This document shows positions 1 to 64,000 of a stretch of DNA of 64,000 nt, one piece after another; the stretch's first letter is position 1; each line of letters begins with the position of its first letter. A program made the position numbers and the translations under genes. The DNA lies in the NCBI GenBank assembly GCA_044892525.1, contig CM097887.1:106494397-106558396 (forward strand), in the 5' to 3' direction. The notes below the pieces were generated by a model that was not told where the DNA came from, did not search any database, and saw only the letters and a list, made by a program, of their open reading frames with translations. The stretch comes from Schmidtea polychroa (lineage: Eukaryota).

Positions 1-297
1 TCAAGGTCATTTATATTTTTAAGGTCATTCATATTTTCAAGGTCATATTTTAAAATTTAAATTTTTAGAGTTCCCACCAATGGAATTTATTGGCCGATGG
101 CTAATTTTGAAGCCCACTGCAATACCTTTCGAATGACGTATAGATATTCATATTATCATTATTATTAATAAAGATATTATTTTTTCAAAATATTATTTTT
201 CAAGGTCGTTTATTTTTTCAAGGTTCAAAATCTGTTCAAAGCTACTGTTTTAGTCAATACGAACCAGATGAAATAATCGGTTCCATCGCCAAAAGTG

Positions 298-500
298 ATG
301 CTCATCCTATTTGAATATATGCCTGAAAGATTGAAAGATTCAAGTTGAAAGACCTGAAATTAGAAGACAATCACAAGAAAATATTATCCGGACAATTGAT
401 GTCCGGACTGCAATACTTGCATAATTTGAATATCGCCCACTGCAATATCAATCCAAAAGACATTTTCGATGATATGGCAGAATTAAGATTAAAGATTTCA
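298..500 (+). pseudogene. Frameshifted CDK/CMGC-like protein kinase relic (subdomains V-VII), copy 1
   Basis: Three consecutive frames read MLILFEYMPERLKD (298-348) / KLEDNHKKILSGQLMSGLQYLHNLNIAHCNINPKDIFD (327-472) / YGRIKIKDFKL (473 onward). This parallels CDK-type LVFEFL..DLK...QILQGI.FCH...[25 protein letters not shown]. HRD reads HCN and DFG reads DFK; no activation loop or APE follows. Confidence 0.7.
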
Positions 501-1039
501 AACTTTGGAGGACGAATAATAAAATTGCGCTTATCGTCATATTAGAAAATGACCAGCGAGTCGAGAGATTAGTGCTCAACCATGCTTATCTAAGTAGAAG
601 ATGGACAATCAAACCAGATACCGTGACAAAGGCGAACATTTCGTATTTGGAATTTACGGAGAGAACCGGTTGGTATACAATATATCAAGAAATAGTAAAT
701 CTAATACCTCCCACAAAAGGAGAACTAACTGGCAAAGAAGGAAAGGCTAGATTAGTGAGTATTCCTGGTTGTAAAGGAATAAAGGCTTTGGATTGGTTTA
801 GTATCAGAAAGGTAGCGAGTGTAAACCAGCCCCGCATAAATAAATTAATTAATAATTGTAGAGTTCAAAATACGTTAAACGGGACAACGAGAGATAAAAC
901 CTCAACTTGGTTATTCTTAATCATGATAGGGGGAGTAATTTGCATGATTTTAATTTTGATATTAACCACCCTATGGATGCTTAGATTAAATATGCGGGAT
1001 ATTCGTTATTGGGAAATTATTTACGAAACCGAGGTATAG
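473..1039 (+). CDS. Unknown ORF with a C-terminal transmembrane helix (stop-to-stop 188 aa; the track calls 155 aa from GTG 572), copy 1
   Basis: The frame is open from TGA 470-472 to TAG 1037-1039. It contains the hydrophobic stretch WLFLIMIGGVICMILILILTTLWML followed by basic residues. I recognise no family. Confidence 0.5.
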   Translation, partial: YGRIKIKDFKLWRTNNKIALIVILENDQRVERLVLNHAYLSRRWTIKPDTVTKANISYLEFTERTGWYTIYQEIVNLIPPTKGELTGKEGKARLVSIPGCKGIKALDWFSIRKVASVNQPRINKLINNCRVQNTLNGTTRDKTSTWLFLIMIGGVICMILILILTTLWMLRLNMRDIRYWEIIYETEV

Positions 1040-1094
1040 GGGGAAAGTCTCACCATATACTAGGAAGTGTAAATATATATTTTATCTATTTTAT

Positions 1095-2114
1095 ATGTTA
1101 TTTATATTAGTATGTAAACTAATGTGGGCTCAAATGAGCATCGGTAAAATCAGACATCAGCGTATGTCGACTTTGGTTACCCTGCGAGGGTCTATCACGA
1201 AAGTGATAAAAGCTGTTAATTATTTTATTTTTAGAAAAATGAATTATAACAGAGAACCAAAACCACCAGTCAAAGCAAATCGACGACACCCATTGGCAAC
1301 GTACAATTCCCAGACTCGAGTTGAAACTGAAGTATATAGTACATACAAAGAAGAGTACGTATACAGGTTCATCGGAACTACGGTCGCAGCAAAAATGAAT
1401 CACCTCACCTCAAACTATTGGTATTATCCCAGGAGAGTGGATATTCCAAACGATTTCAAATTCGCAGGAGGGCCTCGAAAGCAAATGATGATAACGGTTA
1501 TAAATAACCAAGGTAGATTAAAATTGGCGGAACTATGTAGAGATTATGGTTCATGTCCGAAATTGGAAAACATTTGGATCCATGCGATCAATAGGCCATT
1601 CACTGTGTTTATGGCGGGATTAGAGTTACCTGTTGAATTAGAAAAACAGTGTACCCTGGAGATATACCACGCTGATGGACGAGAACGGAATATTATGATC
1701 CAGGCAGCAGCAGTTGATACCATAATCGCAGTAGAAATCTTGGATTTCAGGAAGCCATACTCTATAGTTAGCAAAAACGAGCCAACTTGGATTTACAATG
1801 TAAATAAAGTTGATATACAGCAGTGTAAATCATTTGTGAGGAAGAAGTTAACCAAAGCCGAGGAGGACGAGGCTACAATTTTCATATCGGCAGGTTTTGC
1901 CAAATCCCGAATCGAACTGAAGGAGACAATTATCCAAATCGCAATTATGGATATGAGGGGAAATAATTTATTGAGTGCGGTAGTGACTCCCAGAGACCCT
2001 GTAAAACACTACCAAACGCACCAATACAAGTTAAAGGAACCTGATATTAGAGGAAACCTCGACGAAGATGATTGTTATCCTCTGATAAGATCTGCGATAA
2101 GAAAATACTTGTAG
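1095..2114 (+). CDS. Unknown N-terminal domain plus the first half of a REX4/ISG20-like DEDDh exonuclease fold (likely start ATG 1239), copy 1
   Basis: 339-aa ORF. IIQIAIMDMRGNNLLSAVVTPRDPVKHYQT parallels REX4-family ARVSIVN..G..VYD.YVKP..PVTDYRT. ATG 1239 sits in AAAAATG context right after TTTTATTTTTAG. Confidence 0.65.
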   Translation: MLFILVCKLMWAQMSIGKIRHQRMSTLVTLRGSITKVIKAVNYFIFRKMNYNREPKPPVKANRRHPLATYNSQTRVETEVYSTYKEEYVYRFIGTTVAAKMNHLTSNYWYYPRRVDIPNDFKFAGGPRKQMMITVINNQGRLKLAELCRDYGSCPKLENIWIHAINRPFTVFMAGLELPVELEKQCTLEIYHADGRERNIMIQAAAVDTIIAVEILDFRKPYSIVSKNEPTWIYNVNKVDIQQCKSFVRKKLTKAEEDEATIFISAGFAKSRIELKETIIQIAIMDMRGNNLLSAVVTPRDPVKHYQTHQYKLKEPDIRGNLDEDDCYPLIRSAIRKYL

Positions 2115-2773
2115 GTATTTTGCTTAAAGATCTGATCTCGGTAGCCAATCTACCAGTGCAGCGGATACTGAGTATTCGTGACCTTTCTGCAAATAAACTA
2201 TTGGAAACCAGAGGAGTCCCAATGATTCATGGTCATTACAGATTGGGATTCCCGACGAAAACTTTCCTGCGTACGGTTCCCGGAGAACCAAGGAATTTAG
2301 TGGTCACCAATGAGGCACTGGCGATACGTGCGGTTTATTTACATCTCAGAAACGAATGGTTAGACCATATCACGAAACCCCAGGAGGAATTCATTTCCGT
2401 AACTACAGCAGCGATAGTTGAGCAGGAAATGACGCAAAAGAAGAGATTACCCGAGCAACCATCTACATCAGGGCAACCCAAGCCTAAGAGAAAATCACCT
2501 GTGGACTTACCACCGCCTCCAGCTATATCTATTGGAGAAGAAGATGAATATGAAACATGCGTTAGCGAAACGGAGACAGCAAAATCACCCAAACAATCAT
2601 CGGGAGCTGCCTATCAGCCAAAGGATAAATCGGAAAATGCGGTCAGAAAAGAAAATCCAGAAGGAGGCAAGGTGAAAAAGATGTTAAAGAAAATATTACC
2701 CATAAAAAGACAATTTTTTCAAATTTGTCAGACTTCCCGCCAACGGAAATTCTTCAACGATGTCTTATTTTAA
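2072..2773 (+). CDS. Second half of the REX4/ISG20-like exonuclease fold plus a disordered basic tail with bipartite NLS (-1 frame relative to the upstream ORF), copy 1
   Basis: KKILVGILLKDL, SIRDLS and NEALAIRAVYLHLRNEW parallel REX4-family GRILVGHALHNDL, KIRDT and QDAQAAMRLYVMVKKEW. The tail contains KKR-x11-KPKRK. The track start at 2072 is not an ATG. Confidence 0.65.
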   Translation: MLSSDKICDKKILVGILLKDLISVANLPVQRILSIRDLSANKLLETRGVPMIHGHYRLGFPTKTFLRTVPGEPRNLVVTNEALAIRAVYLHLRNEWLDHITKPQEEFISVTTAAIVEQEMTQKKRLPEQPSTSGQPKPKRKSPVDLPPPPAISIGEEDEYETCVSETETAKSPKQSSGAAYQPKDKSENAVRKENPEGGKVKKMLKKILPIKRQFFQICQTSRQRKFFNDVLF

Positions 2774-2890
2774 AGCTCATTGCAATACCTTTCGAATGTG
2801 GTATAGAAATCCATATTATCAATATTATTGGTAAAGATATTATTTTTTCAAAATATTATTTTTTCAAGGTCATTTATATTTTCAAGGTCA
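2767..2890 (+). repeat. Direct repeat R1 (~124 bp) of the unit's non-coding region
   Basis: Aligns by eye to 2985-3107 with about 15 differences. The exonuclease-ORF stop (TAA 2771-2773) lies at its very start. Present in every unit. Confidence 0.9.
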
Positions 2891-2926
2891 TTTATATTTT
2901 CAAGGTCATTCATATTTTCAAGGTCA
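2864..2926 (+). promoter_or_regulatory. 18-bp tandem repeat x4, each carrying TCAAGGTCA (NR5A/FTZ-F1/ERR-type site)
   Basis: TCAAGGTCA at 2864, 2882, 2900 and 2918 (period 18). TCAAGGTCG at 3081 also fits YCAAGGYCR. The repeat is certain; the regulatory role is inferred. Confidence 0.55.
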
Positions 2927-2984
2927 TATTTTAAAATTTAAATTTTTAGAGTTCCCACCAATGGAATTTATTGGCCGATGGCTA

Positions 2985-3107
2985 ATTTTGAAGCCCACTG
3001 CAATACCTTTCGAATGACGTATAGATATTCATATTATCATTATTATTAATAAAGATATTATTTTTTCAAAATATTATTTTTCAAGGTCGTTTATTTTTTC
3101 AAGGTTC
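2985..3107 (+). repeat. Direct repeat R2 (~123 bp), diverged copy of R1, containing AATAAA (3048-3053)
   Basis: Shares the GCAATACCTTTCGAATG core and the downstream T-rich/TCAAGGT blocks with R1 at an offset of 217-218 bp. Confidence 0.9.
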
Positions 3108-3178
3108 AAAATCTGTTCAAAGCTACTGTTTTAGTCAATACGAACCAGATGAAATAATCGGTTCCATCGCCAAAAGTG

Positions 3179-5654
3179 ATGCTCATCCTATTTGAATATA
3201 TGCCTGAAAGATTGAAAGATTCAAGTTGAAAGACCTGAAATTAGAAGACAATCACAAGAAAATATTATCCGGACAATTGATGTCCGGACTGCAATACTTG
3301 CATAATTTGAATATCGCCCACTGCAATATCAATCCAAAAGACATTTTCGATGATATGGCAGAATTAAGATTAAAGATTTCAAACTTTGGAGGACGAATAA
3401 TAAAATTGCGCTTATCGTCATATTAGAAAATGACCAGCGAGTCGAGAGATTAGTGCTCAACCATGCTTATCTAAGTAGAAGATGGACAATCAAACCAGAT
3501 ACCGTGACAAAGGCGAACATTTCGTATTTGGAATTTACGGAGAGAACCGGTTGGTATACAATATATCAAGAAATAGTAAATCTAATACCTCCCACAAAAG
3601 GAGAACTAACTGGCAAAGAAGGAAAGGCTAGATTAGTGAGTATTCCTGGTTGTAAAGGAATAAAGGCTTTGGATTGGTTTAGTATCAGAAAGGTAGCGAG
3701 TGTAAACCAGCCCCGCATAAATAAATTAATTAATAATTGTAGAGTTCAAAATACGTTAAACGGGACAACGAGAGATAAAACCTCAACTTGGTTATTCTTA
3801 ATCATGATAGGGGGAGTAATTTGCATGATTTTAATTTTGATATTAACCACCCTATGGATGCTTAGATTAAATATGCGGGATATTCGTTATTGGGAAATTA
3901 TTTACGAAACCGAGGTATAGGGGGAAAGTCTCACCATATACTAGGAAGTGTAAATATATATTTTATCTATTTTATATGTTATTTATATTAGTATGTAAAC
4001 TAATGTGGGCTCAAATGAGCATCGGTAAAATCAGACATCAGCGTATGTCGACTTTGGTTACCCTGCGAGGGTCTATCACGAAAGTGATAAAAGCTGTTAA
4101 TTATTTTATTTTTAGAAAAATGAATTATAACAGAGAACCAAAACCACCAGTCAAAGCAAATCGACGACACCCATTGGCAACGTACAATTCCCAGACTCGA
4201 GTTGAAACTGAAGTATATAGTACATACAAAGAAGAGTACGTATACAGGTTCATCGGAACTACGGTCGCAGCAAAAATGAATCACCTCACCTCAAACTATT
4301 GGTATTATCCCAGGAGAGTGGATATTCCAAACGATTTCAAATTCGCAGGAGGGCCTCGAAAGCAAATGATGATAACGGTTATAAATAACCAAGGTAGATT
4401 AAAATTGGCGGAACTATGTAGAGATTATGGTTCATGTCCGAAATTGGAAAACATTTGGATCCATGCGATCAATAGGCCATTCACTGTGTTTATGGCGGGA
4501 TTAGAGTTACCTGTTGAATTAGAAAAACAGTGTACCCTGGAGATATACCACGCTGATGGACGAGAACGGAATATTATGATCCAGGCAGCAGCAGTTGATA
4601 CCATAATCGCAGTAGAAATCTTGGATTTCAGGAAGCCATACTCTATAGTTAGCAAAAACGAGCCAACTTGGATTTACAATGTAAATAAAGTTGATATACA
4701 GCAGTGTAAATCATTTGTGAGGAAGAAGTTAACCAAAGCCGAGGAGGACGAGGCTACAATTTTCATATCGGCAGGTTTTGCCAAATCCCGAATCGAACTG
4801 AAGGAGACAATTATCCAAATCGCAATTATGGATATGAGGGGAAATAATTTATTGAGTGCGGTAGTGACTCCCAGAGACCCTGTAAAACACTACCAAACGC
4901 ACCAATACAAGTTAAAGGAACCTGATATTAGAGGAAACCTCGACGAAGATGATTGTTATCCTCTGATAAGATCTGCGATAAGAAAATACTTGTAGGTATT
5001 TTGCTTAAAGATCTGATCTCGGTAGCCAATCTACCAGTGCAGCGGATACTGAGTATTCGTGACCTTTCTGCAAATAAACTATTGGAAACCAGAGGAGTCC
5101 CAATGATTCATGGTCATTACAGATTGGGATTCCCGACGAAAACTTTCCTGCGTACGGTTCCCGGAGAACCAAGGAATTTAGTGGTCACCAATGAGGCACT
5201 GGCGATACGTGCGGTTTATTTACATCTCAGAAACGAATGGTTAGACCATATCACGAAACCCCAGGAGGAATTCATTTCCGTAACTACAGCAGCGATAGTT
5301 GAGCAGGAAATGACGCAAAAGAAGAGATTACCCGAGCAACCATCTACATCAGGGCAACCCAAGCCTAAGAGAAAATCACCTGTGGACTTACCACCGCCTC
5401 CAGCTATATCTATTGGAGAAGAAGATGAATATGAAACATGCGTTAGCGAAACGGAGACAGCAAAATCACCCAAACAATCATCGGGAGCTGCCTATCAGCC
5501 AAAGGATAAATCGGAAAATGCGGTCAGAAAAGAAAATCCAGAAGGAGGCAAGGTGAAAAAGATGTTAAAGAAAATATTACCCATAAAAAGACAATTTTTT
5601 CAAATTTGTCAGACTTCCCGCCAACGGAAATTCTTCAACGATGTCTTATTTTAA
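3179..5654 (+). other. Coding cassette copy 2 (kinase relic, TM ORF, split exonuclease-like ORFs)
   Basis: Same ORFs as copy 1 at +2881. Confidence 0.9.
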
Positions 5655-6059
5655 AGCTCATTGCAATACCTTTCGAATGTGGTATAGAAATCCATATTAT
5701 CAATATTATTGGTAAAGATATTATTTTTTCAAAATATTATTTTTTCAAGGTCATTTATATTTTCAAGGTCATTTATATTTTCAAGGTCATTCATATTTTC
5801 AAGGTCATATTTTAAAATTTAAATTTTTAGAGTTCCCACCAATGGAATTTATTGGCCGATGGCTAATTTTGAAGCCCACTGCAATACCTTTCGAATGACG
5901 TATAGATATTCATATTATCATTATTATTAATAAAGATATTATTTTTTCAAAATATTATTTTTCAAGGTCGTTTATTTTTTCAAGGTTCAAAATCTGTTCA
6001 AAGCTACTGTTTTAGTCAATACAAACCAGATGAAATAATTGGTTCCATCGCCAAAAGTG

Positions 6060-8535
6060 ATGCTCATCCTATTTGAATATATGCCTGAAAGATTGAAAGA
6101 TTCAAGTTGAAAGACCTGAAATTAGAAGACAATCACAAGAAAATATTATCCGGACAATTGATGTCCGGACTGCAATACTTGCATAATTTGAATATCGCCC
6201 ACTGCAATATCAATCCAAAAGACATTTTCGATGATATGGCAGAATTAAGATTAAAGATTTCAAACTTTGGAGGACGAATAATAAAATTGCGCTTATCGTC
6301 ATATTAGAAAATGACCAGCGAGTCGAGAGATTAGTGCTCAACCATGCTTATCTAAGTAGAAGATGGACAATCAAACCAGATACCGTGACAAAGGCGAACA
6401 TTTCGTATTTGGAATTTACGGAGAGAACCGGTTGGTATACAATATATCAAGAAATAGTAAATCTAATACCTCCCACAAAAGGAGAACTAACTGGCAAAGA
6501 AGGAAAGGCTAGATTAGTGAGTATTCCTGGTTGTAAAGGAATAAAGGCTTTGGATTGGTTTAGTATCAGAAAGGTAGCGAGTGTAAACCAGCCCCGCATA
6601 AATAAATTAATTAATAATTGTAGAGTTCAAAATACGTTAAACGGGACAACGAGAGATAAAACCTCAACTTGGTTATTCTTAATCATGATAGGGGGAGTAA
6701 TTTGCATGATTTTAATTTTGATATTAACCACCCTATGGATGCTTAGATTAAATATGCGGGATATTCGTTATTGGGAAATTATTTACGAAACCGAGGTATA
6801 GGGGGAAAGTCTCACCATATACTAGGAAGTGTAAATATATATTTTATCTATTTTATATGTTATTTATATTAGTATGTAAACTAATGTGGGCTCAAATGAG
6901 CATCGGTAAAATCAGACATCAGCGTATGTCGACTTTGGTTACCCTGCGAGGGTCTATCACGAAAGTGATAAAAGCTGTTAATTATTTTATTTTTAGAAAA
7001 ATGAATTATAACAGAGAACCAAAACCACCAGTCAAAGCAAATCGACGACACCCATTGGCAACGTACAATTCCCAGACTCGAGTTGAAACTGAAGTATATA
7101 GTACATACAAAGAAGAGTACGTATACAGGTTCATCGGAACTACGGTCGCAGCAAAAATGAATCACCTCACCTCAAACTATTGGTATTATCCCAGGAGAGT
7201 GGATATTCCAAATGATTTCAAATTCGCAGGAGGGCCTCGAAAGCAAATGATGATAACGGTTATAAATAACCAAGGTAGATTAAAATTGGCGGAACTATGT
7301 AGAGATTATGGTTCATGTCCGAAATTGGAAAACATTTGGATCCATGCGATCAATAGGCCATTCACTGTGTTTATGGCGGGATTAGAGTTACCTGTTGAAT
7401 TAGAAAAACAGTGTACCCTGGAGATATACCACGCTGATGGACGAGAACGGAATATTATGATCCAGGCAGCAGCAGTTGATACCATAATCGCAGTAGAAAT
7501 CTTGGATTTCAGGAAGCCATACTCTATAGTTAGCAAAAACGAGCCAACTTGGATTTACAATGTAAATAAAGTTGATATACAGCAGTGTAAATCATTTGTG
7601 AGGAAGAAGTTAACCAAAGCCGAGGAGGACGAGGCTACAATTTTCATATCGGCAGGTTTTGCCAAATCCCGAATCGAACTGAAGGAGACAATTATCCAAA
7701 TCGCAATTATGGATATGAGGGGAAATAATTTATTGAGTGCGGTAGTGACTCCCAGAGACCCTGTAAAACACTACCAAACGCACCAATACAAGTTAAAGGA
7801 ACCTGATATTAGAGGAAACCTCGACGAAGATGATTGTTATCCTCTGATAAGATCTGCGATAAGAAAATACTTGTAGGTATTTTGCTTAAAGATCTGATCT
7901 CGGTAGCCAATCTACCAGTGCAGCGGATACTGAGTATTCGTGACCTTTCTGCAAATAAACTATTGGAAACCAGAGGAGTCCCAATGATTCATGGTCATTA
8001 CAGATTGGGATTCCCGACGAAAACTTTCCTGCGTACGGTTCCCGGAGAACCAAGGAATTTAGTGGTCACCAATGAGGCACTGGCGATACGTGCGGTTTAT
8101 TTACATCTCAGAAACGAATGGTTAGACCATATCACGAAACCCCAGGAGGAATTCATTTCCGTAACTACAGCAGCGATAGTTGAGCAGGAAATGACGCAAA
8201 AGAGGAGATTACCCGAGCAACCATCTACATCAGGGCAACCCAAGCCTAAGAGAAAATCACCTGTGGACTTACCACCGCCTCCAGCTATATCTATTGGAGA
8301 AGAAGATGAATATGAAACATGCGTTAGCGAAACGGAGACAGCAAAATCACCCAAACAATCATCGGGAGCTGCCTATCAGCCAAAGGATAAATCGGAAAAT
8401 GCGGTCAGAAAAGAAAATCCAGAAGGAGGCAAGGTGAAAAAGATGTTAAAGAAAATATTACCCATAAAAAGACAATTTTTTCAAATTTGTCAGACTTCCA
8501 GCCAACGGAAATTCTTCAACGATGTCTTATTTTAA
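6060..8535 (+). other. Coding cassette copy 3
   Basis: Same ORFs at +5762; carries the K>R and R>S variants. Confidence 0.9.
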
Positions 8536-8940
8536 AGCTCATTGCAATACCTTTCGAATGTGGTATAGAAATCCATATTATCAATATTATTGGTAAAGAT
8601 ATTATTTTTTCAAAATATTATTTTTTCAAGGTCATTTATATTTTCAAGGTCATTTATATTTTCAAGGTCATTCATATTTTCAAGGTCATATTTTAAAATT
8701 TAAATTTTTAGAGTTCCCACCAATGGAATTTATTGGCCGATGGCTAATTTTGAAGCCCACTGCAATACCTTTCGAATGACGTATAGATATTCATATTATC
8801 ATTATTATTAATAAAGATATTATTTTTTCAAAATATTATTTTTCAAGGTCGTTTATTTTTTCAAGGTTCAAAATCTGTTCAAAGCTACTGTTTTAGTCAA
8901 TACGAACCAGATGAAATAATCGGTTCCATCGCCAAAAGTG

Positions 8941-11416
8941 ATGCTCATCCTATTTGAATATATGCCTGAAAGATTGAAAGATTCAAGTTGAAAGACCTGA
9001 AATTAGAAGACAATCACAAGAAAATATTATCCGGACAATTGATGTCCGGACTGCAATACTTGCATAATTTGAATATCGCCCACTGCAATATCAATCCAAA
9101 AGACATTTTCGATGATATGGCAGAATTAAGATTAAAGATTTCAAACTTTGGAGGACGAATAATAAAATTGCGCTTATCGTCATATTAGAAAATGACCAGC
9201 GAGTCGAGAGATTAGTGCTCAACCATGCTTATCTAAGTAGAAGATGGACAATCAAACCAGATACCGTGACAAAGGCGAACATTTCGTATTTGGAATTTAC
9301 GGAGAGAACCGGTTGGTATACAATATATCAAGAAATAGTAAATCTAATACCTCCCACAAAAGGAGAACTAACTGGCAAAGAAGGAAAGGCTAGATTAGTG
9401 AGTATTCCTGGTTGTAAAGGAATAAAGGCTTTGGATTGGTTTAGTATCAGAAAGGTAGCGAGTGTAAACCAGCCCCGCATAAATAAATTAATTAATAATT
9501 GTAGAGTTCAAAATACGTTAAACGGGACAACGAGAGATAAAACCTCAACTTGGTTATTCTTAATCATGATAGGGGGAGTAATTTGCATGATTTTAATTTT
9601 GATATTAACCACCCTATGGATGCTTAGATTAAATATGCGGGATATTCGTTATTGGGAAATTATTTACGAAACCGAGGTATAGGGGGAAAGTCTCACCATA
9701 TACTAGGAAGTGTAAATATATATTTTATCTATTTTATATGTTATTTATATTAGTATGTAAACTAATGTGGGCTCAAATGAGCATCGGTAAAATCAGACAT
9801 CAGCGTATGTCGACTTTGGTTACCCTGCGAGGGTCTATCACGAAAGTGATAAAAGCTGTTAATTATTTTATTTTTAGAAAAATGAATTATAACAGAGAAC
9901 CAAAACCACCAGTCAAAGCAAATCGACGACACCCATTGGCAACGTACAATTCCCAGACTCGAGTTGAAACTGAAGTATATAGTACATACAAAGAAGAGTA
10001 CGTATACAGGTTCATCGGAACTACGGTCGCAGCAAAAATGAATCACCTCACCTCAAACTATTGGTATTATCCCAGGAGAGTGGATATTCCAAACGATTTC
10101 AAATTCGCAGGAGGGCCTCGAAAGCAAATGATGATAACGGTTATAAATAACCAAGGTAGATTAAAATTGGCGGAACTATGTAGAGATTATGGTTCATGTC
10201 CGAAATTGGAAAACATTTGGATCCATGCGATCAATAGGCCATTCACTGTGTTTATGGCGGGATTAGAGTTACCTGTTGAATTAGAAAAACAGTGTACTCT
10301 GGAGATATACCACGCTGATGGACGAGAACGGAATATTATGATCCAGGCAGCAGCAGTTGATACCATAATCGCAGTAGAAATCTTGGATTTCAGGAAGCCA
10401 TACTCTATAGTTAGCAAAAACGAGCCAACTTGGATTTACAATGTAAATAAAGTTGATATACAGCAGTGTAAATCATTTGTGAGGAAGAAGTTAACCAAAG
10501 CCGAGGAGGACGAGGCTACAATTTTCATATCGGCAGGTTTTGCCAAATCCCGAATCGAACTGAAGGAGACAATTATCCAAATCGCAATTATGGATATGAG
10601 GGGAAATAATTTATTGAGTGCGGTAGTGACTCCCAGAGACCCTGTAAAACACTACCAAACGCACCAATACAAGTTAAAGGAACCTGATATTAGAGGAAAC
10701 CTCGACGAAGATGATTGTTATCCTCTGATAAGATCTGCGATAAGAAAATACTTGTAGGTATTTTGCTTAAAGATCTGATCTCGGTAGCCAATCTACCAGT
10801 GCAGCGGATACTGAGTATTCGTGACCTTTCTGCAAATAAACTATTGGAAACCAGAGGAGTCCCAATGATTCATGGTCATTACAGATTGGGATTCCCGACG
10901 AAAACTTTCCTGCGTACGGTTCCCGGAGAACCAAGGAATTTAGTGGTCACCAATGAGGCACTGGCGATACGTGCGGTTTATTTACATCTCAGAAACGAAT
11001 GGTTAGACCATATCACGAAACCCCAGGAGGAATTCATTTCCGTAACTACAGCAGCGATAGTTGAGCAGGAAATGACGCAAAAGAGGAGATTACCCGAGCA
11101 ACCATCTACATCAGGGCAACCCAAGCCTAAGAGAAAATCACCTGTGGACTTACCACCGCCTCCAGCTATATCTATTGGAGAAGAAGATGAATATGAAACA
11201 TGCGTTAGCGAAACGGAGACAGCAAAATCACCCAAACAATCATCGGGAGCTGCCTATCAGCCAAAGGATAAATCGGAAAATGCGGTCAGAAAAGAAAATC
11301 CAGAAGGAGGCAAGGTGAAAAAGATGTTAAAGAAAATATTACCCATAAAAAGACAATTTTTTCAAATTTGTCAGACTTCCCGCCAACGGAAATTCTTCAA
11401 CGATGTCTTATTTTAA
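8941..11416 (+). other. Coding cassette copy 4
   Basis: Same ORFs at +8643. Confidence 0.9.
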
Positions 11417-11821
11417 AGCTCATTGCAATACCTTTCGAATGTGGTATAGAAATCCATATTATCAATATTATTGGTAAAGATATTATTTTTTCAAAATATT
11501 ATTTTTTCAAGGTCATTTATATTTTCAAGGTCATTTATATTTTCAAGGTCATTCATATTTTCAAGGTCATATTTTAAAATTTAAATTTTTAGAGTTCCCA
11601 CCAATGGAATTTATTGGCCGATGGCTAATTTTGAAGCCCACTGCAATACCTTTCGAATGACGTATAGATATTCATATTATCATTATTATTAATAAAGATA
11701 TTATTTTTTCAAAATATTATTTTTCAAGGTCGTTTATTTTTTCAAGGTTCAAAATCTGTTCAAAGCTACTGTTTTAGTCAATACGAACCAGATGAAATAA
11801 TCGGTTCCATCGCCAAAAGTG

Positions 11822-14297
11822 ATGCTCATCCTATTTGAATATATGCCTGAAAGATTGAAAGATTCAAGTTGAAAGACCTGAAATTAGAAGACAATCACAA
11901 GAAAATATTATCCGGACAATTGATGTCCGGACTGCAATACTTGCATAATTTGAATATCGCCCACTGCAATATCAATCCAAAAGACATTTTCGATGATATG
12001 GCAGAATTAAGATTAAAGATTTCAAACTTTGGAGGACGAATAATAAAATTGCGCTTATCGTCATATTAGAAAATGACCAGCGAGTCGAGAGATTAGTGCT
12101 CAACCATGCTTATCTAAGTAGAAGATGGACAATCAAACCAGATACCGTGACAAAGGCGAACATTTCGTATTTGGAATTTACGGAGAGAACCGGTTGGTAT
12201 ACAATATATCAAGAAATAGTAAATCTAATACCTCCCACAAAAGGAGAACTAACTGGCAAAGAAGGAAAGGCTAGATTAGTGAGTATTCCTGGTTGTAAAG
12301 GAATAAAGGCTTTGGATTGGTTTAGTATCAGAAAGGTAGCGAGTGTAAACCAGCCCCGCATAAATAAATTAATTAATAATTGTAGAGTTCAAAATACGTT
12401 AAACGGGACAACGAGAGATAAAACCTCAACTTGGTTATTCTTAATCATGATAGGGGGAGTAATTTGCATGATTTTAATTTTGATATTAACCACCCTATGG
12501 ATGCTTAGATTAAATATGCGGGATATTCGTTATTGGGAAATTATTTACGAAACCGAGGTATAGGGGGAAAGTCTCACCATATACTAGGAAGTGTAAATAT
12601 ATATTTTATCTATTTTATATGTTATTTATATTAGTATGTAAACTAATGTGGGCTCAAATGAGCATCGGTAAAATCAGACATCAGCGTATGTCGACTTTGG
12701 TTACCCTGCGAGGGTCTATCACGAAAGTGATAAAAGCTGTTAATTATTTTATTTTTAGAAAAATGAATTATAACAGAGAACCAAAACCACCAGTCAAAGC
12801 AAATCGACGACACCCATTGGCAACGTACAATTCCCAGACTCGAGTTGAAACTGAAGTATATAGTACATACAAAGAAGAGTACGTATACAGGTTCATCGGA
12901 ACTACGGTCGCAGCAAAAATGAATCACCTCACCTCAAACTATTGGTATTATCCCAGGAGAGTGGATATTCCAAATGATTTCAAATTCGCAGGAGGGCCTC
13001 GAAAGCAAATGATGATAACGGTTATAAATAACCAAGGTAGATTAAAATTGGCGGAACTATGTAGAGATTATGGTTCATGTCCGAAATTGGAAAACATTTG
13101 GATCCATGCGATCAATAGGCCATTCACTGTGTTTATGGCGGGATTAGAGTTACCTGTTGAATTAGAAAAACAGTGTACCCTGGAGATATACCACGCTGAT
13201 GGACGAGAACGGAATATTATGATCCAGGCAGCAGCAGTTGATACCATAATCGCAGTAGAAATCTTGGATTTCAGGAAGCCATACTCTATAGTTAGCAAAA
13301 ACGAGCCAACTTGGATTTACAATGTAAATAAAGTTGATATACAGCAGTGTAAATCATTTGTGAGGAAGAAGTTAACCAAAGCCGAGGAGGACGAGGCTAC
13401 AATTTTCATATCGGCAGGTTTTGCCAAATCCCGAATCGAACTGAAGGAGACAATTATCCAAATCGCAATTATGGATATGAGGGGAAATAATTTATTGAGT
13501 GCGGTAGTGACTCCCAGAGACCCTGTAAAACACTACCAAACGCACCAATACAAGTTAAAGGAACCTGATATTAGAGGAAACCTCGACGAAGATGATTGTT
13601 ATCCTCTGATAAGATCTGCGATAAGAAAATACTTGTAGGTATTTTGCTTAAAGATCTGATCTCGGTAGCCAATCTACCAGTGCAGCGGATACTGAGTATT
13701 CGTGACCTTTCTGCAAATAAACTATTGGAAACCAGAGGAGTCCCAATGATTCATGGTCATTACAGATTGGGATTCCCGACGAAAACTTTCCTGCGTACGG
13801 TTCCCGGAGAACCAAGGAATTTAGTGGTCACCAATGAGGCACTGGCGATACGTGCGGTTTATTTACATCTCAGAAACGAATGGTTAGACCATATCACGAA
13901 ACCCCAGGAGGAATTCATTTCCGTAACTACAGCAGCGATAGTTGAGCAGGAAATGACGCAAAAGAGGAGATTACCCGAGCAACCATCTACATCAGGGCAA
14001 CCCAAGCCTAAGAGAAAATCACCTGTGGACTTACCACCGCCTCCAGCTATATCTATTGGAGAAGAAGATGAATATGAAACATGCGTTAGCGAAACGGAGA
14101 CAGCAAAATCACCCAAACAATCATCGGGAGCTGCCTATCAGCCAAAGGATAAATCGGAAAATGCGGTCAGAAAAGAAAATCCAGAAGGAGGCAAGGTGAA
14201 AAAGATGTTAAAGAAAATATTACCCATAAAAAGACAATTTTTTCAAATTTGTCAGACTTCCAGCCAACGGAAATTCTTCAACGATGTCTTATTTTAA
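11822..14297 (+). other. Coding cassette copy 5
   Basis: Same ORFs at +11524. Confidence 0.9.
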
Positions 14298-14702
14298 AGC
14301 TCATTGCAATACCTTTCGAATGTGGTATAGAAATCCATATTATCAATATTATTGGTAAAGATATTATTTTTTCAAAATATTATTTTTTCAAGGTCATTTA
14401 TATTTTCAAGGTCATTTATATTTTCAAGGTCATTCATATTTTCAAGGTCATATTTTAAAATTTAAATTTTTAGAGTTCCCACCAATGGAATTTATTGGCC
14501 GATGGCTAATTTTGAAGCCCACTGCAATACCTTTCGAATGACGTATAGATATTCATATTATCATTATTATTAATAAAGATATTATTTTTTCAAAATATTA
14601 TTTTTCAAGGTCGTTTATTTTTTCAAGGTTCAAAATCTGTTCAAAGCTACTGTTTTAGTCAATACGAACCAGATGAAATAATCGGTTCCATCGCCAAAAG
14701 TG

Positions 14703-17178
14703 ATGCTCATCCTATTTGAATATATGCCTGAAAGATTGAAAGATTCAAGTTGAAAGACCTGAAATTAGAAGACAATCACAAGAAAATATTATCCGGACAA
14801 TTGATGTCCGGACTGCAATACTTGCATAATTTGAATATCGCCCACTGCAATATCAATCCAAAAGACATTTTCGATGATATGGCAGAATTAAGATTAAAGA
14901 TTTCAAACTTTGGAGGACGAATAATAAAATTGCGCTTATCGTCATATTAGAAAATGACCAGCGAGTCGAGAGATTAGTGCTCAACCATGCTTATCTAAGT
15001 AGAAGATGGACAATCAAACCAGATACCGTGACAAAGGCGAACATTTCGTATTTGGAATTTACGGAGAGAACCGGTTGGTATACAATATATCAAGAAATAG
15101 TAAATCTAATACCTCCCACAAAAGGAGAACTAACTGGCAAAGAAGGAAAGGCTAGATTAGTGAGTATTCCTGGTTGTAAAGGAATAAAGGCTTTGGATTG
15201 GTTTAGTATCAGAAAGGTAGCGAGTGTAAACCAGCCCCGCATAAATAAATTAATTAATAATTGTAGAGTTCAAAATACGTTAAACGGGACAACGAGAGAT
15301 AAAACCTCAACTTGGTTATTCTTAATCATGATAGGGGGAGTAATTTGCATGATTTTAATTTTGATATTAACCACCCTATGGATGCTTAGATTAAATATGC
15401 GGGATATTCGTTATTGGGAAATTATTTACGAAACCGAGGTATAGGGGGAAAGTCTCACCATATACTAGGAAGTGTAAATATATATTTTATCTATTTTATA
15501 TGTTATTTATATTAGTATGTAAACTAATGTGGGCTCAAATGAGCATCGGTAAAATCAGACATCAGCGTATGTCGACTTTGGTTACCCTGCGAGGGTCTAT
15601 CACGAAAGTGATAAAAGCTGTTAATTATTTTATTTTTAGAAAAATGAATTATAACAGAGAACCAAAACCACCAGTCAAAGCAAATCGACGACACCCATTG
15701 GCAACGTACAATTCCCAGACTCGAGTTGAAACTGAAGTATATAGTACATACAAAGAAGAGTACGTATACAGGTTCATCGGAACTACGGTCGCAGCAAAAA
15801 TGAATCACCTCACCTCAAACTATTGGTATTATCCCAGGAGAGTGGATATTCCAAATGATTTCAAATTCGCAGGAGGGCCTCGAAAGCAAATGATGATAAC
15901 GGTTATAAATAACCAAGGTAGATTAAAATTGGCGGAACTATGTAGAGATTATGGTTCATGTCCGAAATTGGAAAACATTTGGATCCATGCGATCAATAGG
16001 CCATTCACTGTGTTTATGGCGGGATTAGAGTTACCTGTTGAATTAGAAAAACAGTGTACCCTGGAGATATACCACGCTGATGGACGAGAACGGAATATTA
16101 TGATCCAGGCAGCAGCAGTTGATACCATAATCGCAGTAGAAATCTTGGATTTCAGGAAGCCATACTCTATAGTTAGCAAAAACGAGCCAACTTGGATTTA
16201 CAATGTAAATAAAGTTGATATACAGCAGTGTAAATCATTTGTGAGGAAGAAGTTAACCAAAGCCGAGGAGGACGAGGCTACAATTTTCATATCGGCAGGT
16301 TTTGCCAAATCCCGAATCGAACTGAAGGAGACAATTATCCAAATCGCAATTATGGATATGAGGGGAAATAATTTATTGAGTGCGGTAGTGACTCCCAGAG
16401 ACCCTGTAAAACACTACCAAACGCACCAATACAAGTTAAAGGAACCTGATATTAGAGGAAACCTCGACGAAGATGATTGTTATCCTCTGATAAGATCTGC
16501 GATAAGAAAATACTTGTAGGTATTTTGCTTAAAGATCTGATCTCGGTAGCCAATCTACCAGTGCAGCGGATACTGAGTATTCGTGACCTTTCTGCAAATA
16601 AACTATTGGAAACCAGAGGAGTCCCAATGATTCATGGTCATTACAGATTGGGATTCCCGACGAAAACTTTCCTGCGTACGGTTCCCGGAGAACCAAGGAA
16701 TTTAGTGGTCACCAATGAGGCACTGGCGATACGTGCGGTTTATTTACATCTCAGAAACGAATGGTTAGACCATATCACGAAACCCCAGGAGGAATTCATT
16801 TCCGTAACTACAGCAGCGATAGTTGAGCAGGAAATGACGCAAAAGAGGAGATTACCCGAGCAACCATCTACATCAGGGCAACCCAAGCCTAAGAGAAAAT
16901 CACCTGTGGACTTACCACCGCCTCCAGCTATATCTATTGGAGAAGAAGATGAATATGAAACATGCGTTAGCGAAACGGAGACAGCAAAATCACCCAAACA
17001 ATCATCGGGAGCTGCCTATCAGCCAAAGGATAAATCAGAAAATGCGGTCAGAAAAGAAAATCCAGAAGGAGGCAAGGTGAAAAAGATGTTAAAGAAAATA
17101 TTACCCATAAAAAGACAATTTTTTCAAATTTGTCAGACTTCCAGCCAACGGAAATTCTTCAACGATGTCTTATTTTAA
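14703..17178 (+). other. Coding cassette copy 6
   Basis: Same ORFs at +14405. Confidence 0.9.
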
Positions 17179-17583
17179 AGCTCATTGCAATACCTTTCGA
17201 ATGTGGTATAGAAATCCATATTATCAATATTATTGGTAAAGATATTATTTTTTCAAAATATTATTTTTTCAAGGTCATTTATATTTTCAAGGTCATTTAT
17301 ATTTTCAAGGTCATTCATATTTTCAAGGTCATATTTTAAAATTTAAATTTTTAGAGTTCCCACCAATGGAATTTATTGGCCGATGGCTAATTTTGAAGCC
17401 CACTGCAATACCTTTCGAATGACGTATAGATATTCATATTATCATTATTATTAATAAAGATATTATTTTTTCAAAATATTATTTTTCAAGGTCGTTTATT
17501 TTTTCAAGGTTCAAAATCTGTTCAAAGCTACTGTTTTAGTCAATACGAACCAGATGAAATAATCGGTTCCATCGCCAAAAGTG

Positions 17584-20059
17584 ATGCTCATCCTATTTGA
17601 ATATATGCCTGAAAGATTGAAAGATTCAAGTTGAAAGACCTGAAATTAGAAGACAATCACAAGAAAATATTATCCGGACAATTGATGTCCGGACTGCAAT
17701 ACTTGCATAATTTGAATATCGCCCACTGCAATATCAATCCAAAAGACATTTTCGATGATATGGCAGAATTAAGATTAAAGATTTCAAACTTTGGAGGACG
17801 AATAATAAAATTGCGCTTATCGTCATATTAGAAAATGACCAGCGAGTCGAGAGATTAGTGCTCAACCATGCTTATCTAAGTAGAAGATGGACAATCAAAC
17901 CAGATACCGTGACAAAGGCGAACATTTCGTATTTGGAATTTACGGAGAGAACCGGTTGGTATACAATATATCAAGAAATAGTAAATCTAATACCTCCCAC
18001 AAAAGGAGAACTAACTGGCAAAGAAGGAAAGGCTAGATTAGTGAGTATTCCTGGTTGTAAAGGAATAAAGGCTTTGGATTGGTTTAGTATCAGAAAGGTA
18101 GCGAGTGTAAACCAGCCCCGCATAAATAAATTAATTAATAATTGTAGAGTTCAAAATACGTTAAACGGGACAACGAGAGATAAAACCTCAACTTGGTTAT
18201 TCTTAATCATGATAGGGGGAGTAATTTGCATGATTTTAATTTTGATATTAACCACCCTATGGATGCTTAGATTAAATATGCGGGATATTCGTTATTGGGA
18301 AATTATTTACGAAACCGAGGTATAGGGGGAAAGTCTCACCATATACTAGGAAGTGTAAATATATATTTTATCTATTTTATATGTTATTTATATTAGTATG
18401 TAAACTAATGTGGGCTCAAATGAGCATCGGTAAAATCAGACATCAGCGTATGTCGACTTTGGTTACCCTGCGAGGGTCTATCACGAAAGTGATAAAAGCT
18501 GTTAATTATTTTATTTTTAGAAAAATGAATTATAACAGAGAACCAAAACCACCAGTCAAAGCAAATCGACGACACCCATTGGCAACGTACAATTCCCAGA
18601 CTCGAGTTGAAACTGAAGTATATAGTACATACAAAGAAGAGTACGTATACAGGTTCATCGGAACTACGGTCGCAGCAAAAATGAATCACCTCACCTCAAA
18701 CTATTGGTATTATCCCAGGAGAGTGGATATTCCAAACGATTTCAAATTCGCAGGAGGGCCTCGAAAGCAAATGATGATAACGGTTATAAATAACCAAGGT
18801 AGATTAAAATTGGCGGAACTATGTAGAGATTATGGTTCATGTCCGAAATTGGAAAACATTTGGATCCATGCGATCAATAGGCCATTCACTGTGTTTATGG
18901 CGGGATTAGAGTTACCTGTTGAATTAGAAAAACAGTGTACTCTGGAGATATACCACGCTGATGGACGAGAACGGAATATTATGATCCAGGCAGCAGCAGT
19001 TGATACCATAATCGCAGTAGAAATCTTGGATTTCAGGAAGCCATACTCTATAGTTAGCAAAAACGAGCCAACTTGGATTTACAATGTAAATAAAGTTGAT
19101 ATACAGCAGTGTAAATCATTTGTGAGGAAGAAGTTAACCAAAGCCGAGGAGGACGAGGCTACAATTTTCATATCGGCAGGTTTTGCCAAATCCCGAATCG
19201 AACTGAAGGAGACAATTATCCAAATCGCAATTATGGATATGAGGGGAAATAATTTATTGAGTGCGGTAGTGACTCCCAGAGACCCTGTAAAACACTACCA
19301 AACGCACCAATACAAGTTAAAGGAACCTGATATTAGAGGAAACCTCGACGAAGATGATTGTTATCCTCTGATAAGATCTGCGATAAGAAAATACTTGTAG
19401 GTATTTTGCTTAAAGATCTGATCTCGGTAGCCAATCTACCAGTGCAGCGGATACTGAGTATTCGTGACCTTTCTGCAAATAAACTATTGGAAACCAGAGG
19501 AGTCCCAATGATTCATGGTCATTACAGATTGGGATTCCCGACGAAAACTTTCCTGCGTACGGTTCCCGGAGAACCAAGGAATTTAGTGGTCACCAATGAG
19601 GCACTGGCGATACGTGCGGTTTATTTACATCTCAGAAACGAATGGTTAGACCATATCACGAAACCCCAGGAGGAATTCATTTCCGTAACTACAGCAGCGA
19701 TAGTTGAGCAGGAAATGACGCAAAAGAGGAGATTACCCGAGCAACCATCTACATCAGGGCAACCCAAGCCTAAGAGAAAATCACCTGTGGACTTACCACC
19801 GCCTCCAGCTATATCTATTGGAGAAGAAGATGAATATGAAACATGCGTTAGCGAAACGGAGACAGCAAAATCACCCAAACAATCATCGGGAGCTGCCTAT
19901 CAGCCAAAGGATAAATCGGAAAATGCGGTCAGAAAAGAAAATCCAGAAGGAGGCAAGGTGAAAAAGATGTTAAAGAAAATATTACCCATAAAAAGACAAT
20001 TTTTTCAAATTTGTCAGACTTCCCGCCAACGGAAATTCTTCAACGATGTCTTATTTTAA
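17584..20059 (+). other. Coding cassette copy 7
   Basis: Same ORFs at +17286. Confidence 0.9.
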
Positions 20060-20464
20060 AGCTCATTGCAATACCTTTCGAATGTGGTATAGAAATCCAT
20101 ATTATCAATATTATTGGTTAAGATATTATTTTTTCAAAATATTATTTTTTCAAGGTCATTTATATTTTCAAGGTCATTTATATTTTCAAGGTCATTCATA
20201 TTTTCAAGGTCATATTTTAAAATTTAAATTTTTAGAGTTCCCACCAATGGAATTTATTGGCCGATGGCTAATTTTGAAGCCCACTGCAATACCTTTCGAA
20301 TGACGTATAGATATTCATATTATCATTATTATTAATAAAGATATTATTTTTTCAAAATATTATTTTTCAAGGTCGTTTATTTTTTCAAGGTTCAAAATCT
20401 GTTCAAAGCTACTGTTTTAGTCAATACGAACCAGATGAAATAATCGGTTCCATCGCCAAAAGTG

Positions 20465-22940
20465 ATGCTCATCCTATTTGAATATATGCCTGAAAGATTG
20501 AAAGATTCAAGTTGAAAGACCTGAAATTAGAAGACAATCACAAGAAAATATTATCCGGACAATTGATGTCCGGACTGCAATACTTGCATAATTTGAATAT
20601 CGCCCACTGCAATATCAATCCAAAAGACATTTTCGATGATATGGCAGAATTAAGATTAAAGATTTCAAACTTTGGAGGACGAATAATAAAATTGCGCTTA
20701 TCGTCATATTAGAAAATGACCAGCGAGTCGAGAGATTAGTGCTCAACCATGCTTATCTAAGTAGAAGATGGACAATCAAACCAGATACCGTGACAAAGGC
20801 GAACATTTCGTATTTGGAATTTACGGAGAGAACCGGTTGGTATACAATATATCAAGAAATAGTAAATCTAATACCTCCCACAAAAGGAGAACTAACTGGC
20901 AAAGAAGGAAAGGCTAGATTAGTGAGTATTCCTGGTTGTAAAGGAATAAAGGCTTTGGATTGGTTTAGTATCAGAAAGGTAGCGAGTGTAAACCAGCCCC
21001 GCATAAATAAATTAATTAATAATTGTAGAGTTCAAAATACGTTAAACGGGACAACGAGAGATAAAACCTCAACTTGGTTATTCTTAATCATGATAGGGGG
21101 AGTAATTTGCATGATTTTAATTTTGATATTAACCACCCTATGGATGCTTAGATTAAATATGCGGGATATTCGTTATTGGGAAATTATTTACGAAACCGAG
21201 GTATAGGGGGAAAGTCTCACCATATACTAGGAAGTGTAAATATATATTTTATCTATTTTATATGTTATTTATATTAGTATGTAAACTAATGTGGGCTCAA
21301 ATGAGCATCGGTAAAATCAGACATCAGCGTATGTCGACTTTGGTTACCCTGCGAGGGTCTATCACGAAAGTGATAAAAGCTGTTAATTATTTTATTTTTA
21401 GAAAAATGAATTATAACAGAGAACCAAAACCACCAGTCAAAGCAAATCGACGACACCCATTGGCAACGTACAATTCCCAGACTCGAGTTGAAACTGAAGT
21501 ATATAGTACATACAAAGAAGAGTACGTATACAGGTTCATCGGAACTACGGTCGCAGCAAAAATGAATCACCTCACCTCAAACTATTGGTATTATCCCAGG
21601 AGAGTGGATATTCCAAATGATTTCAAATTCGCAGGAGGGCCTCGAAAGCAAATGATGATAACGGTTATAAATAACCAAGGTAGATTAAAATTGGCGGAAC
21701 TATGTAGAGATTATGGTTCATGTCCGAAATTGGAAAACATTTGGATCCATGCGATCAATAGGCCATTCACTGTGTTTATGGCGGGATTAGAGTTACCTGT
21801 TGAATTAGAAAAACAGTGTACCCTGGAGATATACCACGCTGATGGACGAGAACGGAATATTATGATCCAGGCAGCAGCAGTTGATACCATAATCGCAGTA
21901 GAAATCTTGGATTTCAGGAAGCCATACTCTATAGTTAGCAAAAACGAGCCAACTTGGATTTACAATGTAAATAAAGTTGATATACAGCAGTGTAAATCAT
22001 TTGTGAGGAAGAAGTTAACCAAAGCCGAGGAGGACGAGGCTACAATTTTCATATCGGCAGGTTTTGCCAAATCCCGAATCGAACTGAAGGAGACAATTAT
22101 CCAAATCGCAATTATGGATATGAGGGGAAATAATTTATTGAGTGCGGTAGTGACTCCCAGAGACCCTGTAAAACACTACCAAACGCACCAATACAAGTTA
22201 AAGGAACCTGATATTAGAGGAAACCTCGACGAAGATGATTGTTATCCTCTGATAAGATCTGCGATAAGAAAATACTTGTAGGTATTTTGCTTAAAGATCT
22301 GATCTCGGTAGCCAATCTACCAGTGCAGCGGATACTGAGTATTCGTGACCTTTCTGCAAATAAACTATTGGAAACCAGAGGAGTCCCAATGATTCATGGT
22401 CATTACAGATTGGGATTCCCGACGAAAACTTTCCTGCGTACGGTTCCCGGAGAACCAAGGAATTTAGTGGTCACCAATGAGGCACTGGCGATACGTGCGG
22501 TTTATTTACATCTCAGAAACGAATGGTTAGACCATATCACGAAACCCCAGGAGGAATTCATTTCCGTAACTACAGCAGCGATAGTTGAGCAGGAAATGAC
22601 GCAAAAGAGGAGATTACCCGAGCAACCATCTACATCAGGGCAACCCAAGCCTAAGAGAAAATCACCTGTGGACTTACCACCGCCTCCAGCTATATCTATT
22701 GGAGAAGAAGATGAATATGAAACATGCGTTAGCGAAACGGAGACAGCAAAATCACCCAAACAATCATCGGGAGCTGCCTATCAGCCAAAGGATAAATCGG
22801 AAAATGCGGTCAGAAAAGAAAATCCAGAAGGAGGCAAGGTGAAAAAGATGTTAAAGAAAATATTACCCATAAAAAGACAATTTTTTCAAATTTGTCAGAC
22901 TTCCCGCCAACGGAAATTCTTCAACGATGTCTTATTTTAA
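20465..22940 (+). other. Coding cassette copy 8
   Basis: Same ORFs at +20167. Confidence 0.9.
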
Positions 22941-23345
22941 AGCTCATTGCAATACCTTTCGAATGTGGTATAGAAATCCATATTATCAATATTATTGGTA
23001 AAGATATTATTTTTTCAAAATATTATTTTTTCAAGGTCATTTATATTTTCAAGGTCATTTATATTTTCAAGGTCATTCATATTTTCAAGGTCATATTTTA
23101 AAATTTAAATTTTTAGAGTTCCCACCAATGGAATTTATTGGCCGATGGCTAATTTTGAAGCCCACTGCAATACCTTTCGAATGACGTATAGATATTCATA
23201 TTATCATTATTATTAATAAAGATATTATTTTTTCAAAATATTATTTTTCAAGGTCGTTTATTTTTTCAAGGTTCAAAATCTGTTCAAAGCTACTGTTTTA
23301 GTCAATACGAACCAGATGAAATAATCGGTTCCATCGCCAAAAGTG

Positions 23346-25821
23346 ATGCTCATCCTATTTGAATATATGCCTGAAAGATTGAAAGATTCAAGTTGAAAGA
23401 CCTGAAATTAGAAGACAATCACAAGAAAATATTATCCGGACAATTGATGTCCGGACTGCAATACTTGCATAATTTGAATATCGCCCACTGCAATATCAAT
23501 CCAAAAGACATTTTCGATGATATGGCAGAATTAAGATTAAAGATTTCAAACTTTGGAGGACGAATAATAAAATTGCGCTTATCGTCATATTAGAAAATGA
23601 CCAGCGAGTCGAGAGATTAGTGCTCAACCATGCTTATCTAAGTAGAAGATGGACAATCAAACCAGATACCGTGACAAAGGCGAACATTTCGTATTTGGAA
23701 TTTACGGAGAGAACCGGTTGGTATACAATATATCAAGAAATAGTAAATCTAATACCTCCCACAAAAGGAGAACTAACTGGCAAAGAAGGAAAGGCTAGAT
23801 TAGTGAGTATTCCTGGTTGTAAAGGAATAAAGGCTTTGGATTGGTTTAGTATCAGAAAGGTAGCGAGTGTAAACCAGCCCCGCATAAATAAATTAATTAA
23901 TAATTGTAGAGTTCAAAATACGTTAAACGGGACAACGAGAGATAAAACCTCAACTTGGTTATTCTTAATCATGATAGGGGGAGTAATTTGCATGATTTTA
24001 ATTTTGATATTAACCACCCTATGGATGCTTAGATTAAATATGCGGGATATTCGTTATTGGGAAATTATTTACGAAACCGAGGTATAGGGGGAAAGTCTCA
24101 CCATATACTAGGAAGTGTAAATATATATTTTATCTATTTTATATGTTATTTATATTAGTATGTAAACTAATGTGGGCTCAAATGAGCATCGGTAAAATCA
24201 GACATCAGCGTATGTCGACTTTGGTTACCCTGCGAGGGTCTATCACGAAAGTGATAAAAGCTGTTAATTATTTTATTTTTAGAAAAATGAATTATAACAG
24301 AGAACCAAAACCACCAGTCAAAGCAAATCGACGACACCCATTGGCAACGTACAATTCCCAGACTCGAGTTGAAACTGAAGTATATAGTACATACAAAGAA
24401 GAGTACGTATACAGGTTCATCGGAACTACGGTCGCAGCAAAAATGAATCACCTCACCTCAAACTATTGGTATTATCCCAGGAGAGTGGATATTCCAAATG
24501 ATTTCAAATTCGCAGGAGGGCCTCGAAAGCAAATGATGATAACGGTTATAAATAACCAAGGTAGATTAAAATTGGCGGAACTATGTAGAGATTATGGTTC
24601 ATGTCCGAAATTGGAAAACATTTGGATCCATGCGATCAATAGGCCATTCACTGTGTTTATGGCGGGATTAGAGTTACCTGTTGAATTAGAAAAACAGTGT
24701 ACCCTGGAGATATACCACGCTGATGGACGAGAACGGAATATTATGATCCAGGCAGCAGCAGTTGATACCATAATCGCAGTAGAAATCTTGGATTTCAGGA
24801 AGCCATACTCTATAGTTAGCAAAAACGAGCCAACTTGGATTTACAATGTAAATAAAGTTGATATACAGCAGTGTAAATCATTTGTGAGGAAGAAGTTAAC
24901 CAAAGCCGAGGAGGACGAGGCTACAATTTTCATATCGGCAGGTTTTGCCAAATCCCGAATCGAACTGAAGGAGACAATTATCCAAATCGCAATTATGGAT
25001 ATGAGGGGAAATAATTTATTGAGTGCGGTAGTGACTCCCAGAGACCCTGTAAAACACTACCAAACGCACCAATACAAGTTAAAGGAACCTGATATTAGAG
25101 GAAACCTCGACGAAGATGATTGTTATCCTCTGATAAGATCTGCGATAAGAAAATACTTGTAGGTATTTTGCTTAAAGATCTGATCTCGGTAGCCAATCTA
25201 CCAGTGCAGCGGATACTGAGTATTCGTGACCTTTCTGCAAATAAACTATTGGAAACCAGAGGAGTCCCAATGATTCATGGTCATTACAGATTGGGATTCC
25301 CGACGAAAACTTTCCTGCGTACGGTTCCCGGAGAACCAAGGAATTTAGTGGTCACCAATGAGGCACTGGCGATACGTGCGGTTTATTTACATCTCAGAAA
25401 CGAATGGTTAGACCATATCACGAAACCCCAGGAGGAATTCATTTCCGTAACTACAGCAGCGATAGTTGAGCAGGAAATGACGCAAAAGAGGAGATTACCC
25501 GAGCAACCATCTACATCAGGGCAACCCAAGCCTAAGAGAAAATCACCTGTGGACTTACCACCGCCTCCAGCTATATCTATTGGAGAAGAAGATGAATATG
25601 AAACATGCGTTAGCGAAACGGAGACAGCAAAATCACCCAAACAATCATCGGGAGCTGCCTATCAGCCAAAGGATAAATCGGAAAATGCGGTCAGAAAAGA
25701 AAATCCAGAAGGAGGCAAGGTGAAAAAGATGTTAAAGAAAATATTACCCATAAAAAGACAATTTTTTCAAATTTGTCAGACTTCCCGCCAACGGAAATTC
25801 TTCAACGATGTCTTATTTTAA
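23346..25821 (+). other. Coding cassette copy 9
   Basis: Same ORFs at +23048. Confidence 0.9.
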
Positions 25822-26226
25822 AGCTCATTGCAATACCTTTCGAATGTGGTATAGAAATCCATATTATCAATATTATTGGTAAAGATATTATTTTTTCAAA
25901 ATATTATTTTTTCAAGGTCATTTATATTTTCAAGGTCATTTATATTTTCAAGGTCATTCATATTTTCAAGGTCATATTTTAAAATTTAAATTTTTAGAGT
26001 TCCCACCAATGGAATTTATTGGCCGATGGCTAATTTTGAAGCCCACTGCAATACCTTTCGAATGACGTATAGATATTCATATTATCATTATTATTAATAA
26101 AGATATTATTTTTTCAAAATATTATTTTTCAAGGTCGTTTATTTTTTCAAGGTTCAAAATCTGTTCAAAGCTACTGTTTTAGTCAATACGAACCAGATGA
26201 AATAATCGGTTCCATCGCCAAAAGTG

Positions 26227-28702
26227 ATGCTCATCCTATTTGAATATATGCCTGAAAGATTGAAAGATTCAAGTTGAAAGACCTGAAATTAGAAGACAAT
26301 CACAAGAAAATATTATCCGGACAATTGATGTCCGGACTGCAATACTTGCATAATTTGAATATCGCCCACTGCAATATCAATCCAAAAGACATTTTCGATG
26401 ATATGGCAGAATTAAGATTAAAGATTTCAAACTTTGGAGGACGAATAATAAAATTGCGCTTATCGTCATATTAGAAAATGACCAGCGAGTCGAGAGATTA
26501 GTGCTCAACCATGCTTATCTAAGTAGAAGATGGACAATCAAACCAGATACCGTGACAAAGGCGAACATTTCGTATTTGGAATTTACGGAGAGAACCGGTT
26601 GGTATACAATATATCAAGAAATAGTAAATCTAATACCTCCCACAAAAGGAGAACTAACTGGCAAAGAAGGAAAGGCTAGATTAGTGAGTATTCCTGGTTG
26701 TAAAGGAATAAAGGCTTTGGATTGGTTTAGTATCAGAAAGGTAGCGAGTGTAAACCAGCCCCGCATAAATAAATTAATTAATAATTGTAGAGTTCAAAAT
26801 ACGTTAAACGGGACAACGAGAGATAAAACCTCAACTTGGTTATTCTTAATCATGATAGGGGGAGTAATTTGCATGATTTTAATTTTGATATTAACCACCC
26901 TATGGATGCTTAGATTAAATATGCGGGATATTCGTTATTGGGAAATTATTTACGAAACCGAGGTATAGGGGGAAAGTCTCACCATATACTAGGAAGTGTA
27001 AATATATATTTTATCTATTTTATATGTTATTTATATTAGTATGTAAACTAATGTGGGCTCAAATGAGCATCGGTAAAATCAGACATCAGCGTATGTCGAC
27101 TTTGGTTACCCTGCGAGGGTCTATCACGAAAGTGATAAAAGCTGTTAATTATTTTATTTTTAGAAAAATGAATTATAACAGAGAACCAAAACCACCAGTC
27201 AAAGCAAATCGACGACACCCATTGGCAACGTACAATTCCCAGACTCGAGTTGAAACTGAAGTATATAGTACATACAAAGAAGAGTACGTATACAGGTTCA
27301 TCGGAACTACGGTCGCAGCAAAAATGAATCACCTCACCTCAAACTATTGGTATTATCCCAGGAGAGTGGATATTCCAAATGATTTCAAATTCGCAGGAGG
27401 GCCTCGAAAGCAAATGATGATAACGGTTATAAATAACCAAGGTAGATTAAAATTGGCGGAACTATGTAGAGATTATGGTTCATGTCCGAAATTGGAAAAC
27501 ATTTGGATCCATGCGATCAATAGGCCATTCACTGTGTTTATGGCGGGATTAGAGTTACCTGTTGAATTAGAAAAACAGTGTACCCTGGAGATATACCACG
27601 CTGATGGACGAGAACGGAATATTATGATCCAGGCAGCAGCAGTTGATACCATAATCGCAGTAGAAATCTTGGATTTCAGGAAGCCATACTCTATAGTTAG
27701 CAAAAACGAGCCAACTTGGATTTACAATGTAAATAAAGTTGATATACAGCAGTGTAAATCATTTGTGAGGAAGAAGTTAACCAAAGCCGAGGAGGACGAG
27801 GCTACAATTTTCATATCGGCAGGTTTTGCCAAATCCCGAATCGAACTGAAGGAGACAATTATCCAAATCGCAATTATGGATATGAGGGGAAATAATTTAT
27901 TGAGTGCGGTAGTGACTCCCAGAGACCCTGTAAAACACTACCAAACGCACCAATACAAGTTAAAGGAACCTGATATTAGAGGAAACCTCGACGAAGATGA
28001 TTGTTATCCTCTGATAAGATCTGCGATAAGAAAATACTTGTAGGTATTTTGCTTAAAGATCTGATCTCGGTAGCCAATCTACCAGTGCAGCGGATACTGA
28101 GTATTCGTGACCTTTCTGCAAATAAACTATTGGAAACCAGAGGAGTCCCAATGATTCATGGTCATTACAGATTGGGATTCCCGACGAAAACTTTCCTGCG
28201 TACGGTTCCCGGAGAACCAAGGAATTTAGTGGTCACCAATGAGGCACTGGCGATACGTGCGGTTTATTTACATCTCAGAAACGAATGGTTAGACCATATC
28301 ACGAAACCCCAGGAGGAATTCATTTCCGTAACTACAGCAGCGATAGTTGAGCAGGAAATGACGCAAAAGAGGAGATTACCCGAGCAACCATCTACATCAG
28401 GGCAACCCAAGCCTAAGAGAAAATCACCTGTGGACTTACCACCGCCTCCAGCTATATCTATTGGAGAAGAAGATGAATATGAAACATGCGTTAGCGAAAC
28501 GGAGACAGCAAAATCACCCAAACAATCATCGGGAGCTGCCTATCAGCCAAAGGATAAATCGGAAAATGCGGTCAGAAAAGAAAATCCAGAAGGAGGCAAG
28601 GTGAAAAAGATGTTAAAGAAAATATTACCCATAAAAAGACAATTTTTTCAAATTTGTCAGACTTCCCGCCAACGGAAATTCTTCAACGATGTCTTATTTT
28701 AA
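26227..28702 (+). other. Coding cassette copy 10
   Basis: Same ORFs at +25929. Confidence 0.9.
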
Positions 28703-29107
28703 AGCTCATTGCAATACCTTTCGAATGTGGTATAGAAATCCATATTATCAATATTATTGGTAAAGATATTATTTTTTCAAAATATTATTTTTTCAAGGTC
28801 ATTTATATTTTCAAGGTCATTTATATTTTCAAGGTCATTCATATTTTCAAGGTCATATTTTAAAATTTAAATTTTTAGAGTTCCCACCAATGGAATTTAT
28901 TGGCCGATGGCTAATTTTGAAGCCCACTGCAATACCTTTCGAATGACGTATAGATATTCATATTATCATTATTATTAATAAAGATATTATTTTTTCAAAA
29001 TATTATTTTTCAAGGTCGTTTATTTTTTCAAGGTTCAAAATCTGTTCAAAGCTACTGTTTTAGTCAATACGAACCAGATGAAATAATCGGTTCCATCGCC
29101 AAAAGTG

Positions 29108-30164
29108 ATGCTCATCCTATTTGAATATATGCCTGAAAGATTGAAAGATTCAAGTTGAAAGACCTGAAATTAGAAGACAATCACAAGAAAATATTATCCG
29201 GACAATTGATGTCCGGACTGCAATACTTGCATAATTTGAATATCGCCCACTGCAATATCAATCCAAAAGACATTTTCGATGATATGGCAGAATTAAGATT
29301 AAAGATTTCAAACTTTGGAGGACGAATAATAAAATTGCGCTTATCGTCATATTAGAAAATGACCAGCGAGTCGAGAGATTAGTGCTCAACCATGCTTATC
29401 TAAGTAGAAGATGGACAATCAAACCAGATACCGTGACAAAGGCGAACATTTCGTATTTGGAATTTACGGAGAGAACCGGTTGGTATACAATATATCAAGA
29501 AATAGTAAATCTAATACCTCCCACAAAAGGAGAACTAACTGGCAAAGAAGGAAAGGCTAGATTAGTGAGTATTCCTGGTTGTAAAGGAATAAAGGCTTTG
29601 GATTGGTTTAGTATCAGAAAGGTAGCGAGTGTAAACCAGCCCCGCATAAATAAATTAATTAATAATTGTAGAGTTCAAAATACGTTAAACGGGACAACGA
29701 GAGATAAAACCTCAACTTGGTTATTCTTAATCATGATAGGGGGAGTAATTTGCATGATTTTAATTTTGATATTAACCACCCTATGGATGCTTAGATTAAA
29801 TATGCGGGATATTCGTTATTGGAAATTATTTACGAAACCGAGGTATAGGGGGAAAGTCTCACCATATACTAGGAAGTGTAAATATATATTTTATCTATTT
29901 TATATGTTATTTATATTAGTATGTAAACTAATGTGGGCTCAAATGAGCATCGGTAAAATCAGACATCAGCGTATGTCGACTTTGGTTACCCTGCGAGGGT
30001 CTATCACGAAAGTGATAAAAGCTGTTAATTATTTTATTTTTAGAAAAATGAATTATAACAGAGAACCAAAACCACCAGTCAAAGCAAATCGACGACACCC
30101 ATTGGCAACGTACAATTCCCAGACTCGAGTTGAAACTGAAGTATATAGTACATACAAAGAAGAG
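29108..30164 (+). other. Partial cassette copy 11, truncated by the gap; a 1-nt deletion fuses the TM ORF to the downstream ORF
   Basis: TATTGGAAATT at about 29821 versus TATTGGGAAATT in copies 1-10. The ORF from 29382 runs open into the gap. Confidence 0.85.
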
Positions 30165-30404
30165 NNNNNNNNNNNNNNNNNNNNNNNNNNNNNNNNNNNN
30201 NNNNNNNNNNNNNNNNNNNNNNNNNNNNNNNNNNNNNNNNNNNNNNNNNNNNNNNNNNNNNNNNNNNNNNNNNNNNNNNNNNNNNNNNNNNNNNNNNNNN
30301 NNNNNNNNNNNNNNNNNNNNNNNNNNNNNNNNNNNNNNNNNNNNNNNNNNNNNNNNNNNNNNNNNNNNNNNNNNNNNNNNNNNNNNNNNNNNNNNNNNNN
30401 NNNN
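30165..30404. other. Assembly gap (240 N) between the array and unique DNA; further gaps near 35.8-36.1, 36.7-36.8, 40.8-41.0, 42.2-42.4, 62.1-62.3 and 63.1-63.3 kb
   Basis: N runs in the sequence. Confidence 0.99.
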
Positions 30405-31089
30405 CACAATGATTTTAATGATAATTAAATGCCATAGAATTTTGTTTTATTTCATACAGAAGGCAAGTTTATCAAAGACAATTTGTAAATAACACAAACC
30501 GGACTGATTTTTTTAGGGAGAACACAAAAGAAGAGAATCGTTTCGGCTTGGAAAATGGAAAAACATTGTAAAAATGCAATTCATTCATTAACATTAAAAT
30601 CTAAATCTTATAAAAATTAATTAATCTAATATATAGAACTTATTAATTCTATTCATTTTCTAAATTAAAAATCGAAGACATTTTTATAATGAATTAGATC
30701 AAATTATAACGATTTTGAAACTTATAATTGGCATTTCACTTTTATTTTCAAAATTAAAACCAATTAAAATTTTATATAGAAATGAAAAAATTATAATATT
30801 TTAAATTTCTTATTTGAAAAAAACGATAAGAAATTATTTTTACAAATAATAAACTAAATAATTTATTAACTTTTAAAAACACTTATTATATTTGAAATTG
30901 AAATTGAAATTGAAAAGGACTATTTTTATAATGAAAATACTTTTATTTTATTAGAAATAGACTTCGCAGTGAAAGGCTTAAATTATCATTTAATTGTTTA
31001 ACATATAATAATTATTATTATAAATATTATTATTATTATAAGAATATTTTTCAATTTCCACCTTTAATTTCTTTTCAATTGACATTGTA

Positions 31090-31267
31090 TTTAATAAAAT
31101 AATTGATTATAAATCAGTAAAGATATCGATATTTTTTTTGATATTCACGAATTTTTGGCACATCCTTTTCAAGTGAAATTATCACTTGTAAAAGCCTGTG
31201 CCGAAAATTCGTGAATATAAAAAAACATCGATATCTTTAATGATTCATAGTCAAATTTTTAATAAAT
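31090..31267. mobile_element. Palindromic (foldback) MITE, family shared with 55682-55860
   Basis: Inverted arms of ~70 bp (...TAAAGATATCGATATTTTTTTTGATATTCACGAATTTTTGGCACA / TGTGCCGAAAATTCGTGAATATAAAAAAACATCGATATCTTTA...) plus an inner inverted repeat. Confidence 0.7.
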
Positions 31268-31511
31268 CAAATTATTACTATTATTTGCCCAACACAAAAT
31301 TGATTTAGAAGGACATTGAAGTCATAACCTAAATATTCACTGGTAATTTTATATATACGAGCAGAAGTTGGTAACTAAAATCGAATATATTTAGCAAGTT
31401 TCGAACTTATTCCTGAATACTATGTTAGTAGCTGGATCAAGTACTCCCTCGTAGGTTGGAAAATAATTTTTAGATTTTTTTCAAGGTTATTTTAACAAAG
31501 AACCTAACTTA

Positions 31512-31514
<3 letters not shown>

Positions 31515-31543
<29 letters not shown>
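31515..31543. repeat. (AT)n microsatellite
   Basis: Run of about 14 AT units. Confidence 0.9.
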
Positions 31544-31549
<6 letters not shown>

Positions 31550-32449
31550 CTTCCAAATAGTATGTATTTTATTGTTAACTACCTAATTAATATTATCATT
31601 TTATTGATAATAATAATAATTATAATAATATTCTCCGCGCGCGTATCAAAAAGCCATTTGAAAATCCTTTAAAATGAGTCCTCGTTCAATAAAATACATG
31701 GCAAAGAACTCTCAAAATATTAATTTTAAAAATATGACTAAAATATGACTACACTTCCAATTCTAATTACAGATCACAATTAAGCAATTTCTAATTTTCA
31801 GACAAATGTTGAATTCCACAAGATTACCATAAGGCGTCCTAATGAAAATTATTCTCGGTTAAATCCAATCAGCAACTAACAAACTTGCCTTTCTTAAAAC
31901 AAAATGATGTACACTCTGCTTTTTTCCAACAAGAATGATGATTTTTTTTAATTTTAAACTAGTTTTATATTCCAAGTTGTCATTAATCATTATATGATTA
32001 TCAATAACTGAGTTCGATAATCTTAACAAAATAAATTAAAGTTTTAGGTTGACAAGCTGTTGTTATTCTCAGACTTTTTATTACACGTTGCCTATAATTA
32101 ATGGGGTGAACAAATCTTTTATTATATTGTATTTTTTAAATTGTCAACAACAACAACTATAGTAGATTTGAACTTATTATATTCATTTTTTTCTTTTTAT
32201 TTGCTACTTGTTTTCACACCTTCCAAAATCTATTAATTTCCGAATTTTGTAATGTCTTAGTTAATTTTGAATGGTTTCTCATATACCTAACAAGCCAAAG
32301 ATCACTCAAACACAAATTCTTTCCAAAGCAAAATAGTTAAACGGACTAAATTAATGAGAAATAGTGTTTATATCGGTGAAACAGCTAAATAATTTCTTTT
32401 ATAAAATATTTGTCCATTTGCAATGTAAAACTATGTATATAAAACTTAC

Positions 32450-32564
32450 TTTGCCGACAGATCTATATTAAAATAAACGTATTCTCCATTTGTCAGTTTA
32501 AGCTGATGCGCTGCCAACATAATGTCTCTGACGTACTTGCTGCTTTTTGCGCATATTATTGTTA
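32450..32564 (-). CDS. Exon 2 of the natriuretic-peptide-receptor/receptor guanylyl cyclase-like gene
   Basis: TTTTATAG acceptor and GTAAGT donor; 115 nt, and its phase-1 start matches exon 1. Peptide (I)TIICAKSSKYVRDIMLAAHQLKLTNGEYVYFNIDLSA continues the ANF-receptor domain. Confidence 0.88.
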
Positions 32565-34277
32565 CTATAAAATAAAAATAAATTAAACATAATATATAAA
32601 AACAATGTATATATTGTAAATTAATTACATATAATATAAATACTAGCAATTTGACTGTAATTTCGACAAATACTTTAAAATTCTAAACATAATCGGACAA
32701 TATTCATATCATTTTTAGCTATGCTGTCAATTATGTGGACAACAAAAATTTAATAAATTTAGACATATAATATTTCCAGATCAAAGGCTTGATTGATTTT
32801 GTACAGTGTAAATGTTGATTTTTATCCTAATCAATATTATTTTTGATCTATCTTTTAAATGAATGTAATAAGAATTCCACGAATAGTATACGCTGATCCT
32901 CATCTGTGTACTCTAATAAAAGGGATATTTAACTGAAAGAGTTCAATGGGAATTCCACCACATGGTACAGTCTGCAAGTGGTTGAGTTCATGACAAAATT
33001 GAAACAATATAATCTGTATTTTAGCTTTAAATGTCATTCAAATAACTCGAATTCCATTAACAGTGGATTAAAATGTTTCATTTTATATAATCTAGTAAGT
33101 AAATAAAAAAAATATTTTTAAAGTATTTAATTTTGTTATTTTTAATTTTATAATAATTATCATTATAGTTATTTTCATTTTCTCTGACTGTAAATCAACC
33201 CGTCCCAACTCTTTTAGGATTGACCTCTTATAAAAATATTTTTATAATCAGTCCTCCCAAAATATTTATGTTATTTTACAGAGTATAGCAGATGGATTAT
33301 TAAAATAAATAATTAAAATAAAAACGATAACGAAATAAAATTTTATCGAACATGGAAATAATAGTTTTATTGTACAATAAAGAGAAAAAGAGGACTTTTT
33401 GTACATAGAATTTATGGTCATATATTTTGATGAATCCATGGTCACCTGAAATTTTGGTAATAATTTTAAATTAAATTAGGGCAAATTAATATTTTAATAC
33501 TGAGACAGTATATAAATTTTAAATAAGTAAAGTAATATTTTTAAATTAAAGTGAATTAGTGTAATAATTTAAAATTTATTGTCAGATATTTCGAAAAACC
33601 AATGGCCTCTCAGAATTTTAAAAAATTAAAGAAATTTGAAATGAAATTTTTTACGATATAATTTTCAAAGATAAATTTAAATGCAAATTTTTGTGAAATA
33701 ATTTTTTGCTAATAATAGTAATAATTCAAAAAAAACAGATACTAAGTATTTACAACCAGGCACCAACAATGTACCAAGTACTTACAACTAACTAACAACA
33801 AATAAAAATAATAACATTAAATAAAGATAAATAAAAAGTTTATTCATCATCACATATTTTCTTATAATAACCTCTTCTTAATTCAACAAGTACAATGTGT
33901 ACTATTTCTTTCTTCTTGACAACATCTACATCTAAAAGACCAATTTAACTTTACAGGAACTGTACAGACCACACAATCATCTTGGCATTTCAATCTAGAT
34001 TCTTGTACAGATTCGTAATGGATACGAATAATTTTCTCGATGTTGATTCCTGTCAATTGTTGTATCATATATAAGACAACAGTTTTGTGGTACAATATGA
34101 AAGCCTGCTCTTCAAATTTAGGAACAGCTCTTCCATCTTCAAAAATACTGTTTGAAAGATATAAGCTTGTTGATCATCAATCATTTTTGAATTTTTGATT
34201 TTGTCAATAATTTAAAGATTAAAACACCATTAATTAACTTAAATTAAATTAAATTGTCATCTATATTACGTCAAGGA

Positions 34278-34621
34278 GATGTTATTATTATCGTTGATTT
34301 GTATCAGGAAGCAAATAAAGAAAAGGATTTTAATAATTTATTTACAAAAATCAGTAGATATTGAGGCGAAGATGAAAGTCATAGAACGGGTAATTTAAAT
34401 ATTCAATATTTGATTATATTCAAAAATCCAAGAGGACAAAAATTATTGATTATCTTGCAAGACAAGCTTATCCTAATAATATAAAATTTTTAATAGAATC
34501 ATTCCAAGATGCAACAAAGGTTCCTCATGGATATTTATTCTTTGACTTTACACAAAAATGTCCTGATGATATGCGTATTAGAACAGATGTAAATAGTGTT
34601 ACGATTTATAAACAAAATTGA
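34278..34621 (+). mobile_element. Maverick/Polinton packaging ATPase remnant (degraded)
   Basis: VIIIVDLYQEA...LFTKISR, then LNIQYLIIFKNPRGQ / IDYLARQAYPNNIKFLIESFQDATKVPHGYLFFDFTQKCPDDMRIRT. This matches the Polinton ATPase C-terminal pattern FKNPRD..QI..LARQ.YP....FL.E.Y.DAT..PYGYL..D. It has a stop and a frameshift. Confidence 0.8.
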
Positions 34622-34630
34622 AAACAAATA

Positions 34631-34851
34631 CCGTATATTTCGGCGTATAAGACGACCCTTAAAGTCAAAAAATCACCCTTGAAAATTGTGGGTCGTCTTA
34701 TACAACCGATATAGTACAGGTAGTACAGGTAGTTGTATTTATACTAGTTGTATTTATACTACTACAACCGATATATGATAAATCATAAAAATTTGCTCTA
34801 ATTTTGTACCTCGTCTTATCTGACGGTCGCCTTATACGCCGAAATATACGG
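34631..34851. mobile_element. pogo/Tigger-type (Tc1-mariner superfamily) MITE, 221 bp
   Basis: Perfect 21-bp TIR CCGTATATTTCGGCGTATAAG (27 bp with one mismatch), flanked by TA on both sides. Confidence 0.9.
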
Positions 34852-35137
34852 TAATTAAAACTTATTATGGTATTTAAAAAAGTAATTATTAAAAATACAA
34901 TAGTTCCAAATGTTTCCACAAACTTTAATAAGAAACCAAAACATAGAAAGAAAAGTAAAAAGTAAGAAACAAACTGAAAAATGGATTTAATTATAATTAA
35001 TCCATCAAGTTAAATAATGCTAGTACTAATGAATTTTGAACGGAGTTTAGCACATTTCAATTCCTTGATAAAGGCTTCATATATAAACCGATTATCGATT
35101 TTACAAGCTTTTCCTTCTTTTGTTTTTGACAATTGTA

Positions 35138-35294
35138 AATGTTGTTCGTGGTAATGTAAATATTACTAAAGCTAAAAGATTGGTATTGCAAAAACATGAA
35201 GGATCACTTTTATTGTTAGTCAATACTAAAATTCGGTGACTGATGAGAAAGATAATATATAAATAAAAAGGTTGGTTCTTGCTGCATTAATCCC
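35138..35294 (+). mobile_element. Probable Maverick/Polinton small conserved protein remnant
   Basis: NVVRGNVNITKAKRLVLQKH...KGWFL/AALIP resembles the Polinton N..GNV.L....L.K.K...QxGGFL.AL motif. It has stops and a frameshift and lies 0.5 kb from the ATPase relic. Confidence 0.45.
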
Positions 35295-35346
35295 GGGTTT
35301 TCGGGATGCGAAAATTATAAAGGATCCCGGGATTGCAGACCCTAAT
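35290..35346 (-). mobile_element. hAT-type terminal sequence (TAGGGTCTGCAATCCCGGGAT on the - strand)
   Basis: TAGGG-starting end with CCCGGGAT subterminal motifs; a related end lies at about 54175-54250. Confidence 0.45.
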
Positions 35347-38300
35347 TCCAATAGTTTTATCAGCAAAATAACGCAATTTCATCATTAAATCCTTAATGGA
35401 CACTAAGAGTTCATTACCAAATAAAGATATATTGTAGATTTAAATATTTTGCCGAAGTTTTGTAATAATGAAGGAAACATTTTCCAAAACAAAGGAGAAA
35501 AAGCTCAAAAGAACTTATGGATACACTCCTGAAGTAGAACTTGTAATTCCTTCCAGACTTCATGATAAGTCGGAAGATTTCTTTGTTGTAGCTGAAAAAA
35601 ATGAAACCAGTTTGGTTAAAGGTAATGTGATTTATTGGAGGTTATTGAAGTTATACTTGATTCTTGGTATTAAAATCATATGTGAAATTGAGCTGTAAAG
35701 TTTAAACAAACTCCTACTTTTTAAAAAAAAGACATTAATCGAGAGTTAGACCCAAAAGTACAAACACTTTAGATGCTATTACTATATCTATATATTANNN
35801 NNNNNNNNNNNNNNNNNNNNNNNNNNNNNNNNNNNNNNNNNNNNNNNNNNNNNNNNNNNNNNNNNNNNNNNNNNNNNNNNNNNNNNNNNNNNNNNNNNNN
35901 NNNNNNNNNNNNNNNNNNNNNNNNNNNNNNNNNNNNNNNNNNNNNNNNNNNNNNNNNNNNNNNNNNNNNNNNNNNNNNNNNNNNNNNNNNNNNNNNNNNN
36001 NNNNNNNNNNNNNNNNNNNNNNNNNNNNNNNNNNNNNNNNNNNNNNNNNNNNNNNNNNNNNNNNNNNNNNNNNNNNNNNNNNNNNNNNNNNNNNNNNNNN
36101 NNNNNNNNNNNNNNNNNNNNNTAGTAGGAGCATTATTTAAATGTTAAACAAGTAAATGATGATATTATAAAGATTATATTTTAATAGAAAATTATTTCAT
36201 TTTATAAAATATATACTTTGCAGCAAAAGACTTATATTATCATTTAGTTGTTTAATATTATTATTTTAATATTTATCAATATTCATTTTTTTTAATAATT
36301 TTTACACGAAAATGAAATGTAATTTGTATGAAACTGTAATTTACTGAGAAAATACAAAATAGTTCGTGTTATTTTCCGCTTTTGATGATAATTATTCAAA
36401 ATGTCAGAACCGTCTAGTGTATATTAATTGTTTTCAAATTTTAATTATAGAACTAAATTTAAAAGTATAAAATATTTACTCTAGCTTATTAAATAATCTA
36501 TGAGAAAAGCGTTGAACCAACTCTTTTTCTCAAACAGATATTTTGAAAAATAATAATAATTTAAGTCTTTTGCTCCGATTTATATAATTTTTTCCTTATT
36601 GTAATAAATATATGATTCACAGCAAAAGACAATTTGTCATTTAATTGTTTAACATTTAATTAAAGTCGCCACCAAGAAATCATNNNNNNNNNNNNNNNNN
36701 NNNNNNNNNNNNNNNNNNNNNNNNNNNNNNNNNNNNNNNNNNNNNNNNNNNNNNNNNNNNNNNNNNNNNNNNNNNNNNNNNNNNNNNNNNNNNNNNNNNN
36801 NNNNNNNNNNNNNNNNNNNNNNNNNNNNNNNNNNNNNNNNTATCAGAATACAATATCAGAAGCAACCAAATATAGAGTATCATATCGGTTTAATAAAAAA
36901 GATCTTACGAAAATTAATTAAGTTATAATTAACATGACCTTGCTAACAATGACATAATGCGTGACTCTAATGCTAAAGCGGTTCACTAACAAATCTATTG
37001 TTTATACTTAATATATTATTATGTTATTGTTGATATATTAATTATATGTTTTATTTTTTCATTATATTTTTTGAACTTTCCAAACAGAAAAGTCTGATTA
37101 AATAAATTACTTTGTATGAACGTTTTACTCACCATTAAATTTTATTATAATTTATTAATCGTCTATTAATCACAGAAAAAATATAATTAATTAAAGAGTA
37201 TTGTGTAAATGGGTTTTATTTAATCAAAGATGCTTCACCGATATATTAGATCAAATATTCACTAAAACCTCTACTATTGTATCTGTCATTTATACGTTTA
37301 TTTTAGAAATGTTGAAACATATGAAAAATTTCCATCCAAATTCAAACATATAGTATATTCCTTTTACAACTTTTATTGTGCTATTTTAATTTATTTTATA
37401 TTTATAAGGAACAGGTAAGAAAGAAAAATTTATTATTGTGATCTAAAACAAATCCATAATGTACAAATATTTTTAAATGTATATAATTTATTATCATATG
37501 AATATCTCTCCCCAGGGTAAATAATTCATATGATCCAAATTCTTTCAAGTAAATTTTTTCATTCAGTCATGTTTTTTCCGTCTATCATACTTGTTATGTG
37601 TTAAATAATGAATTCTAGACTCAGCCATATTTAACAAAGTCAGGATAATTCCGTGATTTTCATTTTTCTGTGTAATTCTCTTTAATTAATTGTATCTTTT
37701 TTTTCTCTTGCCTAATATTTCAAATTATCATTCACTTAACATAAATTATATATCAAAATTGAAGAAAGTAACATAAATACAATCACTTTACATTGAAATT
37801 TCTTATACAAATTTCCTTGAATTTATTTGTGTATTTTGCAATTTTAATTTGATTTTCATAAAGGTTTTTAATTTTTATTGTGAAATATGAATAAACAGCA
37901 TTACCAGTCAATATTTGTTTAGATGATAATTAGTAAAGTTAATGTTTTTTATTTTATTCTCAAAAAAGGTGTTAACTATAATTTATTTGATAATTAATTA
38001 ATAAAATGAATTCGTTTACCTGAATTTTAATATCATGTCACAAAGTTTGAATGTTTATTTCTATTGTAATGTTAAAAAGTTAATTTTCTAAGACACAAAA
38101 TATGAAATGGCCCACAGCTAATTTATTCCCTTGTAAAAAGTGCTATAAGCAAAATACAAATTTTTGGCAAGTTAAGTCGTATTTTCTTAAAAATTAAAAT
38201 TAGTAATATTTAGATATTTTCAAGTCTTGTTGTAATTATTGGAGATTGTAAAATAGTTTCGAAAAAAAACAAATTATTTCTTGACATGTCATGCAAAATA

Positions 38301-41177
38301 TATTCGTGTTATAGAAAATTTTATTTATGGTAGAATATTTTGATCTTTTTGGTATCGATTATATTCACAAAGAATAATTATTTTTTAATTCATAATAAAC
38401 AATGTAAAATAATTTTAATTAATTATAATGATTTTTCTTTAATTTTTTATTTTATTAATTAAAAATGAATTGACAACAGTTGATAAATATATGCCGAAAA
38501 ATTTATGGTTATTCATAATAATTATTCTTATCTATTTTGCTCTAATCTTACCAAAATTATTAAAAAAATTTAGATTTTAAAATGTGAATTTCCATAAGTG
38601 ATTAAAGAAACAAAATAAGATTTGAGGGATTTTGAAGAAAAGAAATAACATCTTTACTAATTTTTAAAATTTTTAGTATGTTCAAAAATGACAACTGAGA
38701 AAAATAATTTAATTCCATTTGAAAGTATTTTGAGAATGCAAAAGTATATTTTAACAAATCAAGGAAAGTTTCTAAATCATTTGCGATATATGACTTGTTA
38801 TAGGAATCATTCTTCATCGGTAATGAATAACTTTCTTTTGATAATTTAAAAAAGTTTTCCACTGATTCACAGATATTCCTTTGAGTACCATCCAAAATAA
38901 TCATTGAATTTAAGAATTTATTTTCAAGATTAATGCCGATTCATATTTGGTAGCAGGAAAATTTGTAATAATTCTTGGACTGTTAGTCATATTATGTTAA
39001 TAATTATATTTCAATAACAAAATCTATTTTATGATCTTTTGATCGAAAAATAGATTTGCAGAAATCGATAAGTAATATACTTAAAAGAGACAATAATCAA
39101 ACTTAAATTTACATCCAATGTAGTTCAAACAAATTTAATAAAATCATTCAGCTAACATTCATACATTAATCAATATTCATAACGAAAATGATTAATTTAA
39201 TTATTAATTAACTTTCTGGTAATTTAATAATTTAAATTCATTTATTATCACAATCTTGAATGTATAAAATGAGTAAAATACATCGTTAAATTTTTATATT
39301 AGTTATAGTATTAAAAAATGTTATAAAAAATATTAACAGTCTATTTTTTCTTTTGATTTTCTTGTAAATTTAATTCTTGTTTGTGGAAAATTTGTTAAGC
39401 AAAATGTAGGATGTTAAGAATTAAAATACTTTATGTTTGGTTACCAAGTGTTAAATCATGGTTAAAAGAATAAATTTAAGTTTTTTAATTACTTTTTCAA
39501 ACGTAAATCATGTAAACTTGTTATGCTAAGTCAATCGAAAGGTTCTTAGCGAGTCTTAAGTCATATTTAATGAAAAAAAAATTATTAGTTTGTGAAAGGT
39601 TCCTTTTGAGAATGTAAAAAATAATGAATTTTTCTAAATTTTTAATCATGTTAAATTAAATGCAATGATAACAAAATCGTTAATGAAGAAATCATTTCAA
39701 AAATTAAAAAAGATTTTGTATCATATCATAAATGTCTCTGAAAATAAATGAATCATTTAATCATAAATTAAATGAAAAGATGTTTCAGCAAACGGTTTGA
39801 TAACTATTAATAAAAATATTATCATGTTCTTATTTTTATTGGTGGATTTTAATAAAAAAATTGTCGGTGTACTAATAAAAGATTTCCGTTTTTACTTGAC
39901 TCAACGCAATCAAGTTATAATTCAATCGCACTGGAACTTTATCATGATACAGTAGAAATCACTTAAACCAAACATTTGCAGGGCCAAAAATGTTTGTTTT
40001 ATTAAAACGATTTTTAGTTTAAGCATTTCGAAATTCAAATTCATTTTTATTTTAAATATACAGGTAATTAAATGCAAAAAAATACCACAAAAATAGAGAA
40101 ACATACTACGCGTCAATTTATTGACTCTTAGCAGTCTAACGGTTAAAATGAATTTACTATCAAAATTAATTATTTATTGCAATAATTATTTGGTGCTGAC
40201 ATTTGAATCTATTTTAATTAATTGTTTTGTTTTATTGTTTGCATTTGTTTTTTCTCCATCCTCTAATTTTTTCTTAAGAACTCAACTTTCGGCGATCAGT
40301 AACAATAATTTATTTCAATTTACCCCTACTTCCCAAAACTATTTAAATTAATTTAATAATCATATTTCTTTTAATTATTATTATTATTAAACAAAGTAAT
40401 GATAAGATACGTCTTTTTAGTAAATTTATACATAATAAAAGAATTTGCAGAAACAGATTATCTTAAAATTTATTGTTTTGAAATTTAATGATTTAATAAT
40501 TTTGAAAAGATTTGGTGAATCTTAAAAACAATTTATTTACAAGTGACAATAATAAAAATAACTCAAAATATAACATTTCTTTAGTAGGAACTCAGCAGAT
40601 CATATCATAATCATGTCAAGGCAAATATTATAAATTAATCCAGAGATTTATCAACAAATGCATCAATCATAAAATTCCAATTAAATTCCGTCTAATTTTG
40701 ATAAGATTTTGATTATAAATTTTAAAATTTCTCGTAGATTACTTCATCAATTTATAAATTTNNNNNNNNNNNNNNNNNNNNNNNNNNNNNNNNNNNNNNN
40801 NNNNNNNNNNNNNNNNNNNNNNNNNNNNNNNNNNNNNNNNNNNNNNNNNNNNNNNNNNNNNNNNNNNNNNNNNNNNNNNNNNNNNNNNNNNNNNNNNNNN
40901 NNNNNNNNNNNNNNNNNNNNNNNNNNNNNNNNNNNNNNNNNNNNNNNNNNNNNNNNNNNNNNNNNNNNNNNNNNNNNNNNNNNNNNNNNNNNNNNNNNNN
41001 NNNNNNNNNNNNNNNNNNNNNNNNNAAAATAATTTTGCAGGATTCTTATTATTTCTTTCAATGTAATAAAGATAATTGCCGCAGTTCATGAATTTTTGAA
41101 TTTTCTATGAAAATATTTAATTCAATATTTATTCTTCAAATTTTAATATTTCTTTGCATTCTAGTATACCCACGAAT

Positions 41178-41450
41178 ATGAGTAGTAAACCGAAGTAATC
41201 TAAAACTTATCACTTCAATGAAGAGTTGGACCTCGATTACTTTTTTACAATGGTGAATGATAAATGATGTTGTTTAATATGCCTTACCTCGGTAGCCATT
41301 GCTAAGAAGGGTAATCTGGAGAGACATAACAAGTATCAAACTGATTATCCACCAAATTCAGAACTGAGAAAACATAAAGTTAAAGATCTTAAAACTCGAT
41401 TAGCAAAAAAAGAAGTTTCTGTATTTTTTTAATGAAAATATAATGTAATG
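41178..41450 (+). mobile_element. hAT Charlie/Buster (EPM2AIP1/GTF2IRD2-like) transposase N-terminal remnant
   Basis: MSSKPK*SKTYHFNEELDLDYFFTMVNDK*CCLICLTSVAIAKKGNLERH...YPPNSELRKHKVKDLKTRL, with in-frame stops. Confidence 0.75.
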
Positions 41451-44400
41451 ACATTTATGTTAATAAAACGATAAGTGAAATAAAATAATAACTTGTTTAA
41501 AAATAATATTTTCATTACAAATTAATTTTAAATTTGATTTTATCTGTTATTTATTTTAATTTGTTATTAATTTTCAAATTTTATTTGTATGTGATTACTG
41601 TTTGACTTAGTTTTATGAAGCGTTGCGGTTGAAAAGATATGAAAATGTAGTCCTAGACTCGTGAACTGTTACCACTGACCTATATGAAAAGATTGGTATC
41701 AGTATTTTTCACGTTTATTCAAACAAAAACAAATTCAAAAGGAGTAATGTCAAGCTTCAAACTTGTTCGTTTTTCTAGTTAGAATTGCATTTTTGTTACA
41801 TTACATACGATTTTTGAGGACGCTCTTTCAGTTTCTGATATTTTCAGACAGGATAAATTAATATTTAAAAAACGGTGATTAAAAACCAAAACAGATATTC
41901 CTTAACATCGGAAAATCTGTAATATCTTGGTTAATGATAAATATTCAATTTTATATTTTATTATAACTTTGTTTTACTTACACCACTTAGGTACGTCTTA
42001 TATAGAATGAAATTTAAATTAAATAAAATCTAATTAATTTTCATTAAACTAATAATTGATAATATTCAATTTATTATGTATAATATGTCATTAGTATTGT
42101 GCTTTTCTGATAAGCATAGATGAACTGTTTAATACACTGACAAAATTGGTAACTGGCTCATTTGTTCTATGGTAATNNNNNNNNNNNNNNNNNNNNNNNN
42201 NNNNNNNNNNNNNNNNNNNNNNNNNNNNNNNNNNNNNNNNNNNNNNNNNNNNNNNNNNNNNNNNNNNNNNNNNNNNNNNNNNNNNNNNNNNNNNNNNNNN
42301 NNNNNNNNNNNNNNNNNNNNNNNNNNNNNNNNNNNNNNNNNNNNNNNNNNNNNNNNNNNNNNNNNNNNNNNNNNNNNNNNNNNNNNNNNNNNNNNNNNNN
42401 NNNNNNNNNNNNNNNNNNNNTAATTTATTATAACGTTTACTGATTATTAGAGTTAAATGACATAAAGATAATGATCAAATTATAGACATCTGAGTACATA
42501 AAAATTAAGAGTTTTGTTTGAACTACAAAAGACTATTATCTTACTTTAAACAGAAAAAAAATATAAAACAGCAAATGTTACTGCATAAATTATGGAATTA
42601 GTATCAGAAATATTTATCTATTGTTTGGAATAATACGTGAAATTCTAGTAATTGTATTATGTGTCGTATTTGCTGGTTAATTACTGATAGAGATCTGACA
42701 ATGAGGTAGCAGGTTTTTTACTTATTCCAAGTCTCTGCAGCATCAAGTTACACTAGATATGGCATATTTAGACAGCTTGTAATACAAATACAATTTGATC
42801 ATTCTTTTGTTAAATTTTATTTTTTTCTTAAATTTAAGAATGTCTATTTAGGAATTGTTTTTGATCAGTAATAAACACCGGTTTCTATGTGCTAATTGGA
42901 GTTGCAATATTTTTTCCCATTAATTGTTTTAAATGAAAGATTCCAATAAATACATATTTATAATACATATTTAAATTTCAAGTTACAGTGATTACTTTTT
43001 ACTAACCTTAATAGCCGGATTTCAGTAATTCTTAAACCTTAGTCCATCTTCCAGTTGTAACTATAATAATATAAATTTATATTCAATTTTCCTAACTTAC
43101 ATCTCCTTGAAAATACTCCTTATTTGAAATTCAGAGGTCTCCTTTCCCCACTATATAAAGTACTGACTTTTGTCGTTTATTTGAACAAGTTATAAATTCA
43201 TTATTTAATATTATCATAAATTCTACACATATTATAATTTCTTGTAGGTTTCTATTTATTCATTATTTTAAGAATATTTTATCGTTTATCAGTTTCATTT
43301 TGACATGGTTTGATTGCCTGGGCTACTCAAAATTGAGTATTTTGTGAGTTTAGAACTTAATTTCAATATAACTTTTGAGAATATTTAAAAAAAATCCTAA
43401 TTCATTTTTAAATAGATAATTAGCATAAAATAATTTAAAACGTTTGAAAAGAAAAATCTAGAAAAAATATCTATATTTATTAAAAATTCAGAAACAATCT
43501 CCACATTTTGAAACTGATATTTCAATAATAAAATGTTTTGTTAATGACATTTCAAGAGATTTTTATTTCTATTTATGATAATCTTTAGAAATAAAAAAGT
43601 CAAACTTTAGAGTCAGATATTCAAACAGCTGTCAGATTCATTTTATTAGCATGCATCGAAGGATGTTACGAACGAAGAAACGTTAAAATTCAAATTTGGT
43701 AGTCGAAGATCAAACCAAATATATTAGTATAGAATTATTTTAATTTAATTTACCATACTATTTTCTAAAACATCCTTTTTTAAATTTCATAAAAATCTAG
43801 GTTTTGGGTTAGTAAATAAGTTTGACTGCAAATAAATCATATTCCAACTCAATTAGTGTCCTTTATTATAAATAAAATAACTAAAACAATTTATCAACAA
43901 TGTGAGAACAATGTCAATCTGATCTGGCAAAAACAATTACGAATTTTATCCTTTTCCTTTAATATATATTAGGTTCTTTAATACAATTGCTAATATTTTC
44001 TACCGCTCTTCCTGAAAAATTACCCCTTGGGCACAATGACAATGAGTTTGCCATTATTTACATTTGACTCAATTGAAATTAATCAACTCCCAATTTGCTA
44101 TTTGACTTAAATACTTTCCCACAAATCTTCGTGCTTTTAAATTTTATTTTTCACAAATTTATACAATTCCAACATAAATAAAGTTTTATAATTTTTAAAA
44201 ATAGATTTTTATACAGTATCCCTTAAATCTTTATTAGAAAATAATATTTTCATGCATAATAATTAAGTTTATTTATAAATAATCAAGCCCAATGAAAATT
44301 CATGAAAATTATTTTGAAAAATTATTATTATTTAGTTTTAATAAAGAACAATTAACTCTAACGTCTGCTTATGTCAAAATTAATTAAATTAAAGCTACAA

Positions 44401-44540
44401 AAATATAAATTGAATAGTAAACTTAATTATTATGTCTGTTTCATGTATAAGACAATTTTAAATACTATTTAATAGTTAATCAAAGTGAATTTTGAATTTG
44501 AATTAATAAATTTAAACTATTATTTTATATTGACGCTTAA

Positions 44541-44772
44541 CCCTTTCGCACCGACTTTCCGCTAATGACACTATGCTAAATTTATATATTGGAACTTGTT
44601 AATATTGACCTAAATATGAAATATTCTCATTTTTGTAATCGTGGCGCTTCTGAATATCCTAGAATGTCCTGGGATAATAAGTCACAATAGGCTTTTATGG
44701 ACCATTCAAAATCATAAATGTTGAAAATGATGAAAGTTTCTGGGACGTATTGTCCCAATAGGGGCGAAAGGG
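44541..44772. mobile_element. piggyBac-type MITE, 232 bp
   Basis: TTAA-CCCTTTCGC ... GCGAAAGGG-TTAA: CCC-starting TIR with a TTAA target duplication. Confidence 0.85.
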
Positions 44773-47021
44773 TTAAATGAGAAGAGCAATTTCAAAAAAG
44801 AAAATTCAAAATCAAATTTTTAGATTTATAATATTTTACAGGTTAGTTTCTAAGTGGTCATTTGGAAGGGTCTTGAAACTTATTAAACTTTGGAATTTGA
44901 GTTTATAATATTCATTGAAATAGTTATAATGGAAATAGCAAAAATAGTCATAATTCAAAGAATCTGTTATTTGACAATATCCAAATAAAAATTATTTATT
45001 AACTCATTCAATATCCTGAGCAAGAAATATCATTCAATTTAAATAATAATTTTAATTGCCGTTAAATATTTGTGCACAATAATCTATTAATAAAGTTATA
45101 ATGAAAAGAAATTACTTGAATTTAATAGGCTTTTTTTAGTATATTTCTTTGGTTCAGGGAGTTATTTGAAAAAGATAACCGCGAATTTGTTATTTAAATG
45201 CACTCACTCGAAACGCCATTACAAATATTTATTATTAAAACAATTGATAATTAATAAACAATGAGTTATTTAATAATGTTTTTTGGGCTTGACCACAGTT
45301 TCGATTTTAATAAAAATATGTTACAGTAAAAATACATATTTACTAATATTATTAAATCTGTATTTGTTTAAATATACAATTTTTATTATGTCATGTTTAT
45401 TGTTCAAACTACTTCTTGATTCATCATTTTCTTAATTGGTTTAACAATTTTTTTCTGCAAACTTGATTCTTTTTTTTAGTTTTATTCAAAATTATCAATC
45501 TAGTGAATATTTTGTATCCGTTCTGTTATTACAATATAATTTTTAAACGACCAATAATATATAAAATACGACTAAAATCAGAATCAATTACCGTATATAC
45601 TCGCGTATAAGTCGAGAAATTTACGTCAAATTTTCAAGTCAAAACCTCTTAAAAACCTATTTAAGACTTTTTCTACTGTTAACTTTATTATAATCGTACT
45701 GGTTGGAATTAAAAATGCTCTTTCATTCAAATCTCTTGATACCGATTTTTATTTTTAAACTAACTTATCTTTTGAAATTAAATCTAACTGGTTAAATCAA
45801 AATAGATCAGCATGTTTTTTAGTCATGAAATTCGAAATAGTGAAATAGTTACGCGAAATTTTACAGAGTTTTAATAATGTCTTGGTAATAGGTTTTTGTT
45901 GTTTCAAGCAAGTTATATTCCAAAAATAAGTCAATTTTATAATTAGGGTTAGAATATTTACGATGTATATGCTTTCAAACAGTAGTTATTCATTGTGGCG
46001 GACTAAGTCTTAGTGGACTATGATGCACCATTGCGTATTAGAGGCAGTGGAGGTATTTGTTAAATTATTCTATGATCTGCGAGCCCCTTGTTCTTCTTGG
46101 TAACTATTTTTTTCAAAAACAAAATGTAATACCTTGAAATCATTTTCATAGATTTGTAAAGCGACGATTGTAAATTTTCTTGTAGTAGTATATTTAGTGA
46201 ATTATTTAGTGAATTTTATTTCTTTCTTTTATCCTAATGTATTTTGTCTGTTCTATTCCTTATTAATAAAATGTTGTTGTTTTTGTGTAAAATAAAACAT
46301 TTAATTAACATTATTTTGTTTTTTTATATGTCAGTCTCAGTGACACATTACTAGGGTACTAGTTCATACGATTCTCGAAAAATTAGCGAGCCCCTTGCTA
46401 ACAATTTCATAGCTCACCTCTGATTAGGAGTGATTAATGCATAAAATATAAAATTCCACATCTAGAATAACATTGACTTCACTAATGTATGCATTGTTAT
46501 CGTCAAACAATATATATATGGATAAGAATTATATTATTTTATTTTTTTCAAATAGTAGTTTCTTTTAATAATACTAGTTCAGGTCGAGGATTTCTATTAA
46601 ATCTTCAAAAAAAATTCCATAAATTACTCCTATTCTTATAACAAGTCAAAATTCAAAATAAATTTATTAGATCTTTTTAAATTTTAAACTTAAAATATTT
46701 TTTTAATTTTTAAAATTTATTAAATATTTATTATTAGTAAAATCTTTTACCATTTTCACCATTTTCATTTTCTTCATTTCAAAAAAAAGATCAAAGATTT
46801 TATTTTTTAAATAAAAAATATTAATTTTTATTCTGAAATGAAAATAATTAAAATTAACCCTTGAACACACAAAGGAATATTTTTTCTAAGAAAAGGTTTG
46901 ACTAACTCCATTACTGAAATTATTGGAAAATAATTCAGATAAAAAAATAGGATGGTATAGATTATTTCAATATGTATTAATAAAAAGTCATTATAAAATA
47001 AAAGAAAAAAAATCGACAAAC

Positions 47022-47799
47022 TTCGAGCATTTTCACGAATCCTTATAAGATTTGCAATAGTAGAATTCATAAATCCGTCGTCCGTTAACATGTGGATTTC
47101 GTCGCTAAGTTCCAGAAATTTAAATCCGTTTGTTTTAAAAATATCCATAATGGGTCTGGTTTGAAAGTTGCATTCATAGGAATCGAATTTGTGCCATATA
47201 TACCAAAATACAACAGTTGTATAAGACTTTGGAGACCAGTTAAAAGTAGCGAAAATCTTATCAAAAACTTGCTCCATATCTTTGTAGGTTCCCGATAACC
47301 GAGTAAGCATTGGATAGATTTCATTATTACTTAAATCTGACGCATGTCCTTGAGTGGTTAGAATTGGAATTTTATACCGATAAGAACTGTATCTGACGAC
47401 ATTGGCTAATAGAAAATCGTTCAACGGACCTAAAAGCACATTTGCTACGTGATCATTAAACATATCGATGGCTATTAATGGTCCTACTGCAAGACTGGAA
47501 TTGGAATCACTATAGGATATTGAAAATGTTGCATTTTTAAATAGATTCCTTTCATTCTTTACATTATCAATTGCAACATCAATTGCTGGTAAAACTTTTA
47601 TCAATTGGCATCGACTTTTAGAATCGTTTGGTAAAAGAACAGCAATTTTAATTTCAAAATTACTTTCAGTTGATTTGTCCAATGGCTTTATAATCCTTGT
47701 AATGTAAGACTTTTCCGCATGGCATAATGAACACAAATATAATATTATCAAGAATACAGCAAACTTGGAAAACATCAAAGATGACAATGAAAATTTCAT
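47022..47799 (-). CDS. Exon 1 of a natriuretic-peptide-receptor/receptor guanylyl cyclase-like gene (signal peptide plus ANF-receptor ligand-binding domain)
   Basis: Signal peptide MKFSL...LCHA; motifs IKIAVLLP, LPAIDVA, VLLGP, IPILT and YPMLTRL. GT donor after ENAR (phase 1) joins exon 2. NPR-A/B versus NPR-C type cannot be told from the ectodomain. Confidence 0.9.
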
Positions 47800-48993
47800 A
47801 GATTGAAACTATTTACTTATTCCCATGATTCTTTGAAAAATATTTCAAATAAAACCAAATCAATAATAAAGCATGGATTTCATTGGTTGCTGCAAAACCC
47901 AATCAGAATTCATATAATAAATAATTGCTTTTATTTTCAAAAAGGTATTTTAAAGGGCTTTTAGAAGCAAATTATTTTTTGAAATTAATGAAGTTAAAAT
48001 GAAATTATTTAAGATTTATTCATCCTTACTTTTAAACTTAAATATTTGTATTTTTTCAATTATTCCTTGAAAAGTTTCAAATAATATTTTTAATTAGAAT
48101 TAACAGTAGAAAGATTAATTCAAATTTAAATATAATAAATTTTTTAATTAAAATTTTGAAATTAATGATTAAAGAGTTTAGTCTAAGTAATAAATATTCA
48201 CCTAATTCATATATCTTTAAAATAGATTGATTTATAAAGACTAAACTTGAAATAAAAATACAATTAATTTTTGTTATTATTATTTAAATAATTTATTTAT
48301 TTAAGTACAACTTGTGAAAACTATTTTTATTTTTCAAAATTCAATAAAACTTTACTTAAAAATAATTTAAATAATCCTTATTTATTATCGTAATTGTATG
48401 TACAATTCCCTTTGAATATAATATTTTAAGTCTTAATCCTGCAATGCATAATTTTTTGTATGAAATTATAAAAAATATTTTCTTAATTAAAATTTTGTTT
48501 AAAAACTATGAAAGATAATTAATAAATTCTGGGGAGATAATTTTGATCTTTATTTACTGTATCTTTTAAACTTAAAACAACGCATATTACTCCGAAAATT
48601 TGATACATGTTTAATGAGAAATAATTTGAAGTTTTAAATTTTATACAACGAGCGTTGTAGTATTTAATCTATAACTATTTCAAATCAGTGAATGTTTTTA
48701 ATAAAAATTACAAAGTATTTTTTACATTTATGGTAAAAAACATGGAAAGCATTCTATTGATTTTGAGCCAATATAATTTGATTCAGAACCGATTGACCAA
48801 TAGAAAGATTTCATGGATATTTCAAATTCAGAAAGTTTATATAAAAATATTTTTTGACAAAGAAATTGGTTGTTTAATTTTATTAGTATAAATGGAGTCG
48901 AAAAATCTATTGTTAAGATAAATTAGGTTAATTTTTTTAAGTATTCAAATTTACCGACAGTATCTTTTATAAGGAATTGAACATTTATATATA

Positions 48994-49600
48994 CAGTAAT
49001 TCTCCCTATAACACGGTAGATTAATTAATTATATGATAACAAGTTGTACGAGAATTCTCTTACAACGCGCTCATATGACCCCGTATAATTATTAAAGTTT
49101 AATTTTTCTCGTTAAAGGGATTTAAATCGAATATTAGGGAACGAAATATGTGCGTTTATTTAAAATCAAACTAAGAATATTTTAATTAAAAAACGATTAA
49201 TTTCAAATAAATTACATAATTCCGAAAAAGTTTTATTACATGTTCATTCGCCGTCGAAGCAATCGGAAATAACGTTCCACCTATAAGGTTTCACCATTTG
49301 AATTTTTGTTATTTTCTTATTAAATAGAATATTTTCTTGTTCGTCTGTAATTATATAATATTTCACTTTCTAATGATTCTTCGTTTTCTAATTTATGTTT
49401 TTTCTGCATTTTTACATATTTTGCAAGATAGTATTGAAGATTTATTTTAAATTCGGTAGATCGTTCTATTGAAGAATCACAATTCGTAACAAGTATTTCC
49501 AATTGTTTGCCCAGTTTTACTATTCTATTCAGGTTTTCTATACATAAATTTTTGGCTACTTCGTCAATAACCTGCATTGAGCTTTCTTCAGCACTACTTA
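48994..49600 (-). mobile_element. pogo/Tigger-like transposase C-terminal remnant
   Basis: ORF 49320-49577 (...CDSSIERSTEFKINLQYYLAKYVKM...) resembles Tigger C-termini. A TA-CAGTAATTCTCCCTATAAC TIR-like end sits at 48994; I did not find the second TIR. Confidence 0.45.
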
Positions 49601-51808
49601 TAATTAATTATCAAACATTAAGAATTAAATGAAATTTTTGACATGCTAATATCAGTATAATGAATAAACAAAAAAATTGTCTTCAAAATAAAAGTACCAA
49701 ATGCTATATTTAAAATGTATTGAAATTTTTCAGTTTGTGTTTGTTTTATTTATTATTTAATGATTATATTAATATTATTCTAGCATTGATCCCATTCAGT
49801 AGACCATATTAATAATCGGGTAAAGAAATATTATAAATATATTTCTGCAATTTGATATAAATGTCTGACTGATTCCCACCTCGCAACAAATTGAGTCACG
49901 CTTAATAAATCATGGGAAAGACATTTTTCTTATATGATATGATTTGAATAAATTATTTTCCAAATTTTATTTAGTTAGATAATATAATTTGTATAAGTAG
50001 CAATTTTATTAGAAATAAATTAACAGCATGGATTTAGTTTCAATTATAATAAAATATTATTTTTCTTTAGAAACATTATCTTTGGAATGTAGAAAAATTT
50101 AACTATTTTTTTAATATATTAAAGTTTATTTTATCGTCATTTCTTTTGAGACTATAAATAAATAGTTTTTAGTTATTTTGCACAAAGTTTCGTAGCAATC
50201 TTTTTCGAATTTCGCAGGAATTCTCGTATTTGATCGATTGTTAAAACGGAGGATATTTGTGCAAAAATTAATTTATTTCCTCTAGCAATTCAAAATTAGT
50301 TTCATTTGAATTCGGGGAAAGATGAACTTTAGCTAGAATTTCAATTAATTAAATATTCCGGTTGGTTTGGTAATCAAGTTTACAGAAATCTTTATATATT
50401 ATGCTTTTGGACAAGCCTATGCGATTGAAAGTTTAGAAAATAAGATAATCGACACTTTTTCCGTTATCAAGGTTTTTTTTTAAAAATCACAAACATTAAA
50501 AAACCAATAAAAGTCAATAATAAAGTTAAAAACATTAACATCAAATACTAAATACATAAATAATAATAAAAGAGTGAATATTTATTTTTAAGGGACAAAT
50601 AAAAGGTTTCAGTAAAAAAGAAAATATTTTTAAAATATTAAATATTTTAAAAACTTTTAAACTAATTAAAAACGTTGATAATTTTTTAATTAAAAATAAT
50701 TATTTTAAAAATTTTAATTTTATTATTATATGCATGTTAATATCTAAAACGATAATTTCGTTGTAGTTGCATAATATGATAAGCCTTTGTTGCAAGCTTT
50801 AAATTTATTCAAAACAAAAAGAGGATAATAGAAATGAATAAGTATATTTTCTTACAAGTGTAATTTATTATGATGAAGTTTCATAGACTTTTCAGAACAA
50901 CTTGTTCCATTTTATTTTATTTTTGTTCTATTAATTAAGTGTCAATTGGTAAAAATATGAACGTCTAGTTGCTGAATGTTTTGTCATTGTTATATATACT
51001 ATTTATCGTTTGTAATAAATTAATTATAAGACATTATTATATCTTAAATGAAAATAATATTTATCAGAATAAACTTTACTTAATTTAGATATGATATGTT
51101 TCCCTTTCATTATTTTCCCAGCAATAATTGATCAATGTGTTAAATTAAAAGTTTACTAGTAAGGAAAAGGAAAGAAAAAAATAGAACAATTTTAGAAAAC
51201 TAAATTTTGATTTTCAGTTTCATTTATTTTAATTTTTTTTCACAATACGACTTAATAATTTTATATTTTGAAAATGGATATATTGGATAAATGGTGAAAA
51301 AATAATGATTTTTATGAAAAACTTGGATTATAATTATTCTTTAAAAATTATTAAATTTAATTACTCTTTATAAATTCATTATGTTTCTGTAGAAATTTAT
51401 TGAATTAAAATAATATTGTGAAACTTTCTCATTTAAATATCAGTTCAACAAAATCATATAAATAAATAAATAAATAAATAAATGACAAGAATGAAATGTT
51501 TTTTATTTATTTTTGTTTAATTAATCAAAGAGATGATTTTTAAACGTGATTTATGTTTAAGTATACGCATCATTGATTCTTTTACATGATGACATTCATT
51601 TTTGCAAAAAACAAATCGAATTAATTTGCGGTATTTGTATTTCGGTGTTCCTTTTGTTCTTTTTTATTTTATTTTATTTTGTTTAAATTATGAACAGGTA
51701 AATGTCAAAAATTGATTTTAAAAATAATATGATATTATAATTTATAATGAAAAATATTCCTTTAAGTCATCAGTTTTTTTAAGTATGAAAAATATTTCCG
51801 GCTAAACC

Positions 51809-53522
51809 TGTAATGATGGCGCACATGCAACCTGCTAGTAGTTCATATTAGATGTGGACTTTAGAAGTTATTTCTACATTTACTAAGTTCAATTCTGGCC
51901 TAACGAAATCTAGTTAAAATCTACGGAAGCACATTATATAATACAAAGTAAAGCAGGATATATTTCTAAACGTGTTTAGATAAAATATAAGTGTAGTAAA
52001 GTCTTTTACTTTGAAGTCGAAATGCATTATAGAACATAGAGAAATTAAATAAATATAATTTCAATTAACATACTGAATTGTCATAACAAACGTTGTCATG
52101 TTGAATATGAATGATGGAAATAATTAATAAAAAACAAGTTTGGCAGAGGATTTTCAATCTGCTATGTCTTATAGACAGACGAGTGAGGAGCCCGATAAAT
52201 ATTTGACTATCATAGAAAAGTTAGTCGATAAAGTATTGGGACATGAGTTAAACAAGGAAAGTTTAACAGAATATCTGCTGGTACACTGTGCTTTAAAACG
52301 AGAATTGTGTCTAAGTGACACCAAAGGAACAACAGAAGTAAAGAAAAAAATCAAGAAGTTACACGAATCTCGTATAGTTACAGAAGAGATCTATGCAGTG
52401 AGAGAAAGAAGGCCGGAACAAAATTTAACAAGAAGTTACAGAGACGCGGTTATAAATCAAGCAAGAAATATTGTATCACCAAGATATAATAACTAGCCGA
52501 GAGAGTATCGAGAAGTCCGAACTGAACTAAGAACGAATGTTGGACATGTCACAAGTCACATTTGAGTAGAGATTGCATAATAAAGAAGGCAGTTACATGT
52601 AAAAAAATACAAGAAAAAATACAAATACTCACATAGGATGAATAGAAAAATGATATTATTAATTATGATAAAATGCAAGGCCGACCAAGTGTAACTATTA
52701 GAATACAAGACCAGAAGATGGAATGCTTGCTCGATACAGGAGCTACAGTAAATGTCATGAGTTGGAGCAAATTGAAGAAACTTAAAGATGTAGAACTAAC
52801 AACAACGATTGATACATTGAGATATGTAAATAATAGTGTTTTAGAAACGAAAGGTAAAGCAATATTAGAAATAAGAAATAAATGGCAGGAAAAGAAGGGT
52901 AAAGTTGACGATAGTAAGTTATATGACTCCAGAGGTCATTGGTTGTATAGAGCTGCAAAAACAATTTGATATACAACTGAAGTGGCCAGTAGAAGAGGTC
53001 GAGAAAACGAAGCAAGAGCACATATGCAGTATCGAAGCCAAATTTGGGAAGACAATAACGGAGATGAAACGATTTCAAAGAGCAAAGAATACTTTAAAGA
53101 TAAATAACCCGATACTACTACTGAACATTATAAAAATGAATCAAAACGTTTTTATGGCTGATAAATGGGACATTGGCTGCATAAAGCTGTTGAAGCACAA
53201 AATAGAAACTCAAAGAAAACCGATAAATATTAAACCTTGGAGACAACCAGTCAACTTGGAAGGTAAAATAGATGAAGCAATGAAAAACCTATGAGAAAAC
53301 AATATTATCAAAACGTGTAATTTGCCATGGAACACTCCATGGAACACTTTAATATGTGCCTGGAAGAAAGAAAAGCAAGATATCAAATTATGCCTTGATT
53401 TCAGGCAATTAAACCTAGTAACAAAGAGAAATCTTCGTGTCTCTTGCATATTACTGATGAAAGCCAAAAGCTCGAAACTAGTCTACTATTGGGATTTGCA
53501 CTGGGTATCACAAAGCTTGTAA
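51809..53522 (+). mobile_element. Degraded, 3'-truncated Ty3/gypsy LTR retrotransposon (possible 5' LTR 51809-52136, gag, protease, start of RT)
   Basis: Zinc knuckle CWTCHKSHLSRDC (52538-52576); protease LLDTGATVNVMS (about 52730); RT N-terminus KHKIET...PWRQP...PWNTPLICAWKK...LCLDFRQLN. It has multiple frameshifts. The LTR/PBS call (TG...CA, then TGGCAGAGGAT) is tentative. Confidence 0.85.
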
Positions 53523-53524
53523 TG

Positions 53525-53893
53525 TTTATATTATTCAATTTTTTTTTCTGACAGTGCACTTCTTAGATCATTGGAAGTAACAAATACTAAAAATGGAAAT
53601 CCATCTCGTGTTACCATTCTCGAAACTGTGGTTTCAAGTGATTTATTATCTTTAATATCAATATAGTCTGTTAGTTTTCGTTTCTTGCATGTAGAAATAC
53701 TTTGGGATTGAGTTGTAGTTGCATCATTATGTCCATCCTTTTTTCGCCTATCAATATTATGAATACTTTTTAAATGTGTATGAAGTCCCTTAGTAGATCC
53801 TCATGTCTTTTTTTGTGAACAGCGTTTTCATTTAGCAGATGGTTCTGTTTCTGATCTGTCATTAAATTTCCATACTTCTGCCTTATCTGTCAT
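53525..53893 (-). mobile_element. hAT BED-zinc-finger transposase remnant
   Basis: MTDKAEVWKF...SAK*KRC...GSTKGLHTHLKSIH (BED finger), then SRMVTRDGFPFLVFVTSNDLR. A hAT-like end lies upstream at about 54175-54250. Confidence 0.75.
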
Positions 53894-55681
53894 CGCTAAA
53901 TCTGTGACAAAGTAAGAAATAAATTAATAAACTTTGAATTAAACATATATATGTAGCAAAATATGGTTTTCTTAAATTTTCTGATAACTGCTTACCTTAT
54001 TTTATTTAAAAACACTTTAAATAGTAAAATAAAAATGAGTAAATTAAATATTCTTTGTTAACAAAATAAAAATTAAATTTTTTAGTTCACTTAAATAACA
54101 GCACAAAATCATAAATACAAACAATGTAAATGATTCTTCATTTTTTTAGGAATTAGTTAATAATTAAAATGGTTTTTCTGGGACCAGGATTTGGGATCCT
54201 GAATCACGTAATTTCGGGATTGAATATATTCCCGGGATTGCGACCTCAAATTAACACCAAATAATAGTTCCTCAACAATTTAAATGTTGCTTGAAGACCA
54301 GAAATTTATAATTAAAATAATGAGGGATACCAGAGGAGATATGAAATCAAAAATAATTATTGAAATAAAAACTTTACATAGAACATTGAGAAAATTAAAT
54401 GACATTAATTAATTGAAATAAAATAGAGAAAAAAATGTCAATAATAATTAATTATTACAAATTAACAAAAATAAAAATCAAAAATAGAAAAATAATTTTT
54501 ATACTGATGGCTTGTCAATATAACAATATAAAAATTTATAAATGACACTAGAATCCCGGTAAATCTCCTAAGTTCAACTATCAAATTTAGCAAATGATAT
54601 TGGAAAATATGGCCAAATAAACAATGATGATTTAAGTAGTTTTGTTCTCGTTGTGACTCGTAGTGTCAAAAGGTATCAATAAAACTAAATAGTGAAAATT
54701 GAGATAAAAATGATAGAATTAAAACAATTAATTATTTTGAAAATGGTAAAAATAGATGTGATTCGGGTCGTTAAAAACATAGAAAACCTAAATATCTATA
54801 GAAGTGGTAGTCTGAATGAATAAAAGAAGAATAAAGATATTCGTAAAGTAAAAAGAAATGTAAGTGGTGACTGTACAAAAGTCTCATTTCAAAGTATCAG
54901 TGAAATGATTACAGTAATAAAGACTTGTTATTATTTCTACCGGGTTTTAATAATTGTAAAATAATAATTTACACCATAAAATAGTCCTTCGACGTCATTG
55001 GATTCGTTACAATTGTATTGACAATCAAAGTCCAACATATCAAAGCAAGGTATTTCTATGAAAAAATACAAAGTTTATTTATGATTAAAGTGACCAGACG
55101 TCCCGGATTTAAGTTGTTTGTCTCTCAATGAAAAGTGCCCTGTATTAGACAAGTAACACTTTCAATATTTTCTAAAAAGAAGAAAGCAGAAAAAATTACA
55201 GTTCTTTTGCTTCTTCTTCCTTCAGTATCTTCACTTTTCTTTTTTTTCATAAAATGTATAGTTGTATAATAAAATATTGTACATTTTAAGTTTATTACAA
55301 TATGATCTGGTTGGTTAAATAATTAGTATACAGGTTTTTTAAATATGTAAATATGCAAAACATATTAATTGTACGATATATTAAACTATAAGAAAGTGAA
55401 TACTTATAAAGACCTTGTTATAATGTAAAATTTACATACTCTTATAGTGAAGAAATAAAAATAATGTACTTGTTATAGTATTCCACAATGCACATATTTT
55501 ATTGTGTATTCATGCATAGGTCTAGTAGCAACAAATGTTTGACGTTGGACCAATAATTGCTGATTTTATATTCAAATATTTTAAAGGTCAAACTCTATTA
55601 AGTTATTGTAAATTCTAAATAAATAAAATTTATTATAAGAACTTTTATTCCAATTTCACCACTGATTATTTTTTCCATTGA

Positions 55682-55860
55682 ATTTATTAAAAAGAGAGCT
55701 TGAAGTCTATAAATCAGTAATATATCGATGTTTTTTGATACTGACAAATTTTCGGCACTACCTTATTTTCACTTAAAAAAGGCAGTGCCGAAAATTCGTG
55801 AGTATCAAAAAACATCGATATATTACTGATTTATAGTCTTTAAGCTCTCTTTTTAATAAA
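55682..55860. mobile_element. Palindromic (foldback) MITE, same family as 31090-31267; truncated third copy at about 60720-60810
   Basis: Inverted arms of ~85 bp (ATTTATTAAAAAGAGAGCTT...TTTTCGGCACT / AGTGCCGAAAA...AAGCTCTCTTTTTAATAAAT). Confidence 0.75.
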
Positions 55861-56906
55861 TAAAATTTAATTTTAAATCGTCTTGTCAATGAAAAGACTT
55901 TTTACAGATAAGTTTAAATATGAATTTAAAAAACATATTTTGATTTGAACATGTCCCTCATTCTAGTACTAAGAAAGTTAAAGCAAAATCGTAATAAATG
56001 ACAATTATTAGATATTTCCGGAATTAGAGTTTGATTTTTTATTTTAATTTGATTTTAAAACAAAACCAATAAAATTCAAACACAAATAAAAATAATTTTT
56101 TTGCAATATTTGATGATTGTCTTATTTACATAAAGACAAAAATTTACCTAACAATTTTAAAATACATACTATCCTGTTTTTACACGATTGATACGTTCCA
56201 GAAAATAACCTCGTAAAAAAAGTTTGTGTAACTGTAAAAGTGTGTATAGTACCAATTCTCAAAGACCTTTAAAAAGATTCGTGAAAAAACTAAAAATTAA
56301 AATCTTCAATAAAATACTGTGTTAAATTAAATGAATTATATTGTGAATTGTAAAATATTGTGAATATTAAAATATTGTAAAAATATGTAGAAAAGAATTA
56401 TAAAATATGAAATTGGTTAATAATAAATTTGAACATTTCAGGAAAATTTAGAAAATAATTATTCATGTATCAATTTAATTTCTTAATAAATTTTGATACT
56501 TTAGATAATTTTTGTTAAATGGCACGTGATAAACATTTATTATAAATTAATTAGCTATTTATTACAAAAATGATAATTCTACTTCTTTTATCCTTTCGTG
56601 ATGTATTTTATTTCTAGGGAACATAGGAATACTAAATTACTAAATATGCTGTGTCACTCAACATGCTCGAATAAATGAACAGATGTTGCGGTATCACAAT
56701 ATTTTGCGTTGTGTACCAGGAGTTGTTAAAGAATTAAATGACTAATTTTTGCAATTTTTCTCTGAAATGGATTTCAAAACGATTCGTGTATTTGTCATAT
56801 ATAAAATTAAAAATTAAAGAATTTCACCTTATGATTTAAGCACTTGTGCTTGTAATTAATTAACACATGAATTAACAATAATTAACACTCCATCTGAACT
56901 TTAGAT

Positions 56907-57380
56907 CAGGGATGGGGAACCTTTTTATTTCCATAGGCCACATTGAAATTTGTCGCCTCCAAATGGGGCCGCAGTCAAAAAGTATTTTAACATTAATTAA
57001 TTTTATTTTAAATCATTTGTTTATAATCAGTCTCCAGATTTCAATAATGCAGCTGTACGCAATATTCTGGAAAATTTTTATTATTTCTGAATCGAAAAAT
57101 TAATGCAAATAAGTCATCATTTTCACAAATGAGTGCTCAATAATCTTATTTATTCTTCTACATACGTTTTGTATTTATGGGGGTGAATGATTGACTTTTA
57201 TATTTCTTTCTGTGTACTCGGCGGGATGCTTGTACAGTACGGTATATATACAGTTCAGTAGTTACAAGTATTTTTATTTGTAAATAGTCAAAATTCAAGG
57301 TTTTTATCTAAAATAAGATTTATTGCGATAAGGCTCTGGAGGCCACATGCGGCTTAAAGGCCGCAGGTTCCCCACCCATG
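56907..57380. mobile_element. Non-autonomous hAT (Charlie-type) element, 474 bp
   Basis: TIR CAGGGATGGGGAACC / GGTTCCCCACCCATG with a perfect 8-bp TSD CTTTAGAT on both sides. Confidence 0.92.
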
Positions 57381-59129
57381 CTTTAGATTCTAAAGCAATT
57401 CATACCGAGTTGGAATGTTATTTTAACTTTTATAAGTCGAACGCTATACAATATGTAATTTGTGGATAGAACAGTGAACTTGGAAAATATCACACCACAT
57501 GCTATGAACATCATATTGAAATTTGGTACACATATCAGTAAAAGCGATTTAGGAAGGTTTGAACATTTAGGAAACACTTTTAGTGGTTCTTGTCCTTTTT
57601 GTTATAAATTGTTTTAAGATGTGTTCCTTTCATCATATGATGTTTGGATGCATGCTTGTGTTTATCTTTTCTACATTTTTTCTAACTTAATAATGCTCAA
57701 TAAATATTAGTCAATTCCATAATAAAATGTTTTTCTATACTAAATTATAAATTATAATGAGGCATGTTATTTTTCAGTTTTCAATTGCAATTCTTTAATT
57801 TTGTTTGTAACTTTTTATTATGAAACTCATATTCATACCTTGAAAGTTTATTGTATTATTTAATAAAACATTTAGTATTCAAAGTCGCCGAGTGAAGGAT
57901 ATTGCAGATTGTGATTTAAAATTACAAAAAATAATTATTTAATTAGAATTACTTGATTTGAATTATTAATTATTTTATTTTATTTTTTAAAATTATTTTT
58001 CTTATTAAAATTTTTTATATGATAATAAAAAAGAAATAATTTAAATTAACTTGGAGTTATTCAATAAAGAAATTGATTTAATATTTATTCAGGGACGAGA
58101 TGGTTTAATTGCTTTTGTTTGTATAATTTGGAAATTGTCATTGTTTCTTTAGTAGATGTTTACTCATCAAAATTGCTATTGGGAATATTATATTATGTTT
58201 ACTTTGTAAATTAGATATAGATTAATTCTTCCAAAATATGTTTACCCTATGAGTTTGGTATTTTACTTTCATTTTTTATTTTTATCAATATTTTGTTTAA
58301 ATTAATTTCTTTTCTCCTCATTGAGTTATAAACGATTTATGAATTAATTAAAATTATTTTATAATGAGGGCAAATGCTTTCAGTAAAGTATATGTCCCAT
58401 AAATTATTGTACTTTTCGAAAATTGTAGCCACAATCTTTTGTTACTTAAAGACATCGTTGTTGATCAAAGATTTCATGAAATTCGGTAAATTCCTTGAGC
58501 TTTACTTGCTAAAACAATTTAGAAGAATAATTGTTCTGTCTAGATAGTTGACATGCTTCATGTTCCAAATGATCAAGATCTTCAAATTGTGACGGAGGCC
58601 AAGAAATGTAACTATTTTTGTATTTACTGTGATAGAATTCATAATATACAATAAGTCCTGCCAATATTAACACATATAACCGAATTAATTTGAAAAATTA
58701 CACATTTCCTTGAAATTTAAACATTTAAAATAAAGTAAACTCTTCAAAGTATAATTGTGTAATTTTCTAATATAAAGACTTTTTAATTAAAATATTAATT
58801 AATAATATCAATTATAATTTGTAAATTTTCTTCAAGGGGTTTGAAATATACCTTAGATACATAAATATTTACCTATTTTTTAATGTAATTATATATATTT
58901 AATATATTTAAATTAAATTCACAAAAATAATTTCATGTAGACTCGTGTAATTTATAGACAAATGACAGTAAGCTGAGTAAAATATTTGATTAAAATGTAA
59001 ATATTGATTGTACTTCATAATATTTTATAAATGCATGTTTTTGTTAATAATTAAAACATTTGTCGTTTTAAAAATTGAAATATATCTTTTAATTGATATG
59101 AATATATTTAAACAAATAACACGTATTTA

Positions 59130-59210
59130 TTGATAGATTTATTTGATAGATTATTTTGATAGATTTTTTTGATTGATTTTTTATAGATAGATAGAAAGAT
59201 AGATAGATAA
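59130..59210. repeat. Degenerate GATA/TAGA-type simple repeat
   Basis: TTGATAGATT units grading into (TAGA)n. Confidence 0.6.
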
Positions 59211-60114
59211 AGTTATTTTATAAAGGTGTCTTTCTCAACCTGTGACGCATAATAGTAAAAATGTAAAATAACTTTTATTTTAATATTTTCACCATAACCG
59301 ACAATAAAATTTATCTTGCCTGTTTACTTTGCTAATTATTTTGATGATTGATTTGAAACTCGATATTTTCCCAATAATAATCGTCTAAAAACATCGATTT
59401 GCGTGGTCTCTTAATTTGCTTCTATAATTGTTGCATAACTCTGCAAGAACTAGGAATTAATTTTACGTTCCCTCAATTATTCATTATTTATATTTAGATT
59501 AACAATATATTTTCAAGAGATTTGTAGGCGAAAGGTTTCCCTAAATATTAATATATATTTTTATACTTTCCCGTGATCATCGGTTATGTTTTTTTGTCAG
59601 AAATATATCTTAAATCTTTAAAAACAAAAATAATATAAAAAACCCATAAAAACATAGTTTTTAATATAAAGTTATTATATATACAAAATCTAACGGTTTT
59701 TGATAAAATTCAAAAATTCAAAAATTCATTAAAATTTAAAATCAAGTTTTAGCGCTGTAAATTCAACTTCGATGTGTTAGTGTATGTGAGTGAGCGTGTG
59801 ACACCACAACTTAATAAAACGTATTGTCATTGACAATGAGTTTATTCAATAGTTTCAATTCGATTAAATAACTGGAAGTGGGTTAATTAGCTTTTACACG
59901 ATTTGAGTGCCGCATTCCTTCAACCCGGCGAAATTAATATAAAGAATTTTGATTGAAGAATTATTTCGTTTTCCACCACTTATTGATATTACTTACACGT
60001 CAAAGTTATAATGGAAAAATAAAATTCAGTTTTTTAATACTCTAAAAGTAGGTAGTTAGTAGGCCCCCGCAGCAACCGTCCACGGAGGGCTACACTCATC
60101 TTTTCTGTGATTTT

Positions 60115-60712
60115 CAATACAAAAAGGTCCTATACAAAAAAAGCATGAAATTTTCTCAATATAATGAGGGGGTCTACTTGAACCTGAGAATTTCAATACA
60201 AATATCAGTCTACACTTAAAAGCATGTTCTTTTTAGTGATAGTGGTATTTTGTATTGAAAATCCTAGGGTCAAGGAAATCCCTCACTATAGTCGGAAGTC
60301 CACACGAGGAAGTCCAGGGGGAAGTTAGACCCAGACTAATTTGTCAAAAAAAAATCAATTGCAAAATGGGTATAAAAACAACCGGTAAGAAAACAGAATT
60401 GTCAGTTAGTCGAAGAAAAAGAAAACAAGAAGTTCAGTAAAAGCGATCAGAAAACGTTAAAGTTAGTAGCAAATCGAACGTACCAGAAAGGCACATCTCC
60501 CGTTGGAAGATTTATCCCTGCGTAGATTGATAGTCCAATGAAAATTGCAGACCAAAAAGAGTTGTATCAAGTGTGGTTGAATTAATAAAAAGTGTAACTA
60601 AAGTGTAACTAAAGTTTTTTTATATTTGTATTAAAATCCCAGAACCATGGAGACCCAGTCACTATAGTCAGAGAAATCCTTGGTTTTTTTCTATAGGTCC
60701 CTTTATTTGTAT
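60115..60712. mobile_element. Putative non-autonomous TIR element (~600 bp)
   Basis: Imperfect ~30-bp inverted ends (AATACAAAAAGGTCCTATACAAAAAA vs TTTTTTCTATAGGTCCCTTTATTTGTATT) and an internal TCACTATAGTC direct repeat; no clear TSD. Confidence 0.4.
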
Positions 60713-62329
60713 TATAATAAGAACTTTTATTTCTTCCAATTTCACAACTGATTATTTTTTCCATTGAATTTATTAAAAAGAGAGTTTGATGACTATAAAT
60801 CAGTAATATTGAAAAGCATATGAGTAGCTCCCTGCAGCAATTACGTAATCAAAAAAAGCAAAAAAATGAGTTGCAGGAAAGAAAAAGTTGCTACAGGAAG
60901 CTACTAACTACCTACTGACATCAACAGTTGGAAGATATATTAACGGAAGCAACCCTGTGTCTAAAAACAATCGAATAAAGAATTCTGATAGTATTAAAAA
61001 CAGTATAGATAATGTGATATTAATTAAGCCTAAACTCATTACTGAATTGAATCACCTAAAAGTATATATTCTATCTCTCAATGCTTCATGTTCGATTGAA
61101 AAGTTCTCAGAAGATTTAACTAAATCACTGACAATTTATGATCCCGATGGATATTTTAAATATTCACTGATTGGCTATTTCTTTACGTTATCTTCACAGT
61201 CTTTATGGATAAACATTGTTCAAACGTTGTATCTGCAAATTCTCTTGAAATTGAAAGGAAATATAATCTATTAACAATCGCCAATGATGATGATGAACAA
61301 GGATTGCCAATGATACAAGGATTTCTGACAAATTCCCAAGCTAGATTCTATTTGAAAGAAAGATCAAAATGTTAAAGAAAAAGGGGATCTAATGAACAAA
61401 TAAGATGATATTACAACCACAGACTAATTTCTGTGATTAAATAAACAAGTAACAAACTTTTAAATATTTTTTAAATTAAGATTGAAAAATTACTGTTTCC
61501 TTTCCTGGTGGCCACTCTACTGAGGGACACCCACAGTTGTTGTATGTTTTAAGGGATATTATAATTTCTGTCGATGATAAGTTTATTCTTTTTCAAGCTG
61601 TTCAGTTGAGTATATATAGCATTATTTTTACCATTCGTATAAATATGAAAAATATCTTTTTTAAAGTGATATTGAAGTGAGACTTGATGCGTATTATTTT
61701 TCCAAATAATATTCATTATTCACAGGATTCTATTCATCAAAGCCAGAGCTGAATCCTGTACCATAATGTTTGGAATGATATTTATTATAAATGATTGCCA
61801 TTGTCATTTTTGGGGAAAATATTTCGTGCTTCGTTTTTATTTCCATCCCTGAATAGAGGCATTCGTTTAACAGTATTCAACATAAAATCTTCTTTTATGT
61901 ATTTATAATTTCTCAACTTACTGCAAAATGATTTGTTTTAATATAAAAAATCTATTTAATTAAAATAAATCATTTTGAGTTAGAGATAATTATATTTTTC
62001 AGAGAAATTTTTTTTTCAAAAATCAAAGCATTCATAAAGCCGAATTTCTGTTCAAATAATGAAAGACATAAATAAACCTGTGTAAATATATATTAAACAT
62101 TTTTAGGAGTTCTAAGAAAAGGTTGANNNNNNNNNNNNNNNNNNNNNNNNNNNNNNNNNNNNNNNNNNNNNNNNNNNNNNNNNNNNNNNNNNNNNNNNNN
62201 NNNNNNNNNNNNNNNNNNNNNNNNNNNNNNNNNNNNNNNNNNNNNNNNNNNNNNNNNNNNNNNNNNNNNNNNNNNNNNNNNNNNNNNNNNNNNNNNNNNN
62301 NNNNNNNNNNNNNNNNNNNNNNNNNNNNT

Positions 62330-62662
62330 TATCATCACAAAATGGATAATGTTTATGTAATGGTAAATTTGTTTGATTTGAAATACATGGTATATAATAT
62401 TTTTCTGGAAGAAAAATATTTAAGAGGATAGAACAGAAAAATAGAAGAAAAGTAACAGAAGTTAAAGTGATTCGCTTTACAATTGTTTTGCGCATTGTTT
62501 GGTAATTCATTCTGAGAATTGGATAGTCTTTAAATGAATCTATCAATACTTCTGATATTCCTCCTATGGATCGTCTACCGGTGATTTTGCTGTTCTTTCT
62601 AACTCTTTTCAGAACAGATTCGTCTTCTTCTACGACAGATTCAGTTTCCGATTTTATCAACG
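62330..62662 (-). CDS. Exon of an unknown membrane-protein gene (runs into a gap)
   Basis: Open frame after a TTTCTAG acceptor; acidic and basic segments, then the hydrophobic RITLTSVTFLLFFCSILLNIFL and a Cys-containing segment. Confidence 0.5.
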
Positions 62663-62704
62663 CTAGAAACCATTATTTTAATTAATTATCGCAGCTAAAT
62701 TTAC

Positions 62705-62795
62705 CGGCATCTTCAGAAGTCTCTAGAGTTATCTCTAAATGCTCATCAATGTCAATTGATGACACAATATTAGTTTCTTTAGATGTTGACTGTGC
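62705..62795 (-). CDS. Upstream exon of the same unknown gene
   Basis: TTTTTTTTATTATAG acceptor, 91 nt (AQSTSKETNIVSSIDIDEHLEITLETSEDA), GTAAAT donor. The 42-nt intron contains an in-frame TAA, and the phase matches the next exon. Confidence 0.5.
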
Positions 62796-64000
62796 CTATA
62801 ATAAAAAAAATGCGATTTCTTAATTTTTTATAAAAGTTTATTAGTAACATTATTAATTATGAAGTAATTTTCACTTGCGGATCTAATTCAAAATCTAATT
62901 CAAATAAATAAATAATTCCGGTTTCTTTTCACTTGATATGTTTCAAAAAATATAAAAATTCGAGCAAAATTAAAATACTTTTAAAATTTAAAACGTTGAA
63001 CACCGCAGAATTATATGTAATATTTTTTTATATTTCTTTTATAAAAACTTAAATCAAAATTATTTTTATGATATACCAGACAGATCGTAAAATTTTATTT
63101 AANNNNNNNNNNNNNNNNNNNNNNNNNNNNNNNNNNNNNNNNNNNNNNNNNNNNNNNNNNNNNNNNNNNNNNNNNNNNNNNNNNNNNNNNNNNNNNNNNN
63201 NNNNNNNNNNNNNNNNNNNNNNNNNNNNNNNNNNNNNNNNNNNNNNNNNNNNNNNNNNNNTTTTCAACACAAATATTAGTATTAAAATATTAATAATTTT
63301 AACCAATTTTGATATATAGAAATCATAGGCTAAATAATTTTTAAAAAAAAATTTATTATGTAAAATTTAAAAATAAGAAATTTTCCGGTTTCATTTAAAC
63401 AATAAATAATGAAGTGAATAAATAATTTATTTATTATTAGATACAACATTCCCTTTTCCAAGTAAATATTTTTGAAATTTGTTGGATTTTTTTCTAACTC
63501 CATTTAACATTCAATGTGATTCCCTTTTTATGTTATGCTTTGAGATAAACTTCTTGATTTCTGTTTCTGTACTAATAAATGGAGGTAGCGAGAAAATTTT
63601 CCTATCTTAATTGAAACCTAAAAAATCACTAAGTGTTGAATATTTGATTAATTTCTTTCATAATTCGTTTTAAATTTTCGAATAATTCGAATCGTTGCAA
63701 GTAGTCTCGAATCATTTTGTTTTGACTCTAGTAATCCTTTACTTTTTGTTTCAACGGTTTTTTTTCTGGTTGGTATCAGTTTCTATAGTTTAACTAATAA
63801 TATAAATGTGTTGGATAAAAACTAAATTAAGGCTCACGTAAGAGTAATGTGATCGGAAAGCGTCGGAAAATAGCAAGCAGACACAAAATTAAGTAAAGTT
63901 AATCTAAAATCACGTTAAAACATCAAGTAGATGCCATAAAGAGAACTTACACAACATCAAAATGAGAAACCAAAAAGTAAAATCAAATAAAACAAAAAGC

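Follow-up and report, generated by a model that had tools for sequence, protein, structure and literature searches.

The tandem array filling the first 30,164 positions of the window (the whole 64,000-nucleotide stretch of Schmidtea polychroa DNA that was analysed) is probably a non-autonomous, chimeric fragment of an endogenous retrovirus-like element that was amplified and homogenised as a macrosatellite. The making of a macrosatellite from a retroelement piece is a known route to large satellite-like repeats and not a new kind of genetic element. Homology and gene order suggest that a chimeric DNA piece of 2.9 kb was amplified head to tail. It would consist of the 3' end of a gag-env-pol endogenous retrovirus-like element (Ty3/gypsy), part of a host kinase resembling MAPK, and a repeat-rich non-coding region. 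The retroelement part would comprise the TM-anchor tail of a protein encoded after the integrase, an accessory gene, and downstream repeats, perhaps part of its LTR. An earlier note on this DNA, made from the sequence alone, had observed the array correctly, and its overall interpretation is partly supported. Among the three origins it had proposed, the non-autonomous mobile-element array and the virus-like element come closest.

Structure of the array

The features are listed below. Those within the unit are given for unit 2 and recur every 2,881 bp.

1..30164, + strand: head-to-tail tandem array of 10.47 units of 2,881 bp (period, identity, variable columns, GC content and skews)
2882..5762, + strand: unit 2, the representative unit
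2717..3105, + strand: non-coding, regulatory-looking region spanning the unit boundary (internal BLAST matches, sequence)
2856..2927, + strand: four 18-bp mini-repeat copies, each with an exact TCAAGGTCA (motif match; the same repeat lies one unit on at 5737-5808)
3158..3423, + strand: MAPK-like protein-kinase fragment, roughly subdomains V to VII, broken gene (Pfam Pkinase and PDB matches)
3354..3917, + strand: 188-codon open frame with TM helix, the TM ORF (ORF list, TM prediction)
4120..5651, + strand: retroelement accessory gene "ORF3", about 515 codons, full length, broken gene (relatives, profile, model, tree)
about 4207-4630, + strand: N-terminal double-stranded beta-helix (AlkB/PHD-like) domain of ORF3 (model of the relative P0002)
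about 4738-5253, + strand: ISG20-like domain of DEDDh fold without catalytic residues (family profile, model)
to 5651, + strand: low-complexity tail of ORF3 with a short conserved C-terminal motif
30165..30404, no strand: run of N hiding the right-hand junction of the array

The period of 2,881 bp was evident from k-mer spacing (25,993 of the repeated 20-mers). When unit 1 was compared with the window in BLAST, the ten full units were 99.79-100% identical with no indels, and a partial eleventh unit at 28811-30164 had one single-base indel. The near-identical units claimed earlier, at least 10.5 of them, thus amount to 10.47. Only nine columns are variable among the ten full units, all of them substitutions (seven transitions and two transversions). 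Several variants are common to non-adjacent units, and units 8-10 are identical. This pattern fits genuine copies better than random assembly noise. In its head-to-tail order, copy number and identity of 99.8-100%, the array has the properties of a satellite or macrosatellite. Both true ends are out of sight, as the array continues past the window start on the left and gives way to the N run on the right.

G+C content is 0.34-0.39 in the array versus 0.18-0.27 in most of the flank. The + strand of the array has an AT skew of +0.08 to +0.18 and a positive GC skew and is richer in purines than the flank, in agreement with the compositional difference described earlier. Each unit has open frames of 374, 233, and 188 codons on the + strand and none longer than 96 codons on the - strand; in shuffled sequence (n=500) the longest ORF was 95 +/- 19 codons, with a maximum of 174. 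As the earlier note had it, no reverse transcriptase, integrase, transposase, Rep, or capsid domain was found in the unit in domain searches. The unit cannot move by itself, as it has no gag, protease, reverse transcriptase, or integrase.

Accessory gene

ORF3 is the largest gene of the unit and goes back to a single ancestral protein of about 515 aa. The first and second halves of this protein are represented by the two large ORFs, which align to the relatives P0002 and P0004, covering residues 3-265 and 269-411 of the relatives (HMMER E 1e-35 to P0002). The gene has a single frameshift, present in all ten full units, and no in-frame stops. Since this frameshift splits the gene in every copy, at most truncated products are expected from the array. 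The near-intact state of the gene represents either young decay or a hint of function. ORF3 keeps the family-wide conserved positions outside the catalytic site, and three of the five differences among copies are synonymous, five variable sites being too few for any statistical power.

The pseudo-exonuclease proposed earlier was borne out through relatives, while the window pieces alone matched nothing in Pfam or PDB. The family profile matches ISG20L2 (E 1e-21) and ISG20 (E 2e-10), and the relative P0013 reaches the gathering score of Pfam RNase_T. A model of P0002, the closest relative, superposes on ISG20-type exonucleases with a target-normalised Foldseek TM-score of 0.80-0.81. None of the residues expected at the five DEDDh catalytic columns is present in the window copy. 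An exhaustive HMMER search recovered 26 relatives, 16 of which were aligned for the catalytic columns; the residues are absent in ten of these and kept in six. P0002, P0004, P0005, P0007, and P0009 are intact and non-catalytic, and the inactive form must therefore be maintained somewhere. The altered active site described earlier is thus real as far as the missing residues are concerned, but it is a lineage trait common to intact relatives and not decay specific to the array. The alignment shows that the predicted DEDDh catalytic residues were already replaced across the whole sub-lineage of ORF3, and for this reason the protein of the parent elements is more likely to bind nucleic acids as an accessory factor than to act as a nuclease.

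The N-terminal fold of the P0002 model matches ALKBH6/7/8 and PHD2 (E about 4e-4, TM-score 0.4-0.45), and also phage and giant-virus oxygenases; no Pfam match was found for this domain. A conserved His and a conserved Glu are shared by 15 of 17 sequences, and the canonical His-x-Asp...His iron triad is not evident. The ORF3 family seems to be undescribed so far.

Relatives and their retroelement context

On all four long contigs (L001, L004, L006, and L007), ORF3 directly follows a gag-env-pol polyprotein of 3,181-4,057 aa or degraded pieces of one. The polyprotein carries zf-CCHC, Monjiviricetes_fusion (E 1e-90), protease, reverse transcriptase, RNase H, and integrase domains, in the order gag, class-III-like fusion glycoprotein, PR, RT, RNase H, IN. 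Judging by these domains, the host elements appear to be Ty3/gypsy, errantivirus-like. On a fifth contig, L003, ORF3 follows a homologous TM-anchored tail. The suggestion that host-like enzyme folds form an undescribed class of element is not supported, as the main gene of the unit belongs to this retroelement 3'-end family. In a neighbour-joining tree, the clade that includes the window ORF3 has a retroelement-borne sister clade, and the outgroup clade is likewise carried by retroelements. P0002-P0006, which are the five nearest relatives, come from contigs of 1.9-2.5 kb without gene context, so a host-gene origin is possible for this sub-clade. In the window itself, ORF3 is preceded by the TM ORF and the kinase fragment and not by pol. 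An unrelated gypsy-like PR/RT fragment, the only one in the window, is present at 52.1-53.5 kb in the flank, and such elements therefore live in this genome.

TM ORF and kinase fragment

The TM ORF named in the earlier note has one strong hydrophobic helix (about 3792-3848), followed by a tail of 23 residues. It has no ATG before the helix and no similarity to any sequence searched. It is read as the surviving 3' part of a gene for a larger protein with a membrane anchor. On L001, L003, L004, L006, and L007, the protein just upstream of the accessory gene also has a TM helix near its C-terminus. The TM ORF may be likened to these polyprotein tails by position and topology only, as no sequence similarity to them was detected (hhalign probability 1.5%).

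The kinase relic was recognised by Pfam Pkinase (E 6.6e-6, 26 bits, below the gathering score), with about 50-70 residues aligned at model positions 94-143. The best PDB match is MAPK6 (E 2e-6), followed by p38 and others, with 806 PDB kinases at E<1. The earlier identification is thus upheld. The fragment is truncated at both ends and has at least one frameshift. In the alignment, the catalytic-loop (HRD) and DFG aspartates are both replaced, and no complete catalytic core is present. The related retroelements contain no counterpart of it. A short kinase piece upstream, in another frame, was spotted by eye only. The arrival of the kinase fragment in the unit is not explained by the proposed retroelement origin.

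Non-coding region

The region spanning the unit boundary has two diverged copies of a module of about 170 bp, at 2717-2888 and 2937-3105 (internal matches of 165-172 bp, 84-85% identity). The first copy starts within the final codons of the preceding unit's ORF3, and a purine-rich stretch lies close to the end of that gene. The region may be LTR/U3-derived. Neither an LTR pair nor a primer-binding site or polypurine tract could be made out in the non-coding part of the unit, BLAST found no further copy of this part elsewhere in the window, and the related contigs have no LTR pair for comparison.

Exact TCAAGGTCA occurs 42 times in the window, always within the array and on the + strand, with 0.4 expected by chance; this accords with the nuclear-receptor-type repeats reported earlier. 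There are four per full unit, with a period of 18 bp. We take it to be an extended nuclear-receptor half-site of the NR5A/FTZ-F1/ERR type, putative here and recognised by motif match only. As the sites are copies within the 18-bp mini-repeat, their count is not independent evidence of function.

Comparison with known systems

TE-derived tandem arrays are a known satellite route (TE dimers growing into arrays, PMC5932611; LTR-retrotransposon satellites, PMC7004042; Cassandra TRIM arrays, PMC7215508), and the window array resembles them as a retroelement piece without replication genes, repeated head to tail at least ten times, homogeneous, and probably expanded by recombination. It differs in that its unit is chimeric, combining a host kinase fragment with retroelement genes, and carries an almost full-length accessory gene in place of an LTR/UTR or an entire element. 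The published examples come from plants and Drosophila, and the LTR status of the window non-coding part is only putative.

LTR elements with extra exonuclease ORFs have a precedent in the bdelloid rotifer retrotransposons Juno and Vesta (PMC5408684), in which an additional 3' ORF of the DEDD exonuclease superfamily lies beside TM/env-like ORFs. That ORF3 is DEDDy (RNase D-like) with a largely intact motif, whereas the window ORF3 is of the ISG20/REXO DEDDh type, has lost the catalytic residues, and belongs to a family fused to an AlkB/PHD-like N-terminal domain. Maelstrom and EXD1, discussed in the same paper, likewise keep the DEDD fold without catalytic residues, presumably for RNA binding. 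No homology to ORF3 was found beyond the superfamily, and they are a lead for function only.

Elements with the order gag-env-pol and class III envelopes have been described from Nematoda, Bryozoa, and Platyhelminthes (PMC13524379). The host elements of the ORF3 relatives share gag, a class-III-type fusion glycoprotein, and PR-RT-RH-IN with these errantivirus-like elements, a likeness of domain order. A TM protein and an exonuclease-like ORF after pol were not found in a text search of that paper, and the window array differs in being without gag, env, and pol.

The domain fold of ORF3, by profile and by the P0002 model, is that of the ISG20/ISG20L2/REXO-type DEDDh 3'-5' exonucleases (PDB 1wlj, 7yw5). 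Unlike these, ORF3 and its clade are without the catalytic Asp/Glu/His, and ORF3 is extended by an additional domain at the N-terminus and by a long, disordered tail.

The Drosophila Stellate/Su(Ste) loci consist of kb-size chimeric units of gene-derived and transposon-derived sequence, tandemly amplified. The window array would be analogous in its kb-size, chimeric tandem units, but no sequence relation was found, and in the window unit the retroelement-derived gene dominates.

Origin and alternative explanations

If the array is a retroelement-derived macrosatellite, as favoured here, amplification probably took place by unequal exchange between sister chromatids or homologues, and unequal exchange with gene conversion would then keep the copies about 99.9% alike. 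Its present activity would most likely be that of a repeat, as a one-strand transcription unit or a heterochromatin block, and it could feed small-RNA silencing of related elements.

An unlikely but credible alternative is that ORF3 was captured by the host and amplified as a domesticated multi-copy gene family driven by the TCAAGGTCA repeats. Its product would be a non-catalytic nucleic-acid-binding protein, interfering for example with related elements, and the frame break would be an assembly error or tolerated. The full length of ORF3 with one break and no stops agrees with this, as do its conserved positions, the three synonymous differences of five, the intact non-catalytic relatives, and the short contigs of the closest relatives without retroelement context. 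However, the break is in all ten full units, the five variable sites lack power, every relative with context is retroelement-borne, and the unit also holds obviously dead material in the kinase fragment and the start-less TM ORF.

There is a similarly small chance that the array serves as a small-RNA trap in the manner of Su(Ste) or a piRNA cluster, and that it is kept because its transcripts give rise to small RNAs silencing active ORF3-bearing elements. This is a functional reading and compatible with the macrosatellite origin. The chimeric unit of about 2.9 kb (gene fragment plus TE-derived sequence), its one orientation and high homogeneity, and its derivation from a retroelement family would suit such a role, and the ORF3s of bdelloid TEs are covered by pi-like small RNAs (PMC5408684). 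On the other hand, this genome is not known to contain an active parent element, and tandem arrays need no function to persist.

It is rather improbable that a unit-length circle, such as a one-LTR circle of a deleted element or some other extrachromosomal circle, was copied by rolling circle and inserted as a block. The exact unit length without indels and the extreme uniformity could result from this, and, should the non-coding part be an LTR, one LTR and the internal region together would make up the unit length. Nevertheless, variants common to non-adjacent units fit ongoing exchange within an array at least as well as a single burst, neither Rep nor any other feature specific to circles was found in the unit, and both junctions are out of view, one past the window start and the other in the N run.

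Assembly over-expansion of a low-copy repeat, or a contaminant from another organism, is very improbable: near-identical kb-size repeats are hard to assemble, the N run adjoins the array, and the array differs from the flank in G+C content, but the copies differ by transition-biased substitutions common to particular units and not by random indels, TE-derived sequence commonly departs in G+C content from the AT-rich DNA of its host (the PR/RT fragment of the flank is GC-richer too), and the array had no match in metagenome or viral contig collections.

Beyond the macrosatellite origin, it is conceivable, though decidedly unlikely, that the array is a host-retained, germline-expressed battery of captured ORF3, with its AlkB-like and catalytically dead ISG20-like domains, driven by the nuclear-receptor sites and restraining the parent gag-env-pol elements. 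Such restraint would act via small RNAs or a dominant-negative nucleic-acid-binding protein. If so, a retroelement gene not described before would have been turned into a defence resembling Su(Ste) or Fv1.

Structure and composition of the array

The array (window 1-30164) is built of head-to-tail units with a period of 2,881 bp, a distance found between repeated 20-mers of the window in 25,993 cases. When the first unit was searched against the window in BLAST, ten full copies with 99.79-100% identity and zero indels were found, followed by a partial eleventh unit (28811-30164) with one single-base indel, giving 10.47 units in total. This indel is the only one in the array; it alters the relation of two adjacent open frames and could be an assembly error. 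The array continues past the window start on the left and is halted by an N run on the right, and neither true junction is visible. TRF returned nothing, as its longest period of 500 makes it blind to the 2,881-bp array. The G+C content is 0.34-0.39 in the array versus 0.18-0.27 in most of the flank, and A skew and G skew are positive on the + strand of the array. The earlier note had described a tandem array, richer in GC than its surroundings and A/purine-skewed on the + strand, and this description holds. Nine columns are variable among the ten full units, all of them by substitution (seven transitions and two transversions).

N runs in the window (seven, 157-324 bases)
30165-30404, N run
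35798-36121, N run
36684-36840, N run
40762-41025, N run
42177-42420, N run
62127-62328, N run
63103-63260, N run

Features of the representative unit (unit 2, 2882-5762)
2717-3105, + strand, non-coding part, across the boundary of units 1 and 2
3158-3423, + strand, kinase fragment
3354-3917, + strand, TM ORF
4120-5651, + strand, accessory gene, with ATG at 4120 and end at 5651

Flank of the array

A long exon-like ORF at 46831-47799, on the - strand and so in the opposite orientation to the array, encodes a receptor family ligand-binding domain (Pfam ANF_receptor, E 3e-10). A 271-aa protein with 88% identity is the single relative found in the databases, and the ORF belongs to a host receptor gene of guanylyl-cyclase or glutamate-receptor type. 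A different Ty3/gypsy-like element is represented by a short fragment, richer in GC, at 52140-53467 (+); this comprises a retroviral aspartyl protease motif (RVP, E 5e-5) and the beginning of an RT that is 29-31% identical to the RT region of two of the related elements described below (contigs L001 and L004); no similarity was found between this fragment and the array unit. The ORF at 62112-62660 (-), 182 codons long and interrupted by an N run, resembles the first exon of a membrane-protein gene.

Coding content of the unit

Open frames of 374, 233, and 188 codons were identified on the + strand of the unit. In shuffled units (n=500) the longest ORF was 95 +/- 19 codons, with a maximum of 174, and the - strand has no ORF longer than 96 codons. 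The + strand thus carries genuine coding sequence that was under constraint until recently, and chance explains the ORFs of the - strand. A domain search of the unit revealed no RT, integrase, transposase, Rep, or capsid domains, in line with the earlier note, which had reported genes of these kinds as absent. Scans for Rfam families and tRNAs gave no hits in the window, and an exact 26-mer of the unit had no match in IMG/VR and JGI metagenome scans.

The TM ORF and the kinase relic read in the earlier note were both recognized, the latter being small. The kinase relic has about 50 residues that align to the catalytic-loop-to-DFG region, with MAPK6/ERK3 (E 2e-6), then p38 and other MAPKs as the best matches; its score of 26 bits against Pfam Pkinase is below the gathering score. 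Both key aspartates are replaced, both ends are truncated, and there is at least one frameshift. As the related elements contain no kinase, the piece is most simply a host pseudogene fragment included in the amplified segment. The 188-codon TM ORF lies upstream of the accessory gene; it encodes a single strong TM helix and, behind it, a tail of 23 residues, and no ATG is present ahead of the helix.

The non-coding part comprises two diverged copies of a module of about 170 bp (84-85% identity), the first of which starts inside the last codons of the accessory gene. An 18-bp mini-repeat occurs four times, with an exact TCAAGGTCA in each copy. Receptors of NR5A/FTZ-F1/ERR type are known to use this motif as their extended half-site. 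A control region of nuclear-receptor sites had been proposed, and the motif match is indeed found four times per unit, but its multiplicity stems from the duplication of the mini-repeat. LTR status could not be established for this non-coding part.

Accessory gene and its relatives

The 374- and 233-codon pieces had no matches in Pfam and PDB sequences, and the 374-codon piece had none in a word-indexed search of 5.8 billion proteins, a collection in which no window ORF is present by exact sequence. Close relatives of the gene were also not found in IMG/VR and JGI metagenome scans. When 1.84 billion representatives were searched exhaustively with HMMER, 26 relatives were recovered, the best being P0002 (562 aa, E 1e-35, 32% identity). 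In local BLASTP, the 374-codon piece matched residues 3-265 of P0002 from about its residue 100, and the 233-codon piece matched residues 269-411 of P0002 and P0004, also in A1, the alignment of the window pieces with their relatives. Because they align to consecutive stretches of these proteins, the two ORFs are successive halves of a single ancestral protein, 500-600 aa long.

As assembled, the gene has one frameshift, present in 10/10 full units, and zero in-frame stops. Short introns in place of frameshifts were rejected, as no intron was predicted by the tools or supported by relatives; in A1 the pieces abut with zero residues missing, so there is no ground for calling the frame break an intron. 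Split copies occur elsewhere, as the contig of the close relative P0003 (ENA ERZ27313623, 2,452 nt) also carries two consecutive ORFs, of 309 and 220 aa. Variation among copies within the gene amounts to three synonymous and two non-synonymous sites and is too sparse for a selection test.

Related gag-env-pol elements

Most relatives are on short contigs, and all those on contigs long enough for context are retroelement-borne. Contig L001 (12 kb) has the accessory gene next after a polyprotein of 3,181 aa, which comprises zinc-knuckle gag, Monjiviricetes-type fusion glycoprotein (E 1e-90), protease, RT, RNase H, and integrase. L006 (16.6 kb), whose polyprotein has 3,700 aa, and L007 (15 kb), with one of 4,057 aa, keep this order. 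Contig L004 (14.9 kb) has a degraded copy of the L001 layout and, 2.4 kb downstream of it, a host-like gene for the prolyl 4-hydroxylase alpha N-terminal domain (11676-12269), which marks the contig as animal genomic DNA. On L003, the gene is preceded by a TM-anchored tail that has homology with the last part of the L001 polyprotein. In nematodes, bryozoans, and flatworms, errantivirus-like Ty3/gypsy elements with a class III envelope and gag-env-pol order have been described (PMC13524379).

Post-integrase membrane-protein regions of the related elements
L001, 8909-9931
L003, 3-434
L004, 6299-7555
L006, 8018-9037
L007, 8878-9897

A TM anchor near the C-terminus was observed in all five regions, preceded in L001 and L004 by a signal-like hydrophobic segment. 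The region looks to encode a second membrane protein, besides the class-III-type fusion glycoprotein located upstream of the protease. The TM tails are partly homologous to one another (E down to 1e-51), and no Pfam domains were identified in them. As the protein just upstream of the accessory gene in these five also ends with a TM helix near its C-terminus, the window TM ORF looks, by position and topology only, like the 3' remnant of this membrane protein. Sequence homology between them was unsupported (profile comparison probability 1.5%). Directly after the accessory gene of L001, a 54-nt sequence is present twice (11777-11901, 94% identity, 71 nt start to start). These tandem repeats recall the post-gene sub-repeats of the window unit and also the enhancer repeats in LTRs.

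In a neighbour-joining tree computed from the N-terminal 251 columns, without bootstrap or other support values, the window copy pairs with P0002 inside a clade of P0002-P0006. Both the sister clade (P0007-P0009) and the outgroup clade with intact catalytic residues are carried by retroelements, from which parsimony suggests that the window accessory gene originated in a gag-env-pol element. An RNA-virus segment with an arenavirus-nucleoprotein-like exonuclease was considered because many relatives are on contigs of about 2 kb. It was rejected, as the long contigs proved to be retroelements, and fold searches against PDB and BFVD gave no viral protein of this kind.

Predicted folds and catalytic residues

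The A1 profile matches human ISG20L2 (7yw5, E 1e-21), ISG20 (1wlj, 2e-10), and Arabidopsis SDN1, and P0013, a distant member, exceeds the Pfam RNase_T gathering score. In the AlphaFold2 model of P0002, computed with 27 family sequences, residues 10-370 are confident. In Foldseek, its C-terminal half superposes on ISG20 and ISG20L2 with target-normalised TM-scores of 0.80-0.81, and also on the exonuclease domains of Pan2 and SDN1. The N-terminal half resembles the 2OG-oxygenase double-stranded beta-helix of ALKBH6/7/8 and PHD2 (E about 4e-4, TM-score 0.40-0.45). As the canonical iron triad is not evident there in the aligned family sequences, the oxygenase likeness is treated as a fold-level lead only. 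Against a viral library, the model matched generic DEDDh exonucleases and AlkB/2OG-oxygenases of phages and giant viruses, and nothing more specific.

Asp, Glu, Asp/Glu, His, and Asp occupy the five catalytic columns of the DEDDh motif in 6/16 aligned relatives, but not in the other ten or in the window copy. The "pseudo-exonuclease" of the earlier note is thus justified, with an ISG20-like fold recognized through the relatives and replaced catalytic columns in the window. Since the ten relatives, some of them with intact reading frames, also lack the DEDDh residues, the catalytic loss is an old lineage trait and not decay within the array. A Pro-Arg pair, an Asp-Glu pair, Lys-Ile-x-Val-Gly, and Gly-Ile-Arg-Asp-Leu are conserved across both catalytic groups, each in 12-17/17 sequences, and the window copy retains most of these positions.

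Origin of the array

The array is a uniform tandem of a chimeric unit that carries a retroelement-type accessory gene, with an inactive catalytic site and a single break in its frame, and zero replication genes. In the more probable reading, held with moderate confidence, a kinase pseudogene fragment and the 3' part of an endogenous gag-env-pol element together make up the unit. Unequal exchange and gene conversion would have amplified it and would maintain its homogeneity, as described for other TE-derived arrays (PMC5932611, PMC7004042, PMC7215508). The unit would be non-autonomous, and its present activity, if any, would be repeat-like, in the form of one-strand transcription, heterochromatin, or perhaps small RNAs.

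The five nearest relatives, on short contigs without context, leave room for a host-gene sub-clade. A domesticated multi-copy gene is an unlikely explanation of the array. A small-RNA trap has a similarly low chance, and such a function is compatible with the retroelement origin proposed here. That the array is an integrated concatemer of a circle seems improbable. The variation among units looks like real paralogous variation under ongoing exchange and not assembly noise, because it consists of substitutions only, several variants recur in units that are not neighbours, and no difference exists among units 8-10. That the array is an assembly artefact or contaminant is very improbable.

Significance

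TE-derived macrosatellites are already known, and the array is ordinary in kind; the suggestion of an undescribed kind of element could not be upheld. It is one more case of a mobile-element fragment turned into a kilobase-unit satellite, useful for assembly quality control, karyotype markers, and repeat annotation of the genome. The accessory-gene family, rather than the array, merits specialist attention. An extra exonuclease ORF is known from LTR elements of bdelloid rotifers, where it is RNase D-like DEDDy with a largely intact motif (PMC5408684). In contrast, the family described here is of ISG20/REXO-type DEDDh, has an AlkB/PHD-like domain fused to it and repeated catalytic loss, and is located after the post-integrase TM protein in gag-env-pol elements. 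In a text search of the searchable literature, no description of an accessory gene of ISG20/AlkB type in a retrotransposon ORF3 was found, and a protein family with AlkB/PHD-like and ISG20-like folds, encoded 3'-terminally in gag-env-pol Ty3/gypsy elements that bear an envelope, is apparently undescribed. Some of its members have the full DEDDh motif, and others lack it with reading frames still intact. In vertebrates, ISG20 acts as an antiviral nuclease. That retroelements carry a relative of it, with repeated catalytic loss, raises the question of how these elements use RNA-end or RNA-modification enzymes.
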